Part shown: piece after piece, positions 1-64,000 of the stretch
How the letters are laid out: every line of letters begins with the position of its first letter
Position numbering within the stretch: position 1 is the stretch's first letter
NCBI GenBank assembly: GCA_965240325.2
Contig: OZ251247.1
Coordinates: forward strand, 496,001 to 560,000
Reading direction: 5' to 3'
From: Rebecca billardiae RCC1528
Taxonomy: Eukaryota > Protista > Haptophyta
Length of the DNA stretch: 64,000 nt
The notes under the pieces: generated by a model
Databases searched by the model: none
Told to the model about the DNA's origin: nothing
The model's input: only the letters and a program-made list of their open reading frames with translations
Translations under genes and position numbers: made by a program

Positions 1-1
1 G

Positions 2-679
2 GCGGCGCAGCGAGCACGGCCCAGGGGCGGGGTTAGGGTTAGGGTTAGGGTTAGGCCCCGGGGCGGGGGCGGGCGGCGCGCCACCCGCCGACGGCGGCGG
101 CTGCGGCGGCGCGAGCGCGGCGGTGGCGATGCTGCCGCCCCGCTCCCCCGCTGCGGCGGCGGCGGCGGCGGGCGCGCCCCCGCCCGGCCAAAGCGGCGGC
201 GCAGCGGCGGCGGCGGAGGCGGCGGCGGCGCGGCCGCCCGCGCACTCGCGCGGTCGGCTGAGCGCTAGGAATGGCGGAACTGCGGCGTCTGCGTCGCGCG
301 GCGCGCCGCCGCTCGGCCGCGCGAGCGCCTCCGAGGCGCGCAGCGGCGGCGAGAGCGGCGTCTGCGAGCGGAACGGGCTGCTGCCGTGGCCGTTACTCAA
401 AACGTTACAGCCGCTGTTGCCACCGGCGCCGCCGCCGGCGGCGGCGCGGGCGGCGGAGGCGGCGACGCGGTGCGGCGCGGCGGCGGCGGTGCCGCCGCCG
501 CCCGTCGGGATGGCGATGGGGTGCGGCGGCGGCACGCCGATGGGCATCGAGCCCGCGGGCGCGCCACCGTCGCTCGGCGCCGAGCCGCCGCCGCCGCCGC
601 CGCCGCCGTCAGCGCGCGACGCGTCGCCACTGACTGGAGCGGACGGCGGCGGCGCGGCGGTTGGAGCTCTGTGCAGCAT
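2..679 (-). CDS. 5' part of a Pro/Ala/Gly-rich protein (MLHRAPTAAPPPSAPVSGD...), running off the left edge of the window
   Basis: gccATG at 679-677 opens a frame with no stop down to position 2, so it is absent from the ORF track. Probable 5'-UTR intron 909-767 (GTGCGC...CTCAG on minus). CCAAT words near 1125 and 1218. No recognisable domain in the visible part. Confidence 0.55.
   Translation of the reverse strand, partial: MLHRAPTAAPPPSAPVSGDASRADGGGGGGGGSAPSDGGAPAGSMPIGVPPPHPIAIPTGGGGTAAAAPHRVAASAARAAAGGGAGGNSGCNVLSNGHGSSPFRSQTPLSPPLRASEALARPSGGAPRDADAAVPPFLALSRPRECAGGRAAAASAAAAAPPLWPGGGAPAAAAAAAGERGGSIATAALAPPQPPPSAGGAPPAPAPGPNPNPNPNPAPGPCSLRR
32..55 (+). repeat. Short interstitial (TTAGGG)4 tract
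   Basis: gttagggttagggttagggttagg read directly. Similar words occur in introns near 4708-4724. Confidence 0.85.
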
Positions 680-1309
680 GGCTGCCGTCCGCCGGGTGTG
701 GGGCGTGCCCGCTGTCGGCGCGAGGCAGAGCGCACGCGGCGGTGCGCCTGCCTCCGCCGGGTGAGCCTGAGCGCACGCGCGCGCGCGCGCGCGCGCACGG
801 CGCGCGAACACCCCGGCGGGCGCGTGAGCCGACGCGCCACAGCGGGCGGCGCGCGCCGGCCGCGGGCTCGCGGCGCGGGCGGCGGGGCGCGGGCGCGCGC
901 GGCGCGCACCTCCCCGCGTGCGGAGGGCTGCGCCGAGTCTCCCGTGCCCCGTGCGCGCGTCGGCGCGCGCTCGGCCGGGGCGGCTGGCCGGCAGCGCGGC
1001 GGTGCGGCCGCGCGCGGTGGGGCGGCGGCGTTGCCGCTGCTGGGGCTCTGCTTGCGAGCGGCCGGGGCGCTCTTCGCCTGGGCGAGGCTGGGGCGGCGCC
1101 TGTGCCACCGCCTGCGCGCGCGGGCCAATCAGCGGCCATCACGGCGCGGTGCGCCTCAATAGGGGGCCGTTCCGCGTGGTCAATAGCTGCGCCTAGTGCG
1201 CGGTCTCATCAGCGCAGCCAATCGGGGTGCGCGGTTGCGGCCGCGCACTACCGCGCCGAAACCGCCGGGTACGTCGACCGTCCAAAGGCCCACGGGCGCG
1301 GCGGCCTTC

Positions 1310-1672
1310 TCACGCTTTCTCAAATGATCTTGCTGGCGGCCAAAGCTCGCAGAGACTTCTCTCGCCGCCGCGCCTTCCCTTCCGCACGATGGCGGCGGGC
1401 GCGTGGCGGCTCTCGGCTCGGCTGGCCTTCCCTTCGCCCGCGCGAGCGGCACCTGCGCGGGCGGCGCCCGGCAGGGATGCGTCGTACGCGCTCTTCCGGG
1501 CAGGCTGCGCACGCGCGGCGCGCCGCCCAGTCGCTGCACGGCCCGGACGGCGCAAGGCGGCCGCTTTCAGACTCGCGGCTGTAGATGCGGCGGCGGCTCC
1601 GACGGAGGCCGCGGCGGCGATGGGACCGTCGCGTGCCACGCCACGCTGCCGCCCTGCAACGGGCGCTACCAT
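1310..1672 (-). CDS. Possible small basic hypothetical protein (MVAPVAGRQR...ELWPPARSFEKA)
   Basis: ATG-started 120-codon ORF between two promoter-like regions. No domain; could be a GC artefact. Confidence 0.2.
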   Translation of the reverse strand: MVAPVAGRQRGVARDGPIAAAASVGAAAASTAASLKAAALRRPGRAATGRRAARAQPARKSAYDASLPGAARAGAARAGEGKASRAESRHAPAAIVRKGRRGGERSLCELWPPARSFEKA

Positions 1673-2159
1673 GCGCGTCACCTCCGAGCGTGCGCGCCCG
1701 GCGGCCACCCAGACGTCGATCGCGCCGCGTCGAGGAGCCAGCGCCGAGACGGCGCGCGACAGCACGGCCGCGCCTGCCGCCGAGAAGAAAACAATTCGTG
1801 CGCGCGATAAAGTGTCTTCAAAAGCGAGCCGGGGTGAAAAAATCGGACAGCAGCAGAACTCTCGCGCTCGCCGCGCGCGCGCCCGAGCGCGCAGCCGGGG
1901 GCTGGCTGGACCGCACACGCACGCGCGTGCCAGCGACGCGCCGCGCGAGCGCACGGCTCGGCGCGCGGGGAGCAGCCGACCGGGCGAGAGGGGGCGCCCC
2001 GCCGGGCGCACGCCACCTCGCACGCCCGCCGAGGCCGCGCCGCCCGCCGCCTCGCCACCGCCGCGGCCGCGCCGCCGGCCGCGCCGCCGCCGCGCTCGCT
2101 TCAGCCAGCAAGCGTCGCGCGACACCGCGCGCGCGCGCGCGCGCCGTCGGCCCGGCGCG

Positions 2160-5100
2160 ATGGACGTGGTCTGTCGCCCGGACATCCCGTGCTTCTGCCG
2201 CCCGCTCACCACGCCCGAGCTCCTCGCCGAGCACGTCGTGCTGGGCGCGGTGCGCGCGGCGCGCACCGCGGCGCGCGCGCGATCGTTGCGTCGCGCGCGC
2301 CGCCGCCGCGCACCGCCGTGCGCCGCGGCGGCGGCGCGGCGGGGCGTGCGCTGGGTGCGAGGCCGGGGCACTGCGCGTTTTGGGTGGCCGTGCCGCCCAA
2401 CCGCCGCCGCCGCGCGCCGCTCACGCGCCGCACGCACGCACGCGCGCGCGCTCGCGCGCACGCGCGCCGCGCACCCGGGGCCGGGCTGGCGGCGATGTGC
2501 GCGCGCGGCGGCATCGTGCCGCGTGCAGGTGCAACTGGCCAAGGCGGCGCTGCTCACCGCGTGGCTGCACGTGCAGCAGGTGCGAGCGAGCGCGCGCGCG
2601 CGCGACACCCGCCGCCGCCGCGCGCACGCGCCGCCGCGCCCGCGCCGCGCCCTGCCGCCGCGCGCGCGCGCGCGCGCCCGCCGCCACACCGCCGCCCCGC
2701 GCGGCCGGACCCACCGACGGCGCTCGCGCTCGCGCGCGCGCGCGCGCGGCGCAGGGCACGCAAATCGGCCTCTCCTTCGCCTCGATGCGCGGCTCCGCCG
2801 GCCGCCTCGGCCGTTACAACTCCGCGACCGGCAGCTTTGGCTCGTTCAGCTCGCTGCAGGGCGTAACGGCCGCGGGCGTAACGGCCGCGGGCGCGCTCGG
2901 CGGCGTGGGCAAAGGGGGCGACGGCACCCCGCCTGCGGCGGACACGCTGCACCCCACCTGGCGCCCGCACCCGCGCGGCGTGGGCGGCGTCGCGCAGCTC
3001 GTCCGCTCGATCCAGCAGGCGGCGGCCGCGCGCGCGCCGCGCCGCGCGCGCTTTGTGCTGCCGGTGCGTTGCGGCGGGGGGGGGGGGAGGGGGGCGGTGG
3101 TGGTTGGGGGGTGGTGGGGTGCTGGCTGCGCGCGTGGGTGGGGGGCTGGTGGTGCTGGCGGCGCTGGCGGGCGGCTGCGTGCGGGCGAGGGCAGGGGCGG
3201 GGCGGACACCCCTGCGCGCGGCGCCATGCGCACACAGCAGCTGACCCCGGCTGCTGCTGCGCACGTGCGCGTCGCCCCTCCGCCCCCGCACGCCTACCCG
3301 TGCGACCCCTCCTCACGCGCACCCCCGCACCCCCACCCCCTCCGCCCCGCCCCCACGCGCCGCCAGGTGTACCACCGCTTCCTCACCATCGAGGCGTGGC
3401 AGTGCTGCGTGTGGGGCCTGTTCTACCTCACGCAGTCGTACTATGACTGGAGCGCGGACGGGCGCGCGCTCGTAACCGTCCTCTTCCAGCTGGTGCGGTA
3501 CATCTCGTCGTTCACGATGGCGGTCTCGGGTGCGTGTGCGCGGGGGGTGGGGTTAGGAGTAGGGGTGTACGGGTGTGTTGTGGTGGTAGGTGGTGTGGCT
3601 AGGGTTGGGGTATGTATAGGCGTGGGTGGTCTCTGGTGTGCACGCACCCTCGGCTGGCACGCGCTCACGCCCCCGCCCGCGCCCGCCACCCCTGCCGCTG
3701 CCGCCACCACCTCCGTGCCCCCTCCGCACTGCGCAGGCGAGGGCGTCTTCTTCTTCCTCGCGTGCCGCTCCGCCTCGACGCACACGCTGGTCTCGTGCAT
3801 CACCGCCGCGGTCGCGTGGGCGTGCGTGCTCACCACCGCCTCCGCCCTACTGTTCCTCTGGTGGGCGGGGTGCACGCCCCTCCCCACCGGCGGGTACGCG
3901 CAGATGCTGTGGATCGCGGGCTGGTTCCCCTACTGGCTCCGGCTGATCGTGATGCCGGCGCTGTACACGCTGGCCATCGTGTGGCTGCTCGTGACGCGGC
4001 CGAGGCTCGCGTGGGAGCGCGGCGCGCTGCTGCTCGCCGTGTTCAACGTGTGCTCAGCCGGCACCTTTGTGCTCACCAAGGGTGAGCGCGCGCGCGCGCA
4101 GCGCTGCGGCGGCGGTGGCGGCACCGCGCGTGCGCGTGTGCGCGTGTGCGCGTGTGCGCGTGCGGGTGGCGGCAGCAGCAGCAGCACACCGCTCGCGCCG
4201 CCGCTCGCCGCCCGGCGGGCGGTGTGCAGCTCGCTGCCTTTTTGTTTGGTTTCCGTCTCTGCCCTCGTGGCGTGCTTTTCCTTTGGATGATGATGTCTTG
4301 AGTTGCTCCCGCCCGCCCCATCCACACCCACCCACCCCTCCCTCCCCCGCTGCCGCGCAGTGTACTTCGGCGTGCTGATGCCGTTCCGAGTGCAGCTGCA
4401 GGACGCCATTGCCACGCCGCTGCTCTGGGTGGTCTACGTCCCGTTCTTAATCTGGGTGCTGCAGCGGGACTCTGGGTACTGGGCGCGCGCGGGCTTCATG
4501 GCTTGTATCGTGGAGGAGGGCGGCAACACCATCTCCGAGCTGCGGGTGTGTGCGCTGCGTGCGCTGCGTGCGTGCGTGCGTGCGCGTGCGCCATGGGGCC
4601 GGGCTGCAGGGGCGGGGGCGGGGGGCGCGTGTGTGCGCATGGGTGTGTGCGCGCGCGGGGCGGCCAGGGCCGTCGTCCGGCCGGCCGGCCGTTGGCGCAG
4701 TGCAGGCTAGGGTTAGGGTTAGGGTGGCCGGCCGTGTGTGCTCGGTGCAGGGCGGCCGGGGGCCACCGGGCGCGGCCTCGGCGGCAGCGGCGCGCCGCCG
4801 CGCCCGGCCGCCCTGCGCGCGCCGCCGCTCACGCGCGCACTCCGTCGCCTCCCACACACGCACGTACGCACACACGCGCACACGCCCGCCCCCACCGCCG
4901 CAGTCCGCGCGCTACGAGGCCTGCCAGCGCACGCCCCTCACAGGCGTCACCACTACGGCCGCGCTCGCCGCGCGCCGCGGCGCGCCGCCGGGCGGCGCCG
5001 CGGGCCGGCCGCGCGCGCGCTCGGTGGCGGGCGGCGGCGAGGGCGGCGAGGGCGCGGGCGCGGGCCTGCGCGCGCCGCTGCTCGGCGCCGACGCCGCCGA

Positions 5101-7726
5101 CGCCGCCGCGCCCGCCGACGCCGACGCCGACGGCGGAGACGAGAGCAGCGGCAGCGGCCGCGGCGCCTCCGGCGCGCGCCGCGGCGCGGCGGGCCGCGGC
5201 CTCGGCGCGCGCCGTGCGACCGCGCCGCCCTCGAGCTCGTCCGCGGCGGACGCCGCCGCCGCGCGCGACAGCGGCGGCGGCGCCGCGGACGAGGCGGACG
5301 AGCACGACGCGCGCTTCGTCATCGTGAACCCGGCGCACATCAAGTGGGGGCGGACGATCGGGCGCGGCGCGTCGTCGACCGTTTCATCGGCCGTTTTATA
5401 CGGCCACCACGTGGCGGTGAAGGAGCTGCGCATCTCGTATCTGACGATGGAGTTTGCGACGGCGTTCCTCGCGGAGGCGGAGTTCCTCTCGCGCTGCCGC
5501 CACCCCAACATCGTCGCCTTCATCGGCGGATGCGTCTCGCCGCCAAAGGCGCGCGCGCCGCGCGGCGCCGCCGCCCTTCTTTTCTTTTGCTTTTGCCTTT
5601 CTTTCCTTTTTTCCTTTCCCTCTTCTTCTTCCGCGGTGCAAAGGAGCTCGGGAGAAGAACAGCCCGCGGCGCGCGCGGCCTCGCGCTCACGCGCGCGCCG
5701 CCGCCCTCCCAACGCCGCCCGCACGCACACACGCGCACGCCCGCACACACGCGCACGCGCGCGCGCAGGTGGCGCTGATCATGGAGCTGTGCCGCACCTC
5801 CGTCCACTCGCTCATCCACTGCCGCCGCACGCGCGCGCTGGTGCTCGGGGCAGCGGGCTTCCCCGGGCTGGCGCCCTCGGCGGCGGCGGGGCTGGGCGGG
5901 AGTTTTGGCGGCGCGGGTGGGGGGGTGGGGGGTGGGGTGGTGGCGCCGCCGCGGCCGCCGGGCCCCGCGCCCGGCGGCGCCACGCCCGCCCCCGGCCTCG
6001 CGCGCGGCGGCTCCCTCGGCGCGCCTCCGCCCAACGCGCCGCCGCCGCCCCCCCCGCCGCCCGGCGCCGTGCCGTCGTGCGGCACGCCGCCGCCGACGCC
6101 GAGCGGCGCGGCCGCGGCGGCGCGCGGCGGCGGCGGCGCGTGCGGCGGGTACGCCGCCGCGCGCGGCGCGCCCGGCTGCGTGCCGCCGCCGCCGCCGCCC
6201 GGACTCGTCGCCGGACCCGCCGGACCGGCGCTCCCCGGGCTGCCGACGGAGCTCATCTGTGCGCGCGCGCGCGCTCACTGCGACACCGGCGCGCGCCCAC
6301 CGCGACACCGGCCCCACGGTCGCACGCTGCGCACCGCGCCGCGCACCGCGCCCGCCCCCGCGCCCCGCGCGCTCACTCCCGCGCCCCGCCTCCCTCCCCA
6401 ACCCTACCCCCCAACCCTACCCCCACCCCCCGCGCAGGCGCGTACCTGGACGACATCATCGGCGGGATGACGTTCCTGCACTCGACGATGGGAATCGTGC
6501 ACGGCGACCTCAAGCCCCTCAACATGCTGCTCAAGCACGGTGCGCAGCCCTACACCCCAACCCTACACCCGTACCCTACCCCCTGGGCACGACACCCACC
6601 TGCACACGCGCCCACGCACACGCCGACACCGTGCCCACCCTCGCCCGAACCGTGTGTCGTGCGTGTGCGTGCCCCCCCGCGCGCGCGCGTGCGCGCGTGC
6701 CGCGCGCCGCAGGCCGCATCAAGCTGTGCGACTTTGGCTGTGCGTCCACACTGCGCACGGTGGTCTCAGTGCCGCCCGGCACGGTCCCGGGCGGCGGCGG
6801 CTCGGGCGACAGCGCCGGCGGCCCCTCCTCCGCCGGAGCAGCAGCCACCGCCGGGTCCTCCCCCGCCGGCGCCGCCGACCCCCCCGAGCCGCACACCGAG
6901 CTGGTCGCCGCCGCGGCCGCGCGCTATGTGGGTACTTTGCCCTATTGTGCGCCCGAGGTGATTGAGACGCCGTACCGGCTGCTGCCGCCCGCGGACGTGT
7001 ACTCGCTGGGCGTGGCGCTGTGGGAGATGTGCACAGGTGCGCCGGCGCTGGTGGCGGCGGGGGGGGGGGGGCGGGGCGATGGGGCGGGCAGGAGGCGTTG
7101 GGGGTTGGCGGCGGGGCGGCGGGGCGCGCGGCGCGCCGCCGAGGCCGCGGCGCAGCGGCGCGGAGGGCGGCGCGCGCGCGGCGCGCGGCGCGGCGGCGCC
7201 TCGCCGCACGCCACGCGCCGAGACGGCCCGCGCCTCCCTCACTACCCTACTCCGATTTACCCGCATGTCCCCGCAGGCTGCTACCCGTGGGAGGAGCTGC
7301 TGGCGCAGGGGCGCCTCAAGGAGCTCAAGCAACGGGTCGCCACTTTCGCGGAGCGGTGCGCGCGCGCACGCACACTCAGCCGCGCGCACACGCACACACC
7401 GCTGCGCCAAGGCCGGCTGACTCGGCGTCGCCGCGCCCTGCAGCCCTGGCACGGCGACGGCGCGTCGCGCCGCGCGCGCGGCACCCGCGCCCGCCCCGCC
7501 GCCTCACCCGCCCTCCTCCCCCCTCCCCCGCCCCGCACGCACGCACAGCCCAAACGCGCAGTCGTGCCCGCCGCCGCTGCAGACGCTGATGAAGGCGTGC
7601 TGGGCGCAGGCGCCGTCCGCGCGGCCCGCGTTCGACGAGCTCGCGCGCATCGAGATGGGCAGCCTGTGCACGTCCGTCGCGACGCTGCACCAGCTGCACC
7701 TCGCCGTGTGGAAGCGGTGCAAGTGA
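2160..7726 (+). CDS. Seven-transmembrane (GPCR-like) receptor fused to a TKL-type protein kinase, 12 exons, about 986 aa
   Basis: Exons 2160-2249, 2529-2579, 2755-3063, 3367-3529, 3737-4081, 4361-4545, 4904-5548, 5769-6258, 6438-6539, 6713-7036, 7277-7355 and 7549-7726 join in phase (2961 nt). About 7 hydrophobic segments end in LQRDSGYW. Kinase motifs follow: IGRGASSTV, VAVKEL, HPNIVAFIG, LIMELC, HGDLKPLN, KLCDFG, GTLPYCAPE, DVYSLGVALWEM, CWAQAPSARPAF. Confidence 0.9.
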
Positions 7727-7951
7727 GTCCGGGAGCGTCGGCCGCCCCGCGGCCGGGCCGGGCGGGTGGGCCGGGCAACGCGTCAGATCATAATCATCAT
7801 ATATCTCGGGCCGAGTGCCCCACCGCCAGCTGGCGCTGCTGCGCCGCCAGCCAGCCCTGATGAGGCGGTGCCGGGCGTGTGCCGGGGCATCAGCCCGCAT
7901 GCATCAGCACCTCGAGTCGGACGGTGCAGGCTGCGCCGCCCCCGTAGTAGG

Positions 7952-9681
7952 TAGGGGGGCCAAAGTGGCACTGTAGCGTTACTGACGGCCACGAGCGCGG
8001 GTCCTAGCGAGTGTTTAGAGCTGATGATTAGTCGGGCTGGATCATTTGCCCTCTGGAGGGGTCTGGGCCGGCCATGTAAAAAAATCAGGTGCACATACCC
8101 TGAATATAGGGCGTAACGGCTAGCATATTTACTTATATTAGAATGAGCCTGAACTTATTGGAAACGGTATGTAACGGTCGTCCTATATGTGACATATAGA
8201 CCATGTCGACCTCACTTTGATAGAGCATCTCAGCGAGATCGATCTGAGTCCCCAGCAGCAGCAGGTCCCAACATGCGATATAGGGCTAGGCTGTGTACTG
8301 GCAGGCTGTCAAATATGTAGTTTCCTAGAAGCCACCGATCGTTACATACCCACTGTGTATATAGGCGCCATGCTGATGAATACAGCCTCGTCTGATCTCG
8401 AGCTGCGAGATACGTTTTCAGACTGTGTATACAGCCACGCGTACGGCGTATTGCAGACATAGTAGACCCAAAGCACCGGCCCCACGTCCTTAGCCCGGGA
8501 GTGCTCTCGGTCATAGTCAAGGTTTAAAGTGACTCGAGCCAACCGTCACCGCTCCCTGGCCGAGACCTACGAGGCAGGTCAAATCTGTCGTCGTCGCAGT
8601 GCGGCACAGTGCCGAGCATGCGATTCGGCAGCAAACGTCTGCTCCAGGCGGTGGCTGGCGTGTCTGCACCAAACCAGGCTGGATGGGATTGGTCCATATA
8701 GGTACGCACTACCCTGTTCCGCGCTATTTCTGGGCGTTGGGGCGGATATTCGGCCTACAGAGGCTGATCCGGCGCTGTTCGGCGCTCCTGGCTGGCTGCG
8801 CGGAGCCCACCGGCAAGCGCCGGCGTGTGCAAGGTGTCAAGATTGAGACGGTCTCTGACGCTCCCGCCGGTCTTGGGCGCACCAGGGTGCATGAGGGCCC
8901 ATCTGCATCTGCTTCTGCAGGCATGAGCGTCACAGGGGCGCGCTTGCAGGCACGGTCGAGTGCACGTCGGACCTGTCGAATGAGCCAACCGCTGCCTGCG
9001 AGCACGTCCGCGACGTCCTGAGAGGCGAATGGGAGGCGCCCAGACGCCATCAGAGGGCACACGTGACCCATACCCAACGTACTGACCATCGCAAGTGCCA
9101 CGGCAGGTGCAAACACGGGCCCTACAAGCGGAACATGACAGTTGCGAGCTCCGCGGAGGTGTTGCGCGCGAGCTCGCGCCGGTCTGCTGACGGCGATTCC
9201 GGCGCAGCAGGGCAGGTTAGGCGAGCTGGGCATCCACATACATACATGGGCACTTGGTGCGAGCATCGATCTCAACTGTGCGAGTTGATCATGAGCCACA
9301 CCGTGCGGTAGCGTGACGGGCGCACGCAGCGCGCCAATTCAAGCCGGCCGACGCGCGCCGCGCACGGCGCGAGATGGCCAAGAAGCGGGTGGTGAGCCGC
9401 TGGTGGCGCAAAGGCACGGGTCAGTAGCGCCCACCAGCGTCACGCGCGCGCGCACCCGAGACCATCTCGGCGTCTCAAAGGTCGCGAGCGCGCGGCGGTC
9501 CACTGCCTCCGGCCGCTCGCGCTGGAGCGGAACCGAGCTCTGAGCGTCCGAAGGCGTCGGAGCTCGATTTTCGAGCGGGGTCCGAGAAAAAGGCTCCGCG
9601 CCACCCTAAAAGGCCGAGGGCGGAGCGAAAATGCGACGCGACTTTGCTTTTCATTTTTAAATGGGCGGTTTGGCCCCCCTA
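7952..9681. mobile_element. Non-autonomous DNA transposon, 13-bp TIR TAGGGGGGCCAAA, 7-bp TSD TAGTAGG (hAT-like ends)
   Basis: taggggggccaaa at 7952 and tttggcccccct-a ending 9681. tagtagg at 7945-7951 and 9682-9688. Lower GC interior, no intact transposase. Confidence 0.85.
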
Positions 9682-9684
9682 TAG

Positions 9685-11485
9685 TAGGGGGTCCAAGCCA
9701 GCAGCCCACTGATTTGTGATATTTGACAACCATGCCATGTAGGCGTCTGCTGAGCGTGGCGCTTGCGGAGTCACCCTCAAATATGTCCCACAGCCCAGCC
9801 CAGCCGTCAGAAGCACTAAAAACCGACTCCGCGTGTTGTCGCGCGGTCGTGCGCGCGCGCAGCGGCGCCCGCTGTGTCACATAGAGATTCAGCCGAATGT
9901 TACCTACTTTTCATGGCAGCTAGATGACCATACGCGGTCGGACTTACTTATTGACAAGCGCTGCCCCCTATCCGAAGGAGTTTATGGTGAAAATACCGAA
10001 AAAGTGGGGCACTGTGCTGTGCGCGTAGACGTCCATGAAAAACTACTCCCAGATCGAGCACATTACCCACTTAATTATAGGAACGTACCCGCATATAAGA
10101 GCATATTTACCCACTGTATATCAAATGTGGTTACTTTTTAAATATTTATTCAAGTGCGTGCCTATACATGGGTACCTTGCTCACTACTTGCTGGGTCATC
10201 CGAATACGGAATACGGCGGCGCCGAGACGGCTCATGCTGCCACTGGACTCACATCAGTGAGCGCCGGCCCGCGAACGCGGGCCTGATGCCGGTGGCGGGC
10301 TGCACGTGCTGCGACACACGGCCAACTCCGCCACTGAACATGCCACCATCCCCGTATGAGAGTCCTCTCCGCCGTCGAGGCTGGCGTGCGCAGACTAGCT
10401 CGCCATGTGTGGCGGCTTCCTTGCCCGGTCTCAGGTGTCACCGGCACCGTCGCCGTTCGTCGTACACCAGCCCACGCGAGGCCGCCACCGGTCCACCTCT
10501 GCTGTGGCTACAGCGCCTGCAGTCGAGGCTGCTCCAGGTTACCTCTGACTCGGCGAGCTGCTCGGTAGCGAGCGTTGAGCTCTCTGCCTCTGCTGCCGCG
10601 CCCAGCGCGCACGCCTGCACCGAGCACCATGCAGTCCGCGCGCTGCTCCAAGACGGCCGCCAACAGTGGCGCCGGCACTCCCGAGACGAAGGCACGGTGC
10701 ACAGATGTGGCAGCGGCCATAGCGGAGCTTGGCGGCGCGCGTCTGCTCCGCAGCAAGCTTGACGTTCGTGACAAGGTGCACGCTCTTCGCCTCAGGGCAG
10801 CTCGGCTGCTGCATGCAGCCAAGCGGCACGCCAAGTGGCACAACAAACAAGCCGACGCGTGCCGGCTGGAGGTTCTGGCGGTACTACTGTGGGCTGGAAG
10901 ACAGGCCCCGCACGTACACAGGGTCGCCGAGCTTGCTTACCACCCACGACTGCCGCGCACTCCCGTTTGCGCACGAGCGGCCAGCGATCGCGCGAGTGCA
11001 TGCGCAGCGCGTGGGGAGGTGAGCACTGCACGCACCGGGCCAAGCGCCGGGGGGTGACTCATTCGCATCATGAACTGATGGAACCAGTAGGGAACCAGGG
11101 CGCAGCGTGCACGGTTCACCTGGAACCGGGGCTGCGTTGTCCGCGCTCATCCGGATGAGAGTTCGAACGGCGCGCAGAGCGGGGCTGTGAGGTTCAAGAT
11201 GTCCGGTGAGAGCGAGCTGCCAGCGATCATTTGGCCGAACGCTACCATGGTGGCCACCCTGACTCGCCCGCCCGCGCGCATCTGCCGCCAGAGCGCGCTC
11301 CGCCGCGCCGACGCGACGATGAAGTCCACCGCCCAGGCGTGCTGCTCGCCCGATCTCGGGCTCGACCGTGCTCTGAACGGCCGCGGCCCGTGCTGCCGCA
11401 ATTCGAGGCCAAAATGTTCGGAAATGCTCAGCGCGAAATCGGCCAGTCGATTTTCGATTTTAAATTCCGCGGCTTGGACCCCCTA
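9685..11485. mobile_element. Non-autonomous DNA transposon, 15-bp TIR TAGGGGGTCCAAGCC, 7-bp TSD CCCGTAG; its left end was the target of the previous element
   Basis: tagggggtccaagcc at 9685 and its reverse complement ending 11485. cccgtag at 7941-7947 and 11486-11492. Confidence 0.85.
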
Positions 11486-11737
11486 CCCGTAGCACGTCGC
11501 CTCCGTGATATGCACCGGCGGCAGAGCACGGTCACCGTGAGCCGCGCCCACTGCTTACTGCTGCTAGTGAGATACGGTCGTGGGTAGTTACGGTGCGTAG
11601 TATTCGCCGTAGTACATCATCACACTATACGGTGACGACGACTTGACGAGCAGTTGATTGCTGTTCAGCATCGATCAAGCTGACGACATCACTGGACGAC
11701 GAGTCCCCCGAGGAGTGTCGTAGTCAACGCCGCCCGC

Positions 11738-13600
11738 TCAGCATAGCAGCGGCGGGAGCCGCACGATCTGCACGGGCGTGTCCATTGCTTCGGCCTCAGT
11801 CTCAGAGTCACTGTCCTCCAGCGGCGCCACGCTCTGGCTCGCAGAAGCGCCGTGGCCGAGCGCAGCTGAGTGCTTGCCGCACGAGTGCACGGCGCCGTCC
11901 GATGTGACGTACAGCGCGTGGGCCTCGCCGAGCGAGCAATGCACCACGCGCTTGCCAGAGAGGGCGCGCACGCACTTCGGAAGCGGGACCGCCTCGGCCC
12001 TGCGCCCAAGCCCCAGCTGGCCGTCCTCGTTGATCCCAAACGTGTGCACGCTGCCGTCCGCGCCCACCACCGCGCTGCAGCAGGGGCCGGCGCACGAGCG
12101 CACAGCGCGCACGCTTGCCAGGGCCTCGATGCGCTCGAGCTGCGTTGGGGTAACTTCCGTGTCGCCGCCGGTGCCCAGACAGCCGTAGGATGGATCCCCA
12201 ACGCCATGCACGCAGCCCGCCGCGTCCACCACCAGGCTGTGCAGAGCGCCCGCGCTCACATGCACGGCGCGCACGCCCGCAAGCGCCTCGATGCGCCTCG
12301 GCGTGTGCTGTTCCTGCTCGTCGCCGTGGCCGAGACGGCCCTTGTAGCCCCAGCCGCACGAGTAGACGGCGCCTTGCGCAGAGAGCAGTAGCGCGTGCGA
12401 CTCGCCCGCGGCCACTCCGCCCACGCGCACGCCGACCAGTGCCTCGATGCGCGTCGGCTCCCACCGCTCCTTCTTGTCGCCGTGGCCGAGCTGGCCGTAC
12501 TGGTTGCGGCCCCAGCTGTACGCGCAGCCAGCAACGGTGAGCGCGAGGCTGCCGTCGCCACCCGCTGCGATGCACACGACGGGTCCACTCAGCAGTGTGC
12601 CCACGGGCGTGAATGCCCAGCGCGTGGATCCGTCGCCCAGCCCCAGCTGGCCGTACTTGTTGTCGCCGCAGCCGTACACGGTGCCAGCATCGCTCAGCGC
12701 GAGCAGGTGGTGGTCGCCAGCGGCCACGGAGCGCACGCGCACTGCGCTGAGCGAGGCGACGCGCTTTGGCACGCGCACGGGCGGCACGGCCGCATCTGCG
12801 CCATGCGCAATCGCGGCGGGCGCGTAGCGCACGACCATGCCCTCCTCGTCCTCGTCCTCCTCCTCGCCGCACGTGTGGAGCCCGCCCTCCGCGTCCACAA
12901 ACGCGCTAAAGACCGCCAGGTTTTCAGCAGTACCGCACGCGACGGCACATGAGTGCGACAGACTCAGCTCGAGCACGCGCTCCCGCTCGAGTAGCTCCAC
13001 CGTCCACGTGGCCGGCAAAACCGGTAGCGCGCGCTCGTGGCCCCGCGCGCGCGCGCGCTCGCGCAGCGCGTGCTCGACCGGCGAGCGGCCGCCGGGCGCG
13101 CCGCGGAAGAGGCGCGAGACGGCGTTGGCCGCGGCGAGATCACGGGCGCTGCCGACCAGAGACAGTATGCGCACGTGAAGCTCGAACGGCAGCTCGGCAA
13201 GCGTCGGCGCCGACGCCTCGACAGCGGGCACACAGCCGGGGTGCGCCCCGTCCAGCCCACCGCCAGAGGGCTGCACGGGCGTGGGGTGGGCGCTGCCCGC
13301 GGCGACGACGACGTGGCGCGGCGAGCTGCGCCGGCGGAGGCCGTCGTACATCGTCATCGCTGATGCCGCGTGCGTGGAACGCCCGCAGCCCGCGCGGCCG
13401 CAGCGCACGGCGCAGGCCTCGGACGCGAGCGCGCGCTCGAAGAGGCAAACGTTGTGCGCGACGTGCTCCGCGCCGCACGCGAGCTGCGCCCACGGCTGCG
13501 GGCCGATGCGCTCGGAGCACAGAGCGCACACGGCATCGTCTGCGTTGGAGTTCAGAGCGACGGGCGCCTTGGCATCTCGTGCGAGGGGCGTGCGCTGCAT
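11738..13600 (-). CDS. RING-H2-like + F-box-like + 7x RCC1-repeat protein (copy 1, about 620 aa)
   Basis: CALC...C...H..H..C...C....C finger; F-box-like LAELPFELHVRILSLV...RDLAAANAVSRLF; repeated AAG.xH...GxVYxxGxNxxGQLGxG RCC1 motifs. Intronless. First ATG taken as start. Confidence 0.9.
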   Translation of the reverse strand: MQRTPLARDAKAPVALNSNADDAVCALCSERIGPQPWAQLACGAEHVAHNVCLFERALASEACAVRCGRAGCGRSTHAASAMTMYDGLRRRSSPRHVVVAAGSAHPTPVQPSGGGLDGAHPGCVPAVEASAPTLAELPFELHVRILSLVGSARDLAAANAVSRLFRGAPGGRSPVEHALRERARARGHERALPVLPATWTVELLERERVLELSLSHSCAVACGTAENLAVFSAFVDAEGGLHTCGEEEDEDEEGMVVRYAPAAIAHGADAAVPPVRVPKRVASLSAVRVRSVAAGDHHLLALSDAGTVYGCGDNKYGQLGLGDGSTRWAFTPVGTLLSGPVVCIAAGGDGSLALTVAGCAYSWGRNQYGQLGHGDKKERWEPTRIEALVGVRVGGVAAGESHALLLSAQGAVYSCGWGYKGRLGHGDEQEQHTPRRIEALAGVRAVHVSAGALHSLVVDAAGCVHGVGDPSYGCLGTGGDTEVTPTQLERIEALASVRAVRSCAGPCCSAVVGADGSVHTFGINEDGQLGLGRRAEAVPLPKCVRALSGKRVVHCSLGEAHALYVTSDGAVHSCGKHSAALGHGASASQSVAPLEDSDSETEAEAMDTPVQIVRLPPLLC

Positions 13601-13904
13601 GTCGTCGCTGACGCCGTCGCGCGAGCTTGCGGTCCTCTCGCTTGGCGCCGCCGCGAGCGCTGGCACGCCCGCGCTGCAGCCGTGAGGACGGTTGGCCGCG
13701 GTGTCCTGCCACTGGAGAGGCAATCCGGTCAGCTATGACCACTGTCAAACCGCTTAGCGGCAAGGGAGGTCGTCGTAGCGGTACCGCCCTTGGTAGCGGT
13801 GTGCAGCGGGACCGCAGTCGCCGTCAGTCGTCACAACTCTCGATACTAGGCGTGCGTACGTCACACGACGAGTTGTTAAACGAGTCCCCGGGAGTCAACG
13901 CCGC

Positions 13905-15767
13905 TCAGCACAGCAGCGGCGGGATCCGCGCGATCTGCACGGGCGTGGCGACTGCGGCGGCCTCGTTCTCAGACGCTGGGTCCTCCGGCGGCGCCACACT
14001 CTGGCTCGCAGAAGTGCCGTGGCCGAGCGCAGCGGACTGCCTGCCACACGAGTGCACGGCGCCATCCGCGGTGACGAAGAGCGAGTGCGAGCTGCCGAGC
14101 GAGCACTGGATCACGCGCTTACCAGAGTGCGCGTTCACGCACCCGGGCGCCGTCACCGCCTCGGACCTGTGCCCCAGCCCCAGCTGGCCATAGCCGTTGC
14201 TCCCGAACGTGTGCACGCGGCCGTCAGCGCCCAGCACCGCGCTGCTGAACCAGCCAGCACGGGCGCTGACCGCGCGCACGCCCGCCAGCGCCTCGATGCG
14301 CGTGGGCGGGGGCTGCGCATCCCATGATTCTTCGCCCAGGCAGCGGCATGATGGATTTCCGAACCCGTGCACGCAGCCCTCCGCGTCCACCACCAGGCTG
14401 TGCTCCCAGCCCGCGCTCACGTGCACGGCGCGCACGCCCACGAGCGCCTCGATGCGCCTCGGCGTGTGGTGTGACTTCAGGTCGTCGTGACCGAGCTGGC
14501 CAAAGAAGCCCCAGCCGCACGAGTAGACGGCACCACGTGAGGTGACCAGTAGCGTGTGCAAGAGCCCCGCGGCCAAGCCACCCACGCGCACGCCGTCCAG
14601 CGCCTCGATGCGCGTCGGCTCCCACCTGTCCTTCGTGTCGCCGTGGCCGAGCTGGCCGTAGTAGTTGCGGCCCCAGCTGTACGCGCAGCCGGCAACGCTG
14701 AGCGCCAGGCTGCCGTCGCCACCCGCTGCGATGCACACGACGGGTCCACTCAGCAGTGTGCCCACGGGCGTGAATGCCCAGCGCGTGGATCCGTCGCCCA
14801 GCCCCAGCTGGCCGTACTTGTTGTCGCCGCAGCCGTACACGGTGCCAGCATCGCTCAGCGCGAGCAGGTGGTGGTCGCCAGCGGCCACGGAGCGCACGCG
14901 CACTGCGCTGAGCGAGGCGACGCGCTTTGGCACGCGCACGGGCGGCACGGCCGCATCTGCGCCATGCGCAATCGCGGCGGGCGCGTAGCGCACGATCATG
15001 CCCTCCCAGTCCTCGTCCTCCTCCTCGCCGCACGTGACCGTGTGGAGCCCGCCCTCCGCGTCCACAAACGCGCTAAAGACCGCCAGGTTTTCAGCAGTAC
15101 CGCACGCGACGGCACTCGAGTGCGACCGACTCAGCTCGAGCACGCGCTCCCGCTCGAGTAGCCCCACCGTCCACGTGGCCGGCAAAACCGGCAGCGCGCG
15201 CTCGTGGCCCCGCGCGCGCGCGCGCTCGCGCAGCGCGTGCTCGACCGGCGAGCGGCCGCCGGGCGCGCCGCGGAAGAGGCGCGAGACGGCGTTGGCCGCG
15301 GCGAGATCACGGGTGCTGCCGACCAGAGACAGTATGCGCACGTGAAGCTCGAACGGCAGCTCGGCAAGCGTCGGCGCCGACGCCTCGGCAGCGGGCACAC
15401 AGCCGGGGTGGGCCCCTTCCCGCCCACCGCCAGAGGGCTGCACGGGCGCGGGGTGGGCGCTGCCCGCGGCGACGACGACGTGGCGCGGCGAGCTGCGCCG
15501 GCGGAGGCCGTCGTACATCGTCATCGCTGATGCCGCATGCGTGGAACGCCCGCAGCCCGCGCGGCCGCAGCGCACGGCGCAGGCCTCGGACGCGAGCGCG
15601 CGCTCGAAGAGGCAAACGTTGTGCGCGACGTGCTCCGCGCCGCACGCGAGCTGCGCCCACGGCTGCGGGCCGATGCGCTCGAAGCACAGAGCGCACACGG
15701 CATCATCTGCCTCCGAGTCCAGAGCGGCGGGCGCCTTGGCATTGCGTGCGAGGGGCGTGCGCTCCAT
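13905..15767 (-). CDS. RING-H2-like + F-box-like + 7x RCC1-repeat protein (copy 2, about 620 aa)
   Basis: Near-identical to copy 1 in the N-terminal 60%, divergent in blades 4-7. Start MERTPLARN matches copy 1. Confidence 0.9.
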   Translation of the reverse strand: MERTPLARNAKAPAALDSEADDAVCALCFERIGPQPWAQLACGAEHVAHNVCLFERALASEACAVRCGRAGCGRSTHAASAMTMYDGLRRRSSPRHVVVAAGSAHPAPVQPSGGGREGAHPGCVPAAEASAPTLAELPFELHVRILSLVGSTRDLAAANAVSRLFRGAPGGRSPVEHALRERARARGHERALPVLPATWTVGLLERERVLELSRSHSSAVACGTAENLAVFSAFVDAEGGLHTVTCGEEEDEDWEGMIVRYAPAAIAHGADAAVPPVRVPKRVASLSAVRVRSVAAGDHHLLALSDAGTVYGCGDNKYGQLGLGDGSTRWAFTPVGTLLSGPVVCIAAGGDGSLALSVAGCAYSWGRNYYGQLGHGDTKDRWEPTRIEALDGVRVGGLAAGLLHTLLVTSRGAVYSCGWGFFGQLGHDDLKSHHTPRRIEALVGVRAVHVSAGWEHSLVVDAEGCVHGFGNPSCRCLGEESWDAQPPPTRIEALAGVRAVSARAGWFSSAVLGADGRVHTFGSNGYGQLGLGHRSEAVTAPGCVNAHSGKRVIQCSLGSSHSLFVTADGAVHSCGRQSAALGHGTSASQSVAPPEDPASENEAAAVATPVQIARIPPLLC

Positions 15768-16079
15768 GCTATCACCGAGGCCTTCGCGCGCGCTTGCGGT
15801 CTCTCGCGATATGCGACGGAGCCGCGCAAAGCCCGCCGCTTGCGAAGCCGCGATGACGGTTGGCCGCGGTGTCCGGGAGAAGCGGCAAGCGTGAGCGCAG
15901 AGACGGGGACTCCCTTCAGGTGAGCCCGCCCCGCCGGACGAGTTGCAGCGACGATGTCGTGTTGTACCCGCGGCGATGGTGTCATCAGTCGCTCGGAGGT
16001 CGAACACGCTGGCAGTGGTGGCACGTCTGGCATGGCACCTGCCACCTACACTGGCCGCACTGTCATCGCCCCCAGCGAA

Positions 16080-17645
16080 TCACCCGGACGCAACTCCACA
16101 CAGCAACACCTGCACGGGTGTGGCGATTGCAGTGACGCTGTTCACCGGCGGCGACGCGCTCGCGCTCGCAGACGTGCCGAGGCCGAGCGCGCCCGAATGC
16201 CTGCCACACGAGTACACGGCGCCGTCCGCGGTGACGAAGAGCGCGTGCGAGCTGCTGCCGAACGAGCACTGGACCACGCGCTCACCGAAAAGGGCGTGCA
16301 CACGCTCCGGCACCGTCACCTCGTTCGACCTGCGCCCAAGCCCCAGCTGCCCATACTCGTTGTCCCCGAACGCGTGCACGCTGCCGTCCGCGCCCAGCAC
16401 CGCGCTGATGTAGCAGCCAGCGCACGCGCGGACGGCTCTCACGGCAGCGAGGACCTCGACGCGCCTCGGCGCGAGCTGGCAGCGCGCGCGGCCGTGCCCG
16501 AGCTCACCATGCCGACCTCCCCCAAACGAGTACACCGCACCCTCCGCGTCCACCACCAGGCTGTGACCAGCGCCCGCGCTCACGTGCACGGCGCGCACGC
16601 CCGCGAGCGCCTCGATGCGCCTCGGCGTGTGCTGATCCTGCCTGTCGTCGTGGCCCAGAGCGCCTAAGATGCCGTCACCACACAAGTACACGGCGCCTCG
16701 CGTGGTGAGAAGCAGCGTGTGGGCTTCACCTGCTGCCACCCCACCCAGGCGCACACCGCCCAGCGCCTCGATGCGCGCCGGCACCCACCGCTCCTTCGTG
16801 TCGCCGTGGCCGAGCTGGCCGTGCCCGTTGCCGCCCCAGCTGTACGCACAGCCAGCGGCGCTGAGCGCGAGGCTGTGGCGATAGCCAGCCGCGACACCCA
16901 CGAGCACTTCGTCGGCCGGCGTGGGCACGCGACTGAACGAGCTGCGCGGGACAGAGCCCGCCAGCCCCAGCTGGCCGCAGTCGTTCTCGCCGCAGCCGTA
17001 CACCGTCCCGGCCTCGCTCAGCGCCAGCAGGTGAAGGCGTCCGGCGGCCACAGAGCGCACGCGCACCGCGCTCAGCGAGGCGACCAGCGTCGGCACGAGC
17101 ACGGGCGGCGCCGCTGCGTCGGCGTCATGCGCAATCGCGACAGGCGCGACACGCACTGCCACGCCCTCGTCCTCCCCGTCCTCCTCGCCCCCTTCCGCCT
17201 CCTGCTCCTCCTCCTCCTCGCCGCACGTGTGCAGCCCGCCCTCCGCGTCCACAAACGCGCTGAACTCGAGAAGGGGGCCGTGACAGTCGCCTCCGGCAGC
17301 GGCCACGTCGGAGTGCGCGCACGCGAGCTCGAACACGCGCTCGCGCGCAAGCAGCTCCTCCGTCCAGCTGCGCACGCCGGGCGGCAGCGCGGCAGGCAGA
17401 GCGCGCCCGTGACCGCGCGCGTGCGCGCGCTCGCGCAGCGCGTGCTCGACCGCCGAGCGGCTGCCCGGCGCGCCGCGGAAGAGGCGCGAGGTAGCGTTGG
17501 CGGCGGCAATGCCACGCGCGCAGCCGGAGTGCGTAAGAATGCGCTCGATGAGATCGGCCGGCATGCCGTCCAACGAGAGCCGCGTCGCCGGAGTAGCGGC
17601 GTCATCGTCCGCACCCGCGTCGAGGGCACCGCCGTGGTCCGCCAT
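16080..17645 (-). CDS. F-box-like + 7x RCC1-repeat protein (copy 3, 521 aa)
   Basis: LDGMPADLIERILTH F-box-like motif, seven RCC1 blades, long acidic loop EEEEEQEAEGGEEDGEDEG. Confidence 0.9.
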   Translation of the reverse strand: MADHGGALDAGADDDAATPATRLSLDGMPADLIERILTHSGCARGIAAANATSRLFRGAPGSRSAVEHALRERAHARGHGRALPAALPPGVRSWTEELLARERVFELACAHSDVAAAGGDCHGPLLEFSAFVDAEGGLHTCGEEEEEQEAEGGEEDGEDEGVAVRVAPVAIAHDADAAAPPVLVPTLVASLSAVRVRSVAAGRLHLLALSEAGTVYGCGENDCGQLGLAGSVPRSSFSRVPTPADEVLVGVAAGYRHSLALSAAGCAYSWGGNGHGQLGHGDTKERWVPARIEALGGVRLGGVAAGEAHTLLLTTRGAVYLCGDGILGALGHDDRQDQHTPRRIEALAGVRAVHVSAGAGHSLVVDAEGAVYSFGGGRHGELGHGRARCQLAPRRVEVLAAVRAVRACAGCYISAVLGADGSVHAFGDNEYGQLGLGRRSNEVTVPERVHALFGERVVQCSFGSSSHALFVTADGAVYSCGRHSGALGLGTSASASASPPVNSVTAIATPVQVLLCGVASG

Positions 17646-18183
17646 CGTCGTCGGGAGAAGCTACAAGAGATACGCGTACAGTTTACTAAGAATAAGAGAC
17701 GCACACAGCTCAGGCAGGCGAGATTGACGCCCGCCAACTGTCACCGCCCATGAAGCCGTCGCCGATGGTAGCGCCGCCGGAAAAATTCGTTCAGCCGTCC
17801 GCCTGCGAGGCCTGGACGAGGGCTGCGGCCGCCTCGCGGCGCGCCAGCGCCCGTTGTCCTCGCCCCACCGTCGTCCACAAAACGTCGTCGTCCGAACTCG
17901 CCGACTGGGCGCCGATGCGACAGCAGCTACGACTGAGTGAAGGATTTTTCATTCTTATTCGATATGATTTTAATACTGTCTTGTACTCACTCATCTTCAG
18001 TTGGCATCACAGTCGTGTCATACCCCATCAATCACCCGATGTCAGAGAGCCTCGTCGCAGATACTGTAGCCACTGGGCCACACGCACTGGGCCAAACGCT
18101 CCTACAGCGCCGTGGGGTCGTCGTCTCGCGCCGCGACCTCTCCGGTTCCGAGGCGCTCCTTCTCCCCACTGCTCCGACCGCCC

Positions 18184-18588
18184 CTACAGCGCCGTGGGGT
18201 CGTCGTCCCGCGCCGCGTCCTTGAGGAAGCCTCCGCTCTTGAGGCGCTCCTTCTTCGCCTGGGAGCCCATGGACGGGGGCAGGTTGTCCACCTCTCCCAT
18301 CACGTCGCCCAGCGAGAACTGCAGCGCCGCCGCGCCCACGAGCAGCACGCCCACGATGCCCACCAGCAGGGAGTCGGGCGGCAGCTCGACGCCGCCGTCG
18401 GCCGCGTCCGCGAGCGCGGCGAGGGGCGCCGCGGCGACACCGAGCGCGGGCGCGGCCGCGGCGGTGCGCACGGTGCGTGCGGGCAGCCGCGGCGCGCGCG
18501 CGTGGCCCACGCCGCGCGGCGCGGCGCCCTGCGCCAGCGTCGCCAGACCCAGCATGAGCAGCACGCACGCCCAGGTCGCAGGCGCCAT
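18184..18588 (-). CDS. Small single-pass membrane protein with signal + transit + AxA presequence (probable plastid thylakoid protein)
   Basis: MAPATWACVLLMLGLATLAQG (signal), Arg/Ala-rich stretch (transit), APLAALA-D (thylakoid-peptidase-like site), TM LLVGIVGVLLVGAAALQFSL, charged tail. High third-position GC. Confidence 0.7.
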   Translation of the reverse strand: MAPATWACVLLMLGLATLAQGAAPRGVGHARAPRLPARTVRTAAAAPALGVAAAPLAALADAADGGVELPPDSLLVGIVGVLLVGAAALQFSLGDVMGEVDNLPPSMGSQAKKERLKSGGFLKDAARDDDPTAL

Positions 18589-18784
18589 GGTGATGCGAGC
18601 CAAGCAGCCAAGCGACCCCGCCAGCGGGCCAGCGCTGTCGCATCGTCGCCGTGTTTCACTGTGTGACGACCACCCTTGGTGTGACAGCGTCCGGCCGCCC
18701 GGTGTGCATCATTGAATTCATTCTGCCTCCGTTCGTCATCAGCAGCATCTTGCTGCCCTCGGCGGGAGGAGGCTCGGCTTGGTG

Positions 18785-20302
18785 ATGGCGCTCACGGCGC
18801 GGCGCGAAAGCTCGGCGTCCGCTCGCTGCTCGGCAGCATCGGGGCTTGCCAGCCTGCCCATCGAGGCCATCGAGCGCATTCTGCTCGTACTCGAGTCGCG
18901 GCACGACCTCGCCGCCGCCAACGCCGCCTCGCGCCTCTTCCGCGGCGCGCCCGGCTGCCGCTCGCCGGTCGAGCACGCGCTGCGCGAGCGCGCGCGCGCG
19001 CGCGGGCACGGGCGTGCCCTGCTGGGCACGCCCGCCGCAGGCGCCTGCAGCTGGACGGAAGAGTTCTTCGCCTGGGAGCGCTTGCTCGAGCTGGCGCAGA
19101 TGCACGCGCTGCCCGTCGCTGCCGGTGGGGAGGTCTTCCACCGCTGGCTGAGCGCGTTTGTGGACGCGGAGGGCGGGCTGCACACGTGCGGCGAGGAGAA
19201 GGTGACGGACGAGGGCGGTGTGCCGACGGGCGAGTTTCGAGCGCATGCTGCACTGGGCCACCCCGCTGTATCGGTGGTGTGTCGGCCGTCGCGCGTGCCC
19301 TCGCTCTCCGCGGTGCGCGTGCGCTCTGTGGCCGCTGGCTACGAGCACCTGCTCGCGCTGAGCGACGCCGGCGCCGTGTACGGCTGCGGCAACAACGATT
19401 ACGGCCAGCTCGGGCTGGGGGACGATGAGACGCGGTGGTCCTTCGCTCTCGCCATCGTACCGCAGGATGCACCCCTCGTGTGTGTCGCGGCTGGCGGCAG
19501 CCACAGCCTCGCGCTCACCGCTGCTGGGTGCGCGTACAGCTGGGGCAGCAACTACTGCGGCCAGCTCGGCCACGGCGACACGGAGAAGCGGTGGGAGCCG
19601 ACGCGCATCGAGGCGCTGGACGGCGTGCGTGTGGGGGGCGTGACCGCAGGGGCTTCGCACTCGCTACTGCTCTCTGCACAAGGCGCCGTCTACTCGTTCG
19701 GTGGAGGCTGGGGCGGCCAGCTCGGCCACGGCGACACGCAGCATCAGCACACGCCGAGGTGCATCGAGGCGCTCGCGGGCGTGCGCGCCGTGCACGTGAG
19801 TGCGGGCCGTGAGCACAGCCTGGTGGTGGACGCGGAGGGTGGCGTGCACTCGTACGGCGAGAGCTATGAGGGCAGTCTTGGTACCGGTGGCCCGGTTGTG
19901 CAGCCATCGCCCGCGCGCATCGAGGCCCTGGCTGGCGTCATCGCTGTTCGCGCGTGCGCTGGCCCTGTCAGCAGCGCGGTGCTGGGCGCGGACGGCAGCG
20001 TGCACACGTTTGGGGCCAACGAGCACGGTGTGCTGGGGCACGAGGGCGACGATGACGCATTGCAGCCGCCCGCGCATGTGCAAGCGCTTGCGCCCGCACG
20101 CGTAACCTGCTGTTCGCTCGCTAGTACCCACGCGCTGTTCGTGAGTGCAGACGGTGCTGTGTACTCGTGCGGCCTGCAGTCGGCAGCGCTCGGCCAGGGC
20201 ACCCGCATGGTTCTGATCTTCCCTCCTGGGGTGCTGTGGACGCCCGTGCGCATCGAGCAGCTGCCGCGCGTCGGTGCCCCACTGGCCTCTTCGTCTGACT
20301 GA
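18785..20302 (+). CDS. F-box-like + 7x RCC1-repeat protein (copy 4, about 505 aa)
   Basis: LASLPIEAIERILLVLESRHDLAAANAASRLF, then seven RCC1 blades. Intronless. Confidence 0.9.
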   Translation: MALTARRESSASARCSAASGLASLPIEAIERILLVLESRHDLAAANAASRLFRGAPGCRSPVEHALRERARARGHGRALLGTPAAGACSWTEEFFAWERLLELAQMHALPVAAGGEVFHRWLSAFVDAEGGLHTCGEEKVTDEGGVPTGEFRAHAALGHPAVSVVCRPSRVPSLSAVRVRSVAAGYEHLLALSDAGAVYGCGNNDYGQLGLGDDETRWSFALAIVPQDAPLVCVAAGGSHSLALTAAGCAYSWGSNYCGQLGHGDTEKRWEPTRIEALDGVRVGGVTAGASHSLLLSAQGAVYSFGGGWGGQLGHGDTQHQHTPRCIEALAGVRAVHVSAGREHSLVVDAEGGVHSYGESYEGSLGTGGPVVQPSPARIEALAGVIAVRACAGPVSSAVLGADGSVHTFGANEHGVLGHEGDDDALQPPAHVQALAPARVTCCSLASTHALFVSADGAVYSCGLQSAALGQGTRMVLIFPPGVLWTPVRIEQLPRVGAPLASSSD

Positions 20303-20355
20303 TCGCGACTGATGCGAGGAGTGCTGCAAGCTGCGGTAGGTTTGCAGACGCCAAT

Positions 20356-21480
20356 CAAGGGCGGTAAGGGCTGTCAACTCCCAGTGGCGGCAGCGCCAGA
20401 GGTTGGTCGCCGCTTCGTCGCTGCGCGGCCTCGCTCCAGCGACTAACTCTCGTGGGCGCCCGCCCTGGGGGGCGAGTGGGGCGCGCACGGCGCGAGCTCC
20501 TGTGGCCGTGTACGCGCGCGCGGAGGCGGCGCGCGTGGCTGGGCAGGTGCTAAGGAGTGTATGTCGCCCTCCCACGCCGCGCGCCTTGCTCGCCGCCGCT
20601 TTCGCCGCGCCTCAGGCCAGCGCGCACGCGTGCGCCGCCTCCAGAGCCAGCCTCGGGCAATCGGCAGCCGCCCGCGCATGTGTGGTGCGCGGTCTGGTCG
20701 GCGCGAGTCGGTCGGGGCCATCGGGCGAGGCTCGCATACTATAGACGCGCGCCATGCCGCCTCGCGCCGCCGCGCGTGGGTTGTCATGGGTCGACACGCA
20801 AGCATCTTAGGTCTGACACGAACTGCAGCACGAATGCGAAAATGCTCATGTTTGGACGCTCATGGAGACGCTGGAGAGCACAATAGACGCGCGCAGGCGA
20901 TGAAGAGCGGGGCAACGCACTCATAGGACGCCGTACAAGCGCCCAATGCGGCCGCCTATCACGCGCATGTGCGCTCACTGTCACGTATTCGAGCTCATTT
21001 CTGCTTGTGCATTCATCGATCAGCTTCCTTCCACAGCTTCACGGGATGGGACCGGGCCCATGCGCGGCGGCGCGAGGCGGCATGGCGCGCGTCTATAGTA
21101 TGCGAGCCTCGCCCGATGGCCCCGACCGACTCGCGCCGACCAGACCGCGCACCACACATGCGCGGGCGGCTGCCGATTGCCCGAGGCTGGCTCTGGAGGC
21201 GGCGCACGCGTGCGCGCTGGCCTGAGGCGCGGCGAAAGCGGCGGCGAGCAAGGCGCGCGGCGTGGGAGGGCGACATACACTCCTTAGCACCTGCCCAGCC
21301 ACGCGCGCCGCCTCCGCGCGCGCGTACACGGCCACAGGAGCTCGCGCCGTGCGCGCCCCACTCGCCCCGCAGGGCGGGCGCCCACGAGAGTTAGTCGCTG
21401 GAGCGAGGCCGCGCAGCGACGAAGCGGCGACCAACCTCTGGCGCTGCCGCCACTGGGAGTTGACAGCCTTCCCGCCCTTG
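20356..21480. mobile_element. Foldback / long-TIR non-autonomous transposon (arms about 425 bp, spacer about 276 bp, TSD CGCCAAT)
   Basis: 20356-20780 is the near-perfect reverse complement of 21057-21480. Ends are CAAGGG...CCCTTG. cgccaat at 20349-20355 and 21481-21487. Confidence 0.9.
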
Positions 21481-21594
21481 CGCCAATCATCGCCCACTAT
21501 CGAGTGGCTCCGGCGACTGAGGCTATTCATGCTGAGCATATCCGCCGGACTCCTGGCCAACCGCCTTCGACTTCCGAGCGCCAAGGCCATATCG

Positions 21595-23067
21595 ATGACG
21601 ACGATGCAAGACGCGGCGACGGCGGCGCCGCGGCTGGCTGACCTGCCCGCCGAGGTCATCGAGCGCATTCTCCACGCACTTGACTCGCCTCGACACCTCG
21701 CCGCCGCCAACGCCGCCTCACGCCTCTTCCGTGGCGCGCCGGGCGGCCGCTCGCCGGTCGAGCACGCGCTGCGCAAGCGCGCGCGCGCGCGCGGGCACGA
21801 CCGCGCGCTGCCGCCGACGCTGCCCTCCGGCGTGCGCACGTGGGCATATGAGCTGTTTCTGCGCGAGCGTGTGCTCGAGCTCGCATGCGTCCACGCATCC
21901 CCGGTCGCGTGCGGTGACAACTTCAGCGCGTTTGTGGACGCGGAGGGCGGGCTGCACACGTGCGGCGAAGAGAAGGCGCGGGACGAGAACACCGGGCGGC
22001 CGACGGGCGAGTATCGAGCGCGCGCTGCAGTGGGTCATGCCGGTGTACCGGTGGTGTCCCGGACGTCGCGCGTCGCTTCGCTCAGCGCAGTGCGCGTGCG
22101 TTCTGTGGCGGCGGGCTGGACGCACCTGCTCGCGCTGAGCGATGCCGGCGCCGTGTACGGCTGCGGCTACAACAAGTACGGCCAGCTGGGGCTAGGGGAC
22201 ACGGAGGGGCGGCGGTCGTTCGTTCCGCTGGAGGCAATGCGGCGTGAGTCCGTCGTGGGCATCGCGGCCGGCATCCACCACAGCGTCGCGCTCACCGCCG
22301 CTGGGTGCGCGTACAGCTGGGGCGACAACGAGTGCGGCCAGCTCGGCCATGGCGACACGAAGGAGCGGTGGGAGCCGACCCGCATCGAGGCACTGGACGG
22401 CGTGCGCGTGGGCGGGATGGCCGCGGGGGGTGGGCACACGCTGCTTCTGACCACGCGCGGCGCCGTCTACTCGTGCGGCAGCGGATGGGACGGCCGTCTC
22501 GGCCACGGCGACGAGCAGCAGCAGCACACGCCGAGGCGCATCGAGGCGCTCGCTGGCGTGCGCGCCGTGCACGTGAGCGCGGGCGGCGCGCACAGCCTGG
22601 TGGTGGACGCGTCGGGCTGCGTGCATGGCGTCGGGGCTGCATCCTGCGGCTGTCTGGGCACCGTTGGCGACACGAGTGTCGCCCATAGGCAGCCCACGCG
22701 CATAGAGGCGCTCGCGGGTGTGAGCGCTGTCCGCGCGTGCGCTGGCACAGCCAGCAGCGCGGTGCTGGGCGCAGACGGCAGCGTGCACACGTTTGGGGAC
22801 AACCGGCACGGCCAGCTGGGGCACGAGGGCTCTGGCGAGATGCAGCTGCCCACGCGTGTGCACGCGCTCGCGCACGCGTGCGTCACGGTCTGTTCGCTCG
22901 GCGTTGCCCACGCGCTGTACGTCACCGCTGACGGCAGCGTGCACTCGTGCGGTCAGCAGTCGGCAGCGCTCGGCCACGGGCACGGCGTCTGCATCAGCAT
23001 GGCCGCCGAGCCCGAGGAGGGATCGCTGCGGACGCCCACGCGCATCGAGCAGCTGCCGCGTTTGTGA
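21595..23067 (+). CDS. F-box-like + 7x RCC1-repeat protein (copy 5, about 490 aa)
   Basis: MTTMQDAATAAPRLADLPAEVIERILHAL..., then seven RCC1 blades. The upstream part of the tracked ORF lies inside the transposon arm. Confidence 0.9.
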   Translation: MTTMQDAATAAPRLADLPAEVIERILHALDSPRHLAAANAASRLFRGAPGGRSPVEHALRKRARARGHDRALPPTLPSGVRTWAYELFLRERVLELACVHASPVACGDNFSAFVDAEGGLHTCGEEKARDENTGRPTGEYRARAAVGHAGVPVVSRTSRVASLSAVRVRSVAAGWTHLLALSDAGAVYGCGYNKYGQLGLGDTEGRRSFVPLEAMRRESVVGIAAGIHHSVALTAAGCAYSWGDNECGQLGHGDTKERWEPTRIEALDGVRVGGMAAGGGHTLLLTTRGAVYSCGSGWDGRLGHGDEQQQHTPRRIEALAGVRAVHVSAGGAHSLVVDASGCVHGVGAASCGCLGTVGDTSVAHRQPTRIEALAGVSAVRACAGTASSAVLGADGSVHTFGDNRHGQLGHEGSGEMQLPTRVHALAHACVTVCSLGVAHALYVTADGSVHSCGQQSAALGHGHGVCISMAAEPEEGSLRTPTRIEQLPRL

Positions 23068-23416
23068 CACACGGTGCGGTCGGCTCGGCGTCAGCGCTGC
23101 GCGTTGGGAGCTGCGGCGCTGTGTGAGACGCAGACTATGCTGAATCTAGCTGCATGCGTGCCCTCGGTCAACCTCGGTGGCAGTCTGAGCAAAGGACCAT
23201 GTCTGGTGCGATAAACACCGAAGGCTGCTGGCAGCTTACTAATCAGAAGATGGCTCAAACAACCAGAGGTCACAGCACACCATGCATCGTGCCCGGACCG
23301 TGCGCGGTCCGGCAGTGCACAGACTCACAGTGGACCGGATGTTCTTCCGGGTGAGGCGGCACTCGCCGCCGCAAGGGAAAGCGCATCAGCAGGCGGCTCC
23401 GAGTCGCAGCTGCATC

Positions 23417-26400
23417 ATGGAGACAGGGTCCAGCCCTCGTGGCTCGATGGCCCGCTGGCGCTCTGGCCTACCTCAGTCGGCCCTTCGGGAGTCTGTGAGG
23501 GTTGCCTGCAACCTGCAACCGGGAAGCTCACGCCGCATATCGCGGTGCTGCAGCGGACGGTTTGGGCGTGTGCGCCCTTGTGGCCGCCGCCGTTGTCTCA
23601 TGGAGACAGGGTCCAGCCCTCGTGGCTCGATGGCCCGCTGGTGCTCTGGCCTGCCTCAGTCGGCTCTTCGTGAGTCGGTGAGGGTTGCCTGCAACCTGCA
23701 ACCGGGAAGCTCACGCCGCATATCGCGGTGCTGCAGCGGACGGTCTGGGCGTGTGCGCCCTTGTGGCCGCCGCCGTCGTCTCATGGAGACAGGGTCCAGC
23801 CCTCGTGGCTCGATGGCCCGCTGGTGCTCTGGCCTGCCTCAGTCGGCTCTTCGTGAGTCGGTGAGGGTTGCCTGCAACCTGCAACAGGGAAGCTCACGCC
23901 GCATATCGCGGTGCTGCAGCGGACGGTCTGGGCGTGTGCGCCCTCGTGGCCGCCGCCGTCGTCTCATGGAGACAGGGTCCAGCCCTCGTGGCTCGATGGC
24001 CCGCTGGTGCTCTGGCCTACCTCAGTCGGTCCTTCGGGAGTCGGTGAGGGTTGCCTGCACCTGCAACCGGGAAGCTCACGCAGCGTACAGCTGTGCTGCA
24101 GCGGCCGGTTTGGGTGTGTGTGCCCTTGTGGCCGCCGCCGTTGTCTCATGGAGACAGGGTCCAGCCCTCGTGGCTCGATGGCTCGCTGGTGCTCTGGCCT
24201 ACCTCAGTCGGCTCTTCGTGAGTCGGTGAGGGTTGCCTGTAACCTGCAACCGGGAAGCTCACGCCGCATATCGCGGTGCTGCAGCGGACGGTCTGGGCGT
24301 GTGCGCCCTTGTGGCCGCCGCCGTTGTCTCATGGAGACAGGGTCCAGCCCTCGTGGCTCGATGGCCCGCTGGTGCTCTGGCCTGCCTCAGTCGGCTCTTC
24401 GTGAGTCGGTGAGGGTTGCCTGCAACCTGCAACCGGGAAGCTCACGCCGCATATCGCGGTGCTGCAGCGGACGGTCTGGGCGTGTGCGCCCTTGTGGCAG
24501 CAGCCGTTGTCTCATGGAGACAGGGTCCAGCCCTCGTGGCTCGATGGCCCGCTGGTGCTCTGGCCTGCCTCAGTCGGTCCTTCGGGAGTCGGTGAGGGTT
24601 GCCTGCACCTGCAACCGGGAAGCTCACGCAGCGTACAGCTGTGCTGCAGCGGCCGGTTTGGGTGTGTGTGCCCTTGTGGCCGCCACCGTTGTCTCATGGA
24701 GACAGGGTCCAGCCCTCGTGGCTCGATGGCTCGCTGGTGCTCTGGCCTACCTCAGTCGGCTCTTCGTGAGTCGGTGAGGGTTGCCTGCAACCTGCAACCG
24801 GGAAGCTCACGCCGCATATCGCGGTGCTGCAGCTGACGGTTTGGGCGTGTGCGCCCTTGTGGCCGCCGCCGTTGTCTCATGGAGACAGGGTCCAGCCCTC
24901 GTGGCTCGATGGCCCGCTGGTGCTCTGGCCTGCCTCAGTCGGCTCTTCGTGAGTCGGTGAGGGTTGCCTGCAACCTGCAACCGGGAAGCTCACGCCGCAT
25001 ATCGCGGTGCTGCAGCGGACGGTCTGGGCGTGTGCGCCCTCGTGGCCGCCGCCGTCGTCTCATGGAGACAGGGTCCAGCCCTCGTGGCTCGATGGCCCGC
25101 TGGTGCTCTGGCCTGCCTCAGTCGGCTCTTCGTGAGTCGGTGAGGGTTGCCTGCAACCTGCAACCGGGAAGCTCACGCAGCGTACAGCTGTGCTGCAGCG
25201 GCCGGTTTGGGTGTGTATGCCCTTGTGGCCGCCGCCGTTGTCTCATGGAGACAGGGTCCAGCCCTCGTGGCTCGATGGCCCGCTGGTGCTCTGGCCTGCC
25301 TCAGTCGGCTCTTCGTGAGTCGGTGAGGGTTGCCTGCAACCTGCAACCGGGAAGCTCACGCCGCATATCGCGGTGCTGCAGCGGACGGTCTGGGCGTGTG
25401 CGCCCTCGTGGCCGCCGCCGTCGTCTCATGGAGACAGGGTCCAGCCCTCGTGGCTCGATGGCCCGCTGGTGCTCTGGCCTACCTCAGTCGGTCCTTCGGG
25501 AGTCGGTGAGGGTTGCCTGCACCTGCAACCGGGAAGCTCACGCAGCGTACAGCTGTGCTGCAGCGGCCGGTTTGGGTGTGTATGCCCTTGTGGCCGCCGC
25601 CGTTGTCTCATGGAGACAGGGTCCAGCCCTCGTGGCTCGATGGCCAGCTGGTGCTCTGGCCTGCCTCAGTCCCAGGCTCTTCGTGAGTCGGTGAGGGTTG
25701 CCTGCAACCGCCTGCAACCTGGAAGCTCACGCAGCATTACATTGCGGTGCTGAGGCGCGGCGGACGGTCTGGGCGTGTGTGCCCTGGTGGCCGCCGGCGC
25801 CGTTCAGTCTCATGCTGAGACACGCGGGCGGTCCCGGCAGGCCCGTGTGGCTCGATGGCCCGCTGATGCTCGGGCCTACCTCAGTCCCGGGCTCTTCGTA
25901 AGTCGGTGAGGGTTGCCTGCAACCGCCTGCAACCTGGAAGCTCACACAGCACAACGCGCAAGGCGGTGCTGAGGCGCAGACGGTCTGTATGTGTGTGCCC
26001 TCGTGGCCGCCGCAGTTGTCTCATTATGATGACAAGTAACTGTAACTGCTATGAACTGGACAGGGTCCAGCCCGCGTGGCTCGATGGCCCGCAGATGCTT
26101 GGGCCTACCTCAGTCCCGGGCTCTTCGTGAGTCGGTGAGGGCGTTGCCTGCAACCGCCTGCAACCCCTGGAAGCTCACGCTGACACGCAGCACATTGCGC
26201 GGTGCTGTTCGGCGCGCGGACGGTCTGGGCGTGTGCGCCCTGGTGGCCACCGCCATCATGTCTCATGGAGACAGGGTCCAGTCATCTTGGCTTGATGGCC
26301 CGCTGCTGGTGCTCGGGCCTCCCTCAGTCGGCTCTTCGTGAGTCGTCGGTGAGGGTTGCCTGCAGCCTTTACCTCATTCGACCCTTCGTGCGTCTGTGAG

Positions 26401-26812
26401 GGTTGCATGCCTGCGACTTGCAGCTGAAAAGCTCGCGCAGCATCACTGCAGCATGCAGCGGTGGCTGCAGCTTACGGTCTGGGCCGATGAGTGTGCCCTG
26501 GTGGCAGCTGCGTTGTCTCATGGAGACAGGGCCCAGCCCTCATGGCTCGATGGCCAGCTGGTGCTCTGGCCTCCCTCAGTAGGCCCTCCGGGAGTCGGTG
26601 AGGCTGGCCGAGTGCAGCCTGCAACCAGGACTGGCTCACGCTGCATACTGAAGCTGGGCTGCAGCGGGCGCGGGTCCGGTCCGAGTGGGCGTGTGCGCCC
26701 TCTGGGCAGTTATCTCCTCATGGAGATAGGTTTCAGCCCTCGTGGCTCGATGGCCAGCTGGTGCTCGGGCCTACCTCACTCGGCTCTTCGTGAGTCGGTG
26801 AGGGGTGCCTGC
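23417..26812 (+). repeat. Tandem array of a 182/183-bp unit, about 18 copies, homogeneous on the left and degenerate on the right
   Basis: Units start ATGGAGACAGGGTCCAGCC at 23417, 23600, 23783, 23966, 24148, 24331, 24514, 24696, 24879, 25062, 25245, 25428 and 25610, then decayed copies follow. Confidence 0.95.
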
Positions 26813-27849
26813 ATCAAGGCTCGAGCAGTTCGCGTGCGCTGGACTGACTCGTGCGCACTAGCGGTGGGGCATGCCATTGAGCACACCGGCGGTCAATGGA
26901 CCGACTCGCCAGCGGGGAGGCAGGACTACTCGAACAAGGGACTGCCCCCGCTGCCGCAGCCAGTGCCAGCAGTGGCACTGGCAGCGCAGATAGCACCTGA
27001 TGGTGCTATCTGGCCGGTGATGGCCATCAGGTGCGCATGCTCCACTGATGCATGCGGCACTGTGCTGCATCATACATACTATGCAGCGAGCAGGCCAGAA
27101 GTGGCCGAGCAGACCTCTGCAGTCTCCCTGTGCGCCATCTGAGGCAGCGATGGGAAGGGATGACGCCGGGTGCGGGCAACCGCAGTGGCCAGGAGGGCAA
27201 TCAATGGGGCTAGGGCGGCCACACGCCCGCACTCACACCCGGCCGGCGCGGCTGCTGCCGACAGCGCAGCGCCGGTCGGCAGGATGAATGCGGGCGGAGG
27301 GGCCGTCCGTTCCTGGCAATGCCTCATCCCTCTAATCCCATGCAAGCCTCCGCTTAAGGCGGCAGGCAAGGCATAGGGTCTGCTCATCTCTATTCCATAT
27401 GCTGATCATCAGCAGTTGGATAAGTGATATGGTTGATTGGCTGACAGCCACGTCAGCGCCGCCGTTGAGGCCCATTTGAGATGGGCAGCGCAGCTGACTC
27501 AGTCAGGGGACCTGGTTGACCCAGATGCCTGATTAGTGGTGCGATAAACACCGAAGGCTGGTGGCAGCTTACTAATCAGAAGATGGCTCAAACAACCAGA
27601 GGTCACAGCACACCATGCATCGTGCCCGGACCGTGCGCGGTCCGGCAGTGCACAGACTCACAGTGGACCGGATGTTCTTCCGGGTGAGGCGGCACTCGCC
27701 GCCGCAAGGGAAAGCGCATCAGCAGGCGGCTCCGAGTCGCAGCTGCATCGCGTCCCACCCAACCCACCCTACACAAGGAAGCTGCAGTGCAGTCATATCG
27801 TCTACTCATCATTGGACGTGTGATCCCCACCTGAGTCTGACCCTGCCTT

Positions 27850-28776
27850 GCGCTTCCCGCGGCCGTCGCCAGCCTTCGGCTTTGCTTCTGCTGCACATGG
27901 AGGAAGCGGCACCCCACCTTGGGGCAGCTGCCGCTCCGCTGGAACGAGTGGCACACGCCCGTGACTGGTCGTCTCGGAGCGCTGGCACGAGGGCCGTGTC
28001 GTTCACCTCGTCCAGCACCATGTGCTCAGGGAGCAGGGCACGCGCACTGCTCACGCCCCTCCGGCGATGGCACGGATGCCCCGGCGGCGAGGACGTCCGA
28101 GAACTGCGGGAACGGCGGCACTTGGCCGCCGGAGATCTCTCCGAGTGCCCGGGGAGCTTCTTCGAGGCGTTGAGCGGCCCGGGTAGCAGGACGATCGAGA
28201 CGGTCTGGTCGTTGACAAGGTGGGCCTCCTGCCACACGCAGCCTTTGGTCAGCAGCTGCTGGGGCTTCTCGTCCTTCGTGGGCCGCGACGGCTCCCGCTG
28301 GAGCCGAGGCGCCTCGTCACGCGGCGGTGGCAGTGTTGCGGGCGCCAACGTCGGCATGGCGGCGGCGGTGATCGTTGACATCTCCCGCTGCTCCGCCGAC
28401 CGATCGGCTGATCGTCACTTCGACTTGGCCGTTGCGGGCGGCCAGCGTCGCGCTCTCGAAGGCGTCCGCCCACGGGCCGTCGCCCGGGGCGGGCGCCGTC
28501 CTCAGCGTCTCGATCACCTGGTTCGTCAGGCCGCGGTCGCTCTCGGCGCCGGCGACCCCGAGCAGCTGCAGCAGGCGGCAGGCCGCGTGCCCGCAGCCCC
28601 TGACGGCAGCAGCGCGGCGGGCCGCGCGTGCGCGACGCACCCGGCGCCGGCTCGGCGCCGGTGGCGTCCAAGGCGAGTTTCACCGCCGCCACCGCGTTCG
28701 CGCGAGCGCGCGCCACTGCGGCCGCCAATTCGTCGGGCGCCAGCGGCGCGTCGGCGGGGTTGGGGACGGCTGCCAT
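27850..28776 (-). pseudogene. Frameshifted gag-like ORF ending in a CCCH zinc finger
   Basis: Fragments in several minus frames from MAAVPNPADAPL... to CHSFQRSGSCPKVGCRFLH. Located inside the retroelement. Confidence 0.45.
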
Positions 28777-29089
28777 CGGGGCGCTCGTTGCGCGGCGGCT
28801 GATTTCCCGCCCGCGGCCCCGGCCGCACGGTGACCCTGCGCACCCCGGACACCCGGGGTCTTTCGGTCCCGGATCGGCCGTCCGCACATGCGGCATGGCG
28901 GCCGGTGAGTTCGGCGTCGCAGCGGACGCACAGCGCCGGGAGGCGGTGCGCGCGCAACGCGACGTTATGCGCCGGCCGCCCGTCCACCAGGCGGCGACGT
29001 CGGTCATCCCAGGCCTGGTGGTGGCCACCGCATACCAGCGGCCGACGCTCAAGCAGCAGCAGTGGCACTCCCAGGATCGAGGCCGCGTG

Positions 29090-30640
29090 CCAGATGGAGC
29101 ACCCCTTCAACGCGCCTGTGCTCGGCCTGGCACTCGACATGCGCGCGGCGGCCTCGTGGATCTGTGCACCAAGAGGCACCTCGGTCCACGACGCCCGACT
29201 GGCTTGGTTCCACACCGTGAGAGGTGGCGGACAGCCTGTCTGGCTGGTCGGCTGAACTGCGTCAGCTCGGACCGGGTTCCATCAGCCGACCCGAGCGGGT
29301 CTTCGGAACGCGGAATGGTAAGACCGTCGGCAAGCCCCATGTGGCTTTCATCTGGTCTGCGGTGTCCAGTGCGTGGGCAATTGCGCGGACAGCGGAGTCT
29401 TCCGAGCAGATGCGCAGCACGCCTGCCTCCGCATGGCGGACCTGGATCACGCCGGGTGGGATGCGGCGGTGGAGGAGCAACTCCAATCCCAGGCTGCCGG
29501 CGCCGCTCACGCAGACGTCCTTGAAGCACTGTGGGCCCACGCCCAGCAGGAGGTGCAGGACTGATGGGCGGCGGAGATCGGCTCGTCGCCAGACGTCGAT
29601 CGCCTCTTCGGCAGGCACAAGTGGCGTGCCCATAATCCGCCGCGGGGTGCCACAAGGCGGCAGGGTCAGCCCATGTGACAACGCCAAGGCCTCCTTGCAC
29701 AACTCGTGTACAACGTTGCACGAACGGCTTCGGTGCACCTTGGGCGATTTCCCGGCAGGGGCGGCTGCCCTGTTCAGCGACGTGCTGGGACAGCTGGGCC
29801 ACTCTGGATGGTCTATGATGCTGGGCATCGAGGACATGGAAGCAGGGTATCGCCTGATCCAGTGCTCTCAGCCACGATTCACGTTGCTCGCGCACTGGGA
29901 CCCATTCCGCTGACGTGTGGTGTTCTTTCGCCTCCAGGGGTCAACTCTGGCCTGAAGAGCGCGGTCATCCAATTCAATCGCCTGGCTGAGTTCGTCACCA
30001 GGGTCGCAGTGCTGGCGCTTCCCATCTGTGTGGGGCACTACTTTGAGTAGGACTTTGCTGTGTGTGAGCCCACCTTTGCGAAAGGAGGGCAGGGGCTGCT
30101 GGTGGACCTGGGCCTCCTTATGGGCTTCCAGTTCAACCAGGCCAAGTCTGGTGAAAACCTTCCTAAGGGTCATACACGACTTCTCTGCTTTTGCTCGCAG
30201 CGGCGAGCTCAGGTGCAGCGTGCATGCTGACAGGATCTCTTTGCTGGTGGATACCATCGAATCCATCCTTGCAGCAGGTTGCATTGCCAAACAGTCGGAC
30301 ATGGGCAGCCTTCTGGGCAAGCTGCAGTGGGCTTCTTACCGCTTCTGCAGGGCCGCCCTGCAGCCTCTGTTCAGCAGGGCTCTCTCTGGGAAGGATCACT
30401 TCCAGCACTAGTCGGGGGCAGTGATGGACTCTCGCCAATCTATGGCCTCTCTCCTATTCATGGCCGTCATGCTGGGGGCCCTGCGCCCCCTGGTCTTCGG
30501 CTTCCGAAAGCACAGGCTTGTCAACACGAGTGCCTTGGCAGGTCTGCTCACTGGCTACTCTGGTGTGCGCGACTCGGCCCACATTGTGCACTCGTTCTGG
30601 GCCTTGGCAGCTGCTTTGCGCTGTGAGGTCTGGTCGACTA
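29090..30640 (+). pseudogene. Reverse transcriptase-RNase H pseudogene of DIRS/Ngaro type
   Basis: RRGVPQGGRVSPCDNAKASLHN, EDMEAGYR, GLKSAVIQFNR, HYFE*DF (broken YxDD at about 30036-30056), SLLGKLQW, NTSALAGLLTGYSG..DSAHIVHSFWALAAAL..VW. Multiple frameshifts and stops. Confidence 0.8.
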
Positions 30641-31363
30641 TGGGCAAGTACATGGTCCAGCCACGCTGGTGTCGGGGACGCTGCAGCGTGCTGCAGGCCC
30701 TCGCCCTGTCACCTGGCAGCCGGCATCAACGCCAGGCGGGCAGGTGTCAGGGCAGGGCAGGGCTGGCGGCCCGCGGCGTGCCCGGCCTGGCCGGGCACGC
30801 CGTCAGCGGATAGGATCCGGCAGGACGTGAGCTCAGCTCCCTCCTGTCGGCGGCCGTCCGCAGGGCTGCTGGCAGCGGTGCTGGGCCTGTTGAGGGCTGC
30901 GGCACCGAGGTCGCCCGCCCGAGGGCGGGCGACAGGGGAGGGGCTAGGGCGGCCACACGCCCGCACTCACACCCGGCCGGCGCGGCTGCTGCCGACAGCG
31001 CAGCGCCGGTCGGCAGGATGAATGCGGGCGGAGGGGCCGTCCGTTCCTGGCAATGCCTCATCCCTCTAATCCCATGCAAGCCTCCGCTTAAGGCGGCAGG
31101 CAAGGCATAGGGTCTGCTCATCTCTATTCCATATGCTGATCATCAGCAGTTGGATAAGTGATATGGTTGATTGGCTGACAGCCACGTCAGCGGCGCCGTT
31201 GAGGCCCATTTGAGATGGGCAGCGCAGCTGACTCAGTCAGGGGACCTGGTTGACCCAGATGCCTGATTAGTGAGTCTCCTCTCGGATCCGGTCCGGTCCG
31301 GCCGGGTTGGCAAGCGGCCAAGCGAGCCGCGAGGGTTGAACGCCGCGGCCGCGTTCGAGCGGG

Positions 31364-32818
31364 ATGGCGGGCACGGACCAGGCGCCCGCGCGACCTCGCG
31401 CGCTCGACGACCTGCCTGCAGAGGTGCTCGACCGCATCATCACGCCCCTGCCGCGGCGTGACATCGCCAGTTTGAACGCCACCGCGCGCCTCTTCCACGC
31501 CGCGCCGCCCGGCGGGTCCTCGCCGGTCGAGCACGCGCTGCGCGAGCGCGCGCGCGCGCGGGGGCACGATCGCGCGCTGCCGCCGACTCTGCCCGCGCAC
31601 GCGTCGACCTGGGCGGCGGAGCTGTTCGCGCGCGAGCGCGTGCTCGAGCTCGCGTGCACGCACGCATCTCCCGTGGCGGCCGGTGACCGCTTCAGCGCGT
31701 TTGTGGACGCGGAGGGCGGGCTGCACACGTGCGGCGAGGAGGAGGAGGAGGACGAGGACTGGGGGGTGCCGACGGGCGAGTATCGAGTGCCCAGTGTGAT
31801 CAGCCACCCAGACGCCCAGGGGGTGCTCGTGCCGACGCGCGTCGCCTCGCTCTCCGCGGTGCGCGTGGTCGCGGTGGCGGCAGGCAGCTTCCACCTGCTC
31901 GCGCTGAGCGAGGCCGGCGCCGTGTACGGCTGCGGCCGCAACAGCTTCTGCCAGCTTGGGCTTGCGTACAAGGACGAGCTGCGTTCGTTCGCTCTCGTCG
32001 TGGCTTTGCGGCATGCGCCCATTGTGGGCATTGCTGCCGGCGGATTCCACAGCCTCGCGCTCACCGTCGCTGGTGCCGTGTACAGCTGGGGCTTCAACGT
32101 CCACGGCCAGCTCGGCCACGGTGACAAGAAGGACCGGCGGGAGCCGACGCGCATCGAGGCGCTGGACGGCGTGCGCATCGGCGGAGTGGCCGCTGGGTAT
32201 TTGCACACGCTGCTCGTGACCACGCGTGGTGCCGTCTACTCGTGCGGCTATGGCTACGACGGCCAGCTCGGCCACGGCGCTGAGCATGAGCAGCACACGA
32301 CGAGGCGCATCGAGGCGCTCGCGGGCGTGCGCGCCGTGCACGTGAGCACGAGCGATGGTCACAACCTGGTGGTGGACGCGGCGGGCTGCGTGCACTCGTT
32401 CGGGTATGGGCGCTCTGGGCAGCTCGGGCACGGCAATGATATCACCCAGTGGGTGCCCATGCCCATTGCCGCGCTTGCAAGCGTGCGCGCCGTGCGCGCG
32501 TGCGCTGGCTCCTCCAGCAGTGCGGTGGTGTGCGCGGACGGCAGCGTGCACACGTTCGGGAACAACGAGTACGGCCAGCTGGGGTACGAGGGCGCCGGTG
32601 GGTTGCAGCTGCCCACGCGTGTGCACGCGCTCGCGCATGCGCGCGTCACGCGCTGCTCTCTCGCTTCTGACCACGCGCTGTACGTCACCGCTGACGGCAG
32701 CGTGCACTCGTGCGGTCAGCACTCCGCAGCGCTCGGCCACGGCGTCAGCATGGCCGCCGAGCCCGAGGCGGGGTCGGTGCGGACGCCCACGCGCATCGAG
32801 CAGCTGCCGCGTTTGTGA
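31364..32818 (+). CDS. F-box-like + 7x RCC1-repeat protein (copy 6, 484 aa)
   Basis: LDDLPAEVLDRIITPLPRRDIASLNATARLF, then seven RCC1 blades. Confidence 0.9.
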   Translation: MAGTDQAPARPRALDDLPAEVLDRIITPLPRRDIASLNATARLFHAAPPGGSSPVEHALRERARARGHDRALPPTLPAHASTWAAELFARERVLELACTHASPVAAGDRFSAFVDAEGGLHTCGEEEEEDEDWGVPTGEYRVPSVISHPDAQGVLVPTRVASLSAVRVVAVAAGSFHLLALSEAGAVYGCGRNSFCQLGLAYKDELRSFALVVALRHAPIVGIAAGGFHSLALTVAGAVYSWGFNVHGQLGHGDKKDRREPTRIEALDGVRIGGVAAGYLHTLLVTTRGAVYSCGYGYDGQLGHGAEHEQHTTRRIEALAGVRAVHVSTSDGHNLVVDAAGCVHSFGYGRSGQLGHGNDITQWVPMPIAALASVRAVRACAGSSSSAVVCADGSVHTFGNNEYGQLGYEGAGGLQLPTRVHALAHARVTRCSLASDHALYVTADGSVHSCGQHSAALGHGVSMAAEPEAGSVRTPTRIEQLPRL

Positions 32819-33199
32819 CACGCGGGTCGTCAATGGTATTATTATGACAATGAGCCCTGTGCGTTGCGGATCGGGCTGCGGCGCTGAGTGCGTGTCAACT
32901 CACTCACCGTGAAGCTGAATAGCGGCTGCCTGCGGCCCTCGGCCCGTCCGCGGCCCGGCCTGCAGTCGCCAGTCGCCAGTCGCCACTAGCACTTGCTGGC
33001 GGCCTTCGAACGTGCCAGTGCGGCTTTCAGCTTGGCCGCTTGGGCCAAGACAGACGACGGTTGGCGCCGGGGCAAGGGACCCTCCCTTGGCCGGGGAGTG
33101 GTCAACGGTCATCACACCGGACTTTCCGGACTCACCAACGCCGGCCGGGCCGCACTGTGCCGCGCAACGACGCTTCGCCCGCGCGAACAGCCCCGAGCT

Positions 33200-34648
33200 A
33201 TGGCGCGCACGGATCAGGCGCCCTCACGCCCCCGAGCGCTCGACGACTTGCCTGCAGAGGTGCTCGACCGCATCATCGCACCCCTGCCGCCGCGTGATCT
33301 CGCCAGCCTGAACGCCACCGCGCGCCTCTTCCACGCCGCGCCGCCTGGCGGGTGCTCGCCGGTCGAGCGCGCGCTGCGCGAGCGAGCGCGCGCGCGCGGG
33401 CACGATCGCGCGCTGCCACCGACGCTCCCCACGCGCGAGTCGACGTGGACGGCGGAGCTGTTCGCGCGCGAGCGCGTGCTCGAGCTCGCGAGCGCGCACG
33501 CATCTCCCGTGGCGGCCGGCGACGGCTTCAGCGCGTTTGTGGACGCGGAGGGCGGGCTGCACACGTGCGGCGAGGAGGAGGTGTGGGACGAGCACGGGGA
33601 GCTGACGGGCGAGTACCGTCCGCACATTGCGACCAGCCGCCAAGGCGTCGAAGCGGTGCTCGTGCCGATGCGGGCCATCTCGCTCAGCGCAGTGCGCGTG
33701 CGCTCCGTGGCCGCTAGCTACCACCACCTGCTTGCGCTGAGCGATGCCGGCACAGTGTACGGCTGCGGCTACAACGACAACGGCCAGCTGGGGCTGGGGG
33801 ACAAGGACGAGCGGCGTTCGTTCGCTCTGGTTGTCGCCATGCGAGAGGAGCCCGCCGTGTGCATCGCTGCTGCCGGGTTCCACAGCCTCGCGCTCACCGC
33901 CGCGGGCTGCGCGTGCAGCTGGGGCTGCAACGACCACGGCCAGCTCGGCCACGGCGACACGGAGCAGCGGTTGAAGCCGACGCGCATCGAGGCGCTGGAT
34001 GGCGTGCGCGTGGGCGCGCTCTGCGCGGGGCCGCTGCACACGCTGCTGCTCTCGTCAGATGGTGCCGTCTTCTCATGCGGCCATGGCTTGAACGGCCAGC
34101 TCGGCCACGGCGACGAGCAGGATCAGCACGCGCCGAGGCGCATCGAGGCGCTCGTGGGCGTGCGCGCCGTGCACGTGAGAGCTGGCGGTGAGCACAGCCT
34201 GGTGGTCGACGCGGATGGTGGCGTGCACTCGTGTGGCTCTGGCAGCTATGGGGAGCTTGGGCATGGCGAAGCGGGCCATCATTCCGCCCCCACGCGCATC
34301 GAGGCCCTTGCAGGCATGCGCGCTGCATGCGCCAGCGCCTGCCTCGACTGCAGCGCGGTGCTGGGCGCGGACGGCAGCGTGCACACGTTCGGGCTCAACG
34401 TGTATGGTCCGCTGGGGCACCCGGGCTCTGGCAAGCTGCAGCTGCCCATGCGTGTGCACGCGCTCGCGCACGCGCGCGTCACGCGCTGCTCGCTGTCCAG
34501 CGCCCACGCGCTGTACGTGACAGAGGATGGATGTGTGTACTCGTGCGGCCAGCACTCGGCAGCGCTCGGCCATGGCGTGAGCATGGCCGCCCGTCATGCG
34601 GGGTCGGTGCGGACGCCCACGCGCATCGAGCAGCTGCCGCGTTTGTGA
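33200..34648 (+). CDS. F-box-like + 7x RCC1-repeat protein (copy 7, about 482 aa)
   Basis: MARTDQAPSRPRALDDLPAEVLDRII..., then seven blades. Start inferred from paralogues. Confidence 0.9.
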   Translation: MARTDQAPSRPRALDDLPAEVLDRIIAPLPPRDLASLNATARLFHAAPPGGCSPVERALRERARARGHDRALPPTLPTRESTWTAELFARERVLELASAHASPVAAGDGFSAFVDAEGGLHTCGEEEVWDEHGELTGEYRPHIATSRQGVEAVLVPMRAISLSAVRVRSVAASYHHLLALSDAGTVYGCGYNDNGQLGLGDKDERRSFALVVAMREEPAVCIAAAGFHSLALTAAGCACSWGCNDHGQLGHGDTEQRLKPTRIEALDGVRVGALCAGPLHTLLLSSDGAVFSCGHGLNGQLGHGDEQDQHAPRRIEALVGVRAVHVRAGGEHSLVVDADGGVHSCGSGSYGELGHGEAGHHSAPTRIEALAGMRAACASACLDCSAVLGADGSVHTFGLNVYGPLGHPGSGKLQLPMRVHALAHARVTRCSLSSAHALYVTEDGCVYSCGQHSAALGHGVSMAARHAGSVRTPTRIEQLPRL

Positions 34649-34952
34649 CACACGGGTCGGCATTATGAGCCCTGCGCGTTGGATGCTGCGGCGCTGTGCG
34701 AGAAGCTGAATAGCTGCCTGCGGCCCTCGGCCCGTCCACGGCCCGGCCTGCAGTCGCCAGTCGCCAGTCGCCACTAGCACTTGGCGGCGTTCGAACGTGC
34801 CAGTGCGGCCTGGCCGCTTGGGCCAAGACAGACGACGGTTGGCGCCGGGGAGTGGTCAATGGCGCATCACACCGACATCCGGACTCACCAACGCCGGCCG
34901 GGCCGCACTGTGCCGCGCAACGACGCTTCGCCCGCGCGAACAGCCCCGAGCT

Positions 34953-36416
34953 ATGGCGGGCACGGACCAGGCGCCCCCACGCCCCCGAGCGCTCGACGAC
35001 CTGCCTGCAGAAGTGCTCGACCGCATCATCGCACACCTGCCGCCACACGATCTCGCCAGCCTGAACGCCACCGCGCGCCTCTTCCATGACGCGCCGCCCG
35101 GCGAGCGCTCGCCGGTCGAGCGCGCGCTGCGCGAGCGAGCGCGCGCGCGCGGCCACGATCGCGCGCTGCCGCCGACGCTGCCCGCGCACGTGTCGACATG
35201 GACGGCGGAGCTGCTTGCGCGCGAGCGCGTGCTCGAGCTCGCGTGCGCGCACGCATCTCCCGTGGCGGCTGGCTATAGCATCAGCGCGTTTGTGGACGCG
35301 GAGGGCGGGCTGCACACGTGCGGCGAGGAGGAGGTGGGGGCCCGGTACGGGGAGCCGACGGGCGAGTACCGTCCGCATCTGGCGAGCAGCCACCAAGGCG
35401 TCGAAGGGGCGCTCGTGCCGATGCGGGCCATCTCGCTCAGCGCAGTGCGCGTGCGCTCCGTGGCCGCTAGCTACCACCACCTGCTTGCGCTGAGCGATGC
35501 CGGCGCCGTGTACGGCTGCGGCGACAACACGTTCGGCCAGCTGGGGCTGGGGGACAAGGACGAGCGGCGTTCGTTCGCTCTCGTTGACGCGTTGCGAGAG
35601 GAGCCCGCCGTGTGCATCGCTGCTGGCGGGGGCCACAGCCTGGCGCTCACCGCCGCTGGCTGTGTGTACAGCTGGGGCTGCAACGGGCTCGGCCAGCTTG
35701 GCCACGGCGACAGGAAGGAGCGGTGGGAGCCGACGCGCATCGAGGCGCTGGATGGCGTGTGGGTGGGCGGCGTGGCCGCGGGACATGAGCACACGCTGCT
35801 GCTCTCGACCAGTGGGGCCGTGTACTCGTGCGGCCATGGCCGCAGGGGCCGTCTCGGCCACGGCGACGAGCAGCATCAGCACACGCCGAGGCGCATCGAG
35901 GCGCTCGCGGGCGTGCGCGCCGTGCACGTGAGCGCGGGCCATGGCCACTCGTTCGGATCGGGCGGCCATGCCGAGCTTGGGCATGGTGGACGGTGCTACC
36001 GTGACGCCCCCACGCGCATCGAGGCCCTTGCAGGCGCGCGTGCCGTGCGCGCCAGCGCTGGCTTTGACAGCAGCGCGGTGCTGGGCGCGGACGGCAGCGT
36101 GCACACGTTCGGGCTCAACGTGTACGGTCCGCTGGGGCATCCGGGCTCTGGCAAGCTGCAGCTGCCCATGCGTGTGCACGCGCTCGCGCACGCGCGTGTA
36201 ACGCGCTGTTCGCTCGGCGTTGCCCACGCGCTGTACGTCACCGCTGACGGCGCTGTGTACTCGTGCGGCCAGCAGTCGGCAGCACTCGGCCAGGGCGTAA
36301 GCATGGCCGCCGCCTGGCCCGGGGCTGCGGAGGGAGGTGCCAGGACACTGCGGACGCCCACGCGCATCGAGCAGGCACCGCGTCTGCGTCTGCACGGGGG
36401 GCTCGGCTCTGCGTGA
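34953..36416 (+). CDS. F-box-like + RCC1-repeat protein (copy 8, about 487 aa) with an in-frame deletion in blade 5
   Basis: As copy 7, but HVSAGHGHSFGSGG lacks the SLVVDAxGxVH segment found in the other copies. Confidence 0.85.
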   Translation: MAGTDQAPPRPRALDDLPAEVLDRIIAHLPPHDLASLNATARLFHDAPPGERSPVERALRERARARGHDRALPPTLPAHVSTWTAELLARERVLELACAHASPVAAGYSISAFVDAEGGLHTCGEEEVGARYGEPTGEYRPHLASSHQGVEGALVPMRAISLSAVRVRSVAASYHHLLALSDAGAVYGCGDNTFGQLGLGDKDERRSFALVDALREEPAVCIAAGGGHSLALTAAGCVYSWGCNGLGQLGHGDRKERWEPTRIEALDGVWVGGVAAGHEHTLLLSTSGAVYSCGHGRRGRLGHGDEQHQHTPRRIEALAGVRAVHVSAGHGHSFGSGGHAELGHGGRCYRDAPTRIEALAGARAVRASAGFDSSAVLGADGSVHTFGLNVYGPLGHPGSGKLQLPMRVHALAHARVTRCSLGVAHALYVTADGAVYSCGQQSAALGQGVSMAAAWPGAAEGGARTLRTPTRIEQAPRLRLHGGLGSA

Positions 36417-36707
36417 GCTCTGTGCGTTGGCTGCTAGGTCATCGTGGCACGCTGAGTGGCGCAGTGCGCACAGAACTACACTTATGTCTTATTGCTATGA
36501 TGCGTTATTACTTATTGCGTGCAGACCTGGAGTCCCGGAGGCCGGAGTCCGGGCCCAAACGGTGAGTCTGAACCGGCGGCCAACCGTCAAACACAATTCT
36601 GGTCGGTTCGGTCCAGACGAGCCGCGCGGGCGGGCGGAACTGAAACATCAGTACCACTTTTCAAGTTTTCAGCGCCGCCGCGCGGCCCGCCGCCGGCGCC
36701 GACCGCG

Positions 36708-38237
36708 ATGGTACCAACGACGCGGCACGAGGGCGCGGGGTGCTCGGCGACGCCAGCGCTGCGCCTTGCGGACCTGCCGGACGAGGTCCTCGAACGCGTC
36801 CTGCTCGCGCTCGAGTGGGCGCGCGACCTCGCCGTGGCCAACGCCACCTCGCGCCTCTTCCGCGGCGCGCCGCCCGGCGGCCGCTCGGCGGTCGAGCACG
36901 CGCTGCGCGCGCGCGTGCGCGCGCGCGGGCACGAGCACGCGCTGCCCACCGAGCTGCCCGCGCAGGCGTGCACGTGGTCGTCCGAGCTCATCGCGCGCGA
37001 GCGCGTGCTCGAGCTCGCGCGGGCGCACGCGCTGCCCGCGGCCGCCGGCGGCGAGTGTGAGTTTAGCGCGTTCAGCGCGTTTGTGGACGCGGCGGGCGCG
37101 CTGCACACGTGCGGCGAGGAGGACCGGGACGAGGCGGACGAGGAGCGCACTTGCGCGGCGATGGGTCACCCGGACGTGCGCGAGGTGATCGTGCCCACGC
37201 GCGTGCCCTCGCTCTCCGCGGTGCGCGTGCTCGCGGTCGCGGCCGGCCGAGAGCACCTGCTCGCGCTTGGCGACGGCGGCGCCGTGTACAGCTGCGGCAG
37301 CAACCGCGACGGGCAGCTCGGGCTCGGCGAGGCGTGCCGGTGCCGCACGTTCCAGCGCGTCGCCGAGGGCGCGGGCCAGTGGTTTGTCGGCGTCGCCGCC
37401 GCCGGCCGGCACAGCCTCGCGCTCAGCGCCGCTGGGTGTGCGTACAGCTGGGGCTGGGGCCATTACGGCCAGCTCGGACACGGCGGCTCTGAGGCGCGGT
37501 GGGAGCCGACGCGGATCGAGGCGCTGGAGGGCGTGCGCGTGGGCGGCGTCGCTGCGGGGTTCTTCCACACGCTGCTGCTCTCCGCCGCGGGCGACGTCTA
37601 CTCGTGCGGCTGCGGCGCGCACGGGCGCCTCGGCCACGGCGACAGGCAGGGCCAGCTCACGCCGACGCGCATCGAGGCGCTGGACGGCGTGCGCGCCGTG
37701 CACGTGAGCGCGGGCCTGCGGCACAGCCTGCTCGTCGACGCGGACGGCCGCGTGCACTCGTTCGGCTCGGGCGCGGCGGGCTGCCTCGGCCACGGCGACG
37801 AGGCCACGCAGCTTCTGCCCAAGCCCATCGCCGCGCTGGCGGGCGTGCGCGCCGTGCGCGCGTGCGCGGGCATGGGCAGCAGCGCGGTGCTGGGCGCGGA
37901 CGGCAGCGTGCACACGTTCGGCGACAACGAGCAAGGGCAGCTCGGGCTCGGCTCGGAGCGCGAGTGCGCGCGGCTGCCCGCGCGCGTCGACGCCCTCGCG
38001 CACCAGCCCGTGCTCGGCTGCTCGCTCGGCTGGGAGCACGCGCTGCTCGTAACTGCCGACGGTGCCGTGCACTCGTGCGGCACCCGCTCGGCCGCGCTCG
38101 GCCACGGCGCGTCTGCGAGCTCAGCAGCCGCCGCCGCCGTCGGTACGGGCGGTGGCGGCCGCGCGGAGCTGCGCGCGCCGGCGCGGATCGCGCGGCTGCC
38201 GCCCGTGGACGCTGCGGCCGCGCGCTGCGCCGTGTAG
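36708..38237 (+). CDS. F-box-like + 7x RCC1-repeat protein (copy 9, about 509 aa; most GC-pure codons)
   Basis: LADLPDEVLERVLLALEWARDLAVANATSRLF, then seven blades. AT-rich promoter-like patch at 36588-36671. Confidence 0.92.
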   Translation: MVPTTRHEGAGCSATPALRLADLPDEVLERVLLALEWARDLAVANATSRLFRGAPPGGRSAVEHALRARVRARGHEHALPTELPAQACTWSSELIARERVLELARAHALPAAAGGECEFSAFSAFVDAAGALHTCGEEDRDEADEERTCAAMGHPDVREVIVPTRVPSLSAVRVLAVAAGREHLLALGDGGAVYSCGSNRDGQLGLGEACRCRTFQRVAEGAGQWFVGVAAAGRHSLALSAAGCAYSWGWGHYGQLGHGGSEARWEPTRIEALEGVRVGGVAAGFFHTLLLSAAGDVYSCGCGAHGRLGHGDRQGQLTPTRIEALDGVRAVHVSAGLRHSLLVDADGRVHSFGSGAAGCLGHGDEATQLLPKPIAALAGVRAVRACAGMGSSAVLGADGSVHTFGDNEQGQLGLGSERECARLPARVDALAHQPVLGCSLGWEHALLVTADGAVHSCGTRSAALGHGASASSAAAAAVGTGGGGRAELRAPARIARLPPVDAAAARCAV

Positions 38238-38620
38238 GCGCGCAAGAGCCACCCGCCGACGCGCGGGTCCGGTTCCAGGCGGTCTTTGAATTGTCGGACG
38301 CCCCGCGGTCGCCGCGACCGAGCGCGTCGCCAGGCCACCCGCCAGCGGACGCTCATCACACAGGGCACGCACCGACTGTGCATGCGCGTATATGGCGACA
38401 CGTCAGCAGCGCGGCCGGCTCGACGAGCGTGTCGTGGGCTAGCCGTACACGCACCGCAAGCCGAGAGTGGGCCGTGACGGTGGCCCGTTTCGACGATCGT
38501 TCGTGTAAGCTATGTTGTACGCGTGCTTGGTAGGGCGGGAGCGGCCAACCGCCATATCTGACAATATCTCCCCCGCCAACCGCCATTTCCACTGCAGGAG
38601 CACGCAAGTAGCGTGGCCTC

Positions 38621-40144
38621 ATGAGCGACACACCGATCAAGCGCCACGCGAGCGCGGCGCGCCCGGTGAGAGCGACGTCACAGCTCACCTGCCTGCCCGC
38701 TGAGGTCATCGAGCGCATGTTGATGGCGCTTGATCATCCGCGTGACCTCGCCGCCGCGAACGCCGTCTCGCGCCTCTTCCGCGGCGCACCCGGCGGTCGC
38801 TCGCCGGTCGAGCACGCGCTGCGCGAGCGCGCTCGTGCTCGCGGGCACGCGCGCGCGCTGCCGCCGACGCTGCCCGTGGGCGCCTGCACGTGGACGGAGG
38901 AGCTTTTCGACCGCGAGCGCGTGCTCGAGCTTGCGCGCGCGCACGCGAACGTCGTGGCTGCCGGCGGGGTCGACAAGGCGGGCTGCTTCAGCGCGTTTGT
39001 GGACGCGGAGGGCGGGCTGCACACGTGCGGCGAGGAGGAGGAGGTGGACGACGACGGGAACATGACGGGCGCGTACGTCCCGCCCATAGTCATCGGCCAC
39101 TCGGATCTGACGGCAATACGTGTGCCCACAAGCGTGGCCTCGCTCAGCGCAGTGCGCGTGCGTTCTGTGGCCGCTGGCAAGCACCACCTGCTTGCGCTGA
39201 GCGACGCCGGCACCGTGTACGGCTGCGGCGAGAACAGGTACGGCCAACTCGGGCTTGGCGACGACGACGAGAGGCGTGCATTCGCGCACATTCAGGCGCT
39301 CGAGAGCGAGGCCATTGTCGGCATCGCCGCTGGCTTTTACCACAGCCTCGCGCTCGCCGCCGCTGGCTGTGCGTACAGCTGGGGCGGCAACTACTGGGGC
39401 CAGCTCGGCCACGGCGACAAGAAGGAGCGGTGGGAGCCGACGCGGGTCGAGGCGCTGGACGGCGTGCGCGCTTGCGGGCTCTGCGCGGGGTGGCAGCACA
39501 CGCTGCTGCTCTCGTCGAGCGGTGCCGTCTACTCGTGTGGCAGTGACCTAGCCGGCAGGCTCGGCCACGGCGACCAGGAGGCTCAGCACACGCCGAGGCG
39601 CATCGAGGCGCTCGCGGGCGTGCGCGCTGTGCACGTGAGCGCGGGCAGTTACCACAGCCTGGTGGTGGACAGCGAGGGGGCGGTGTACTCGTGTGGGTAT
39701 GGCTTGTCTGGCAGGCTCGGGCACGGAGACACGCTCTTCGAGCTTGCGCCGAGGCGCGTCGACGCCCTGGCTGGCGTGCTAGCCGTGCGCGCGTGCGCTC
39801 GCGCAGACTCCAGCGGGGTGGTTGGCGCGGACGGCAGCGTGCACACCTTCGGGGACAACTGGCACGGCCAGCTTGGGCGCCCGGGGGTTGACGAGCTGCA
39901 GCTGCCCACGCGTGTGCACGCGCTTGCGAGTGCGCGCGTAACGCGCTGCTCGCTCGGCGTTGCCCACGGCTTGTACGTGACAGCCGACGGGGGTGTGTAC
40001 TCGTGCGGCCTGCAGTCGGCAGCGCTCGGCCACGGCGTGAGCATGGCCGCTGAGGCGGGGTTGCTGCGGACGCCCATGCGCATCGAGCAGCTGCCGCACG
40101 TGCAGCCGTTCGGCATCGGCGAGAGGGCGGCGCTGGCTTCGTGA
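38621..40144 (+). CDS. F-box-like + 7x RCC1-repeat protein (copy 10, 507 aa)
   Basis: LTCLPAEVIERMLMALDHPRDLAAANAVSRLF, then seven blades. Confidence 0.9.
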   Translation: MSDTPIKRHASAARPVRATSQLTCLPAEVIERMLMALDHPRDLAAANAVSRLFRGAPGGRSPVEHALRERARARGHARALPPTLPVGACTWTEELFDRERVLELARAHANVVAAGGVDKAGCFSAFVDAEGGLHTCGEEEEVDDDGNMTGAYVPPIVIGHSDLTAIRVPTSVASLSAVRVRSVAAGKHHLLALSDAGTVYGCGENRYGQLGLGDDDERRAFAHIQALESEAIVGIAAGFYHSLALAAAGCAYSWGGNYWGQLGHGDKKERWEPTRVEALDGVRACGLCAGWQHTLLLSSSGAVYSCGSDLAGRLGHGDQEAQHTPRRIEALAGVRAVHVSAGSYHSLVVDSEGAVYSCGYGLSGRLGHGDTLFELAPRRVDALAGVLAVRACARADSSGVVGADGSVHTFGDNWHGQLGRPGVDELQLPTRVHALASARVTRCSLGVAHGLYVTADGGVYSCGLQSAALGHGVSMAAEAGLLRTPMRIEQLPHVQPFGIGERAALAS

Positions 40145-41278
40145 ACGACCCCAGGAGCCGCTTGCTGCACGGCGATGCTCGCTGCGCACCTGAGGCGCTG
40201 CCGCCCCGTCGAGTGATGCCACAACTACTGCGCTGTGCACAATGCCGCGTCGTGTTCGTATACAATCGTACATATTCGCCGTACTGTCCATACGCTCGTA
40301 GCCGCGCCTGTAATACTATAATCATATCGTCAGCAGCGTAATATGTCAGACTCATCAGTGCGCACATGCACCGCCGTCACGCGGACACGGCTGTAAGTCG
40401 TACTGCTCGCGGAGTAGGCTGCGCACCCGCCCGCGCTGCGCCAGCAGCACCCGGGGCCCGGCCCCGGGCACTACAGCGGGTACCGTGTACAGGAGTGCCT
40501 GCATGTGCCAGCCGGCCGCAGTGCGGCCAACGGCAATATTGATATATATATATATCAATAACGCGGGCACTACGGCCAGCCCAGGCCGCGCGCGAGCAAT
40601 ACTAACTAATAGTGAGGCGCGCATCATCTCCGGAGACTGCGGGCTGCTCATCCGAACCAGGTCACCGACTGAGTCAGCTGCGCCGCCCATCATCTCACAC
40701 TGGGCCCGCTTAACAGTCGCGCTGACTACGTGGCTCGGCGTCAGAATCAACCATATCCAGCTGCCGATGGGCAGTGAATAGTATAATGAGCAGCGCGCCA
40801 ATGAGACGACGATATGAACCGGCTCCATATCATACTCATAGCCGGGCCTCACTAACTACTGACGACTGATTGACATTCCGAGCATCAACGCAGTTGATGC
40901 CCGGGGGGGACTTGGTCACTTGGTGCCGCCGTGCTGGGGGGGCGCGTCAGTCGGTGCCAGCTCCCGGTGAGTGAGTGAGAGTCCGTCTGCCACAAAAGGG
41001 ACGTCGGACCGGACTGCTAGTGAGTAGTGCGCTGACAGTGGCACTGAGTCAACAGCACTGCAGATCCAGGAGAGTCATATATATATATATATATATCCGA
41101 TATTGCGCGCGCGCGAATGCGCGATGATCTTGATGTCGTCGCGTCGTTACCGACGATGATGATCTGCTTAGTAGTAGTGGCGCGCTTAATTATTAGTCGG
41201 CGGTACCGCGGGAGCGCCGGCTCACGGACCATGTTATGGTACTAGCTTGACTATCAGTCACATCGTATAGCAGCAGAA

Positions 41279-43083
41279 CACAGTGAACACGCCCCAGCGG
41301 CGGAGCGGACAAACAAAACTGCTTGGGAACCGGCCGATTTGGCAGGGCGATGGCGGGATCTCAGTCGTCCGCCCGAGGCCTTCCGCCGTCACTCGGCCGC
41401 TCTAGCCGGGCCCACGGGCGCGATCATCCGTGGGCCCATCCCGTACTGGGCGGACCGTATAGCTGGCCATTACATGGGACACTAGCTCGGGTGTCGCGCC
41501 ACGACTCTGCCACGAGAAGAGCCCGCGTCCGAAGCAGGCGTGTTCGAGCTCGCAGCAGCACGCGATCGACATGTGATGCTTGCTCCCACCCGTCCCGATG
41601 GATGGCGGGCCTGGGTGGCTGTCTGAGTGGTTGGTTGGGTGCAAGTACTTGCCCGCATGCTCCTTTTGGACCGCTGGAAATGTCTCGCCCCCAATATCCT
41701 CCACCTCAAAAGTGCTGCACTAGTTGGCCGGTCGAGTGGCACGTCGAGCGCGTGCCCGTCGGGTCACATCCTCAAGCATTCAAGGTGGACCTGAGCATTG
41801 TTTGAGACGCGCCTAATGTCAGAAGGGCCATCGAGCGCGTCCTTCTCGTCCGACTTGGCGACTCATGCCTTCGCGTCTACGATGTGTACGGATCGGGCCC
41901 ATCTGACCGACTGCACAACGGGCTCTGAACAGCGACGGCCAGTGCACCAGGCGAATGGTGCCGGCCATGGCTGACGGTGCGTGTGCCCGCACACTGCGAG
42001 TGTGCTCGCGGACGCCCGCCTCCCCGACCGTCAGCGCCTCTGCGCACCAAGCTAGGGCTGCATGATTCCGACCCACTTTTGTGCTCACGCAATGATGCAG
42101 GCGGCGCGGCCCCTTCTGCGCACGCGCGCAGAACAGCTCGTTTGCGCTGACTCAGGGCGACCTGAGCGAGCTTGACTACATTCACGACCTCGTTGCGCAC
42201 TTGCGCACTCGACGACGTGCCGAGGTCGCGGTTCCGCCGATGGTAGCGTCTCGTTCGGGCGCACATCACAGCAGTGTGCATCCGTATCGGATGACGAATG
42301 CGAGCAACTCAGCGAGGCACAACCATGCCCAGTCGGGTGCGCTTTGGGGTGCCGCGCGAGTGCGAAGGCCTCGCATTCCACGATTCACATCGCTCACGTC
42401 ACCCTCTCTGCGTCGACCCACTGCCCACGCGCTTCGCGCGCCGTCGCGCAGATCACTGCTCATCAGCTTGCAGCTCAAAGGAGACGATGCGGTCGCGGCA
42501 GTGCGCTGGCTCGTCGAGCTGACGTGCCGCGGTCGCGGCAGCTGGGCGCCAGCTTGGCAGCTCGTGTGCGGTCTTCTTCCGCGAGCAGCTGCCGGCCTGC
42601 TTCAGCTTCGTGGGCAAGCGCGCGCGATGTCTTTGCGCGGGAGTGCGCAGGGTGCAGCTGCGGCAGCAAACGCATCGTGCTCGAGCAGCGCGCGAGGAGG
42701 CGGCACGGGCGATTCGAGGCTCATTCGAGTCGCGGTGACTCTGCCAGGGCATATACTCTCCACACCTCACCTACCGAGCTGGACCCTGTCTTCGCTTCCT
42801 CCAGCGATCCGCGCGCGCACACGCGGTGTTGACGGCTCGATCAGCCGCAGTCTCGGTGCCGTTCGGCGCCGAGCTCGAGGACGGGCAGGGCGAGCAGCTG
42901 CGCTGGCATGAGAGCTCTCTGACGCTTCTGACAGGGCGCTATGCGTGTCTAGCTGTCCGCTGACATGTCCCAGTCGCCGCAGGCCCTCCGTGGGCTCGGC
43001 CATCGAGCCTCACGCGAGCGACCCGCGAGGCGGGCGTCCGCCATTTTGTTTGTCCGCTTCGCCGCTGGGGCGTGTTCACTGTG
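41279..43083. mobile_element. Non-autonomous CACAGTG-ended TIR element (EnSpm/CMC-like), 40-bp TIR, 2-bp TSD AA
   Basis: cacagtgaacacgccccagcggcggagcggacaaacaaaa at 41279 matches the reverse complement ending 43083 with one mismatch. AA flanks both sides. Confidence 0.85.
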
Positions 43084-43904
43084 AAAGTACTCAGTATATC
43101 TGCCGTACTCTAGTCTGAAAGGGTGCCGGCCACCGCACGGGCGGTCCGGCAGCACTGCCCCGCCAGCGGTGCCGCGCGGCGCCACCGCGCCACTCACGGC
43201 CGTCATTGTCCGAACGCGCATATGACACTGTAACGACGACGTCCGAAGAATATATGTGGCGCTCGGAGTCGGACGCCGGGCGCCGGTCAGAGCCAGCGCC
43301 GGCAGCCCCGACAGGCGACACGGCCCCGGGCCCCGGATCCGCGCCGCACGCGGCCCGCCAGTCCGACGCAGAGTGACGACCATATCATCCGACGCCAGAG
43401 ACAGAGTGACCATCAGGTGAGTAGTGCAGTCTTAGTGCTGCGCTGGTGGCGGCTCGCCCCTGCACGTCAGTGCTCATCGCTGCATGGTGAATGGTCGCGC
43501 CGTCAAGCTGGCGCCGTACGTCAAACAGCGACCTTTGTCTGCTGCTGCAGACGGTGCCAGCGCTAGTGTCAGCCTCGCCGCCGCGTCGATGACAATGTGC
43601 AAGAGCCACTCGGCGCGCGCCGGCGCCACGGTGCTGTCGGCCTGGACGGCCCGGGGCGTGAGGGCGACTGCGAGCACGAGCCAAAGGGGAGCACGGCGCC
43701 GCCCGTGGCATATGCCACCTCGCCATCGCCGCGGACTCGCCACTCGGTGCCCCTTTGCGCCTGCACGGCCGGGCGTAGTCACCTAGGCACCAACGTGCGC
43801 CCCCAGAGAGCGGCGGGGGCCTGGCCGCGCCGCGCATGCAGCCATAACACGCCGTGCTGGAGAAGCAGAGTTCATGCCCGACAGTATGTAGCCAGTGCGT
43901 AGCG

Positions 43905-44357
43905 CTATGCTTGCCACTTGTCCGTCTCGCTCGGGCTCGGGCGCGCCATGCGAGCACGGACGACGCCATTGCGTCGCGCGCCCAGTGCCGTGTGACTGCT
44001 GCGCACCGGCCCTCCCAGTGCGAAGGACCAGTGCGCCGAGGCGTCCGCTTCGGGCACGCCTGGGCGCTCGGTCAGGCCCTCGCAGCACTCGTACTTCGGG
44101 TCGCCAAACTGCCACTGGTCGCCGCCCTCAGGCGTGCAGGCGCGCACGCCGAGGCACGCGAAGGTCCACGCCGTGTCGGCCGCGCCAACGCTGTCCCCGA
44201 GGCACTCCATCCGCTCGGGGCAGCAGGGCAACTTCGGCCCAGCCGCCCAGGCACGGATCGCGTCGGCGTAGATCAGCGGCTGGCCGTGACTTTGATGGTG
44301 AAGGTCGCGCTCGTCGGTGCAAATCACTCCGGTCTCCGGCAAGTCCGGGCCGGCCAC
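43905..44357 (-). pseudogene. Possible gene fragment with two Cys-rich modules
   Basis: CTDERD...LPCCP and CTPEGGDQW...YECCEGL look like a repeated small disulfide module. No ATG start or signal peptide. Confidence 0.3.
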
Positions 44358-44383
44358 CCGTCTCGGCGGCGCGAATCGCGAGG

Positions 44384-45976
44384 ATGGGTCAACTTCTTAG
44401 CGCCGAGGCGTGCTCGGCGCCGGCGCCGCGGCTGACCGACCTGCCCGCCGAGGTGATCGAGCGCATCCTGCTCGCGGTCGGCCGGCCGCATGACCTCGCC
44501 GCGGCCAACGCTACCTCGCGCCTATTCCGCGGCGCGCCCGGCGAGCGCTCGCCGGTGGAGCACGCGCTGCGCGAGCGCGCTCGTGCTCGCGGGCACGCTT
44601 CCGCGTTGCCGACCGAGCTGCCGGCGGGCGTGCGCACGTGGTCCGAGGAGTTGTTCGCCCAGGAACGCGTGTACGGGCTTGCCCGGGGTCACGCCATGCC
44701 CGTCGCTGCCGGTGGGGAGCCTTATCGCCGCGTGCTGAGCGCGTTTGTGGACGCGGAGGGCGGGCTGCACACGTGCGGCGAGGAGCTCGTGTGCGGCGAG
44801 CACGGGCGGGCGGACGTTCGTCCTGCCCGCGCCCTTGGCGTCACGGGTGCGGACATGGCACGCGAGCCCACGCGCGTCGCCTCGCTCAGCGCAGTGCGCG
44901 TGCGCTCCGTGGCCGCTGGGCGGGACCACCTGCTCGCGCTGAGCGCCGCCGGCACCGTGTACGGCTGCGGCTACAACGGGTGCGGCCAGCTGGGGCTGGG
45001 TGACGACGACAAGAGGCGGTCGTTTGCGGAGGTAGTCGTGCCTTCAGGTGGGTTGGTCGTGGCTATCGCCGCGGCCGATTGCCTCAGCTTCGCGCTCACC
45101 GCCGCTGGCTGTGTGTACAGCTGGGGCCGCAACTACTACGGCCAGCTCGGCCACGGCGACACGAAGGACCGGTGGGAGCCGACGCGCATCGAGGCGCTCG
45201 ACGGCGTGCGCGTCGGCGGCCTGGGCGCAGGGGGTGACCACACGCTGCTCCTATCTGCACACGGCGCCGTCTACTCTTTTGGCGTCGGCTCCTGGGGCCG
45301 TCTAGGCCACGGCAACCAACAGGATCAGCGCACGCCGAGGCGCATCGAGGCGCTCGCGGGCGTGCGCGCCGTGCACGTGAGCGCGGGCCGTGCGCACAGC
45401 CTGGTGGTGGACAGCGGGGGGGTGGTGTACTCGTTTGGGTGTGGTGAAGATGGCTGCCTGGGCCGCGGCGACATTGTTTCGCGGCGTCTGCCCAAGCGCA
45501 TCGCGGCACTGGCGGGCGTGCGCGCGGTGCGCGCATGCGCTGGGCCTGACTGCAGCGCGGTGCTGGGTGCGGACGGCAGCGTGCACACGTTCGGGGCCAG
45601 CTTCGAGGGCAAGCTGGGCCACGTATCTGATCCCGTCTATGGCAGTTGCCGGCAGCCTACGCGGTTACACTCCCTTGCGCATACGCGTGTGATCAGCTGC
45701 GCGCTCTACGCCACCCACGGCTTGTACGTGACAGCCGACGGGGCTGCGTACTCGTGCGGCCTGCAGTCGGCAGCGCTCGGCCAGGGCGTGAGCATGGCCG
45801 CCGCTGAGGCGGGGTCGCTGTGGACGCCGCCCATCCGCATCGAGCAGCTGCCGCGCGTGGGCGCACCGCCGGCCTCGGGTTGGGCATGGCTGGACGACGG
45901 CGGCGCTCACTGTCCTGCAGCGGAGCGGCATGCGCTGGCCGCGTCTGATGAGTGGGCACTGTACCGCTGTACGTAG
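44384..45976 (+). CDS. F-box-like + 7x RCC1-repeat protein (copy 11, about 530 aa), MGQLLS start and extended C-terminus
   Basis: aggATGGGT start context shared with copies 12 and 13. LTDLPAEVIERILLAV, then seven blades. Confidence 0.9.
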   Translation: MGQLLSAEACSAPAPRLTDLPAEVIERILLAVGRPHDLAAANATSRLFRGAPGERSPVEHALRERARARGHASALPTELPAGVRTWSEELFAQERVYGLARGHAMPVAAGGEPYRRVLSAFVDAEGGLHTCGEELVCGEHGRADVRPARALGVTGADMAREPTRVASLSAVRVRSVAAGRDHLLALSAAGTVYGCGYNGCGQLGLGDDDKRRSFAEVVVPSGGLVVAIAAADCLSFALTAAGCVYSWGRNYYGQLGHGDTKDRWEPTRIEALDGVRVGGLGAGGDHTLLLSAHGAVYSFGVGSWGRLGHGNQQDQRTPRRIEALAGVRAVHVSAGRAHSLVVDSGGVVYSFGCGEDGCLGRGDIVSRRLPKRIAALAGVRAVRACAGPDCSAVLGADGSVHTFGASFEGKLGHVSDPVYGSCRQPTRLHSLAHTRVISCALYATHGLYVTADGAAYSCGLQSAALGQGVSMAAAEAGSLWTPPIRIEQLPRVGAPPASGWAWLDDGGAHCPAAERHALAASDEWALYRCT

Positions 45977-46177
45977 TACGTGATTGATGATGCACCGCGG
46001 CCCGGCGCGTGGTCCGCCGGCAATAACGATATCATCACCATTCACCGCCACCGGGCGCCACTGGCGGGTCGTCCGGCGGCCTCGCGCACGCTGCCACGCA
46101 CTGAGCACGCCTCGTCCCTGGATGGCAGCGCAGCGGCCCGGCCGCCGCCGATATTTCAATTTCATGCATTGTACTAC

Positions 46178-46186
46178 GTATATATA

Positions 46187-46219
<33 letters not shown>
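46178..46219. repeat. (TA)n microsatellite
   Basis: Read directly. Confidence 0.95.
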
Positions 46220-49200
46220 GTCTAACCACTCCGCCATGCCCTGCTCGCTCGAAGCGTCGAGCACGACCGAGAGCTGGATGGTCGTGGCGTGAACTGCGTC
46301 TTGGGACAGTCCACTATGATGATCATGATTGGGACACGATCATGTTACATAGGTCGGGATTTTACCAACGAACGACGGGCGCTGGCAGTGCGGAGGCGCA
46401 GCTGCCCGTGGTCGAGAGGGCGCCCGTGAGGTCCGTCAGTCACGGAGGTCGACGGCCGATCTGGCTGACCAGACAGCACGGGTTGCACAGCACCGTTATC
46501 CCAGACAGAGGGTGGGAGGGTGGGCAAACAGTGAACCGCCGCCGCGGAGCTGACGCAGCAGCACGTGAGCTGCTGGACGAGAATGTGATGCCGGACGAGC
46601 GACGACGCGGCTGCGGTGCGGCGCTGCAGGGCGGAGGCGCTGACAGCAGCAACCTCACCGAGCAGAGGGGACTACCAAAGCAGCGTATACACCTCCTGTG
46701 TGCCGAGCTCACAAGAGTGGTCGGAGGAGAGTGTAGCGTGCGGTGTCGTGGGCCCCCTGCTCGGCTCGGCGCCTTGTGTCATGGCGCCCCCGTACCTTGG
46801 GCCGAGCCGCGCCGAGGCCAGAAGAGTCGCCTCGGATGGAACAGGAATCGCCGAGCAAGTCCTGCAGGCGGTGCCCGGTGCCGACCGGATTGGCTGCCGA
46901 AAAGGGGTCCGACCAGGACTGCGCGCGCTGGGCGGCGGGCGCCCCGGCCGGACAGCTGGTTGATGATGCCAAGCGAGCCGGATCTTGGTGTCGCTCTTAG
47001 ACACTCAGTTATTGTGCCAATAACGCCACGTCTAACCACTCCGCCATGCCCTGCTCGCTCGAAGCGTCGAGCACGACCGAGAGCTGGATGGTCGTGGCGT
47101 GAACTGCGTCTTGGGACAGTCCACGATGATGATCATGATTGGGACACGATCATGTTACATAGGTCGGGGGATTTTACCAACGAACGACGGGCGCGGGCAG
47201 TGCGGAGGCGCAGCTGCCCGTGGTCGAGAGGGCGCCCGTGAGTCCCGTTTATAAGTTAGAGCGGGCGTCCAAGTAGTGGTTGATGAATCCCGTTAAAAGA
47301 AGAGAAAGATTGGGGACTGCGCGTAGCGTTCACGCGCGCGCGGTGGCGCGGTGTGTGCCGCGTGTTGAGCGAGAGCGTGCGGCACATGGCGCGACGCGCG
47401 TGCGCGAGGCGTGCGCATATCTCAAACAGTGAACCGCCGCCGCGGAGCTGACGCAGCAGCACGTGAGCTGCTGGACGAGAATGTGATGCCGGACGAGCGA
47501 CGACGCGGCTGCGGTGCGGCGCTGCAGGGCGGAGGCGCTGACAGCAGCAACCTCACCGAGCAGAGGGGACTACCAAAGCAGCGTATACACCTCCTGTGTG
47601 CCGAGCTCACAAGAGTGGTCGGAGGAGAGTGTAGCGTGCGGTGTCGTGGGCCCCCTGCTCGGCTCGGCGCCTTGTGTCATGGCGCCCCCGTACCTTGGGC
47701 CGAGCCGCGCCGAGGCAATTTTACCAACGAACGACGGGCGCGGGCAGTGCGGAGGCGCAGCTGCCCGTGGTCGAGAGGGCGCCCGTGAGGTCCGTCAGTC
47801 ACGGAGGTCGACGGCCGATCTGGCTGACCAGACAGCACGGGTTGCACAGCACCGTTATCCCAGACAGAGGGTGGGAGGGTGGGCAAACAGTGAACCGCCG
47901 CCGCGGAGCTGACGCAGCAGCACGTGAGCTGCTGGACGAGAATGTGATGCCGGACGAGCGACGACGCGGCTGCGGTGCGGCGCTGCAGGGCGGAGGCGCT
48001 GACAGCAGCAACCTCACCGAGCAGAGGGGACTACCAAAGCAGCGTATACACCTCCTGTGTGCCGAGCTCACAAGAGTGGTCGGAGGAGAGTGTAGCGTGC
48101 GGTGTCGTGGGCCCCCTGCTCGGCTCGGCGCCTTGTGTCATGGCGCCCCCGTACCTTGGGCCGAGCCGCGCCGAGGCCAGAAGAGTCGCCTCGGATGGAA
48201 CAGGAATCGCCGAGCAAGTCCTGCAGGCGGTGCCCGGTGCCGACCGGATTGGCTGCCGAAAAGGGGTCCGACCAGGACTGCGCGCGCTGGGCGGCGGGCG
48301 CCCCGGCCGGACAGCTGGTTGATGATGCCAAGCGAGCCGGATCTTGGTGTCGCTCTTAGACACTCAGTTATTGTGCCAATAACGCCACGTCTAACCACTC
48401 CGCCATGCCCTGCTCGCTCGAAGCGTCGAGCACGACCGAGAGCTGGATGGTCGTGGCGTGAACTGCGTCTTGGGACAGTCCACGATGATGATCATGATTG
48501 GGAGACGATCATGTTACATAGGTCGTCGGGATTTTACCAACGAACGACGGGCGCGGGCAGTGCGGAGGCGCAGCTGCCCGTGGTCGAGAGGGCGCCCGTG
48601 AGTCCCGTTTATAAGTTAGAGCGGGCGTCCAAGTAGTGGTTGATAAATCCCGTTAAAAGAAGAGAAAGATTGGGGACTGCGCGTAGCGTTCACGCGCGCG
48701 CGGTGGCGCGGTGTGTGCCGCGTGTTGAGCGAGAGCGTGCGGCACATGGCGCGACGCGCGTGCGCGAGGCGTGCGCATATCTCAAACAGTGAACCGCCGC
48801 CGCGGAGCTGACGCAGCAGCACGTGAGCTGCTGGACGAGAATGTGATGCCGGACGAGCGACGACGCGGCTGCGGTGCGGCGCTGCAGGGCGGAGGCGCTG
48901 ACAGCAGCAACCTCACCGAGCAGAGGGGACTACCAAAGCAGCGTATACACCTCCTGTGTGCCGAGCTCACAAGAGTGGTCGGAGGAGAGTGTAGCGTGCG
49001 GTGTCGTGGGCCCCCTGCTCGGCTCGGCGCCTTGTGTCATGGCGCCCCCGTACCTTGGGCCGAGCCGCGCCGAGGCCAGAAGAGTCGCCTCGGATGGAAC
49101 AGGAATCGCCGAGCAAGTCCTGCAGGCGGTGCCCGGTGCCGACCGGATTGGCTGCCGAAAAGGGGTCCGACCAGGACTGCGCGCGCTGGGCGGCGGGCGC

Positions 49201-49287
49201 CCCGGCCGGACAGCTGGTTGATGATGCCAAGCGAGCCGGATCTTGGTGTCGCTCTTAGACACTCAGTTATTGTGCCAATAACGCCAC
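46220..49287. repeat. Complex scrambled tandem duplication (about 810-bp and 1360-bp periods) inserted in a microsatellite
   Basis: gtctaaccactccgccatgcc at about 46220, 47030 and 48389. The aaacagtgaaccgcc block occurs four times. Copies are nearly identical. Confidence 0.9.
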
Positions 49288-49494
49288 ATATATACATATA
49301 TATGTATATGTATATGTATATATGTATATGTATACATACATACATACATACATACTACATACATACATACATACATACATACATACATACATACATACAT
49401 ACATACATACATACATACATACATACATACATACATACATACATACATACATACATACATACATACATACATACATACATACATACACACACAC
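49288..49494. repeat. (TA)n/(TACA)n/(CA)n compound microsatellite
   Basis: Read directly. Confidence 0.95.
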
Positions 49495-52129
49495 TGAGTG
49501 CCGGAAAACTGCTCAGGGTGACGTTTTAAGTTGTCCGCACCACTAGTCGAATCATCGGACAATTCTGAAGCGGTGCGCCTAAATTCGGCGCACCATAGGC
49601 GCGTCGAATCGTGGCACAGACCTTGGTAGCAGGCCACACCTGAGCGCGCTGCGCGCGCCGACGCGCGCTCGGCGCGGGCAAAAAATCATGCGCCGTTGGC
49701 ATTACGCAGCCCCGCGCAGCGCTGTGCTCGAGCTCGGCGGCGGCGAAAGCGGGCGGGCGCACACGGCGGTGCCCGTGCGCGCTGCTCCGAGCGCAGCTGC
49801 GGCCACCCCGGCGGCATAACGCCGGTCGAGGGCACGAAAACCGATTTTTCGGGAAAATGCAGAGCAGCGGCGCCCGAGCGCGCCCGAGCTCGTCGCAGCA
49901 CAGTCTCCTGGTGGCTGCGCCCCGTGAAGCCACGCCACGCGGGGCGCTGGCGTGCGCGTGGCCTGCGCCCACCGTGCGCTGCCCGATCATGGCCGTCGAC
50001 CGCTCCGAGCGCCTCACCACGCGTGCTCGAGCCCACCGATACTGACGCCCGAGCACGGTGCCGGCAGCGCTCGCAGGTGGGCGTCGGAGAAAACACGCCG
50101 GCCGAACGAGCTTGAAGCGTCCGCCGCGATGCCAACGGCAGCGGACGACGTGCGCGCCACCTCGGCGCCAGTCGCCCAGCCCTTGCGCGGCGGTGCGGGC
50201 TCGCTCGTTCGCCGCCATCAGCTGCGCGCGCGCAGCCCGATCACTGCCCGCTGGTTCTGTTGTCGAGCAGCTGCGGCCTGCCACGCGCACTGCCGGACAT
50301 TGAGCCACAGCGCGAGCACGCGCCTCGTCTGGCACGCGCGAGCACTCAGCATCGTGCGTGGCCACCATGACGCGCCCATCTGCGCCAGCAGCGATGAGCA
50401 CGCCGCCGTTCAGCTCGCATCGGGCTCGCTCGCGACGCAGCAACGCGCGGCCGTAGCGGCAGCAGCGGCGCCGTCGAGCACGCGCAGCAAACAAATATGC
50501 AGCGCGGGCGAGTCGACGGTCTGGAAAATGCGCGATCACGCCACAGCAGGCTGGCAGAGCCCGCCCGAGCTGCAGCATGCCGTAGGTGCTGCCCCAAGCT
50601 CTCGACTGCCCGTAAGCGGCGGCATGTGCGGCGGCGCCGGCGGCGGCCATGCTGCCACGCCGTTGCGCGCCGCGGGGCGCCGTCGGCACCTCCGTGGTGA
50701 AGCGCACAGAGCTCGAGCCCACGGGGGCTGGCGACCGTCAAACCGACACCCCATGACGCGGGGCTGCGTGCGCCAGCTGCGCGCACTCCGTGGGCCCACC
50801 TAGCCCGCTCGAGCAGCTCGCCTTGGGTGCGCGCAGCGGCTCGAGCACACTGGTATGGGACGCCTGCCTGCGGTGCCGCCGAGCACATGCGGCCGACGGT
50901 CACTCAGCACGGGCGACTCGACGGCGGCGAGCAGGCGCGACGGCCTCGCCGCGCCGCGGAAAAGCCTGCCCGGGCTGCAGCACGCCGTAGGAGCAGCCCA
51001 GCGCCCTCCTCCGCCCTCCAGCTTCGGCGCGCGCAGCAGGCCCGGCGGCGGCCATGCTGGCGTGCCCAAGCATGAAGATGGGCGCGGCCGGCCGCGCCGT
51101 CGCAAAGCGCGCAGAACTCGAGCTCGGGGGGGCGGACGGCCGCCAAACTGGCGCGGCAGGACGTGGCACTGCGTGCGCCAGCTGCGCGCACCCGCTGCGC
51201 CCGCGTGGCCCGTGCGAGCGCCGCGCCTCGAGCACACGCAGCTGCTCGACACAGCCACGGCAGTGTGGCTTGTGCGCGTGCACGTGATCAGTCTCAGCTC
51301 TGAGGCGCGCGCTCAGGAGGGCTGCGGCCGGGCCGAGCGCGATCTGCGCGGACGGTACAGCCTGGCGGCTCATGCCAGCCAGCCCAAAGCCCGCTCCGCC
51401 ATCCGCGTCATGGCGCTCCAGCCTCTCGCGTGCTGCGCTGCAGCCGCGCTCGGCAAAGACGTCGCCCAGCCCGCCTTGCACGCGGCTGAGCAGTGGCAGC
51501 CAGGCGAAGCGTCGTCGCGGGCGAGGCTGCGCTGGGTGATGCGGCTCGGGTCGGTGGGCAAGTCGCACCCCGCCGTCGGTCGCCTCCACGCCTCAGGCTC
51601 GCTCGAGGTCAAAGACAACTGCGCGGCGCGGCGTTTGCGCGGGCGGGCCGCGGGCGTGGCGGGGTGTACGCGTGCAATGTCACAGCCTCCCACACAATTT
51701 CAGGAGGGTGAGACGCACCGCCAGCGGCACCCGCACACAATCCCACCCTGCGCGAGCCACCTGCCGTGTCGACTGAAGCATCAGGCTCGGGCGCAACCGC
51801 GGGCGGCGCATGCAAGAAGCTCGCGAAACGCACCGCGCGCGCCGTGAGGGCGAAAGGAGAGCACCCGTCAGGGCGGCGAGGAACTTGCCCAGCGCCACGC
51901 GGAAGACGACCCCAGCCCGCGTCGACGCATAGTCGGGCCCGCGAGCAGCCTCGTCGGTCTTCGCCGAGTAGATCGCGCCGCGAGCCGAGGCACCGCTCGT
52001 TTGAGGCTCCGTCCGCCGCGAAGTCGTCGCGGCTTCCACCCGAGTTCCACTGTCCGGCCGAGACCGGATTCGCTGACTCGAGCTGCGGACCGTCCGAAGC
52101 GTCACGGAAAATTCCAATCCTGCACTGTG
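49492..52129. mobile_element. Probable second CACAGTG-type element with an imperfect left end, inserted in the microsatellite
   Basis: Right end reverse-complements to CACAGTGCAGGA...GTGACG; left end reads CAC(TG)AGTGCCGGA...GTGACG. CA flanks both sides. Internal degenerate duplication of about 405 bp (about 50540-50830 vs 50950-51250). Confidence 0.5.
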
Positions 52130-52133
52130 CATG

Positions 52134-52392
<259 letters not shown>

Positions 52393-53356
52393 TGCTATAC
52401 CATTGCGTTAATCTGAGGTGGGCCGAAACGAGTGTTTGGCAGACGTCGAGAAAAAAACATGGCCGCCCCTGATTGGCTGATGCTTTAACACCCTTCAATA
52501 GCGCGCGAGAGCGCAAGATTCCCGTAAATGAGGAGGTCCGCAGGGACTCCGTTCAATCTTCCCATCGTCGCGGTTCGAGGACCAGCTCCAGCTCCGCCTT
52601 CGTCCGACCGAGGGGAGGTGAAGCTGGCGCCCTGGCCTTTCCGTCGAACACCTGCTCGCTACTTCAGCTCGGACTGCGGTCCGAACACGGCGTGGCAGAA
52701 TGGCGCCAAGCAGTAAGGTGATGGACGCGGCCGGGCGTTGACCGTTGCCCAAGACCGGCGGGTGCTGCGCGGTAAAATGCTCGTGCGCAGGGCCGGTCAG
52801 TTGGAGTCCGCGCTCCGCAGCGCGGAGCACGTGAAGCGAACAGAGTGTCCGCAGCCACAGATGCGGTGGTCAGCTCATGCAGGTTCGTGATAAACCAGTT
52901 CTCGCGCGGCCATCAACACCGCCACTCCCTGCCCCTGATCATCTCGTCGCTCGAGAACCCGCGCGAGCGGGAAATGGATGGGTCGGGCACGGCGGGCATC
53001 GAGTCCTACCTCTTATTGCAGTGCTCCCTGCAGCAGCAGTCACTGCTCGACAGCATGGGTGGTGCAGTCAGGTCGGGAGCACCGTCAGAGCCCATTGCCT
53101 TGCCAATGCTGGTGTACTTTGACCGAAGCCACTTCTGCGCGGAGGCTGCTGGTGAGTGGTGACGCCATCATTGCCAAGCGCGCCGGCCGCGAGTCACATT
53201 CAACACCGACGACGAGGCGAGGCGCGGAAGAAGCTGCGGTGGCTGCTGCTGTACAGGTCCGGGGTGGCCAAGACTAGGGCGATAACGGCCATCCCACGGT
53301 GCTGCCCGGTGAGAACGTGCTCCGATGATCATATAGTGTCTGTGCGCCGCGCCGGG

Positions 53357-54234
53357 CATAACTCACTCGGTAGACCCACATGAGAGTAGATTGAGGTGGG
53401 GGCCGCGTTGATAAACGCGTGAGGTGACTAGGTCACACCCCCGAAGCCGTCCAGGATGCGACGCCGACCAGGAAGGACTCGCCGATGCATTCGAGCAACT
53501 ACGCCGACAGAAGCCGATGACCGCCTAGACGCCGAAGAGGAAGTACTCGATGGAGCGCGTAGACCGCAGGCGCTGGCAGCCGACGCCCCCCCCCCCCCCC
53601 CCCCCCCAACGCAAGTTTGGGCAGAGCGCGGCGCCGCAGGAGGCAGAGGCCTCGAGGGCCTCCACCCCCCCCCGACACCGCGCGCACCCAAGGCCATGCC
53701 CACCCAGCAACCAGCAGGGTGGGAGGGCAGGGAGAAACAACTCCCAGAGGAGGAGCAGCCACCAGCGCAGCGGTGACCAGAGCAGCCACGCCGGCCGCCG
53801 CGCCGCGGGTGCAGCCAGCGAGCGCGGCCGCACCCAGACGCGCATCGCTTGCCGAGCTGCTGAGCCAATCCAGGCCCGCGCCCAATCCGGGCCTGGCTCG
53901 GCTTGACGACCGGAAAACCTCCAGGCAGCCGGACCCTGGCTGCCAGCCCGCCCTCATGAGGGCTACCGGTGAGTTATACCCGCATAACCGAGCGGTTATA
54001 CAACCATAACTCACTCGGTAGACCCACATGAGAGTAGATTGAGGTGGGGGCCGCGTTGATAAACGCGTGAGGTGACTAGGTCACACCCCCGAAGCCGTCC
54101 AGGATGCGACGCCGACCAGGAAGGACTCGCCGATGCATTCGAGCAACTACGCCGACAGAAGCCGATGACCGCCTAGACGCCGAAGAGGAAGTACTCGATG
54201 GAGCACGTAGACCGCAGGCGCTGGCAGCCGACGC

Positions 54235-54265
<31 letters not shown>

Positions 54266-55356
54266 CGCAAGTTTGGGCAGAGCGCGGCGCCGCAGGAGGC
54301 AGAGGCCTCGAGGGCCTCCACCCAGAAGGAGGTGTGGAATGCCACACCCCGCAGGGGTGGTGGCCGGGGGCCCGAAGAGGCCGAGGCCGCCGAAGGGGTA
54401 GCGCGAGGACCGAAGGCGGCAGAGGCCCAGAGGGGCTCCCCGCAGGGTTGTATGAGTAAGGACGATCCAGACGGCATGCGACAGTGGGCACGAAGACATG
54501 CGCGGCGGCGGCGGCGCAGGCGGGAAGCAGGCGCGAGACACGCACGCGTAGCGTCAGATAAGGTAGCAGGTCGCATCCCACACACAGCAGTGCACGGCAG
54601 ACTGCAGAGAAGGCGGCAGAGAAGGAGAGAGCAGCACCCACCCGCCAGGCGATGAAGGCAAGCGAGACTGTGAAGCGTGAGAAGATTGCAGACGGGGACG
54701 CCTGGGAGCGGTTCCCAGGCGCCCCCATCGAAAGCAGAGCATGAGAAGATTGCAGACGGGGACGCCTCGAAGCGGTTCCGAGGCGCCCCCATCGAAAGCA
54801 GAGCATGAGAAGATTGCAGACGGGGACGCCTCGAAGCGGTTCCGAGGCACCGCCATCGAAAGCAGAGCATGAGAAGATAGATTGCAGACGGGGACGCCTC
54901 GAAGCGGTTCCGAGGCGCCCCCATCGAAAGCAGATAGAGCATGAGAAGATTGCAGACGGGGACGCCTCGAAGCGGCTCCGAGGCGCCCCCATCGAAAGCA
55001 GAGAGCAAGCAGGGCAGGTGCACGAGTGGAGAGAGCGAGGGCTGAGGGCGGCCTACCGCCGACGCACACGCACCTGGAAGAAACAACTCCCAGAGGAGGA
55101 GCAGCCACCAGCGCAGCGGTGACCAGAGCAGCCACGCCGGCCGCCGCGCCGCGGGTGCAGCCAGCGAGCGCGGCCGCACCCAGACGCGCATCGCTTGCCG
55201 AGCTGCTGAGCCAATCCAGGCCCGCGCCCAATCCGGGCCTGGCTCGGCTTGACGACCGGAAAACCTCCAGGCAGCCGGACCCTGGCTGCCAGCCCGCCCT
55301 CATGAGGGCTACCGGTGAGTTATACCCGCATAACCGAGCGGTTATACAACCATAAC
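53357..55356 (+). mobile_element. Head-to-tail pair of a non-autonomous element with asymmetric sub-terminal inverted repeat and 3' hairpin (rolling-circle/HUH-like)
   Basis: Copies 53357-54004 and 54005-55350 share about 300-bp left and 275-bp right blocks. CATAAC at left end, junction and right end. 5' ATAACTCACTCGGTAG vs 3' CTACCGGTGAGTTAT, followed by hairpin ATAACCG-AG-CGGTTAT. Confidence 0.65.
54679..55003 (-). repeat. Five tandem 64-bp units, each a 17-bp stem-loop
   Basis: Units at 54679, 54743, 54807, 54871 and 54943. Minus-strand GATGGGGGCGCCTCGGA-ACCGC-TTCGAGGCGTCCCCGTC pairs fully if G.U is allowed. Confidence 0.9.
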
Positions 55357-58052
55357 CCCCGGCCGCGGTGCCACTATTCGATCGTGCAGTGCTGCCCGGT
55401 GAGAACGTGCTCTGATAATCATAATAGCAGTCTGCGTCTGTGCGCCGCCGGGCACCGCCACTTTTCCCGTGCAGTGTCGAGCTAGTGGTTTTCAGATCCG
55501 TGCGCCCACGTAGTGCGCTGGCGTCGGGGCTCCGCGCGACGGCCGCGGCTGAGGCACCCATAATAAGCTGTAGCGGGCTCATCCGATTCGATCCTCACTC
55601 ATCGGAGTCACTTCGATCTTCCGTTTCAATCACCATGCATGCCGTAGTCGTACAGTCGTGTATATTCCTGACAGGCTCATCAGCGCCTGCGGCCCTACGG
55701 TTGTGAATAGTACAGTGTAGTACTGGGGCAGGGCACCCGGCGCGGAGTGACTCGGCGCATGTGCCGTGACCGGCGGCGGCCCGCGGCGTCACGGCGTGCC
55801 TCACCCGGCGCGCGTGCCGACCGGCGGCGGCCCGCGGCTCACGGCGTGCCTCGCATGGCATCAGATTCAGACAGCAGCAGACTAAATACGGTGACTCTGC
55901 TGCAGTGTAAGGCGGTTCTCCGCCACGCTGATCGAGTGATTGAGCACTTGCTTGCTTCCCGGCGAGCGGCGCGGGCGGCGGCGACGGGATCATAGTCACA
56001 TCACAGTGTCTAGTGTCAGCAGCTATACTGACGATTACTATCGTCTCGTCATACTGTAGTACGCAGCTCGTCAGTCAACGCCTGCTGGCGGCTCGTCAGT
56101 CGACGCCTGCTGGCGGCGCTCACCACGACTCACACCAGGCTTATCCGACGATTGGCATCAGCATAGTAGATCAATCATGCAGCGTCGGAGTTCGTCACTA
56201 CGTCGACGCGGCCGGGGACCCGGACAGCCGCCATAACTACATTGTTGTTAGACTTACTCGGCGGAGTCGTCGGAGACTAAAGTTACGGCCGGACGCACTC
56301 ATCAGTGTCCGGATCAATTGACGACATCCGACCATATCAACGGCGCGGGCAGCACGGTCTGAGTAAAGTCTACTAGAGTAAAGAGGTAGTCATCAGTCAG
56401 CAGCCTCGGACGGCACGACGCAGTAGACGGCCACGGGGACGCCGCGGCCGCGCTGATGCTGCAAGTAGCGTATATGTGATGATGTAGAAAACGAGCCGTC
56501 GCGCGCTCGTCAAAAGTCCGAGGGCGAGGCCACCGCGCCCGCGGGACCTGCGTCGACCGCAGATCAGGTGTCGTCGGACAGCTGACTGACGGCGGCGGCG
56601 TGGCCGGCGCAGGCGTCGCCCGGCCGCGGCCTTGGCCCGCGCAGTCATTGACGGCACTCGGTCCCGTGGCATCCGAAGGCAGTGTCACAGACCATGATGG
56701 CGGCATACATCCGCGAGTCACACCCGCGGCCCGCCGCCGTCCGCGTCCGCGCGCCGATGATGGCGGTCTGGCCGCGCGCGACACGGTCGTTCTTCTCCGG
56801 CGGATCCCAATCATGCTGCGGTGGAGGCGGCGACGGAGGCGGTTCGACGCCGCGTCTGCCAGCGTGGAAGCGCGGGGCGGCGCTGCGGCAGAATGTGGCT
56901 GCGCCACTCCAGCTGCCGCCTAATGCGGCGTGGATATGCACGCGCGCTCCTCATGTGCGCAGTCGCGGGTGAGGCTCACCGCCGAGCCGGGTAAGCACCC
57001 TCCGCCTACTTGACTGTCGGCCTGTCGACATGCTCTGCACGAGGACCCCGCGCCTTGCGCGCAGATGGCCAGCAGGCACACCGTTCCATCACCGATCACG
57101 GCGCCGCTGCTTGAGCGGCGAGCGCGAGCGACCGACAGCGCCGGCGCGCCGGGCCTGCGCCGTTCTGATGCCGCATGCAGCGCATGCGCTGCCACCAGCG
57201 AGGCCGTGGCGGGCTGCGATTGCCGCGCTCCAGCCGCCGCTGCACGCGGCACGGATGGCACAGCACGTGCCTCCACATAGTGCTCGTGGCTGACGGTATA
57301 GCCGCCTCTTCGGCCTGTGGCGTCGGCGTCCTCAAGTCCGCCTGCCGCAGTCGGCCTGCAGCAGCGGGCAGCGGACGAGAGGGTGTGGTGCAGCGCAGCG
57401 GTGACCGAGACGGAGAGGGCCACGCAGCCGGGCGCAGATAAGCATGGGTTGGACGCTCCCTTCGCCACGCTCATGAACGACGACCTGCAACATCCCGCTG
57501 GCACTCAACGCCATCGAGGAAGCGTGAGCGCTCTCGTCTGACGAAATCGCGCAAAAGTGTTCCTCTGATACGCCGGACTCGTCGTCGCCCCCCGGCCTCC
57601 TCCCTGCAGGATCATAGGGCTTTGGACGTGTGTGCCTTTGGCCTCGGCTGCTTCGCTGACATGAGTCAGTGCTTTCGCGAGACTCTGATTCCAATCTGCT
57701 CAGTTTTCATTGTCTTTCATGGGACTTTACTCAAAATGTGGGTGACATGATTCACTCGTTTCGGCCAATGGGAGCACTGCTTTCGTGATTTTCGAGAGCC
57801 TCCCTTTTTCGCGAACACTCGTTTATTCGCCCCACAAGAAATTAACGCAATGCGATCGACGTGTCGAGTCGTCATCGCGAGACGCGGGTGCGGGTGGCCA
57901 CCGTCCGGCTACGTACGCTGCCAGCGAGCTGGGCTAGGCGGCGGGAGAGGCGGCGGGCGCGCGACTGCCGGCCTGCCGCATGCCCCTCGCCCTGCGACGC
58001 GCGCCGGCGCACGTGCCGCCGGTGGAGACTCAGACTCTGACTTGAGTCAGAC

Positions 58053-59102
58053 TCAGACAGGCACGCCCTCCACCACTGGCATGGGTTGACCCGGGTGGAT
58101 CGGCACGCCCACCGCCACAGCGGGCGTGCCGTGCTCCGGGTGCACCGGCCCCTTGGCGCGGGGGCCGAGGAAGGTGAGCGCGAGCGCCGAGTCGCGTGCG
58201 CACAGGTGCAGGTGCGCGCCTGACTCTGGTGTGTCCGACCAGCCGAGCACAAGCTGTGGGCAGCCGCGGGGCGAGAAGGTCATGTCCGTGTTGAGCTGCC
58301 AGACGTGCGGGTAGGGCGCGCCCGTCCAGTTGGAGAAGTGGCAGCGCGTGCCCGGCCGCCTGCCCATGTACCAGTCGTCCAGCCCGTACCCCAAAGTAGA
58401 GTGCCCCCCAACAACAATCAGGTGAGAGCGCGCGTCCAGCTCGACGTCAATGGCCTGCGCGGCGGGGACGAGGGTTGCGTGCATGGCCTTGTGGGACATG
58501 GTGGCGTCGACGTTGGTCGGGTGCAGGGCGAGGCCGCGGCCGCGGAACCGGCCGTCGAGGGCGAGCTTGAACGGCGGCCGCGCAGCGCTCGGTGCGCCGC
58601 GCGCGAAGCAGAGTCGCTGCGCGTCGCCCGCGGCGACCAGGTGGAGCCGCGCGCCCCAGCGCGGGATGGGCCCCCAGCCGAGGACGACGGCAGGGTCCCC
58701 GCGCGGCGAGATGGTCATGTCCTTCTCGTTGAGCTGCCACGCGTGGCAGCCCTCCACGTGCCAGTTGGAGAAGTGGCACCGCGTGCCGGGGGTGCGCTTC
58801 GCGAACCAATTGTCCAGCTGGAACCCGAGGGTGTGGTGGCCGGCGACGACGACGCAGCCGCCATCCGCCGCGAACGCCACCTCGATGGCCTCCTCGGCGC
58901 GGCCGAGGCAGACGTGGAAGGCGCGGTGCGTGTGCAGCGCGTTCACCTCGCCGTCCGCGAGCTTGAGCCCCGCGCCTGCGATCGAGCTCGGGGCTTCGAC
59001 CACGAGCCGCAGGCGGCGCTCCCTGGGCGTCCACGCGTCCGGCCGCATCTCGTCGAAGAAGCCGGACGCCGCCGGCGCGTGCGCACTTGGGCCGCACCCC
59101 AT
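58053..59102 (-). CDS. Lipid-anchored (MGCGPS) protein with two tandem ricin-B/beta-trefoil-like domains and a Pro/Val-rich tail, 349 aa
   Basis: Internal duplication: LDNWFAKRTPGTRCHFSNW..WQLNEKDMTISPRGDPAVVLGW and LDDWYMGRRPGTRCHFSNW..WQLNTDMTFSPRGCPQLVLGW. High third-position GC, intronless. The fold assignment rests on motif resemblance only. Confidence 0.8.
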   Translation of the reverse strand: MGCGPSAHAPAASGFFDEMRPDAWTPRERRLRLVVEAPSSIAGAGLKLADGEVNALHTHRAFHVCLGRAEEAIEVAFAADGGCVVVAGHHTLGFQLDNWFAKRTPGTRCHFSNWHVEGCHAWQLNEKDMTISPRGDPAVVLGWGPIPRWGARLHLVAAGDAQRLCFARGAPSAARPPFKLALDGRFRGRGLALHPTNVDATMSHKAMHATLVPAAQAIDVELDARSHLIVVGGHSTLGYGLDDWYMGRRPGTRCHFSNWTGAPYPHVWQLNTDMTFSPRGCPQLVLGWSDTPESGAHLHLCARDSALALTFLGPRAKGPVHPEHGTPAVAVGVPIHPGQPMPVVEGVPV

Positions 59103-59361
59103 GGGCTGACCGGCGTCCAGCTGCTACTGCTCCTCGACGGCGTCCACCGCTATGGCGGCCGGCCTCGCTCGTCGCTCGTCGCGCCGCCGCCGCGGCTCCT
59201 GATCAAGAGCAGCTAAAGCCGAGCAAGGGAGGGCGCCGGAGGGGGCCCGCCCATCAAAGGCTGTTCATGAGCTGGTCCGGGCTGGGAGTTCGGGAGACGG
59301 GAGTTGGGAGCCGGACAGGCCAACCGTCGCCGTGCGTCCTTGGTCAGAGCGCGCAGCAAGG

Positions 59362-60840
59362 ATGGCTCAACGCGAGGGCTCCGTGGCGTGCTCGGTGGCG
59401 TCGGCGCCGCGGCTGGCCGAGCTGCCCGCCGAGGTGATCGAGCGCATCCTGCTCTTGGTTGGCCGCCCGCGTGACATCGCTGCTGCTAACGCTGCCTCGC
59501 GCCTCTTCCGTGGCGCGCCCGGCGGCCGCTCGCCGGTCGAGCACGCGCTGCGCGAGCGCGCTCGTGCTCGCGGGCACGCGCGCGCGCTGCCAACCGAGCT
59601 GCCGGCGGGCGTGCGCAGCTGGACGGAGGAGCTCTTGGCGCGCGAGAGCGTGCTCGTACTTGCGAGTGAGCACGCGTCTCCTGTGGCGGCTGGCGACTGC
59701 TTCAGCGCGTTTGTGGACGCGGAGGGCGGGCTGCACATGTGCGGCGAGGAGGAGGAGGTGGACGACGACGGGCACAAGACGGGCGCGTACGTCCCGCCCA
59801 TAGCGACCAGCCACTCGGATCTGACGGCAATGCGTGTGCCCACAAGCGTGGCCTCGCTCGCCGCGGTGCGCGTGCGCTCTGTGGCCGCTGGCACTGACCA
59901 CCTGCTCGCACTGACCGACGCCGGCACCGTGTACGGCTGCGGCTACAACGACTTCGGCCAGCTCGGGCTGGGTGACGACGACGAGAGGCGTGCATTCGCG
60001 CACGTTCAGGCGCTCGCGGGCGAGATCAGTGTGGCCATCACGGCTGGCTATCGCCACAGCCTCGCGCTCACCGCCGCTGGGTGTGCGTACAGCTGGGGCT
60101 GCAACGATGGCGGCCAGCTCGGCCACGGCGACACGAAGGAGCGGTGGGAGCCGACGCGCATCGAGGCGCTGGATGGCGTGCGCGTTGGAGGGGTGGGCGC
60201 AGGAGGCGATCGCACGCTGCTTCTCACCGCGCGAGGCGCCGTGTACTCTTTCGGCGGAGCCTCGGCCGGCATGCTTGGCCACGACGACGAGGAGGATCAG
60301 CTCACGCCGAGGCGCATCGAGGCGCTCGCGGGCGTGCGCGCCGTGCACGTGAGCGCTGGCTACGAGCACAGCCTGGTGGTAGACGCAGCGGGCGCTTCGT
60401 ACTCGTTTGGCGGGGGCAGTCATGGTCAGCTTGGACGGGACGAACGGCGCTGCCGTGTCCCCGCGCGCATCGAGGCCCTTGCATGCGTGCGCGCCGTCCG
60501 CGCGTGCGCTGGCTCCTACAGCAGCGCTGTGCTGGGCGCGGATGGCAGCGTGCACACGTTCGGGAACAACTGGCACGGCCAGCTGGGGCACCCGGGCTCT
60601 CGCAAGCTGCAGCTGCCCATGCGTGTGCACGCGCTCGCGCATGAGCGCGTGTTCTGCTACGCCGTGGGCCGCACCCACTCGCTGTTTGCGAGTGCGGACG
60701 GCGCAGCGTACTCGTGCGGCAAGCAGTCGGCCGCGCTCGGCCACGGCGTGAGCGAGGCTACTGCTGAGGCTGGGTCGCTGCGGTCGCCCACGCGCATCCA
60801 GCAGCTGCTGCGCGTGGGCGCACGGCCGGCCTCGGGCTGA
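59362..60840 (+). CDS. F-box-like + 7x RCC1-repeat protein (copy 12, about 492 aa)
   Basis: LAELPAEVIERILLLVGRPRDIAAANAASRLF, then seven blades. Confidence 0.9.
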   Translation: MAQREGSVACSVASAPRLAELPAEVIERILLLVGRPRDIAAANAASRLFRGAPGGRSPVEHALRERARARGHARALPTELPAGVRSWTEELLARESVLVLASEHASPVAAGDCFSAFVDAEGGLHMCGEEEEVDDDGHKTGAYVPPIATSHSDLTAMRVPTSVASLAAVRVRSVAAGTDHLLALTDAGTVYGCGYNDFGQLGLGDDDERRAFAHVQALAGEISVAITAGYRHSLALTAAGCAYSWGCNDGGQLGHGDTKERWEPTRIEALDGVRVGGVGAGGDRTLLLTARGAVYSFGGASAGMLGHDDEEDQLTPRRIEALAGVRAVHVSAGYEHSLVVDAAGASYSFGGGSHGQLGRDERRCRVPARIEALACVRAVRACAGSYSSAVLGADGSVHTFGNNWHGQLGHPGSRKLQLPMRVHALAHERVFCYAVGRTHSLFASADGAAYSCGKQSAALGHGVSEATAEAGSLRSPTRIQQLLRVGARPASG

Positions 60841-61210
60841 GCATGGCTGGGTGATGTCGGCACCGTTCTGAGGCCGTGGCGCGGGGAGCACGGGTGTGTG
60901 GCTGTCACTGTGATGGGTGCACGCGGGTCATAACTCATATCCGATGCCAACCAGACGCCGACGCCGACGCCTCACGCATGTGCGTCACGACTGGCGACAA
61001 CCGCCGACAGCAGCCGGACGTGGACGACATTGAGGCGTGTCGAGCGCGCGACGATCTGCGATGCAGCATGGGCGCCGGTGCATAGCATGTTTCCGCACTC
61101 GTAAGTCGTAGGTGCCCCAATCCGATGAGACAAGGCCGTCGTGCCACCGGGGCGTGGATTTCGGTTTGCCCGAGACCGGCCAACTGTAAAGCACAGTGCC
61201 TGCTGTACAG
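60825..61210 (+). repeat. 3'-flank segment duplicated at about 63082-63455
   Basis: ccggcctcgggctgagca...gcacagtgcctgctgtacagta follows both copy 12 and copy 13. Confidence 0.85.
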
Positions 61211-61383
61211 TAGTTACGACATGATGCATCAGTATAGCGTCGTACTACGACTACTGCCTTGCGCACGTTAAAACAAATAATATAATAAACAAATAAACTG
61301 TACGGTAGTGTGTACAGCAAAACTGTACTACGATACTGATGCCGCTACTACTCAGATCATGAGTCGATCTTCGTCGCCCCTTA

Positions 61384-61579
61384 CAGGTGGATACGGGCTA
61401 ACTGGACACAGGGGCTATCTGGACACTCAGCGGGCGGCGGCCCTTGCTGTGGCGGAACTCCAGGGACCCCCTGAAGTCCGTCCCTGGCGCCCCTTCGACC
61501 CCAATGCTCCCAGGGAGGCCTCCGCGTGAGTTAGTTGGGTCGGCCACTGTCCAGATCACCCGTATCCACCTTGAACCTG
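61384..61579. mobile_element. MITE of about 195 bp, Tc1/mariner-pogo-like ends with TA flanks
   Basis: ta-CAGGTGGATACGGG..CTGGACA versus TGTCCAG..CCCGTATCCACCT(tgaa)CCTG-ta. The right end is slightly rearranged. Confidence 0.65.
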
Positions 61580-61607
61580 TAGTGTGGCGGCGAAAGCGAG
61601 CACGAGG

Positions 61608-63077
61608 ATGGCGGCTCATCAACGCAAGACGAGTAGCGCCGTGGCGTGCGCGGCGGCGCCGGCGCCGCGGCTGGCCGAGCTGCCCGCCGAGGTGATCGAG
61701 CGCATCCTGCTCGCGGTTCGCAGGACGCGTGATATCGCCGCCGCCAACGCCACGGCGCGCCTCTTCCGCGGCGCACCCGGCGGTCGCTCGCCGGTCGAGC
61801 ACGCGCTGCGCGAGCGCGCTCGTGCTCGCGGGCACGCGCGTGCGCTGCCGACCGAGCTGCCGGCGGGCGTGCGCAGCTGGACGGAGGAGCTCTTGGCGCG
61901 CGAGAGCGTGCTCGTGCTTTCGAGTGAGCACGCGTCTCCCGTGGCGGCTGGCGACAGCTTCAGCGCGTTTGTGGACGCGGAGGGCGGGCTGCACACGTGC
62001 GGCGAGGAGGAGGAGGTGGACGACGACGGGCACAAGACGGGCGCGTACGTCCCGCCCATAGCGATCGGCCACTCGGATCTGACGGCAATACGTGTGCCCA
62101 CAAGCGTGGCCTCGCTCGCCGCGGTGCGCGTGCGCTCTGTGGCCGCTGGCGAGCACCACCTGCTTGCGCTGAGCGATGCCGGCGCCGTGTATGGCTGCGG
62201 CAAGAACGACCAAGGCCAACTCGGGCTGGGTGACGACGACGAGAGGCGTGCATTCGCGCACATTCAGGCGCTCGAGAGCGAGGCCATTGTCGGCATCGCC
62301 GCTGGCTTTTACCACAGTCTCGCGCTCGCCGCCGCTGGCTGTGCGTACAGCTGGGGCGGCAACTACTGGGGCCAGCTTGGCCACGGCGACAAGAAGGAGC
62401 GGTGGGAGCCGACGCGCATCGAGGCGCTGGACGGCGTGCGCGTGGGCGGAGTGGCCGCAGGTGAAGCCCACACGCTGCTTCTCACCACGCGAGGCGCCGT
62501 GTACTCGTGTGGTGACGGCATCTTAGGCGCTCTGGGCCACGACGACGAGGAGGATCAGCTCACGCCGAGGTGCATCGAGGCGCTCGCGGGCGTGTGCGCC
62601 GTGCACGTGAGCGCGGGCGCTGGTCACAGCCTGGTGGTGGACGCAGTGGGAAGCGTGCACTCCTTCGGCTGGGGGGGAGGAGGCCTCCCCGGCGATGGAG
62701 ACGAGGGCCCCCAGCGCGTGCCCAAACGTGTCGAGGCGCCGGCGGGCGTGCGCGTCGTGCGCGCGTGCGCCGGCCCCTTCTGCAGTGCGGTGCTGGGCGC
62801 AGACGGCAGCGTGCACACGTTTGGGCACAACGACTTCGGGCAGCTGGGGCACGGCATCGATGGCGATTTTAAGCTGCCGGAGCGCGTGCTCGCCCTTGCG
62901 CATGAGCGCGTGTTCTGCTACGCCGTGGGCCGCACCCACGCGCTGTACGTGACAGCGCATGGATGTGTGTACTCGTGCGGCCAGCACTCGGCAGCACTCG
63001 GCCACGGCGTCAGCATGGCCGCAGAGCCTGGGTCACTGCGGACGCCCACGCGCATCGAGCAGCTGCCGCGTTTGTGA
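61608..63077 (+). CDS. F-box-like + 7x RCC1-repeat protein (copy 13, about 489 aa), a mosaic of other copies
   Basis: LAELPAEVIERILLAVRRTRDIAAANATARLF, then seven blades. Confidence 0.9.
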   Translation: MAAHQRKTSSAVACAAAPAPRLAELPAEVIERILLAVRRTRDIAAANATARLFRGAPGGRSPVEHALRERARARGHARALPTELPAGVRSWTEELLARESVLVLSSEHASPVAAGDSFSAFVDAEGGLHTCGEEEEVDDDGHKTGAYVPPIAIGHSDLTAIRVPTSVASLAAVRVRSVAAGEHHLLALSDAGAVYGCGKNDQGQLGLGDDDERRAFAHIQALESEAIVGIAAGFYHSLALAAAGCAYSWGGNYWGQLGHGDKKERWEPTRIEALDGVRVGGVAAGEAHTLLLTTRGAVYSCGDGILGALGHDDEEDQLTPRCIEALAGVCAVHVSAGAGHSLVVDAVGSVHSFGWGGGGLPGDGDEGPQRVPKRVEAPAGVRVVRACAGPFCSAVLGADGSVHTFGHNDFGQLGHGIDGDFKLPERVLALAHERVFCYAVGRTHALYVTAHGCVYSCGQHSAALGHGVSMAAEPGSLRTPTRIEQLPRL

Positions 63078-63773
63078 CACACCGCCGGCCTCGGGCTGAG
63101 CACGGCCGGGCGATGTTGGCACCGTTCTGAGGCCGTGGCGCGGGGAGCACGGGTGTGTGGCTGTCACTGTGATGGGTGCACGCGGGTCATATCCGATGCC
63201 AACCAGACGCCGACGCCGACGCCTCACGCATGTGCGCGTCACGACAACCCGTGGCACCGCCGACAGCAGCCGGACGTGGACGACATTGAGGAGGCGTGTC
63301 AAGCGCGACGATCTACGATGCAGCACGGGCGCCGGCGGTGCATAGCATGCTGTTTCACTCGTAGTCGATTGGATGAGTCAAGGCCGTGCCAGGGCGTGGA
63401 GTTCCGGTTTGCCCGTGAGACCGGCCAACTGCACAGCACAGTGCCTGCTGTACAGTATATTTGTTTTAACGTCGTGCGTAAGGCTCACGGTGGCAGGTTG
63501 CCGCGCCATCCTTCATCGCACGCTCTCCGAAGAGAGACCTGGAAAGGCTCCGGCTTCGGTTGACCCCTGCCAGTCCGGTCATAGAAACCGGGCGTACCGA
63601 AAATGAAAACGACCTTCGCGAGGTCGCACGGAGGCGGTCGAAGGCTTGCTGGACTCGGGCTGGCGTGCTGAGCGCGAATCCGCACCGTTTGCCGCGATCG
63701 CTTGTTTTTACACGGCGTCAGAGCCCGAATTTCACCATTTCTACTGGGAGTCCGGGTACTTTTGCCCACTGCC

Positions 63774-64000
63774 ATGGTGGTGCGGGCGCGACGTGCGCAG
63801 CGTGTTCGACGCCGACGTCTCGGACGAACAGCTGCGAGCTACTCTTGGCGAACGCGATGCCGAGCACCTCCTGGCGGTCGCGCGTGACCTCGCGATCGTG
63901 CACACGGTGGACACCACCACCGACCGCCGCCTGCGCAGCGGCGCCGCCACAGCTGCAGCCAATCTGCTCGACTCGCTCGTGCCGGAGTTGTGGATCGCCA
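63774..64000 (+). CDS. Start of a probable further F-box gene, truncated by the window edge, with a 1-nt frameshift after the ATG
   Basis: The frame ending NLLDSLVPELWIA resembles an F-box start. gccATG at 63774 is one base out of frame (atggtg-g-tgcggg). Confidence 0.4.

What the first reader, a model, noticed from the sequence alone, without database searches (positions are those of the whole stretch)
11738..63077. Candidate new system: a 13-member array of intact F-box/RCC1-propeller genes hypervariable at the same surface positions
Seen: 13 uninterrupted paralogues with one shared scaffold and concentrated variation at equivalent sites in each blade. In blade 2, AA(G/S)-xx-H reads DH, DH, RL, YE, WT, SF, YH, YH, RE, KH, RD, TD, EH. 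The following CG-xNxx reads DNKY, DNKY, ENDC, NNDY, YNKY, RNSF, YNDN, DNTF, SNRD, ENRY, YNGC, YNDF, KNDQ. The blade 4 loop reads WGYK, WGFF, DGIL, GGWG, SGWD, YGYD, HGLN, HGRR, CGAH, SDLA, VGSW, GASA, DGIL. Known: F-box motifs dock onto Skp1 in SCF ubiquitin ligases; F-box+RCC1 proteins exist (yeast Saf1, human FBXO24), though I do not know them as large arrays; the G-xx-H position corresponds to the ligand face (GWRHT in UVR8). Inference: a diversifying repertoire of intracellular receptors that tag foreign or non-self proteins (for example viral) for degradation, analogous to plant SLF and nematode F-box expansions. The ORFs stay intact while neighbouring transposon ORFs have decayed, which argues for selection.
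Basis: partly seen in the sequence, partly recalled or inferred. Interest (0 to 1): 0.9.

Follow-up and report, generated by a model that had tools for sequence, protein, structure and literature searches.

The report
Diversifying F-box/RCC1 propeller gene array
A GC-rich alga carries 13 intact tandem genes for a likely ubiquitin-ligase adaptor whose propeller keeps a fixed scaffold, changes fast at a few loop residues on one face and swaps segments between copies, as recognition repertoires do, though its targets are unknown.

Summary
The window holds exactly 13 full-length, single-exon paralogues and no fragments. Each has a divergent F-box-like N-terminus, a conserved helical linker and a seven-bladed RCC1-like propeller (AF2 pLDDT 92.6; TM 0.93 to UVR8).

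Variation sits at blade positions 4, 5, 21, 23 and 24, in two loops on the same face. These are the counterparts of the W and R of UVR8's GWRHT motif at its dimer interface.

My own codon models, with a separate tree per segment, show:
- a constrained scaffold (omega about 0.09 in 60% of sites);
- positive selection (M2a vs M1a LRT 113; M8 vs M8a LRT 88; omega 4-6 in 5-6% of sites);
- the same result under cross-validation and null simulations.

The copies are mosaics: c01/c02 are 98% identical in one half and 80% in the other, and c13 follows c12, c10, c03, then c07.

The F-box call is indirect. The window copies score below Pfam's threshold. The same N-terminal module in relatives passes it (26 of 39 full-length representatives; hhalign 99.1%).

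Three points did not hold up or could not be tested:
- the "decayed transposon" contrast is not supported;
- expression could not be tested;
- the immune role is inference.

One relative lies on a giant-virus-like contig. The scan's first readers noted this family at 17 other places in this genome; those notes are unchecked.

The parts
11738..13600 (-). Copy 1 (620 aa): Cys/His-rich N-terminal extension + F-box-like + linker + RCC1 propeller
   Evidence: The extension has coding-like GC3 of 0.89. 98% nt identity to copy 2 in the N-terminal half of the core, 80% in the C-terminal half.
13905..15767 (-). Copy 2 (620 aa), same architecture as copy 1
16080..17645 (-). Copy 3 (521 aa)
   Evidence: No F-box-like hit reported by Pfam at E<=0.1, but the motif aligns with the other copies. 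Most similar copy (possible donor or recipient) for copy 13 over blade 4, 93.8% nt identity.
18785..20302 (+). Copy 4 (505 aa)
21595..23067 (+). Copy 5 (490 aa)
   Evidence: The upstream ORF extension lacks a coding signature.
31364..32818 (+). Copy 6 (484 aa)
33200..34648 (+). Copy 7 (482 aa)
34953..36416 (+). Copy 8 (487 aa), with an in-frame 11-residue deletion that removes two strands of blade 5
36708..38237 (+). Copy 9 (509 aa), the most divergent copy
38621..40144 (+). Copy 10 (507 aa)
   Evidence: 94.6-97.5% nt identity to copy 13 over blades 1-3.
44384..45976 (+). Copy 11 (530 aa)
59362..60840 (+). Copy 12 (492 aa)
61608..63077 (+). Copy 13 (489 aa), a mosaic most similar in turn to copies 12, 10, 3, none in the window, then 7
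   Evidence: AF2 model pLDDT 92.6, pTM 0.90.
61671..61775 (+). F-box-like motif of copy 13 (residues 22-56; predicted helices 27-36, 40-49, 51-54)
   Evidence: Motif L-x2-LP-x-E-[VL]-[IL]-x-R-[IV]-[LI] ... D-[LI]-A ... S/A-R-L-F in all copies. Sub-threshold PF12937 in 9 of 13 copies. hhalign 99.1% to relatives that pass the threshold. Helices.
61791..61931 (+). Conserved helical linker of copy 13 (residues 62-108), specific to this family
   Evidence: Nearly invariant SPVEHALRERARARGH and W-x2-E-L segments. Helices 62-73 and 91-108. With the F-box-like motif it retrieves 771 representatives.
61932..63059 (+). Seven-bladed RCC1-like propeller of copy 13 (residues 109-484)
   Evidence: Pfam PF25390/PF00415. 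Foldseek hit to UVR8, TM 0.93-0.94, rmsd 2.1. HERC2 RLD3 and UVR8 are the best PDB sequence matches.
62463..62525 (+). Blade 4 hypervariable loops of copy 13 (residues 286-306), the strongest cluster of positively selected codons
   Evidence: Posterior for omega>1: 1.0 at residue 286, 0.998 at 303, 0.99 at 305, 1.0 at 306.
13382..13528 (-). Cys/His-rich segment of copy 1 with RING-H2-like spacing (also in copy 2 at the equivalent place)
   Evidence: Spacing C-x2-C-x13-C-x3-H-x2-H-x2-C-x10-C-x3-C read. No Pfam RING hit at E<=0.1, so this is a resemblance only.

Best explanation
The locus is a tandem array of 13 functional, intron-less paralogues from a family that is much larger in this genome. 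The family is also widespread in marine eukaryotic plankton.

Each protein has three parts: a divergent F-box-like three-helix motif, a family-specific helical linker, and a seven-bladed RCC1-like propeller.

I infer that the N-terminus docks on Skp1 of an SCF-type ubiquitin ligase. I infer that the propeller is the substrate receptor, using the face that UVR8 uses for dimerisation.

What the sequence analysis shows is how the array evolves: by duplication, by exchange of roughly blade-sized tracts between paralogues (gene conversion or unequal crossing-over), by strong purifying selection on the scaffold, and by diversifying selection on about five loop residues per blade. Those residues are rich in Tyr, Trp, Phe and Asp. 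Each copy therefore presents a different binding surface on the same frame.

The most likely purpose is recognition of a varied and changing set of protein targets for ubiquitylation. Foreign (viral) proteins are a plausible target class, but nothing here shows it.
For: Architecture:
- Pfam RCC1/RLD in all 13 copies.
- AF2 pLDDT 92.6; TM 0.93 to UVR8.
- N-terminal helices fall where an F-box would have them.

F-box by homology:
- Relatives at 33-37% identity over most of the length pass Pfam cut-offs for PF12937/PF00646.
- hhalign of the window's N-termini against theirs gives 99.1%, E 1.7e-18.
- A profile of the module alone finds 771 representatives.
- Among 39 full-length ones, 39 have RCC1, 26 match F-box-like and 9 match F-box at E<=0.001.

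Constraint:
- No fragments or frameshifts.
- omega 0.09 in 60-63% of sites.
- 3-6 nonsense hits per copy expected if neutral.

Diversifying selection:
- dN at the 25 periodic sites exceeds dS in 78 of 78 pairs.
- Pairwise ML gives omega above 1 in 6 of 6 disjoint pairs, summed LRT 64.
- With sites chosen from the other 11 copies, summed LRT 44, p 7e-8.
- M2a vs M1a LRT 113; M8 vs M7 LRT 145; M8 vs M8a LRT 88, all with per-segment trees.
- Null simulations give LRT 0-0.24.

One face:
- Selected sites lie in the strand1-strand2 and strand3-strand4 loops.
- They align with W/R of the UVR8 GWRHT motif, which is at the dimer interface (PMC4501546).

Composition: Tyr 8.7x, Trp 4.5x, Phe 3.7x and Asp 2.7x enriched at these sites.

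Mosaicism.
Against: - The window's own N-termini do not reach Pfam's gathering score (13-21 bits against 24.3), and four copies are not reported at all.
- A profile of them finds no F-box chain in the PDB.
- The isolated N-terminal model (pLDDT 75.8) has no significant structural match. Fbw7 and Cdc4 appear only at chance level: Foldseek E 9.3; VIA Z 3.5 at rank 40.
- Skp1 binding, expression and substrates are untested, and no sequencing run was listed.
- The codon models are my own implementation with branch lengths fixed up to one scale factor. Recombination within segments is not modelled, and the site posteriors are naive empirical Bayes.
- A few selected sites lie off the main face (for example residue 295) or in the N-terminal part (residues 110, 151).
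- Fourfold sites next to the variable codons vary somewhat more than distant ones (0.38 vs 0.24, p 0.14). A locally raised mutation rate is therefore not excluded as a contributor.
Confidence: 0.55

Rival explanations
1. This is a true SCF-receptor expansion with no defence role. The copies target endogenous proteins, or they act in self/non-self or mating recognition (as S-locus F-box genes do), or in intragenomic conflict. Alternatively the family size drifts by birth and death, as proposed for plant FBX genes.
For: Shares all the architectural and evolutionary evidence of the main reading. Large, polymorphic F-box families without a proven immune role are described in plants (PMC3030570) and nematodes (PMC8120010). 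Nothing in the window links the array to infection.
Against: Pure drift does not predict omega of 4-6 focused on one face, nor the Tyr/Trp/Asp-rich composition. This rival differs from the main reading only in the nature of the targets, which I could not test.
Confidence: 0.25
2. The N-terminal module is an F-box relic that no longer binds Skp1. The proteins are stand-alone binding or scaffolding propellers with no role in ubiquitylation, for example regulators of small GTPases or adaptors.
For: Sub-threshold Pfam scores in the window copies, with the canonical C-[KR]-x-W replaced by S-R-L-F. No PDB F-box match by profile or by fold. Most RCC1-like proteins are not F-box proteins.
Against: The module is among the most conserved parts of the protein: 26 invariant positions in 84 columns. 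It is retained in 771 representatives, always with RCC1 in the 39 examined. It keeps the L-P, hydrophobic heptad and D-L positions of F-boxes. Copies 1 and 2 add a RING-H2-like Cys/His segment, which hints at ubiquitin chemistry.
Confidence: 0.12
3. The apparent positive selection is an artefact. Under this view the loop positions are simply unconstrained (omega about 1), and gene conversion, saturation or GC-biased codon usage inflate dN/dS.
For: Recombination is pervasive and is known to inflate site-model tests. The hypervariable codons are near saturation, with 64% of pairs differing at 2-3 nucleotides. Synonymous sites in this genome are strongly GC-biased, GC3 0.87.
Against: Per-segment trees, F3x4 codon frequencies and tree-free pairwise ML all give omega above 1, including for the closest pairs: c07/c08 omega 2.4-3.0, p 0.003-0.006. 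M8 beats M8a, which allows omega = 1, by LRT 88. Null simulations behave as expected.
Confidence: 0.06
4. The family comes from giant viruses, or moves between them and their hosts, and the array is an endogenised or selfish viral gene set rather than a host system.
For: Relative P0016 (F-box + RCC1) and a second RCC1 gene lie on a 32-kb metagenome scaffold. That scaffold also has a VLTF3 late transcription factor (88 bits) and dense ORFans. All the window's genes lack introns.
Against: Codon-position GC of the copies matches other coding-like genes here. No viral hallmark was found in the window. Other relatives sit on eukaryote-like contigs. Three IMG/VR scans found no relative. The viral copy groups with a different subfamily.
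Confidence: 0.02

Closest known systems
Podospora anserina HNWD/het-d/het-e WD40-repeat NLR family (Paoletti et al. 2007, PMC1805685; Chevanne et al. 2010, PMC2873952)
   Same: A beta-propeller with a highly conserved repeat scaffold. A handful of positions per repeat on the interaction surface are under positive diversifying selection. Repeat-sized tracts are exchanged between paralogues.
   Different: The fungal family uses WD40 repeats on a NOD-like receptor with death-effector domains, and repeat number varies. Here the propeller is RCC1-like with a fixed seven blades, the partner domain is F-box-like, and the exchange is between genes of a tandem array. A role in non-self recognition is shown in the fungus but not here.
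Expanded F-box substrate-receptor families of nematodes and plants (PMC8120010; PMC3030570), including S-locus F-box genes
   Same: Lineage-specific tandem expansions of F-box proteins, with rapid evolution in the substrate-binding domain and a conserved Skp1-docking end.
   Different: Those families use FBA, FTH, Kelch, LRR or similar C-terminal domains. I found no paper describing an RCC1-propeller F-box array. The F-box here is divergent and below Pfam's threshold.
FBXO24 (animals) and Saf1 (yeast), F-box proteins with RCC1 repeats
   Same: The same two-domain order, F-box then RCC1-like propeller. The FBXO24 cluster appears among atlas feature hits (rank 10, score 0.94).
   Different: As far as I know these are single-copy and not hypervariable (from memory). 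Neither is among the 30 best AlphaFold/Swiss-Prot structural matches, which are UVR8, HERC3/4, RPGR and RCBTB. The combination probably arose independently.
UVR8 and HERC2 RCC1-like domains
   Same: The best sequence and fold matches to the propeller. The variable x-x before the conserved His aligns with W-R of GWRHT on the UVR8 dimer interface.
   Different: There is no conserved Trp triad, so this is not a UV-B photoreceptor. There is no HECT domain.

Membership tests
RCC1-like domain (RLD) seven-bladed propeller | Profile match above the curated threshold to RCC1 repeats / RLD | tested here: met
   PF25390 at 215-278 bits (cut-off 150) and PF00415 at 191-222 bits (cut-off 21.7) in all 13 copies.
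RCC1-like domain (RLD) seven-bladed propeller | Seven four-stranded blades in the RCC1 fold | tested here: met
   AF2 model pLDDT 92.6. Foldseek hit to UVR8, TM 0.93-0.94, rmsd 2.1 over about 380 columns.
F-box proteins (SCF substrate receptors) | Sequence match to F-box / F-box-like profiles | tested here: inconclusive
   Window copies score 13.5-21.3 bits against a cut-off of 24.3, in 9 of 13, always at the same place. No PDB F-box hit by profile. The homologous module in relatives passes (26 of 39). hhalign 99.1%.
F-box proteins (SCF substrate receptors) | Three-helix F-box fold | tested here: inconclusive
   Helices predicted at residues 27-36, 40-49 and 51-54. No significant structural match for the isolated N-terminus: Foldseek best E 2.9, Fbw7 E 9.3; VIA best Z 4.5, Cdc4 Z 3.5.
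F-box proteins (SCF substrate receptors) | Binding to Skp1 and assembly with cullin/Rbx1 | not testable with these tools
   Needs a pull-down, two-hybrid or co-fold with the alga's own Skp1, which is not in the window.
Diversifying recognition repertoires (HNWD-type hypervariable propellers) | Nonsynonymous rate above synonymous rate at a few equivalent surface positions on a conserved scaffold | tested here: met
   M2a vs M1a LRT 113; M8 vs M8a LRT 88; cross-validated pairwise LRT 44. Fourteen of the 27 sites with posterior above 0.5 fall in the 25 periodic positions.
Diversifying recognition repertoires (HNWD-type hypervariable propellers) | Exchange of repeat-sized tracts between paralogues | tested here: met
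   c01/c02 are 98.0% vs 80.1% identical in the two halves (p 1.5e-29). c13 tracts are 94-98% identical to three different copies. Segment trees are incongruent.
Diversifying recognition repertoires (HNWD-type hypervariable propellers) | Demonstrated role in non-self or pathogen recognition | not testable with these tools
   No expression data could be obtained. No genetics are available.
UVR8-type UV-B photoreceptor | Conserved GWRHT Trp triad at the dimer interface | tested here: not met
   The two positions before the His are the most variable in the protein. Trp occurs there only sporadically.
FBXO24 / Saf1 orthologues | Closest relatives among reviewed proteins are FBXO24 or Saf1 | tested here: not met
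   Neither is among the top 30 AlphaFold/Swiss-Prot matches. The best PDB sequence matches are HERC2 and UVR8.

The most novel reading that the evidence does not exclude
The array is part of an algal intracellular immune repertoire. On this reading, dozens to hundreds of F-box/RCC1 receptors each present a different Tyr/Trp/Asp-rich surface on one propeller frame. Blade-scale gene conversion between arrays keeps re-assorting these surfaces. The receptors capture proteins of giant viruses or other parasites and send them to the proteasome. Giant viruses in turn carry captured copies of the same protein as decoys or to redirect the host SCF. This would be an RCC1-propeller counterpart of fungal WD40 NLRs and of TRIM5-like restriction, in a major group of marine phytoplankton.
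Probability: 0.25. Interest if true: 0.85.

Novelty: new variant of a known kind. Interest (0 to 1): 0.62.

Why it matters
Very little is known about how marine microalgae, which face heavy viral mortality, recognise intracellular parasites. This locus offers a large family of probable ubiquitin-ligase receptors. Its binding face evolves under diversifying selection and its segments are re-assorted between copies. That makes it a concrete and testable candidate for such recognition.

It also has value apart from the immune question:
- It is a natural example of a hypervariable RCC1 propeller: a fixed frame with about 25-35 variable contact residues.
- The family has at least 771 representative clusters in public metagenomes, and no paper describing it turned up in my searches of the held library.
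- One homologue sits on a giant-virus-like contig, which gives a direct lead for host-virus work.

Tried and rejected
- Pfam on 20 intervening ORFs: no hit, so the transposon contrast could not be verified. Codon-position GC shows that most of these ORFs are spurious.
- Profile of the 13 N-termini against PDB sequences: only chance hits.
- Foldseek and VIA-align on the isolated N-terminal model: nothing significant. I treat this as inconclusive, because the domain is small, helical and modelled at pLDDT 75.8.
The method needs near-exact peptide words.
- RNA and any-kind sequencing-run look-ups: none was listed, so read laying was not used and expression is untested.
- Literature: hits for 'RCC1' in algal genome papers were Roscoff culture-collection strain names such as RCC138 and RCC1871, a false lead. 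Whole-word searches found no paper on F-box/RCC1 arrays.
- UV-B photoreceptor reading: rejected, because there is no conserved Trp triad.
- Targeted hypermutation of the loops: considered. Neighbouring fourfold sites are not significantly more variable. It is not needed, but it is not excluded.
- 'Nucleotide-invariant islands': only one run of 14 nt or more is invariant in all 13 copies, 19 nt at SAFVDAE. This is a single island, not a general pattern.
- Cluster look-up for names of relatives: uninformative.

Full report
**What is there.** The window is about 70% G+C. Earlier notes of this scan call the organism a eukaryotic alga. An atlas look-up places F-box+RCC1 clusters mostly in haptophytes.

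Between 11738 and 63077 there are 13 long ORFs, all homologous along their whole length. tblastn with copy 13 gives exactly 13 full-length hits at 59-77% identity and no fragment. Three copies lie on the minus strand (c01-c03) and ten on the plus strand.

Each copy has an ATG 10-24 codons before the conserved N-terminal motif. Longer upstream ORF extensions lack the coding signature of the genes (GC3 about 0.86, GC2 about 0.55). Copies 1 and 2 are the exception: they carry a coding-like 133-codon extension with a Cys/His-rich segment. The genes are single exons of 482-530 codons, or 620 for c01 and c02.

In blades 2-6, repeat positions 4, 5, 21, 23 and 24 carry on average 7-8 different residues among the 13 copies. 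Positions 32-34 carry 5-6.6, and most others 1-3. The variability profiles of the five blades correlate with each other at mean Spearman r 0.50; the maximum over 2000 circular-shift controls was 0.33.

Two corrections are needed. Copy 8 lacks 11 residues of blade 5, in frame. And an open frame is weak evidence in this DNA, where antisense ORFs reach 638 codons.

The stronger arguments for function are these:
- about 30 weighted stop-creating mutations are available per gene, so 3-6 nonsense hits per copy are expected at neutral divergence of 0.1-0.2;
- all indels are multiples of three;
- 60-63% of codons evolve at omega about 0.09.

**Domains.** All copies match the RCC1-like domain far above Pfam's thresholds. 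An AlphaFold2 model of copy 13, built on 38 aligned sequences, has mean pLDDT 92.6 and pTM 0.90. Foldseek superposes its residues 108-484 on UVR8 at TM 0.93-0.94 and rmsd about 2.1. HERC2, HERC1, RPGR and RCC1 follow. By sequence, HERC2 RLD3 and UVR8 are the best solved relatives.

The N-terminus is harder. PF12937 (F-box-like) is reported in 9 of 13 copies, always at the same place, but at 13.5-21.3 bits against a cut-off of 24.3. A profile of the 13 N-termini finds no F-box chain in the PDB. A separate model of the N-terminal 107 residues (pLDDT 75.8) has no significant fold match. Fbw7 and Cdc4 F-box-plus-linker regions appear only at chance level.

Family-level evidence does support the F-box:
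- Relatives from metagenomes with the same length and architecture (33-37% identity over 86-96% of copy 13) pass Pfam's thresholds for F-box-like and often F-box.
- Their N-terminal module aligns with the window's at 99.1% hhalign probability, E 1.7e-18.
- A profile of the module alone, searched against 1.84 billion representatives, finds 771 proteins at E<=0.001 and 211 at E<=1e-10.
- Of 39 full-length hits, all 39 carry RCC1 repeats, 26 match F-box-like and 9 match F-box at E<=0.001.

I therefore read the module as a divergent F-box followed by a family-specific helical linker. In the window copies, S-R-L-F stands where canonical F-boxes have C-K-x-W. Skp1 binding remains an inference.

**Where the variable residues sit.** In the model, positions 4 and 5 lie in the loop between the first and second strand of each sequence repeat. 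Positions 21-24 lie in the loop after the third strand. In an antiparallel meander, alternate loops emerge on the same axial face, so both loops are on one face. The strand2-strand3 turn and the inter-repeat connection are on the other face.

Independently, the phmmer alignment puts the two variable residues before the conserved His opposite W-R of the UVR8 GWRHT motif. Those Trp and Arg residues lie in the UVR8 dimer interface (PMC4501546). The variable positions are enriched in Tyr (8.7-fold), Trp (4.5), Phe (3.7) and Asp (2.7) relative to the rest of blades 2-6. That composition is typical of protein-binding hot spots.

**Selection.** Nei-Gojobori estimates give median pairwise dN 0.27 and dS 0.48. 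At the 25 periodic sites, dN exceeds dS in all 78 pairs, with ratios of about 2.5-5; elsewhere the ratio is about 0.5.

NG86 is unreliable at GC3 0.87, and the sites had been chosen after looking at the data, so I ran three further tests.

(i) Pairwise maximum likelihood (GY94, F3x4) on blades 2-6 for six disjoint pairs. Omega at the periodic sites is above 1 in all six and significantly so in four. The summed LRT is 64 (p 6e-12), while the rest of the protein has omega 0.19-0.30.

(ii) Cross-validation. For each pair, the 30 most variable columns were chosen from the other 11 copies only. Omega is above 1 in all six pairs and significant in five; the summed LRT is 44 (p 7e-8).

| Comparison | LRT | p |
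|---|---|---|
| M2a vs M1a | 113 | 2e-25 |
| M8 vs M7 | 145 | 3e-32 |
| M8 vs M8a | 88 | 3e-21 |

M0 gives omega 0.31. M2a puts omega 6.0 on 4.8% of sites. M8 puts omega 3.8 on 6.4% of sites. Three data sets simulated under M1a on the same trees gave LRT 0, 0 and 0.24, and the simulated parameters were recovered.

Under M8, 27 sites have posterior above 0.5 and 14 of these are among the 25 periodic positions. Under M2a, 7 of the 14 sites above 0.95 are periodic (Fisher p 1e-6). Blades 4 and 5 carry the strongest signal.

A few sites lie elsewhere: residues 110, 117 and 151 in blade 1 and its long insert, residue 295 in a turn on the opposite face, and residue 442 in blade 7.

Caveats:
- branch lengths were fixed up to one scale factor;
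- recombination inside a segment is ignored;
- site posteriors are naive empirical Bayes.

Fourfold sites next to the variable codons are somewhat, but not significantly, more variable than distant ones (0.38 vs 0.24, p 0.14).

**Mosaicism.** Copies 1 and 2 differ at 13 of 666 aligned nucleotides in the first half of the core and at 141 of 708 in the second half (98.0% vs 80.1% identity, p 1.5e-29).

Copy 13 follows different copies in turn:
- copy 12, 96.7% identity;
- copy 10, 94.6-97.5%;
- copy 3, 93.8%;
- no copy in the window over blades 5-6 (at most 72%);
- copy 7 at the 3' end, 91.3%.

Segment trees are incongruent. Tracts are roughly blade-sized to a few blades long, and their ends do not sit exactly on blade boundaries.

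**Surroundings.** The spacers between genes are not decayed transposons as far as I can tell. Twenty ORFs of 190-400 codons have no Pfam match, and their GC is flat across codon positions.

The DNA between the genes holds:
- a 183-nt satellite of about 14 units at 23328-25820;
- an 8-nt microsatellite at 49309-49565 and 52081-52330;
- repeats that are 98-100% identical at 46525-49082;
- a perfect 412-nt inverted repeat at 20369-20780 and 21057-21468.

One further coding-like gene lies at 58053-59102 on the minus strand (GC3 0.92). It has an internal duplication, starts with M-G-C-G and matches no Pfam family.

**Relatives.** The window's copies, together with P0001, form one clade with 99% SH-aLRT support. 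P0001 is 54% identical and comes from a 69.7% GC Logan contig. So the expansion is largely lineage-specific. More distant relatives lie on marine metagenome contigs that look eukaryotic, with split kinase, EF-hand and PX genes at 61-62% GC.

One relative, P0016, lies on a 32-kb, 50% GC scaffold beside a second RCC1-propeller gene. That scaffold also has a VLTF3 late transcription factor (88 bits, cut-off 25) and dense ORFans. I read it as a giant-virus contig. This is a single case, and three IMG/VR scans found nothing further.

Earlier first-reader notes report the same family at 17 other places in this genome, including arrays of 15, 9 and 5 genes. I could not check them.

**Interpretation.** Shown here:
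- the architecture;
- purifying selection on the scaffold;
- positive selection on loop residues of one face;
- exchange of tracts between paralogues;
- a wide environmental distribution of the module-plus-propeller architecture.

Inferred:
- that the N-terminus binds Skp1;
- that the propeller face binds substrates;
- that the substrates are diverse.

Speculative: that the substrates are viral or otherwise foreign.

The closest described analogue in mode of evolution is the Podospora HNWD/het-e WD40 family. There, four residues per repeat on the interaction surface are under diversifying selection, and repeats are exchanged within and between paralogues (PMC1805685). In domain logic the closest analogues are the expanded F-box families of nematodes and plants (PMC8120010, PMC3030570). 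F-box plus RCC1 exists in FBXO24 and Saf1 (from memory; the FBXO24 cluster is seen). The propeller here is nearer to UVR8 and HERC domains, and neither FBXO24 nor Saf1 is among the 30 best Swiss-Prot structural matches. I found no paper describing such an array.

**Verdict.** This is a real and well-defined feature. It is a new variant of a known kind: a diversifying F-box receptor family that uses an RCC1 propeller as its variable module. Confidence is 0.55 for the SCF-receptor repertoire reading, and about 0.25 that it serves defence.

Noticed in passing
L003 (ENA GROS21-1_SAMEA9561430_METAG-scaffold_102), genes at 274-1167(-), 8366-9790(-), 10001-11692(+): A 32-kb, 50% GC metagenome scaffold has a VLTF3-like late transcription factor (88 bits) and dense ORFans. 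It also encodes an F-box/RCC1 relative (P0016) next to a second RCC1-propeller gene. It is probably a giant-virus contig carrying homologues of the algal family.
   Followed up: partly
window 23328-25820: A tandem satellite with a 183-nt period, about 14 units, most of them 91-99% identical. The long ORFs called here run through the satellite and have no coding signature.
   Followed up: partly
window 20369-20780 and 21057-21468: A perfect (100%) 412-nt inverted repeat with a 276-nt spacer, between copies 4 and 5. It could be a foldback element, a recent inversion-duplication or an assembly artefact.
   Followed up: no
window 58053-59102 (-): A coding-like ORF of 349 codons (GC3 0.92), divergent from copy 12. 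It has an internal duplication containing PGTRCHFSNW ... WQLN ... SPRG ... VLGW, starts with M-G-C-G (possible acylation signal) and has no Pfam match.
   Followed up: partly
window 13382-13528 (-) and the equivalent in copy 2 (within 15369-15767): Copies 1 and 2 carry a translated-looking 133-codon extension. It has RING-H2-like Cys/His spacing upstream of the F-box-like motif. There is no Pfam RING hit, so this is a resemblance only.
   Followed up: partly
window 61962-61980 in copy 13 (12889-12907 in copy 1): The only run of 14 nt or more that is invariant in all 13 copies. It is 19 nt long, encodes SAFVDAE in blade 1, and is longer than in any of 2000 permutations of third-position invariance.
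   Followed up: yes
window 34953-36416 (+), blade 5: Copy 8 has an in-frame 33-nt deletion that removes two strands of blade 5. It may be a structurally impaired copy that is still open.
   Followed up: partly
window 46525-49082; 49309-49565; 52081-52330: Repeats that are 98-100% identical, at spacings of 898/461/899 nt, and two blocks of an 8-nt microsatellite, in the lower-GC spacer between copies 11 and 12.
   Followed up: no
window 62568-62867 (copy 13, blades 5-6): This tract of copy 13 is at most 72% identical to any other copy in the window, although its flanks are 91-98% identical to other copies. The donor, if there is one, lies elsewhere in the genome.
   Followed up: no
window 1-8000: A very GC-rich region (76-79%) with protein-kinase-like segments split between frames (for example in ORFs 4550-6961 and 5905-7860). 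This suggests an intron-containing kinase gene next to the intron-less array.
   Followed up: no
window 18187-18708 (-): A short coding-like ORF (GC3 0.90) in the divergent spacer between copies 3 and 4. It has a signal-peptide-like start and a hydrophobic segment.
   Followed up: no

What the first reader, a model, noticed from the sequence alone, without database searches (positions are those of the whole stretch)
61608..63077. Blade-level cassette shuffling: copy 13 is a patchwork of copies 12, 10, 3 and 7
Seen: the N-terminal part through DDDGHKTGAYVPPIA, plus HDDEEDQLTPR and HERVFCYAVGRTH, matches copy 12. AFAHIQALESEAIVGIAAGFYH...GGNYWGQLGHGDKKERW (about 62235-62415) matches copy 10 (about 39265-39445). 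AGEAHTLLLTTRGAVY.CGDGILGALGHDD (about 62455-62547) matches copy 3 (about 16645-16735), 45 kb away on the opposite strand, including rare codons TTA, GAA and CGA. The GCVYSCGQHSAALGHG tail matches copy 7. Other pairs: copies 2 and 11 (GRNYYGQLGHGDTKDRW), 1 and 5 (GCVHGVG..S.GCLGT), 7, 8 and 12 (HPGS.KLQLPMRVH). Inference: segmental gene conversion builds new binding surfaces combinatorially.
Basis: seen in the sequence. Interest (0 to 1): 0.85.

Follow-up and report, generated by a model that had tools for sequence, protein, structure and literature searches.

The report
Mosaic paralogs in F-box/RCC1 array
One gene in a cluster of 13 related propeller-protein genes really is a patchwork of stretches shared with four sister copies, which is best explained by ordinary DNA exchange between paralogs reshuffling the variable surface loops of a probable ubiquitin-ligase adaptor family.

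Summary
The window holds 13 intact paralogs, each an F-box-like N-terminus plus an RCC1 propeller (59-77% aa identity to copy 13). It looks eukaryotic, at about 70% GC.

Copy 13 (61608-63077) switches nearest relative along its length: c12, then c10, then c3, with a short c12 patch inside the c3 stretch. An orphan stretch follows, then c12, then c7.

The pattern is far beyond chance:
- PHI z = -21, against -2.7 to +2.8 in 12 no-recombination simulations.
- AU tests on each of five segments reject the other four segments' trees.
- Synonymous divergence collapses inside the tracts (c13-c3 dS 0.08 against about 0.6 elsewhere).

Convergence is therefore excluded. Tracts differ by 0-5%, which argues against assembly chimeras, but no public read spans a junction.

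The whole family is mosaic; c1-c2 dS runs from 0.00 to 0.59. Tracts are 40-940 nt and always in register, so these are not discrete or movable cassettes. The direction of transfer is unresolved.

The tracts carry hypervariable loop codons that align to UVR8 interface positions, and copy 13 has a unique loop combination. I read this as evolutionary gene conversion, as in plant NLR clusters. There is no sign of a programmed system. Other windows of this genome hold further arrays of the family.

The parts
61608..63077 (+). Copy 13 CDS (489 aa): F-box-like N-terminus, linker and RCC1-like propeller
   Evidence: ORF and ATG. Pfam WD40_RLD 1.5e-72 and RCC1 1.8e-61. PDB HERC2 RLD 1.6e-65 and UVR8 1.5e-61.
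61756..62150 (+). c12-like tract of copy 13 (partner 59498-59892)
   Evidence: 13 mismatches in 395 nt. c12-c13 dS is 0.02-0.05 here against 0.3-0.9 downstream.
61957..62442 (+). c10-like tract of copy 13 (partner 38985-39470). The core, 62232-62417, is where c10 beats c12.
   Evidence: 24 mismatches in 486 nt, 2 in the core. Segment-B tree groups (c10,c13) at 96%. dN 0 and Sd 4 in segment B.
62419..62456 (+). Junction interval between the c10-like and c3-like tracts; it lies in a framework stretch conserved in most copies
   Evidence: The last c10 mismatches are at 62417/62418 and the c3 tract starts at 62457. Many copies are at least 0.9 identical here.
62457..62644 (+). c3-like tract of copy 13, carrying the blade-3 loops and the first blade-4 loop
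   Evidence: 7 mismatches in 188 nt, next best partner 0.82. dS 0.079 against 0.57-0.66 elsewhere. Shared rare codons TTA, GAA, CGA. 3SEQ-like z 19.7-24.7.
16546..16733 (-). Partner tract in copy 3 (inverted orientation, about 45 kb away)
62535..62614 (+). Short c12-like patch nested in the c3-like tract (partner 60277-60356); diagnostic sites 62547-62560
   Evidence: 2 mismatches in 80 nt against c12. The four c3 mismatches at 62547-62560 are c12-like.
62645..62860 (+). Orphan stretch (blades 4-5) with no close relative in the window
   Evidence: Best identity 0.6-0.8. c13 stands alone in the segment-D tree. Other arrays exist elsewhere in the genome.
62898..62939 (+). c12-like tract (partner 60637-60678)
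   Evidence: 0 mismatches in 42 nt.
62935..62995 (+). c7-like tract (partner 34503-34563)
   Evidence: 2 mismatches in 61 nt. dS 0.057 against 0.4-0.8 elsewhere.
59362..60840 (+). Copy 12 CDS, tandem neighbour of copy 13. The homology unit is about 59390-61210 / 61650-63460.
   Evidence: The 3' non-coding flank is 82-93% identical, more alike than the 3' half of the CDS (53-85%).
38621..40144 (+). Copy 10 CDS
16080..17645 (-). Copy 3 CDS
33200..34648 (+). Copy 7 CDS
11738..15524 (-). Copies 1 and 2 (13357-11738 and 15524-13905): 938 nt at 97.4% at the 5' end, diverged at the 3' end
   Evidence: dS is 0.00-0.02 from the N-terminus to B1 and 0.27-0.59 in B3-B6.
18785..23067 (+). Copies 4 (18785-20302) and 5 (21595-23067)
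31364..38237 (+). Copies 6 (31364-32818), 8 (34953-36416) and 9 (36708-38237), with copy 7 between copies 6 and 8
44384..45976 (+). Copy 11 CDS

Best explanation
The window carries a cluster of 13 intact paralogs. Each encodes a probable SCF-type adaptor: an F-box-like helix, a conserved linker and an RCC1-like propeller. The scaffold is nearly invariant, and two to three loop positions per blade are hypervariable.

Over evolutionary time the copies have exchanged stretches of about 40-900 nt by homologous, in-register recombination. Ectopic gene conversion is the most likely mechanism, because partners include inverted and distant copies and the tracts are short and nested. Unequal crossover between neighbours may add to it.

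Copy 13 has taken part in at least five such exchanges, with the lineages of c12, c10, c3 and c7. Because the tracts carry loop codons, each exchange re-assorts loop sets, and every copy ends with a unique combination.

Shown: the mosaic, its statistical significance, its presence at synonymous sites and its in-register nature. Inferred: conversion as the mechanism, the direction of each event, the SCF adaptor role and the ligand-binding role of the loops.
For: Mosaic tracts at nucleotide level.

Statistical tests:
- PHI z = -21.2, p < 0.0005. Twelve simulations on the ML tree, with the same site-by-site rates and no recombination, gave z from -2.7 to +2.8.
- 3SEQ-like z reached 24.7, against a simulated maximum of 9.4.
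- 30 GENECONV-like fragments lie above the per-pair permutation nulls.

Phylogeny: the segment trees place c13 with c12 (100), then c10 (96), then c3 (83). On every segment the AU test rejects the other four segments' trees at p < 0.01.

Synonymous sites: dS falls 5-10 fold inside the tracts for c13-c3, c13-c7, c13-c12 and c1-c2. Rare codons are shared.

Against assembly artefact: tracts differ at 0-5% of sites, with dN = 0 and 4 synonymous differences in the c10 tract. That is expected after an old exchange followed by purifying selection, not from an assembly error.

Tandem pair: the c12/c13 3' non-coding flank is more alike than the 3' half of their CDS.

Binding surface:
- At motif-defined loop positions pN/pS is 1.14, against 0.53 elsewhere.
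- Those positions align to the UVR8 GWRHT and GW positions.
- The loop table shows that c13's combination is unique.

F-box: 10 of 13 N-termini hit Pfam F-box-like (best E 2.1e-5).
Against: - There is one haplotype only, so non-reciprocity and direction are untested.
- No public read or contig spans any junction, so an assembly or polishing chimera is argued against but not excluded.
- The segment boundaries for the trees were chosen after seeing c13's pattern.
- The loop positions for pN/pS were picked after seeing the variability, and pN is near saturation.
- The F-box hits fall short of Pfam's gathering score where a bit score was seen (19.9 and 18.1 against 24.3). The N-terminal model was poor (pLDDT 57.7) and a profile search of the PDB found nothing.
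- No expression data.
Confidence: 0.8

Rival explanations
1. Chimeric genes arose through unequal crossover and birth-and-death duplication alone. Each mosaic boundary is then a crossover junction fixed when a new copy was born, not a non-reciprocal conversion.
For: The copies are tandem and neighbours share long 5' blocks: c1/c2 938 nt, and likewise c6/c7/c8 and c12/c13. Single-breakpoint patterns such as c1/c2 fit a hybrid duplicate.
Against: Copy 13 needs at least five switches within 1.4 kb, including a c12-like patch whose only sites distinguishing c12 from c3 lie at 62547-62560, nested in the c3 tract. The partners c3 and c2 lie in inverted orientation, where a crossover would invert the interval. 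The tracts of 42-188 nt are conversion-sized.
Confidence: 0.1
2. Assembly or polishing artefact: reads from paralogs were mis-assigned, so consensus patches were transplanted between copies.
For: The paralogs share long conserved framework stretches. No spanning read could be examined: the only run holding the organism gave fragments of 31-167 nt.
Against: The tracts are not identical. There are 7 differences in 188 nt with c3 and 24 in 486 nt with c10, and these include copy-13-specific changes at 62571 and 62595 shared with neither partner. The flanks are only 70-80% identical, too divergent for read mis-mapping. The same mosaic style is seen in all 13 copies.
Confidence: 0.05
3. No exchange took place. 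Identical loops arose by convergent selection for the same ligand-binding residues on a conserved scaffold.
For: The loop positions look selected (pN at or above pS).
Against: Synonymous sites and rare codons are shared inside the tracts and diverged outside them. The no-recombination simulation does not reproduce the signal.
Confidence: 0.02
4. A programmed or somatic diversification system: cassettes are copied into expressed genes during the organism's life, as in VLR, vlsE or pilE/pilS.
For: The end product, re-assorted loop sets, resembles what such systems make.
Against: All 13 copies are full-length open genes. There are no silent partial donors and no single expression site. The tracts have accumulated 1-5% divergence, so they are old germline events. 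No read data show within-culture variants.
Confidence: 0.03

Closest known systems
Plant NLR (NBS-LRR) resistance-gene clusters with sequence exchange between paralogs, e.g. coffee SH3-CNL (PMC3113787) and Arabidopsis RPP8 (PMC6771003)
   Same: Tandem clusters of intact paralogs. Gene conversion is detected between paralogs, and positive selection falls on solvent-exposed repeat positions over a conserved scaffold. The result is mosaic genes with new combinations of recognition residues.
   Different: The scaffold here is an RCC1 seven-blade propeller joined to an F-box-like motif, not an LRR joined to an NB-ARC switch. The host looks like a high-GC unicellular eukaryote. No immune role is known.
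Expanded, positively selected F-box adaptor families of nematodes and plants (C. elegans wild isolates, PMC8120010)
   Same: Large lineage-specific families of putative SCF substrate adaptors, in which the substrate-recognition domain is the fast-evolving part.
   Different: Those families use FTH, FBA, kelch or LRR recognition domains. Here the domain is an RCC1 propeller. The F-box match here falls short of Pfam's gathering score where a bit score was seen.
Mammalian FBXO24 (F-box plus RCC1 domain; PMC10932545)
   Same: The same two-domain architecture. FBXO24 assembles with SKP1, CUL1 and RBX1, and its RCC1 domain binds the substrate MIWI.
   Different: FBXO24 is a single conserved gene, not a hypervariable array. 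No specific sequence relationship to it was tested here.
UVR8 and the HERC2 RCC1-like domains (PDB 4D9S, 4NC4, 3KCI)
   Same: The best solved-structure matches (E 1e-61 to 1e-65). The hypervariable AGxxH and GxNxxG positions align to the UVR8 GWRHT and GW positions, which from published UVR8 structures (my own knowledge) lie on the dimer-interface face.
   Different: UVR8 and HERC2 are conserved single genes. UVR8's tryptophans are not conserved here.
Programmed cassette systems (lamprey VLR, Borrelia vlsE, Neisseria pilE/pilS, chicken Ig pseudo-V)
   Same: Segmental, conversion-like copying that re-assorts variable segments on a constant scaffold.
   Different: Those systems have silent partial donors, one expression site and somatic or clonal-time-scale events. 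None of these features is seen here.

Membership tests
RCC1-like domain (RLD) propeller proteins | Significant match to the RCC1 repeat and RLD profiles across about seven blades | tested here: met
   PF25390 at 245 bits (cut-off 150) and PF00415 at 205 bits. HERC2 RLD and UVR8 at E 1e-61 to 1e-65.
F-box proteins (SCF substrate adaptors) | An F-box motif recognised by profile | tested here: inconclusive
   10 of 13 N-termini hit PF12937 at E of 0.1 or less, best 2.1e-5. The two hits whose bit scores were seen, c5 at 19.9 and c6 at 18.1 bits, lie below the 24.3 cut-off. Copy 13 itself has no hit. The PDB profile search was empty and the AF2 model of the N-terminus was poor. The relatives P0015 and P0039 carry a precomputed PF12937.
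F-box proteins (SCF substrate adaptors) | Binds Skp1 and assembles with a cullin | not testable with these tools
   Needs pull-down or yeast two-hybrid.
Ectopic (interlocus) gene conversion among paralogs | Clustered shared polymorphisms or mosaic tracts beyond chance | tested here: met
   PHI z -21, GENECONV-like fragments and 3SEQ-like z up to 24.7, with a no-recombination simulation as control.
Ectopic (interlocus) gene conversion among paralogs | Phylogenetic incongruence between segments | tested here: met
   Segment trees. AU tests reject all cross-segment trees at p < 0.01.
Ectopic (interlocus) gene conversion among paralogs | Synonymous divergence drops inside the tracts (identity by descent, not convergence) | tested here: met
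Ectopic (interlocus) gene conversion among paralogs | Non-reciprocal transfer (donor unchanged) and a known direction | not testable with these tools
   One haplotype only, with no outgroup arrays. The segment-C tree gives only weak hints.
Programmed cassette diversification (VLR, vlsE, pilS type) | Silent partial donor cassettes feeding one expression site | tested here: not met
   All 13 copies are complete open reading frames with their own start and stop.
Programmed cassette diversification (VLR, vlsE, pilS type) | New variants arise within a clone or individual | not testable with these tools
   Only short low-depth contigs were available.
Diversifying recognition repertoire (NLR-like evolutionary mode) | Excess non-synonymous change confined to predicted surface positions of the repeats | tested here: inconclusive
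   pN/pS is 1.14 at 25 motif-defined loop codons (pN > pS in 54 of 78 pairs), against 0.53 elsewhere (0 of 78). The positions were chosen after seeing the alignment and are near saturation, and no codon-model test was run.

The most novel reading that the evidence does not exclude
The F-box-like/RCC1 arrays of this genome (this one plus several others noted by the scan) form a germline-encoded, rapidly diversifying recognition repertoire of ubiquitin-ligase adaptors. Its purpose might be to tag viral, parasitic or non-self proteins for degradation. Interlocus gene conversion would be the generator that re-assorts blade loop sets. That would make it a protist counterpart of plant NLR clusters, built on a propeller scaffold not previously known to serve this role.
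Probability: 0.3. Interest if true: 0.8.

Novelty: new variant of a known kind. Interest (0 to 1): 0.55.

Why it matters
Sequence exchange between clustered paralogs is a textbook way to diversify recognition proteins, as in NLRs and the MHC. Seeing it on an F-box-like/RCC1 propeller family with periodic hypervariable loops is new in the literature I could search. It points to an undescribed ubiquitin-based recognition repertoire in a unicellular eukaryote.

The finding gives concrete handles: defined tracts, junctions and loop sets. With these one could test whether the loop combinations set substrate specificity, and how fast the arrays re-assort.

Tried and rejected
- Reads. The first run search, on the gene itself, listed nothing. 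Two further tries found the machine busy. The search that worked found one sample. Its contigs cover the stretch only as 31-167-nt fragments, and none bridges a junction. The assembly question therefore stays open.
- N-terminal F-box. The AlphaFold model from the 13-row alignment reached only pLDDT 57.7, so no fold search was run. A profile search of PDB sequences found nothing.
- Literature. Searches for F-box/RCC1 hypervariable families or RCC1 gene conversion found nothing relevant.
- Out-of-register blade shuffling, that is true movable cassettes. Tested and rejected: 0 of 78 blade units have their nearest neighbour at another blade position.
- Convergence. Rejected by the dS profile.
- Rate heterogeneity as the cause of the test signals. 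Rejected by simulation. The simulation also shows that 3SEQ-like z values below about 10 are unreliable, so only the top rows count.
- Direction of transfer. Considered from the segment trees and dS profiles and left unresolved.
- Source organism. Not identified. The best named relative is an Emiliania huxleyi protein at 36% identity, and the closest metagenome protein, P0001, is 54% identical.

Full report
**What is there.**
- A tblastn of the copy-13 protein finds 13 collinear, full-length matches in the window at 59-77% amino-acid identity.
- All 13 lie in open reading frames with their own ATG and stop. The coordinates are c1 13357-11738(-), c2 15524-13905(-), c3 17645-16080(-), c4 18785-20302, c5 21595-23067, c6 31364-32818, c7 33200-34648, c8 34953-36416, c9 36708-38237, c10 38621-40144, c11 44384-45976, c12 59362-60840 and c13 61608-63077.
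- Copy 13 matches the Pfam RCC1-like domain and RCC1 repeats strongly. Its best solved relatives are the HERC2 RLD and UVR8.
- The N-terminus carries an LPxEVxERIL motif. It hits Pfam F-box-like in 10 of 13 copies, best E 2.1e-5. The two hits whose bit scores I saw (c5 and c6, 19.9 and 18.1 bits) lie below the 24.3 gathering score.
- The window is about 70% GC and holds a protein kinase split across frames. The scan's notes speak of 36 pieces and hundreds of windows for this genome, so it is a eukaryote.
- Metagenome proteins at 39-54% identity share the whole architecture.

**The observation.** Along copy 13 the nearest relative changes as follows:
- c12 for 61756-62150 (13 mismatches in 395).
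- c10 for 61957-62442 (24 in 486). The core 62232-62417 has 2 mismatches, while c12 falls to 77-83% there.
- c3, on the opposite strand about 45 kb away, for 62457-62644 against 16733-16546 (7 in 188; the next best copy is 82%).
- A c12-like patch nested inside the c3 tract, 62535-62614. The four sites that differ from c3, at 62547-62560, are c12-like.
- An orphan stretch, 62645-62860, with no close relative in the window.
- c12 again for 62898-62939 (0 in 42).
- c7 for 62935-62995 (2 in 61).

TTA is used 3 times in 631 Leu codons of the family, and two of those are c3 and c13 at the same column. GAA and CGA are shared too, together with several synonymous third positions.

**More than chance?**
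- The PHI statistic lies 21 standard deviations below its permutation mean.
- A GENECONV-like scan gives 30 fragments above the per-pair permutation nulls.
- A 3SEQ-like scan of all triplets gives z up to 24.7, and triplets with copy 13 as child are the top hits.
- As a control I simulated 12 alignments on the ML tree, with the same per-site rates in the same positions and no recombination. PHI z ranged from -2.7 to +2.8 and the best 3SEQ-like z was 9.4. Positional rate heterogeneity therefore does not explain the signal.
- ML trees of five segments place c13 with c12 (100%), with c10 (96%), with c3 (83%), alone, and with c12 (83%). On every segment the AU test rejects the trees of all four other segments at p < 0.01. 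The segment limits were chosen from c13's pattern, which favours rejection, but the likelihood differences are large (17-340 log units).

**Descent or convergence?** Synonymous divergence follows the mosaic:
- c13-c3 dS is 0.079 in the c3 tract and 0.57-0.66 elsewhere.
- c13-c7 is 0.057 against 0.4-0.8.
- c13-c12 is 0.05 in the 5' tract against 0.3-0.9 downstream.
- c1-c2 has dS 0.00-0.02 from the N-terminus through blade 1 and 0.27-0.59 in blades 3-6.

These profiles rule out convergent selection. They show the whole family is mosaic, as does the painting. The c12/c13 tandem unit adds a further clue: its non-coding 3' flank is 82-93% identical, more alike than the 3' half of the CDS at 53-85%. 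The coding 3' half has therefore been overwritten or driven apart.

- Tracts run from about 40 to about 940 nt and do not coincide with blade units of about 156 nt. Their ends fall in framework stretches that most copies share, where breakpoints cannot be resolved.
- Exchange is strictly in register. Each of the 78 blade units has its nearest neighbour at the same blade position. These are not movable cassettes.
- Direction is open. For the c10 tract, the c10-c13 dS is even across the linker, blade 1 and blade 2 (0.09-0.15). The local contrast with c12 may reflect a change in c12, which is itself mosaic (it shares YR with c3 and GD with c11).
- For the c3 tract, the segment tree puts (c3,c13) next to c12 at 76%. 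That hints weakly at c13-to-c3 transfer, no more.

**Assembly artefact?** I could not test this directly. The only public sample holding the organism gave fragments of 31-167 nt, and none bridges a junction. One 167-nt contig matches 63051-63217 exactly, so the organism or a near-identical strain is in that run. The indirect argument is fair:
- Tracts differ from their partners at 0-5% of sites.
- They include changes private to copy 13 (62571 and 62595).
- The c10 tract shows 4 synonymous and 0 non-synonymous differences, the mark of an old event under purifying selection.

**How it probably works.**
- The scaffold is nearly invariant, while periodic positions carry 6-10 different residues among the 13 copies. 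These are the two residues in AG-xx-H, three in G-x-N-xx-G, and the residues after GHGD.
- At 25 codons defined by motif, pN/pS is 1.14 and pN > pS in 54 of 78 pairs. In the rest of the propeller it is 0.53 and 0 of 78. This is suggestive only, because the positions were picked after seeing the alignment.
- In the HMMER alignment these positions fall on UVR8's GWRHT and GW residues. From the published UVR8 structures (my own knowledge, not tested here) those residues line one face of the propeller.
- The loop table shows copy 13 with blade-2 loops equal to c10, blade-3 loops equal to c3, the blade-3 acidic loop equal to c12, blade-6 loops equal to c12 and to c6/c7, and private loops in blades 1, 4 and 5. 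No other copy has this set.
- The likely picture is a family of SCF-type adaptors whose propeller face binds varied targets. In-register interlocus gene conversion, perhaps with some unequal crossover, re-assorts the loop sets, and selection keeps the scaffold.
- FBXO24 shows that an F-box/RCC1 protein can work as an SCF adaptor (PMC10932545).

**Comparison and novelty.**
- The evolutionary mode matches plant NLR clusters, where conversion between paralogs and positive selection on solvent-exposed residues act together (PMC3113787, PMC6771003). It also matches fast-evolving F-box families (PMC8120010).
- The scaffold and the host are different, and I found no paper describing such a family.
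- Nothing supports a programmed system: all copies are complete genes and the tracts are old.
- The scan's first readers noted the same family on this window and on other pieces of the genome. Those notes are unchecked, but they make donors outside the window likely for the orphan stretch.

**Verdict.** Evolutionary exchange between paralogs is the best explanation (confidence 0.8). The cassette wording, the direction of transfer and the functional claim remain unproven. This is a new variant of a known kind, of moderate interest.

Noticed in passing
window 23415-25945 (decaying copies to about 26813): Tandem array of a 183-nt unit, 13.6 copies at 92% identity, between copies 5 and 6.
   Followed up: partly
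window 20356-20780 and 21057-21480: A 425-nt inverted repeat at 99% identity between copies 4 and 5.
   Followed up: no
window 27206-27749, 30940-31272, 23204-23416: A roughly 544-nt element whose 5' 333 nt recur at 30940-31272 (99.7%) and whose 3' 213 nt recur at 23204-23416 (99.5%). It may be the ends of a mobile element or the scars of a duplication.
   Followed up: no
window 46359-49287: A 1359-nt tandem duplication at 99.6% identity, with further 100% identical sub-blocks. The ORFs there have no Pfam hit.
   Followed up: no
window 4550-7860: A protein kinase domain split over two reading frames in a 76-79% GC stretch. This implies introns and a eukaryotic origin.
   Followed up: partly
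window 13358-13732 (-) and 15525-16079 (-): The ORFs of copies 1 and 2 continue upstream, in frame, through a shared Cys/His-rich stretch that might be a zinc-binding module. It has no Pfam hit.
   Followed up: partly
window 34953-36416 (copy 8): An 11-codon in-frame gap in blade 4 relative to all other copies. This propeller may be defective.
   Followed up: no
window 59390/61650 and 61210/63460: The homology between the c12 and c13 units begins only about 40 nt inside the CDS, so there is no shared upstream region. It continues about 380 nt past the stop codon.
   Followed up: partly
L001 153-1703; proteins P0001, P0002, P0005, P0008-P0010, P0017: Environmental relatives at 39-54% identity keep the full architecture: the LPxEV motif, the RSPVE..LRERA linker, the FSAFVDA motif and the RCC1 blades. 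The family therefore extends beyond this genome.
   Followed up: partly
window 49332-49491 and 52130-52389: (ATAC)n / (CATA)n microsatellites of 40 and 66 units.
   Followed up: no
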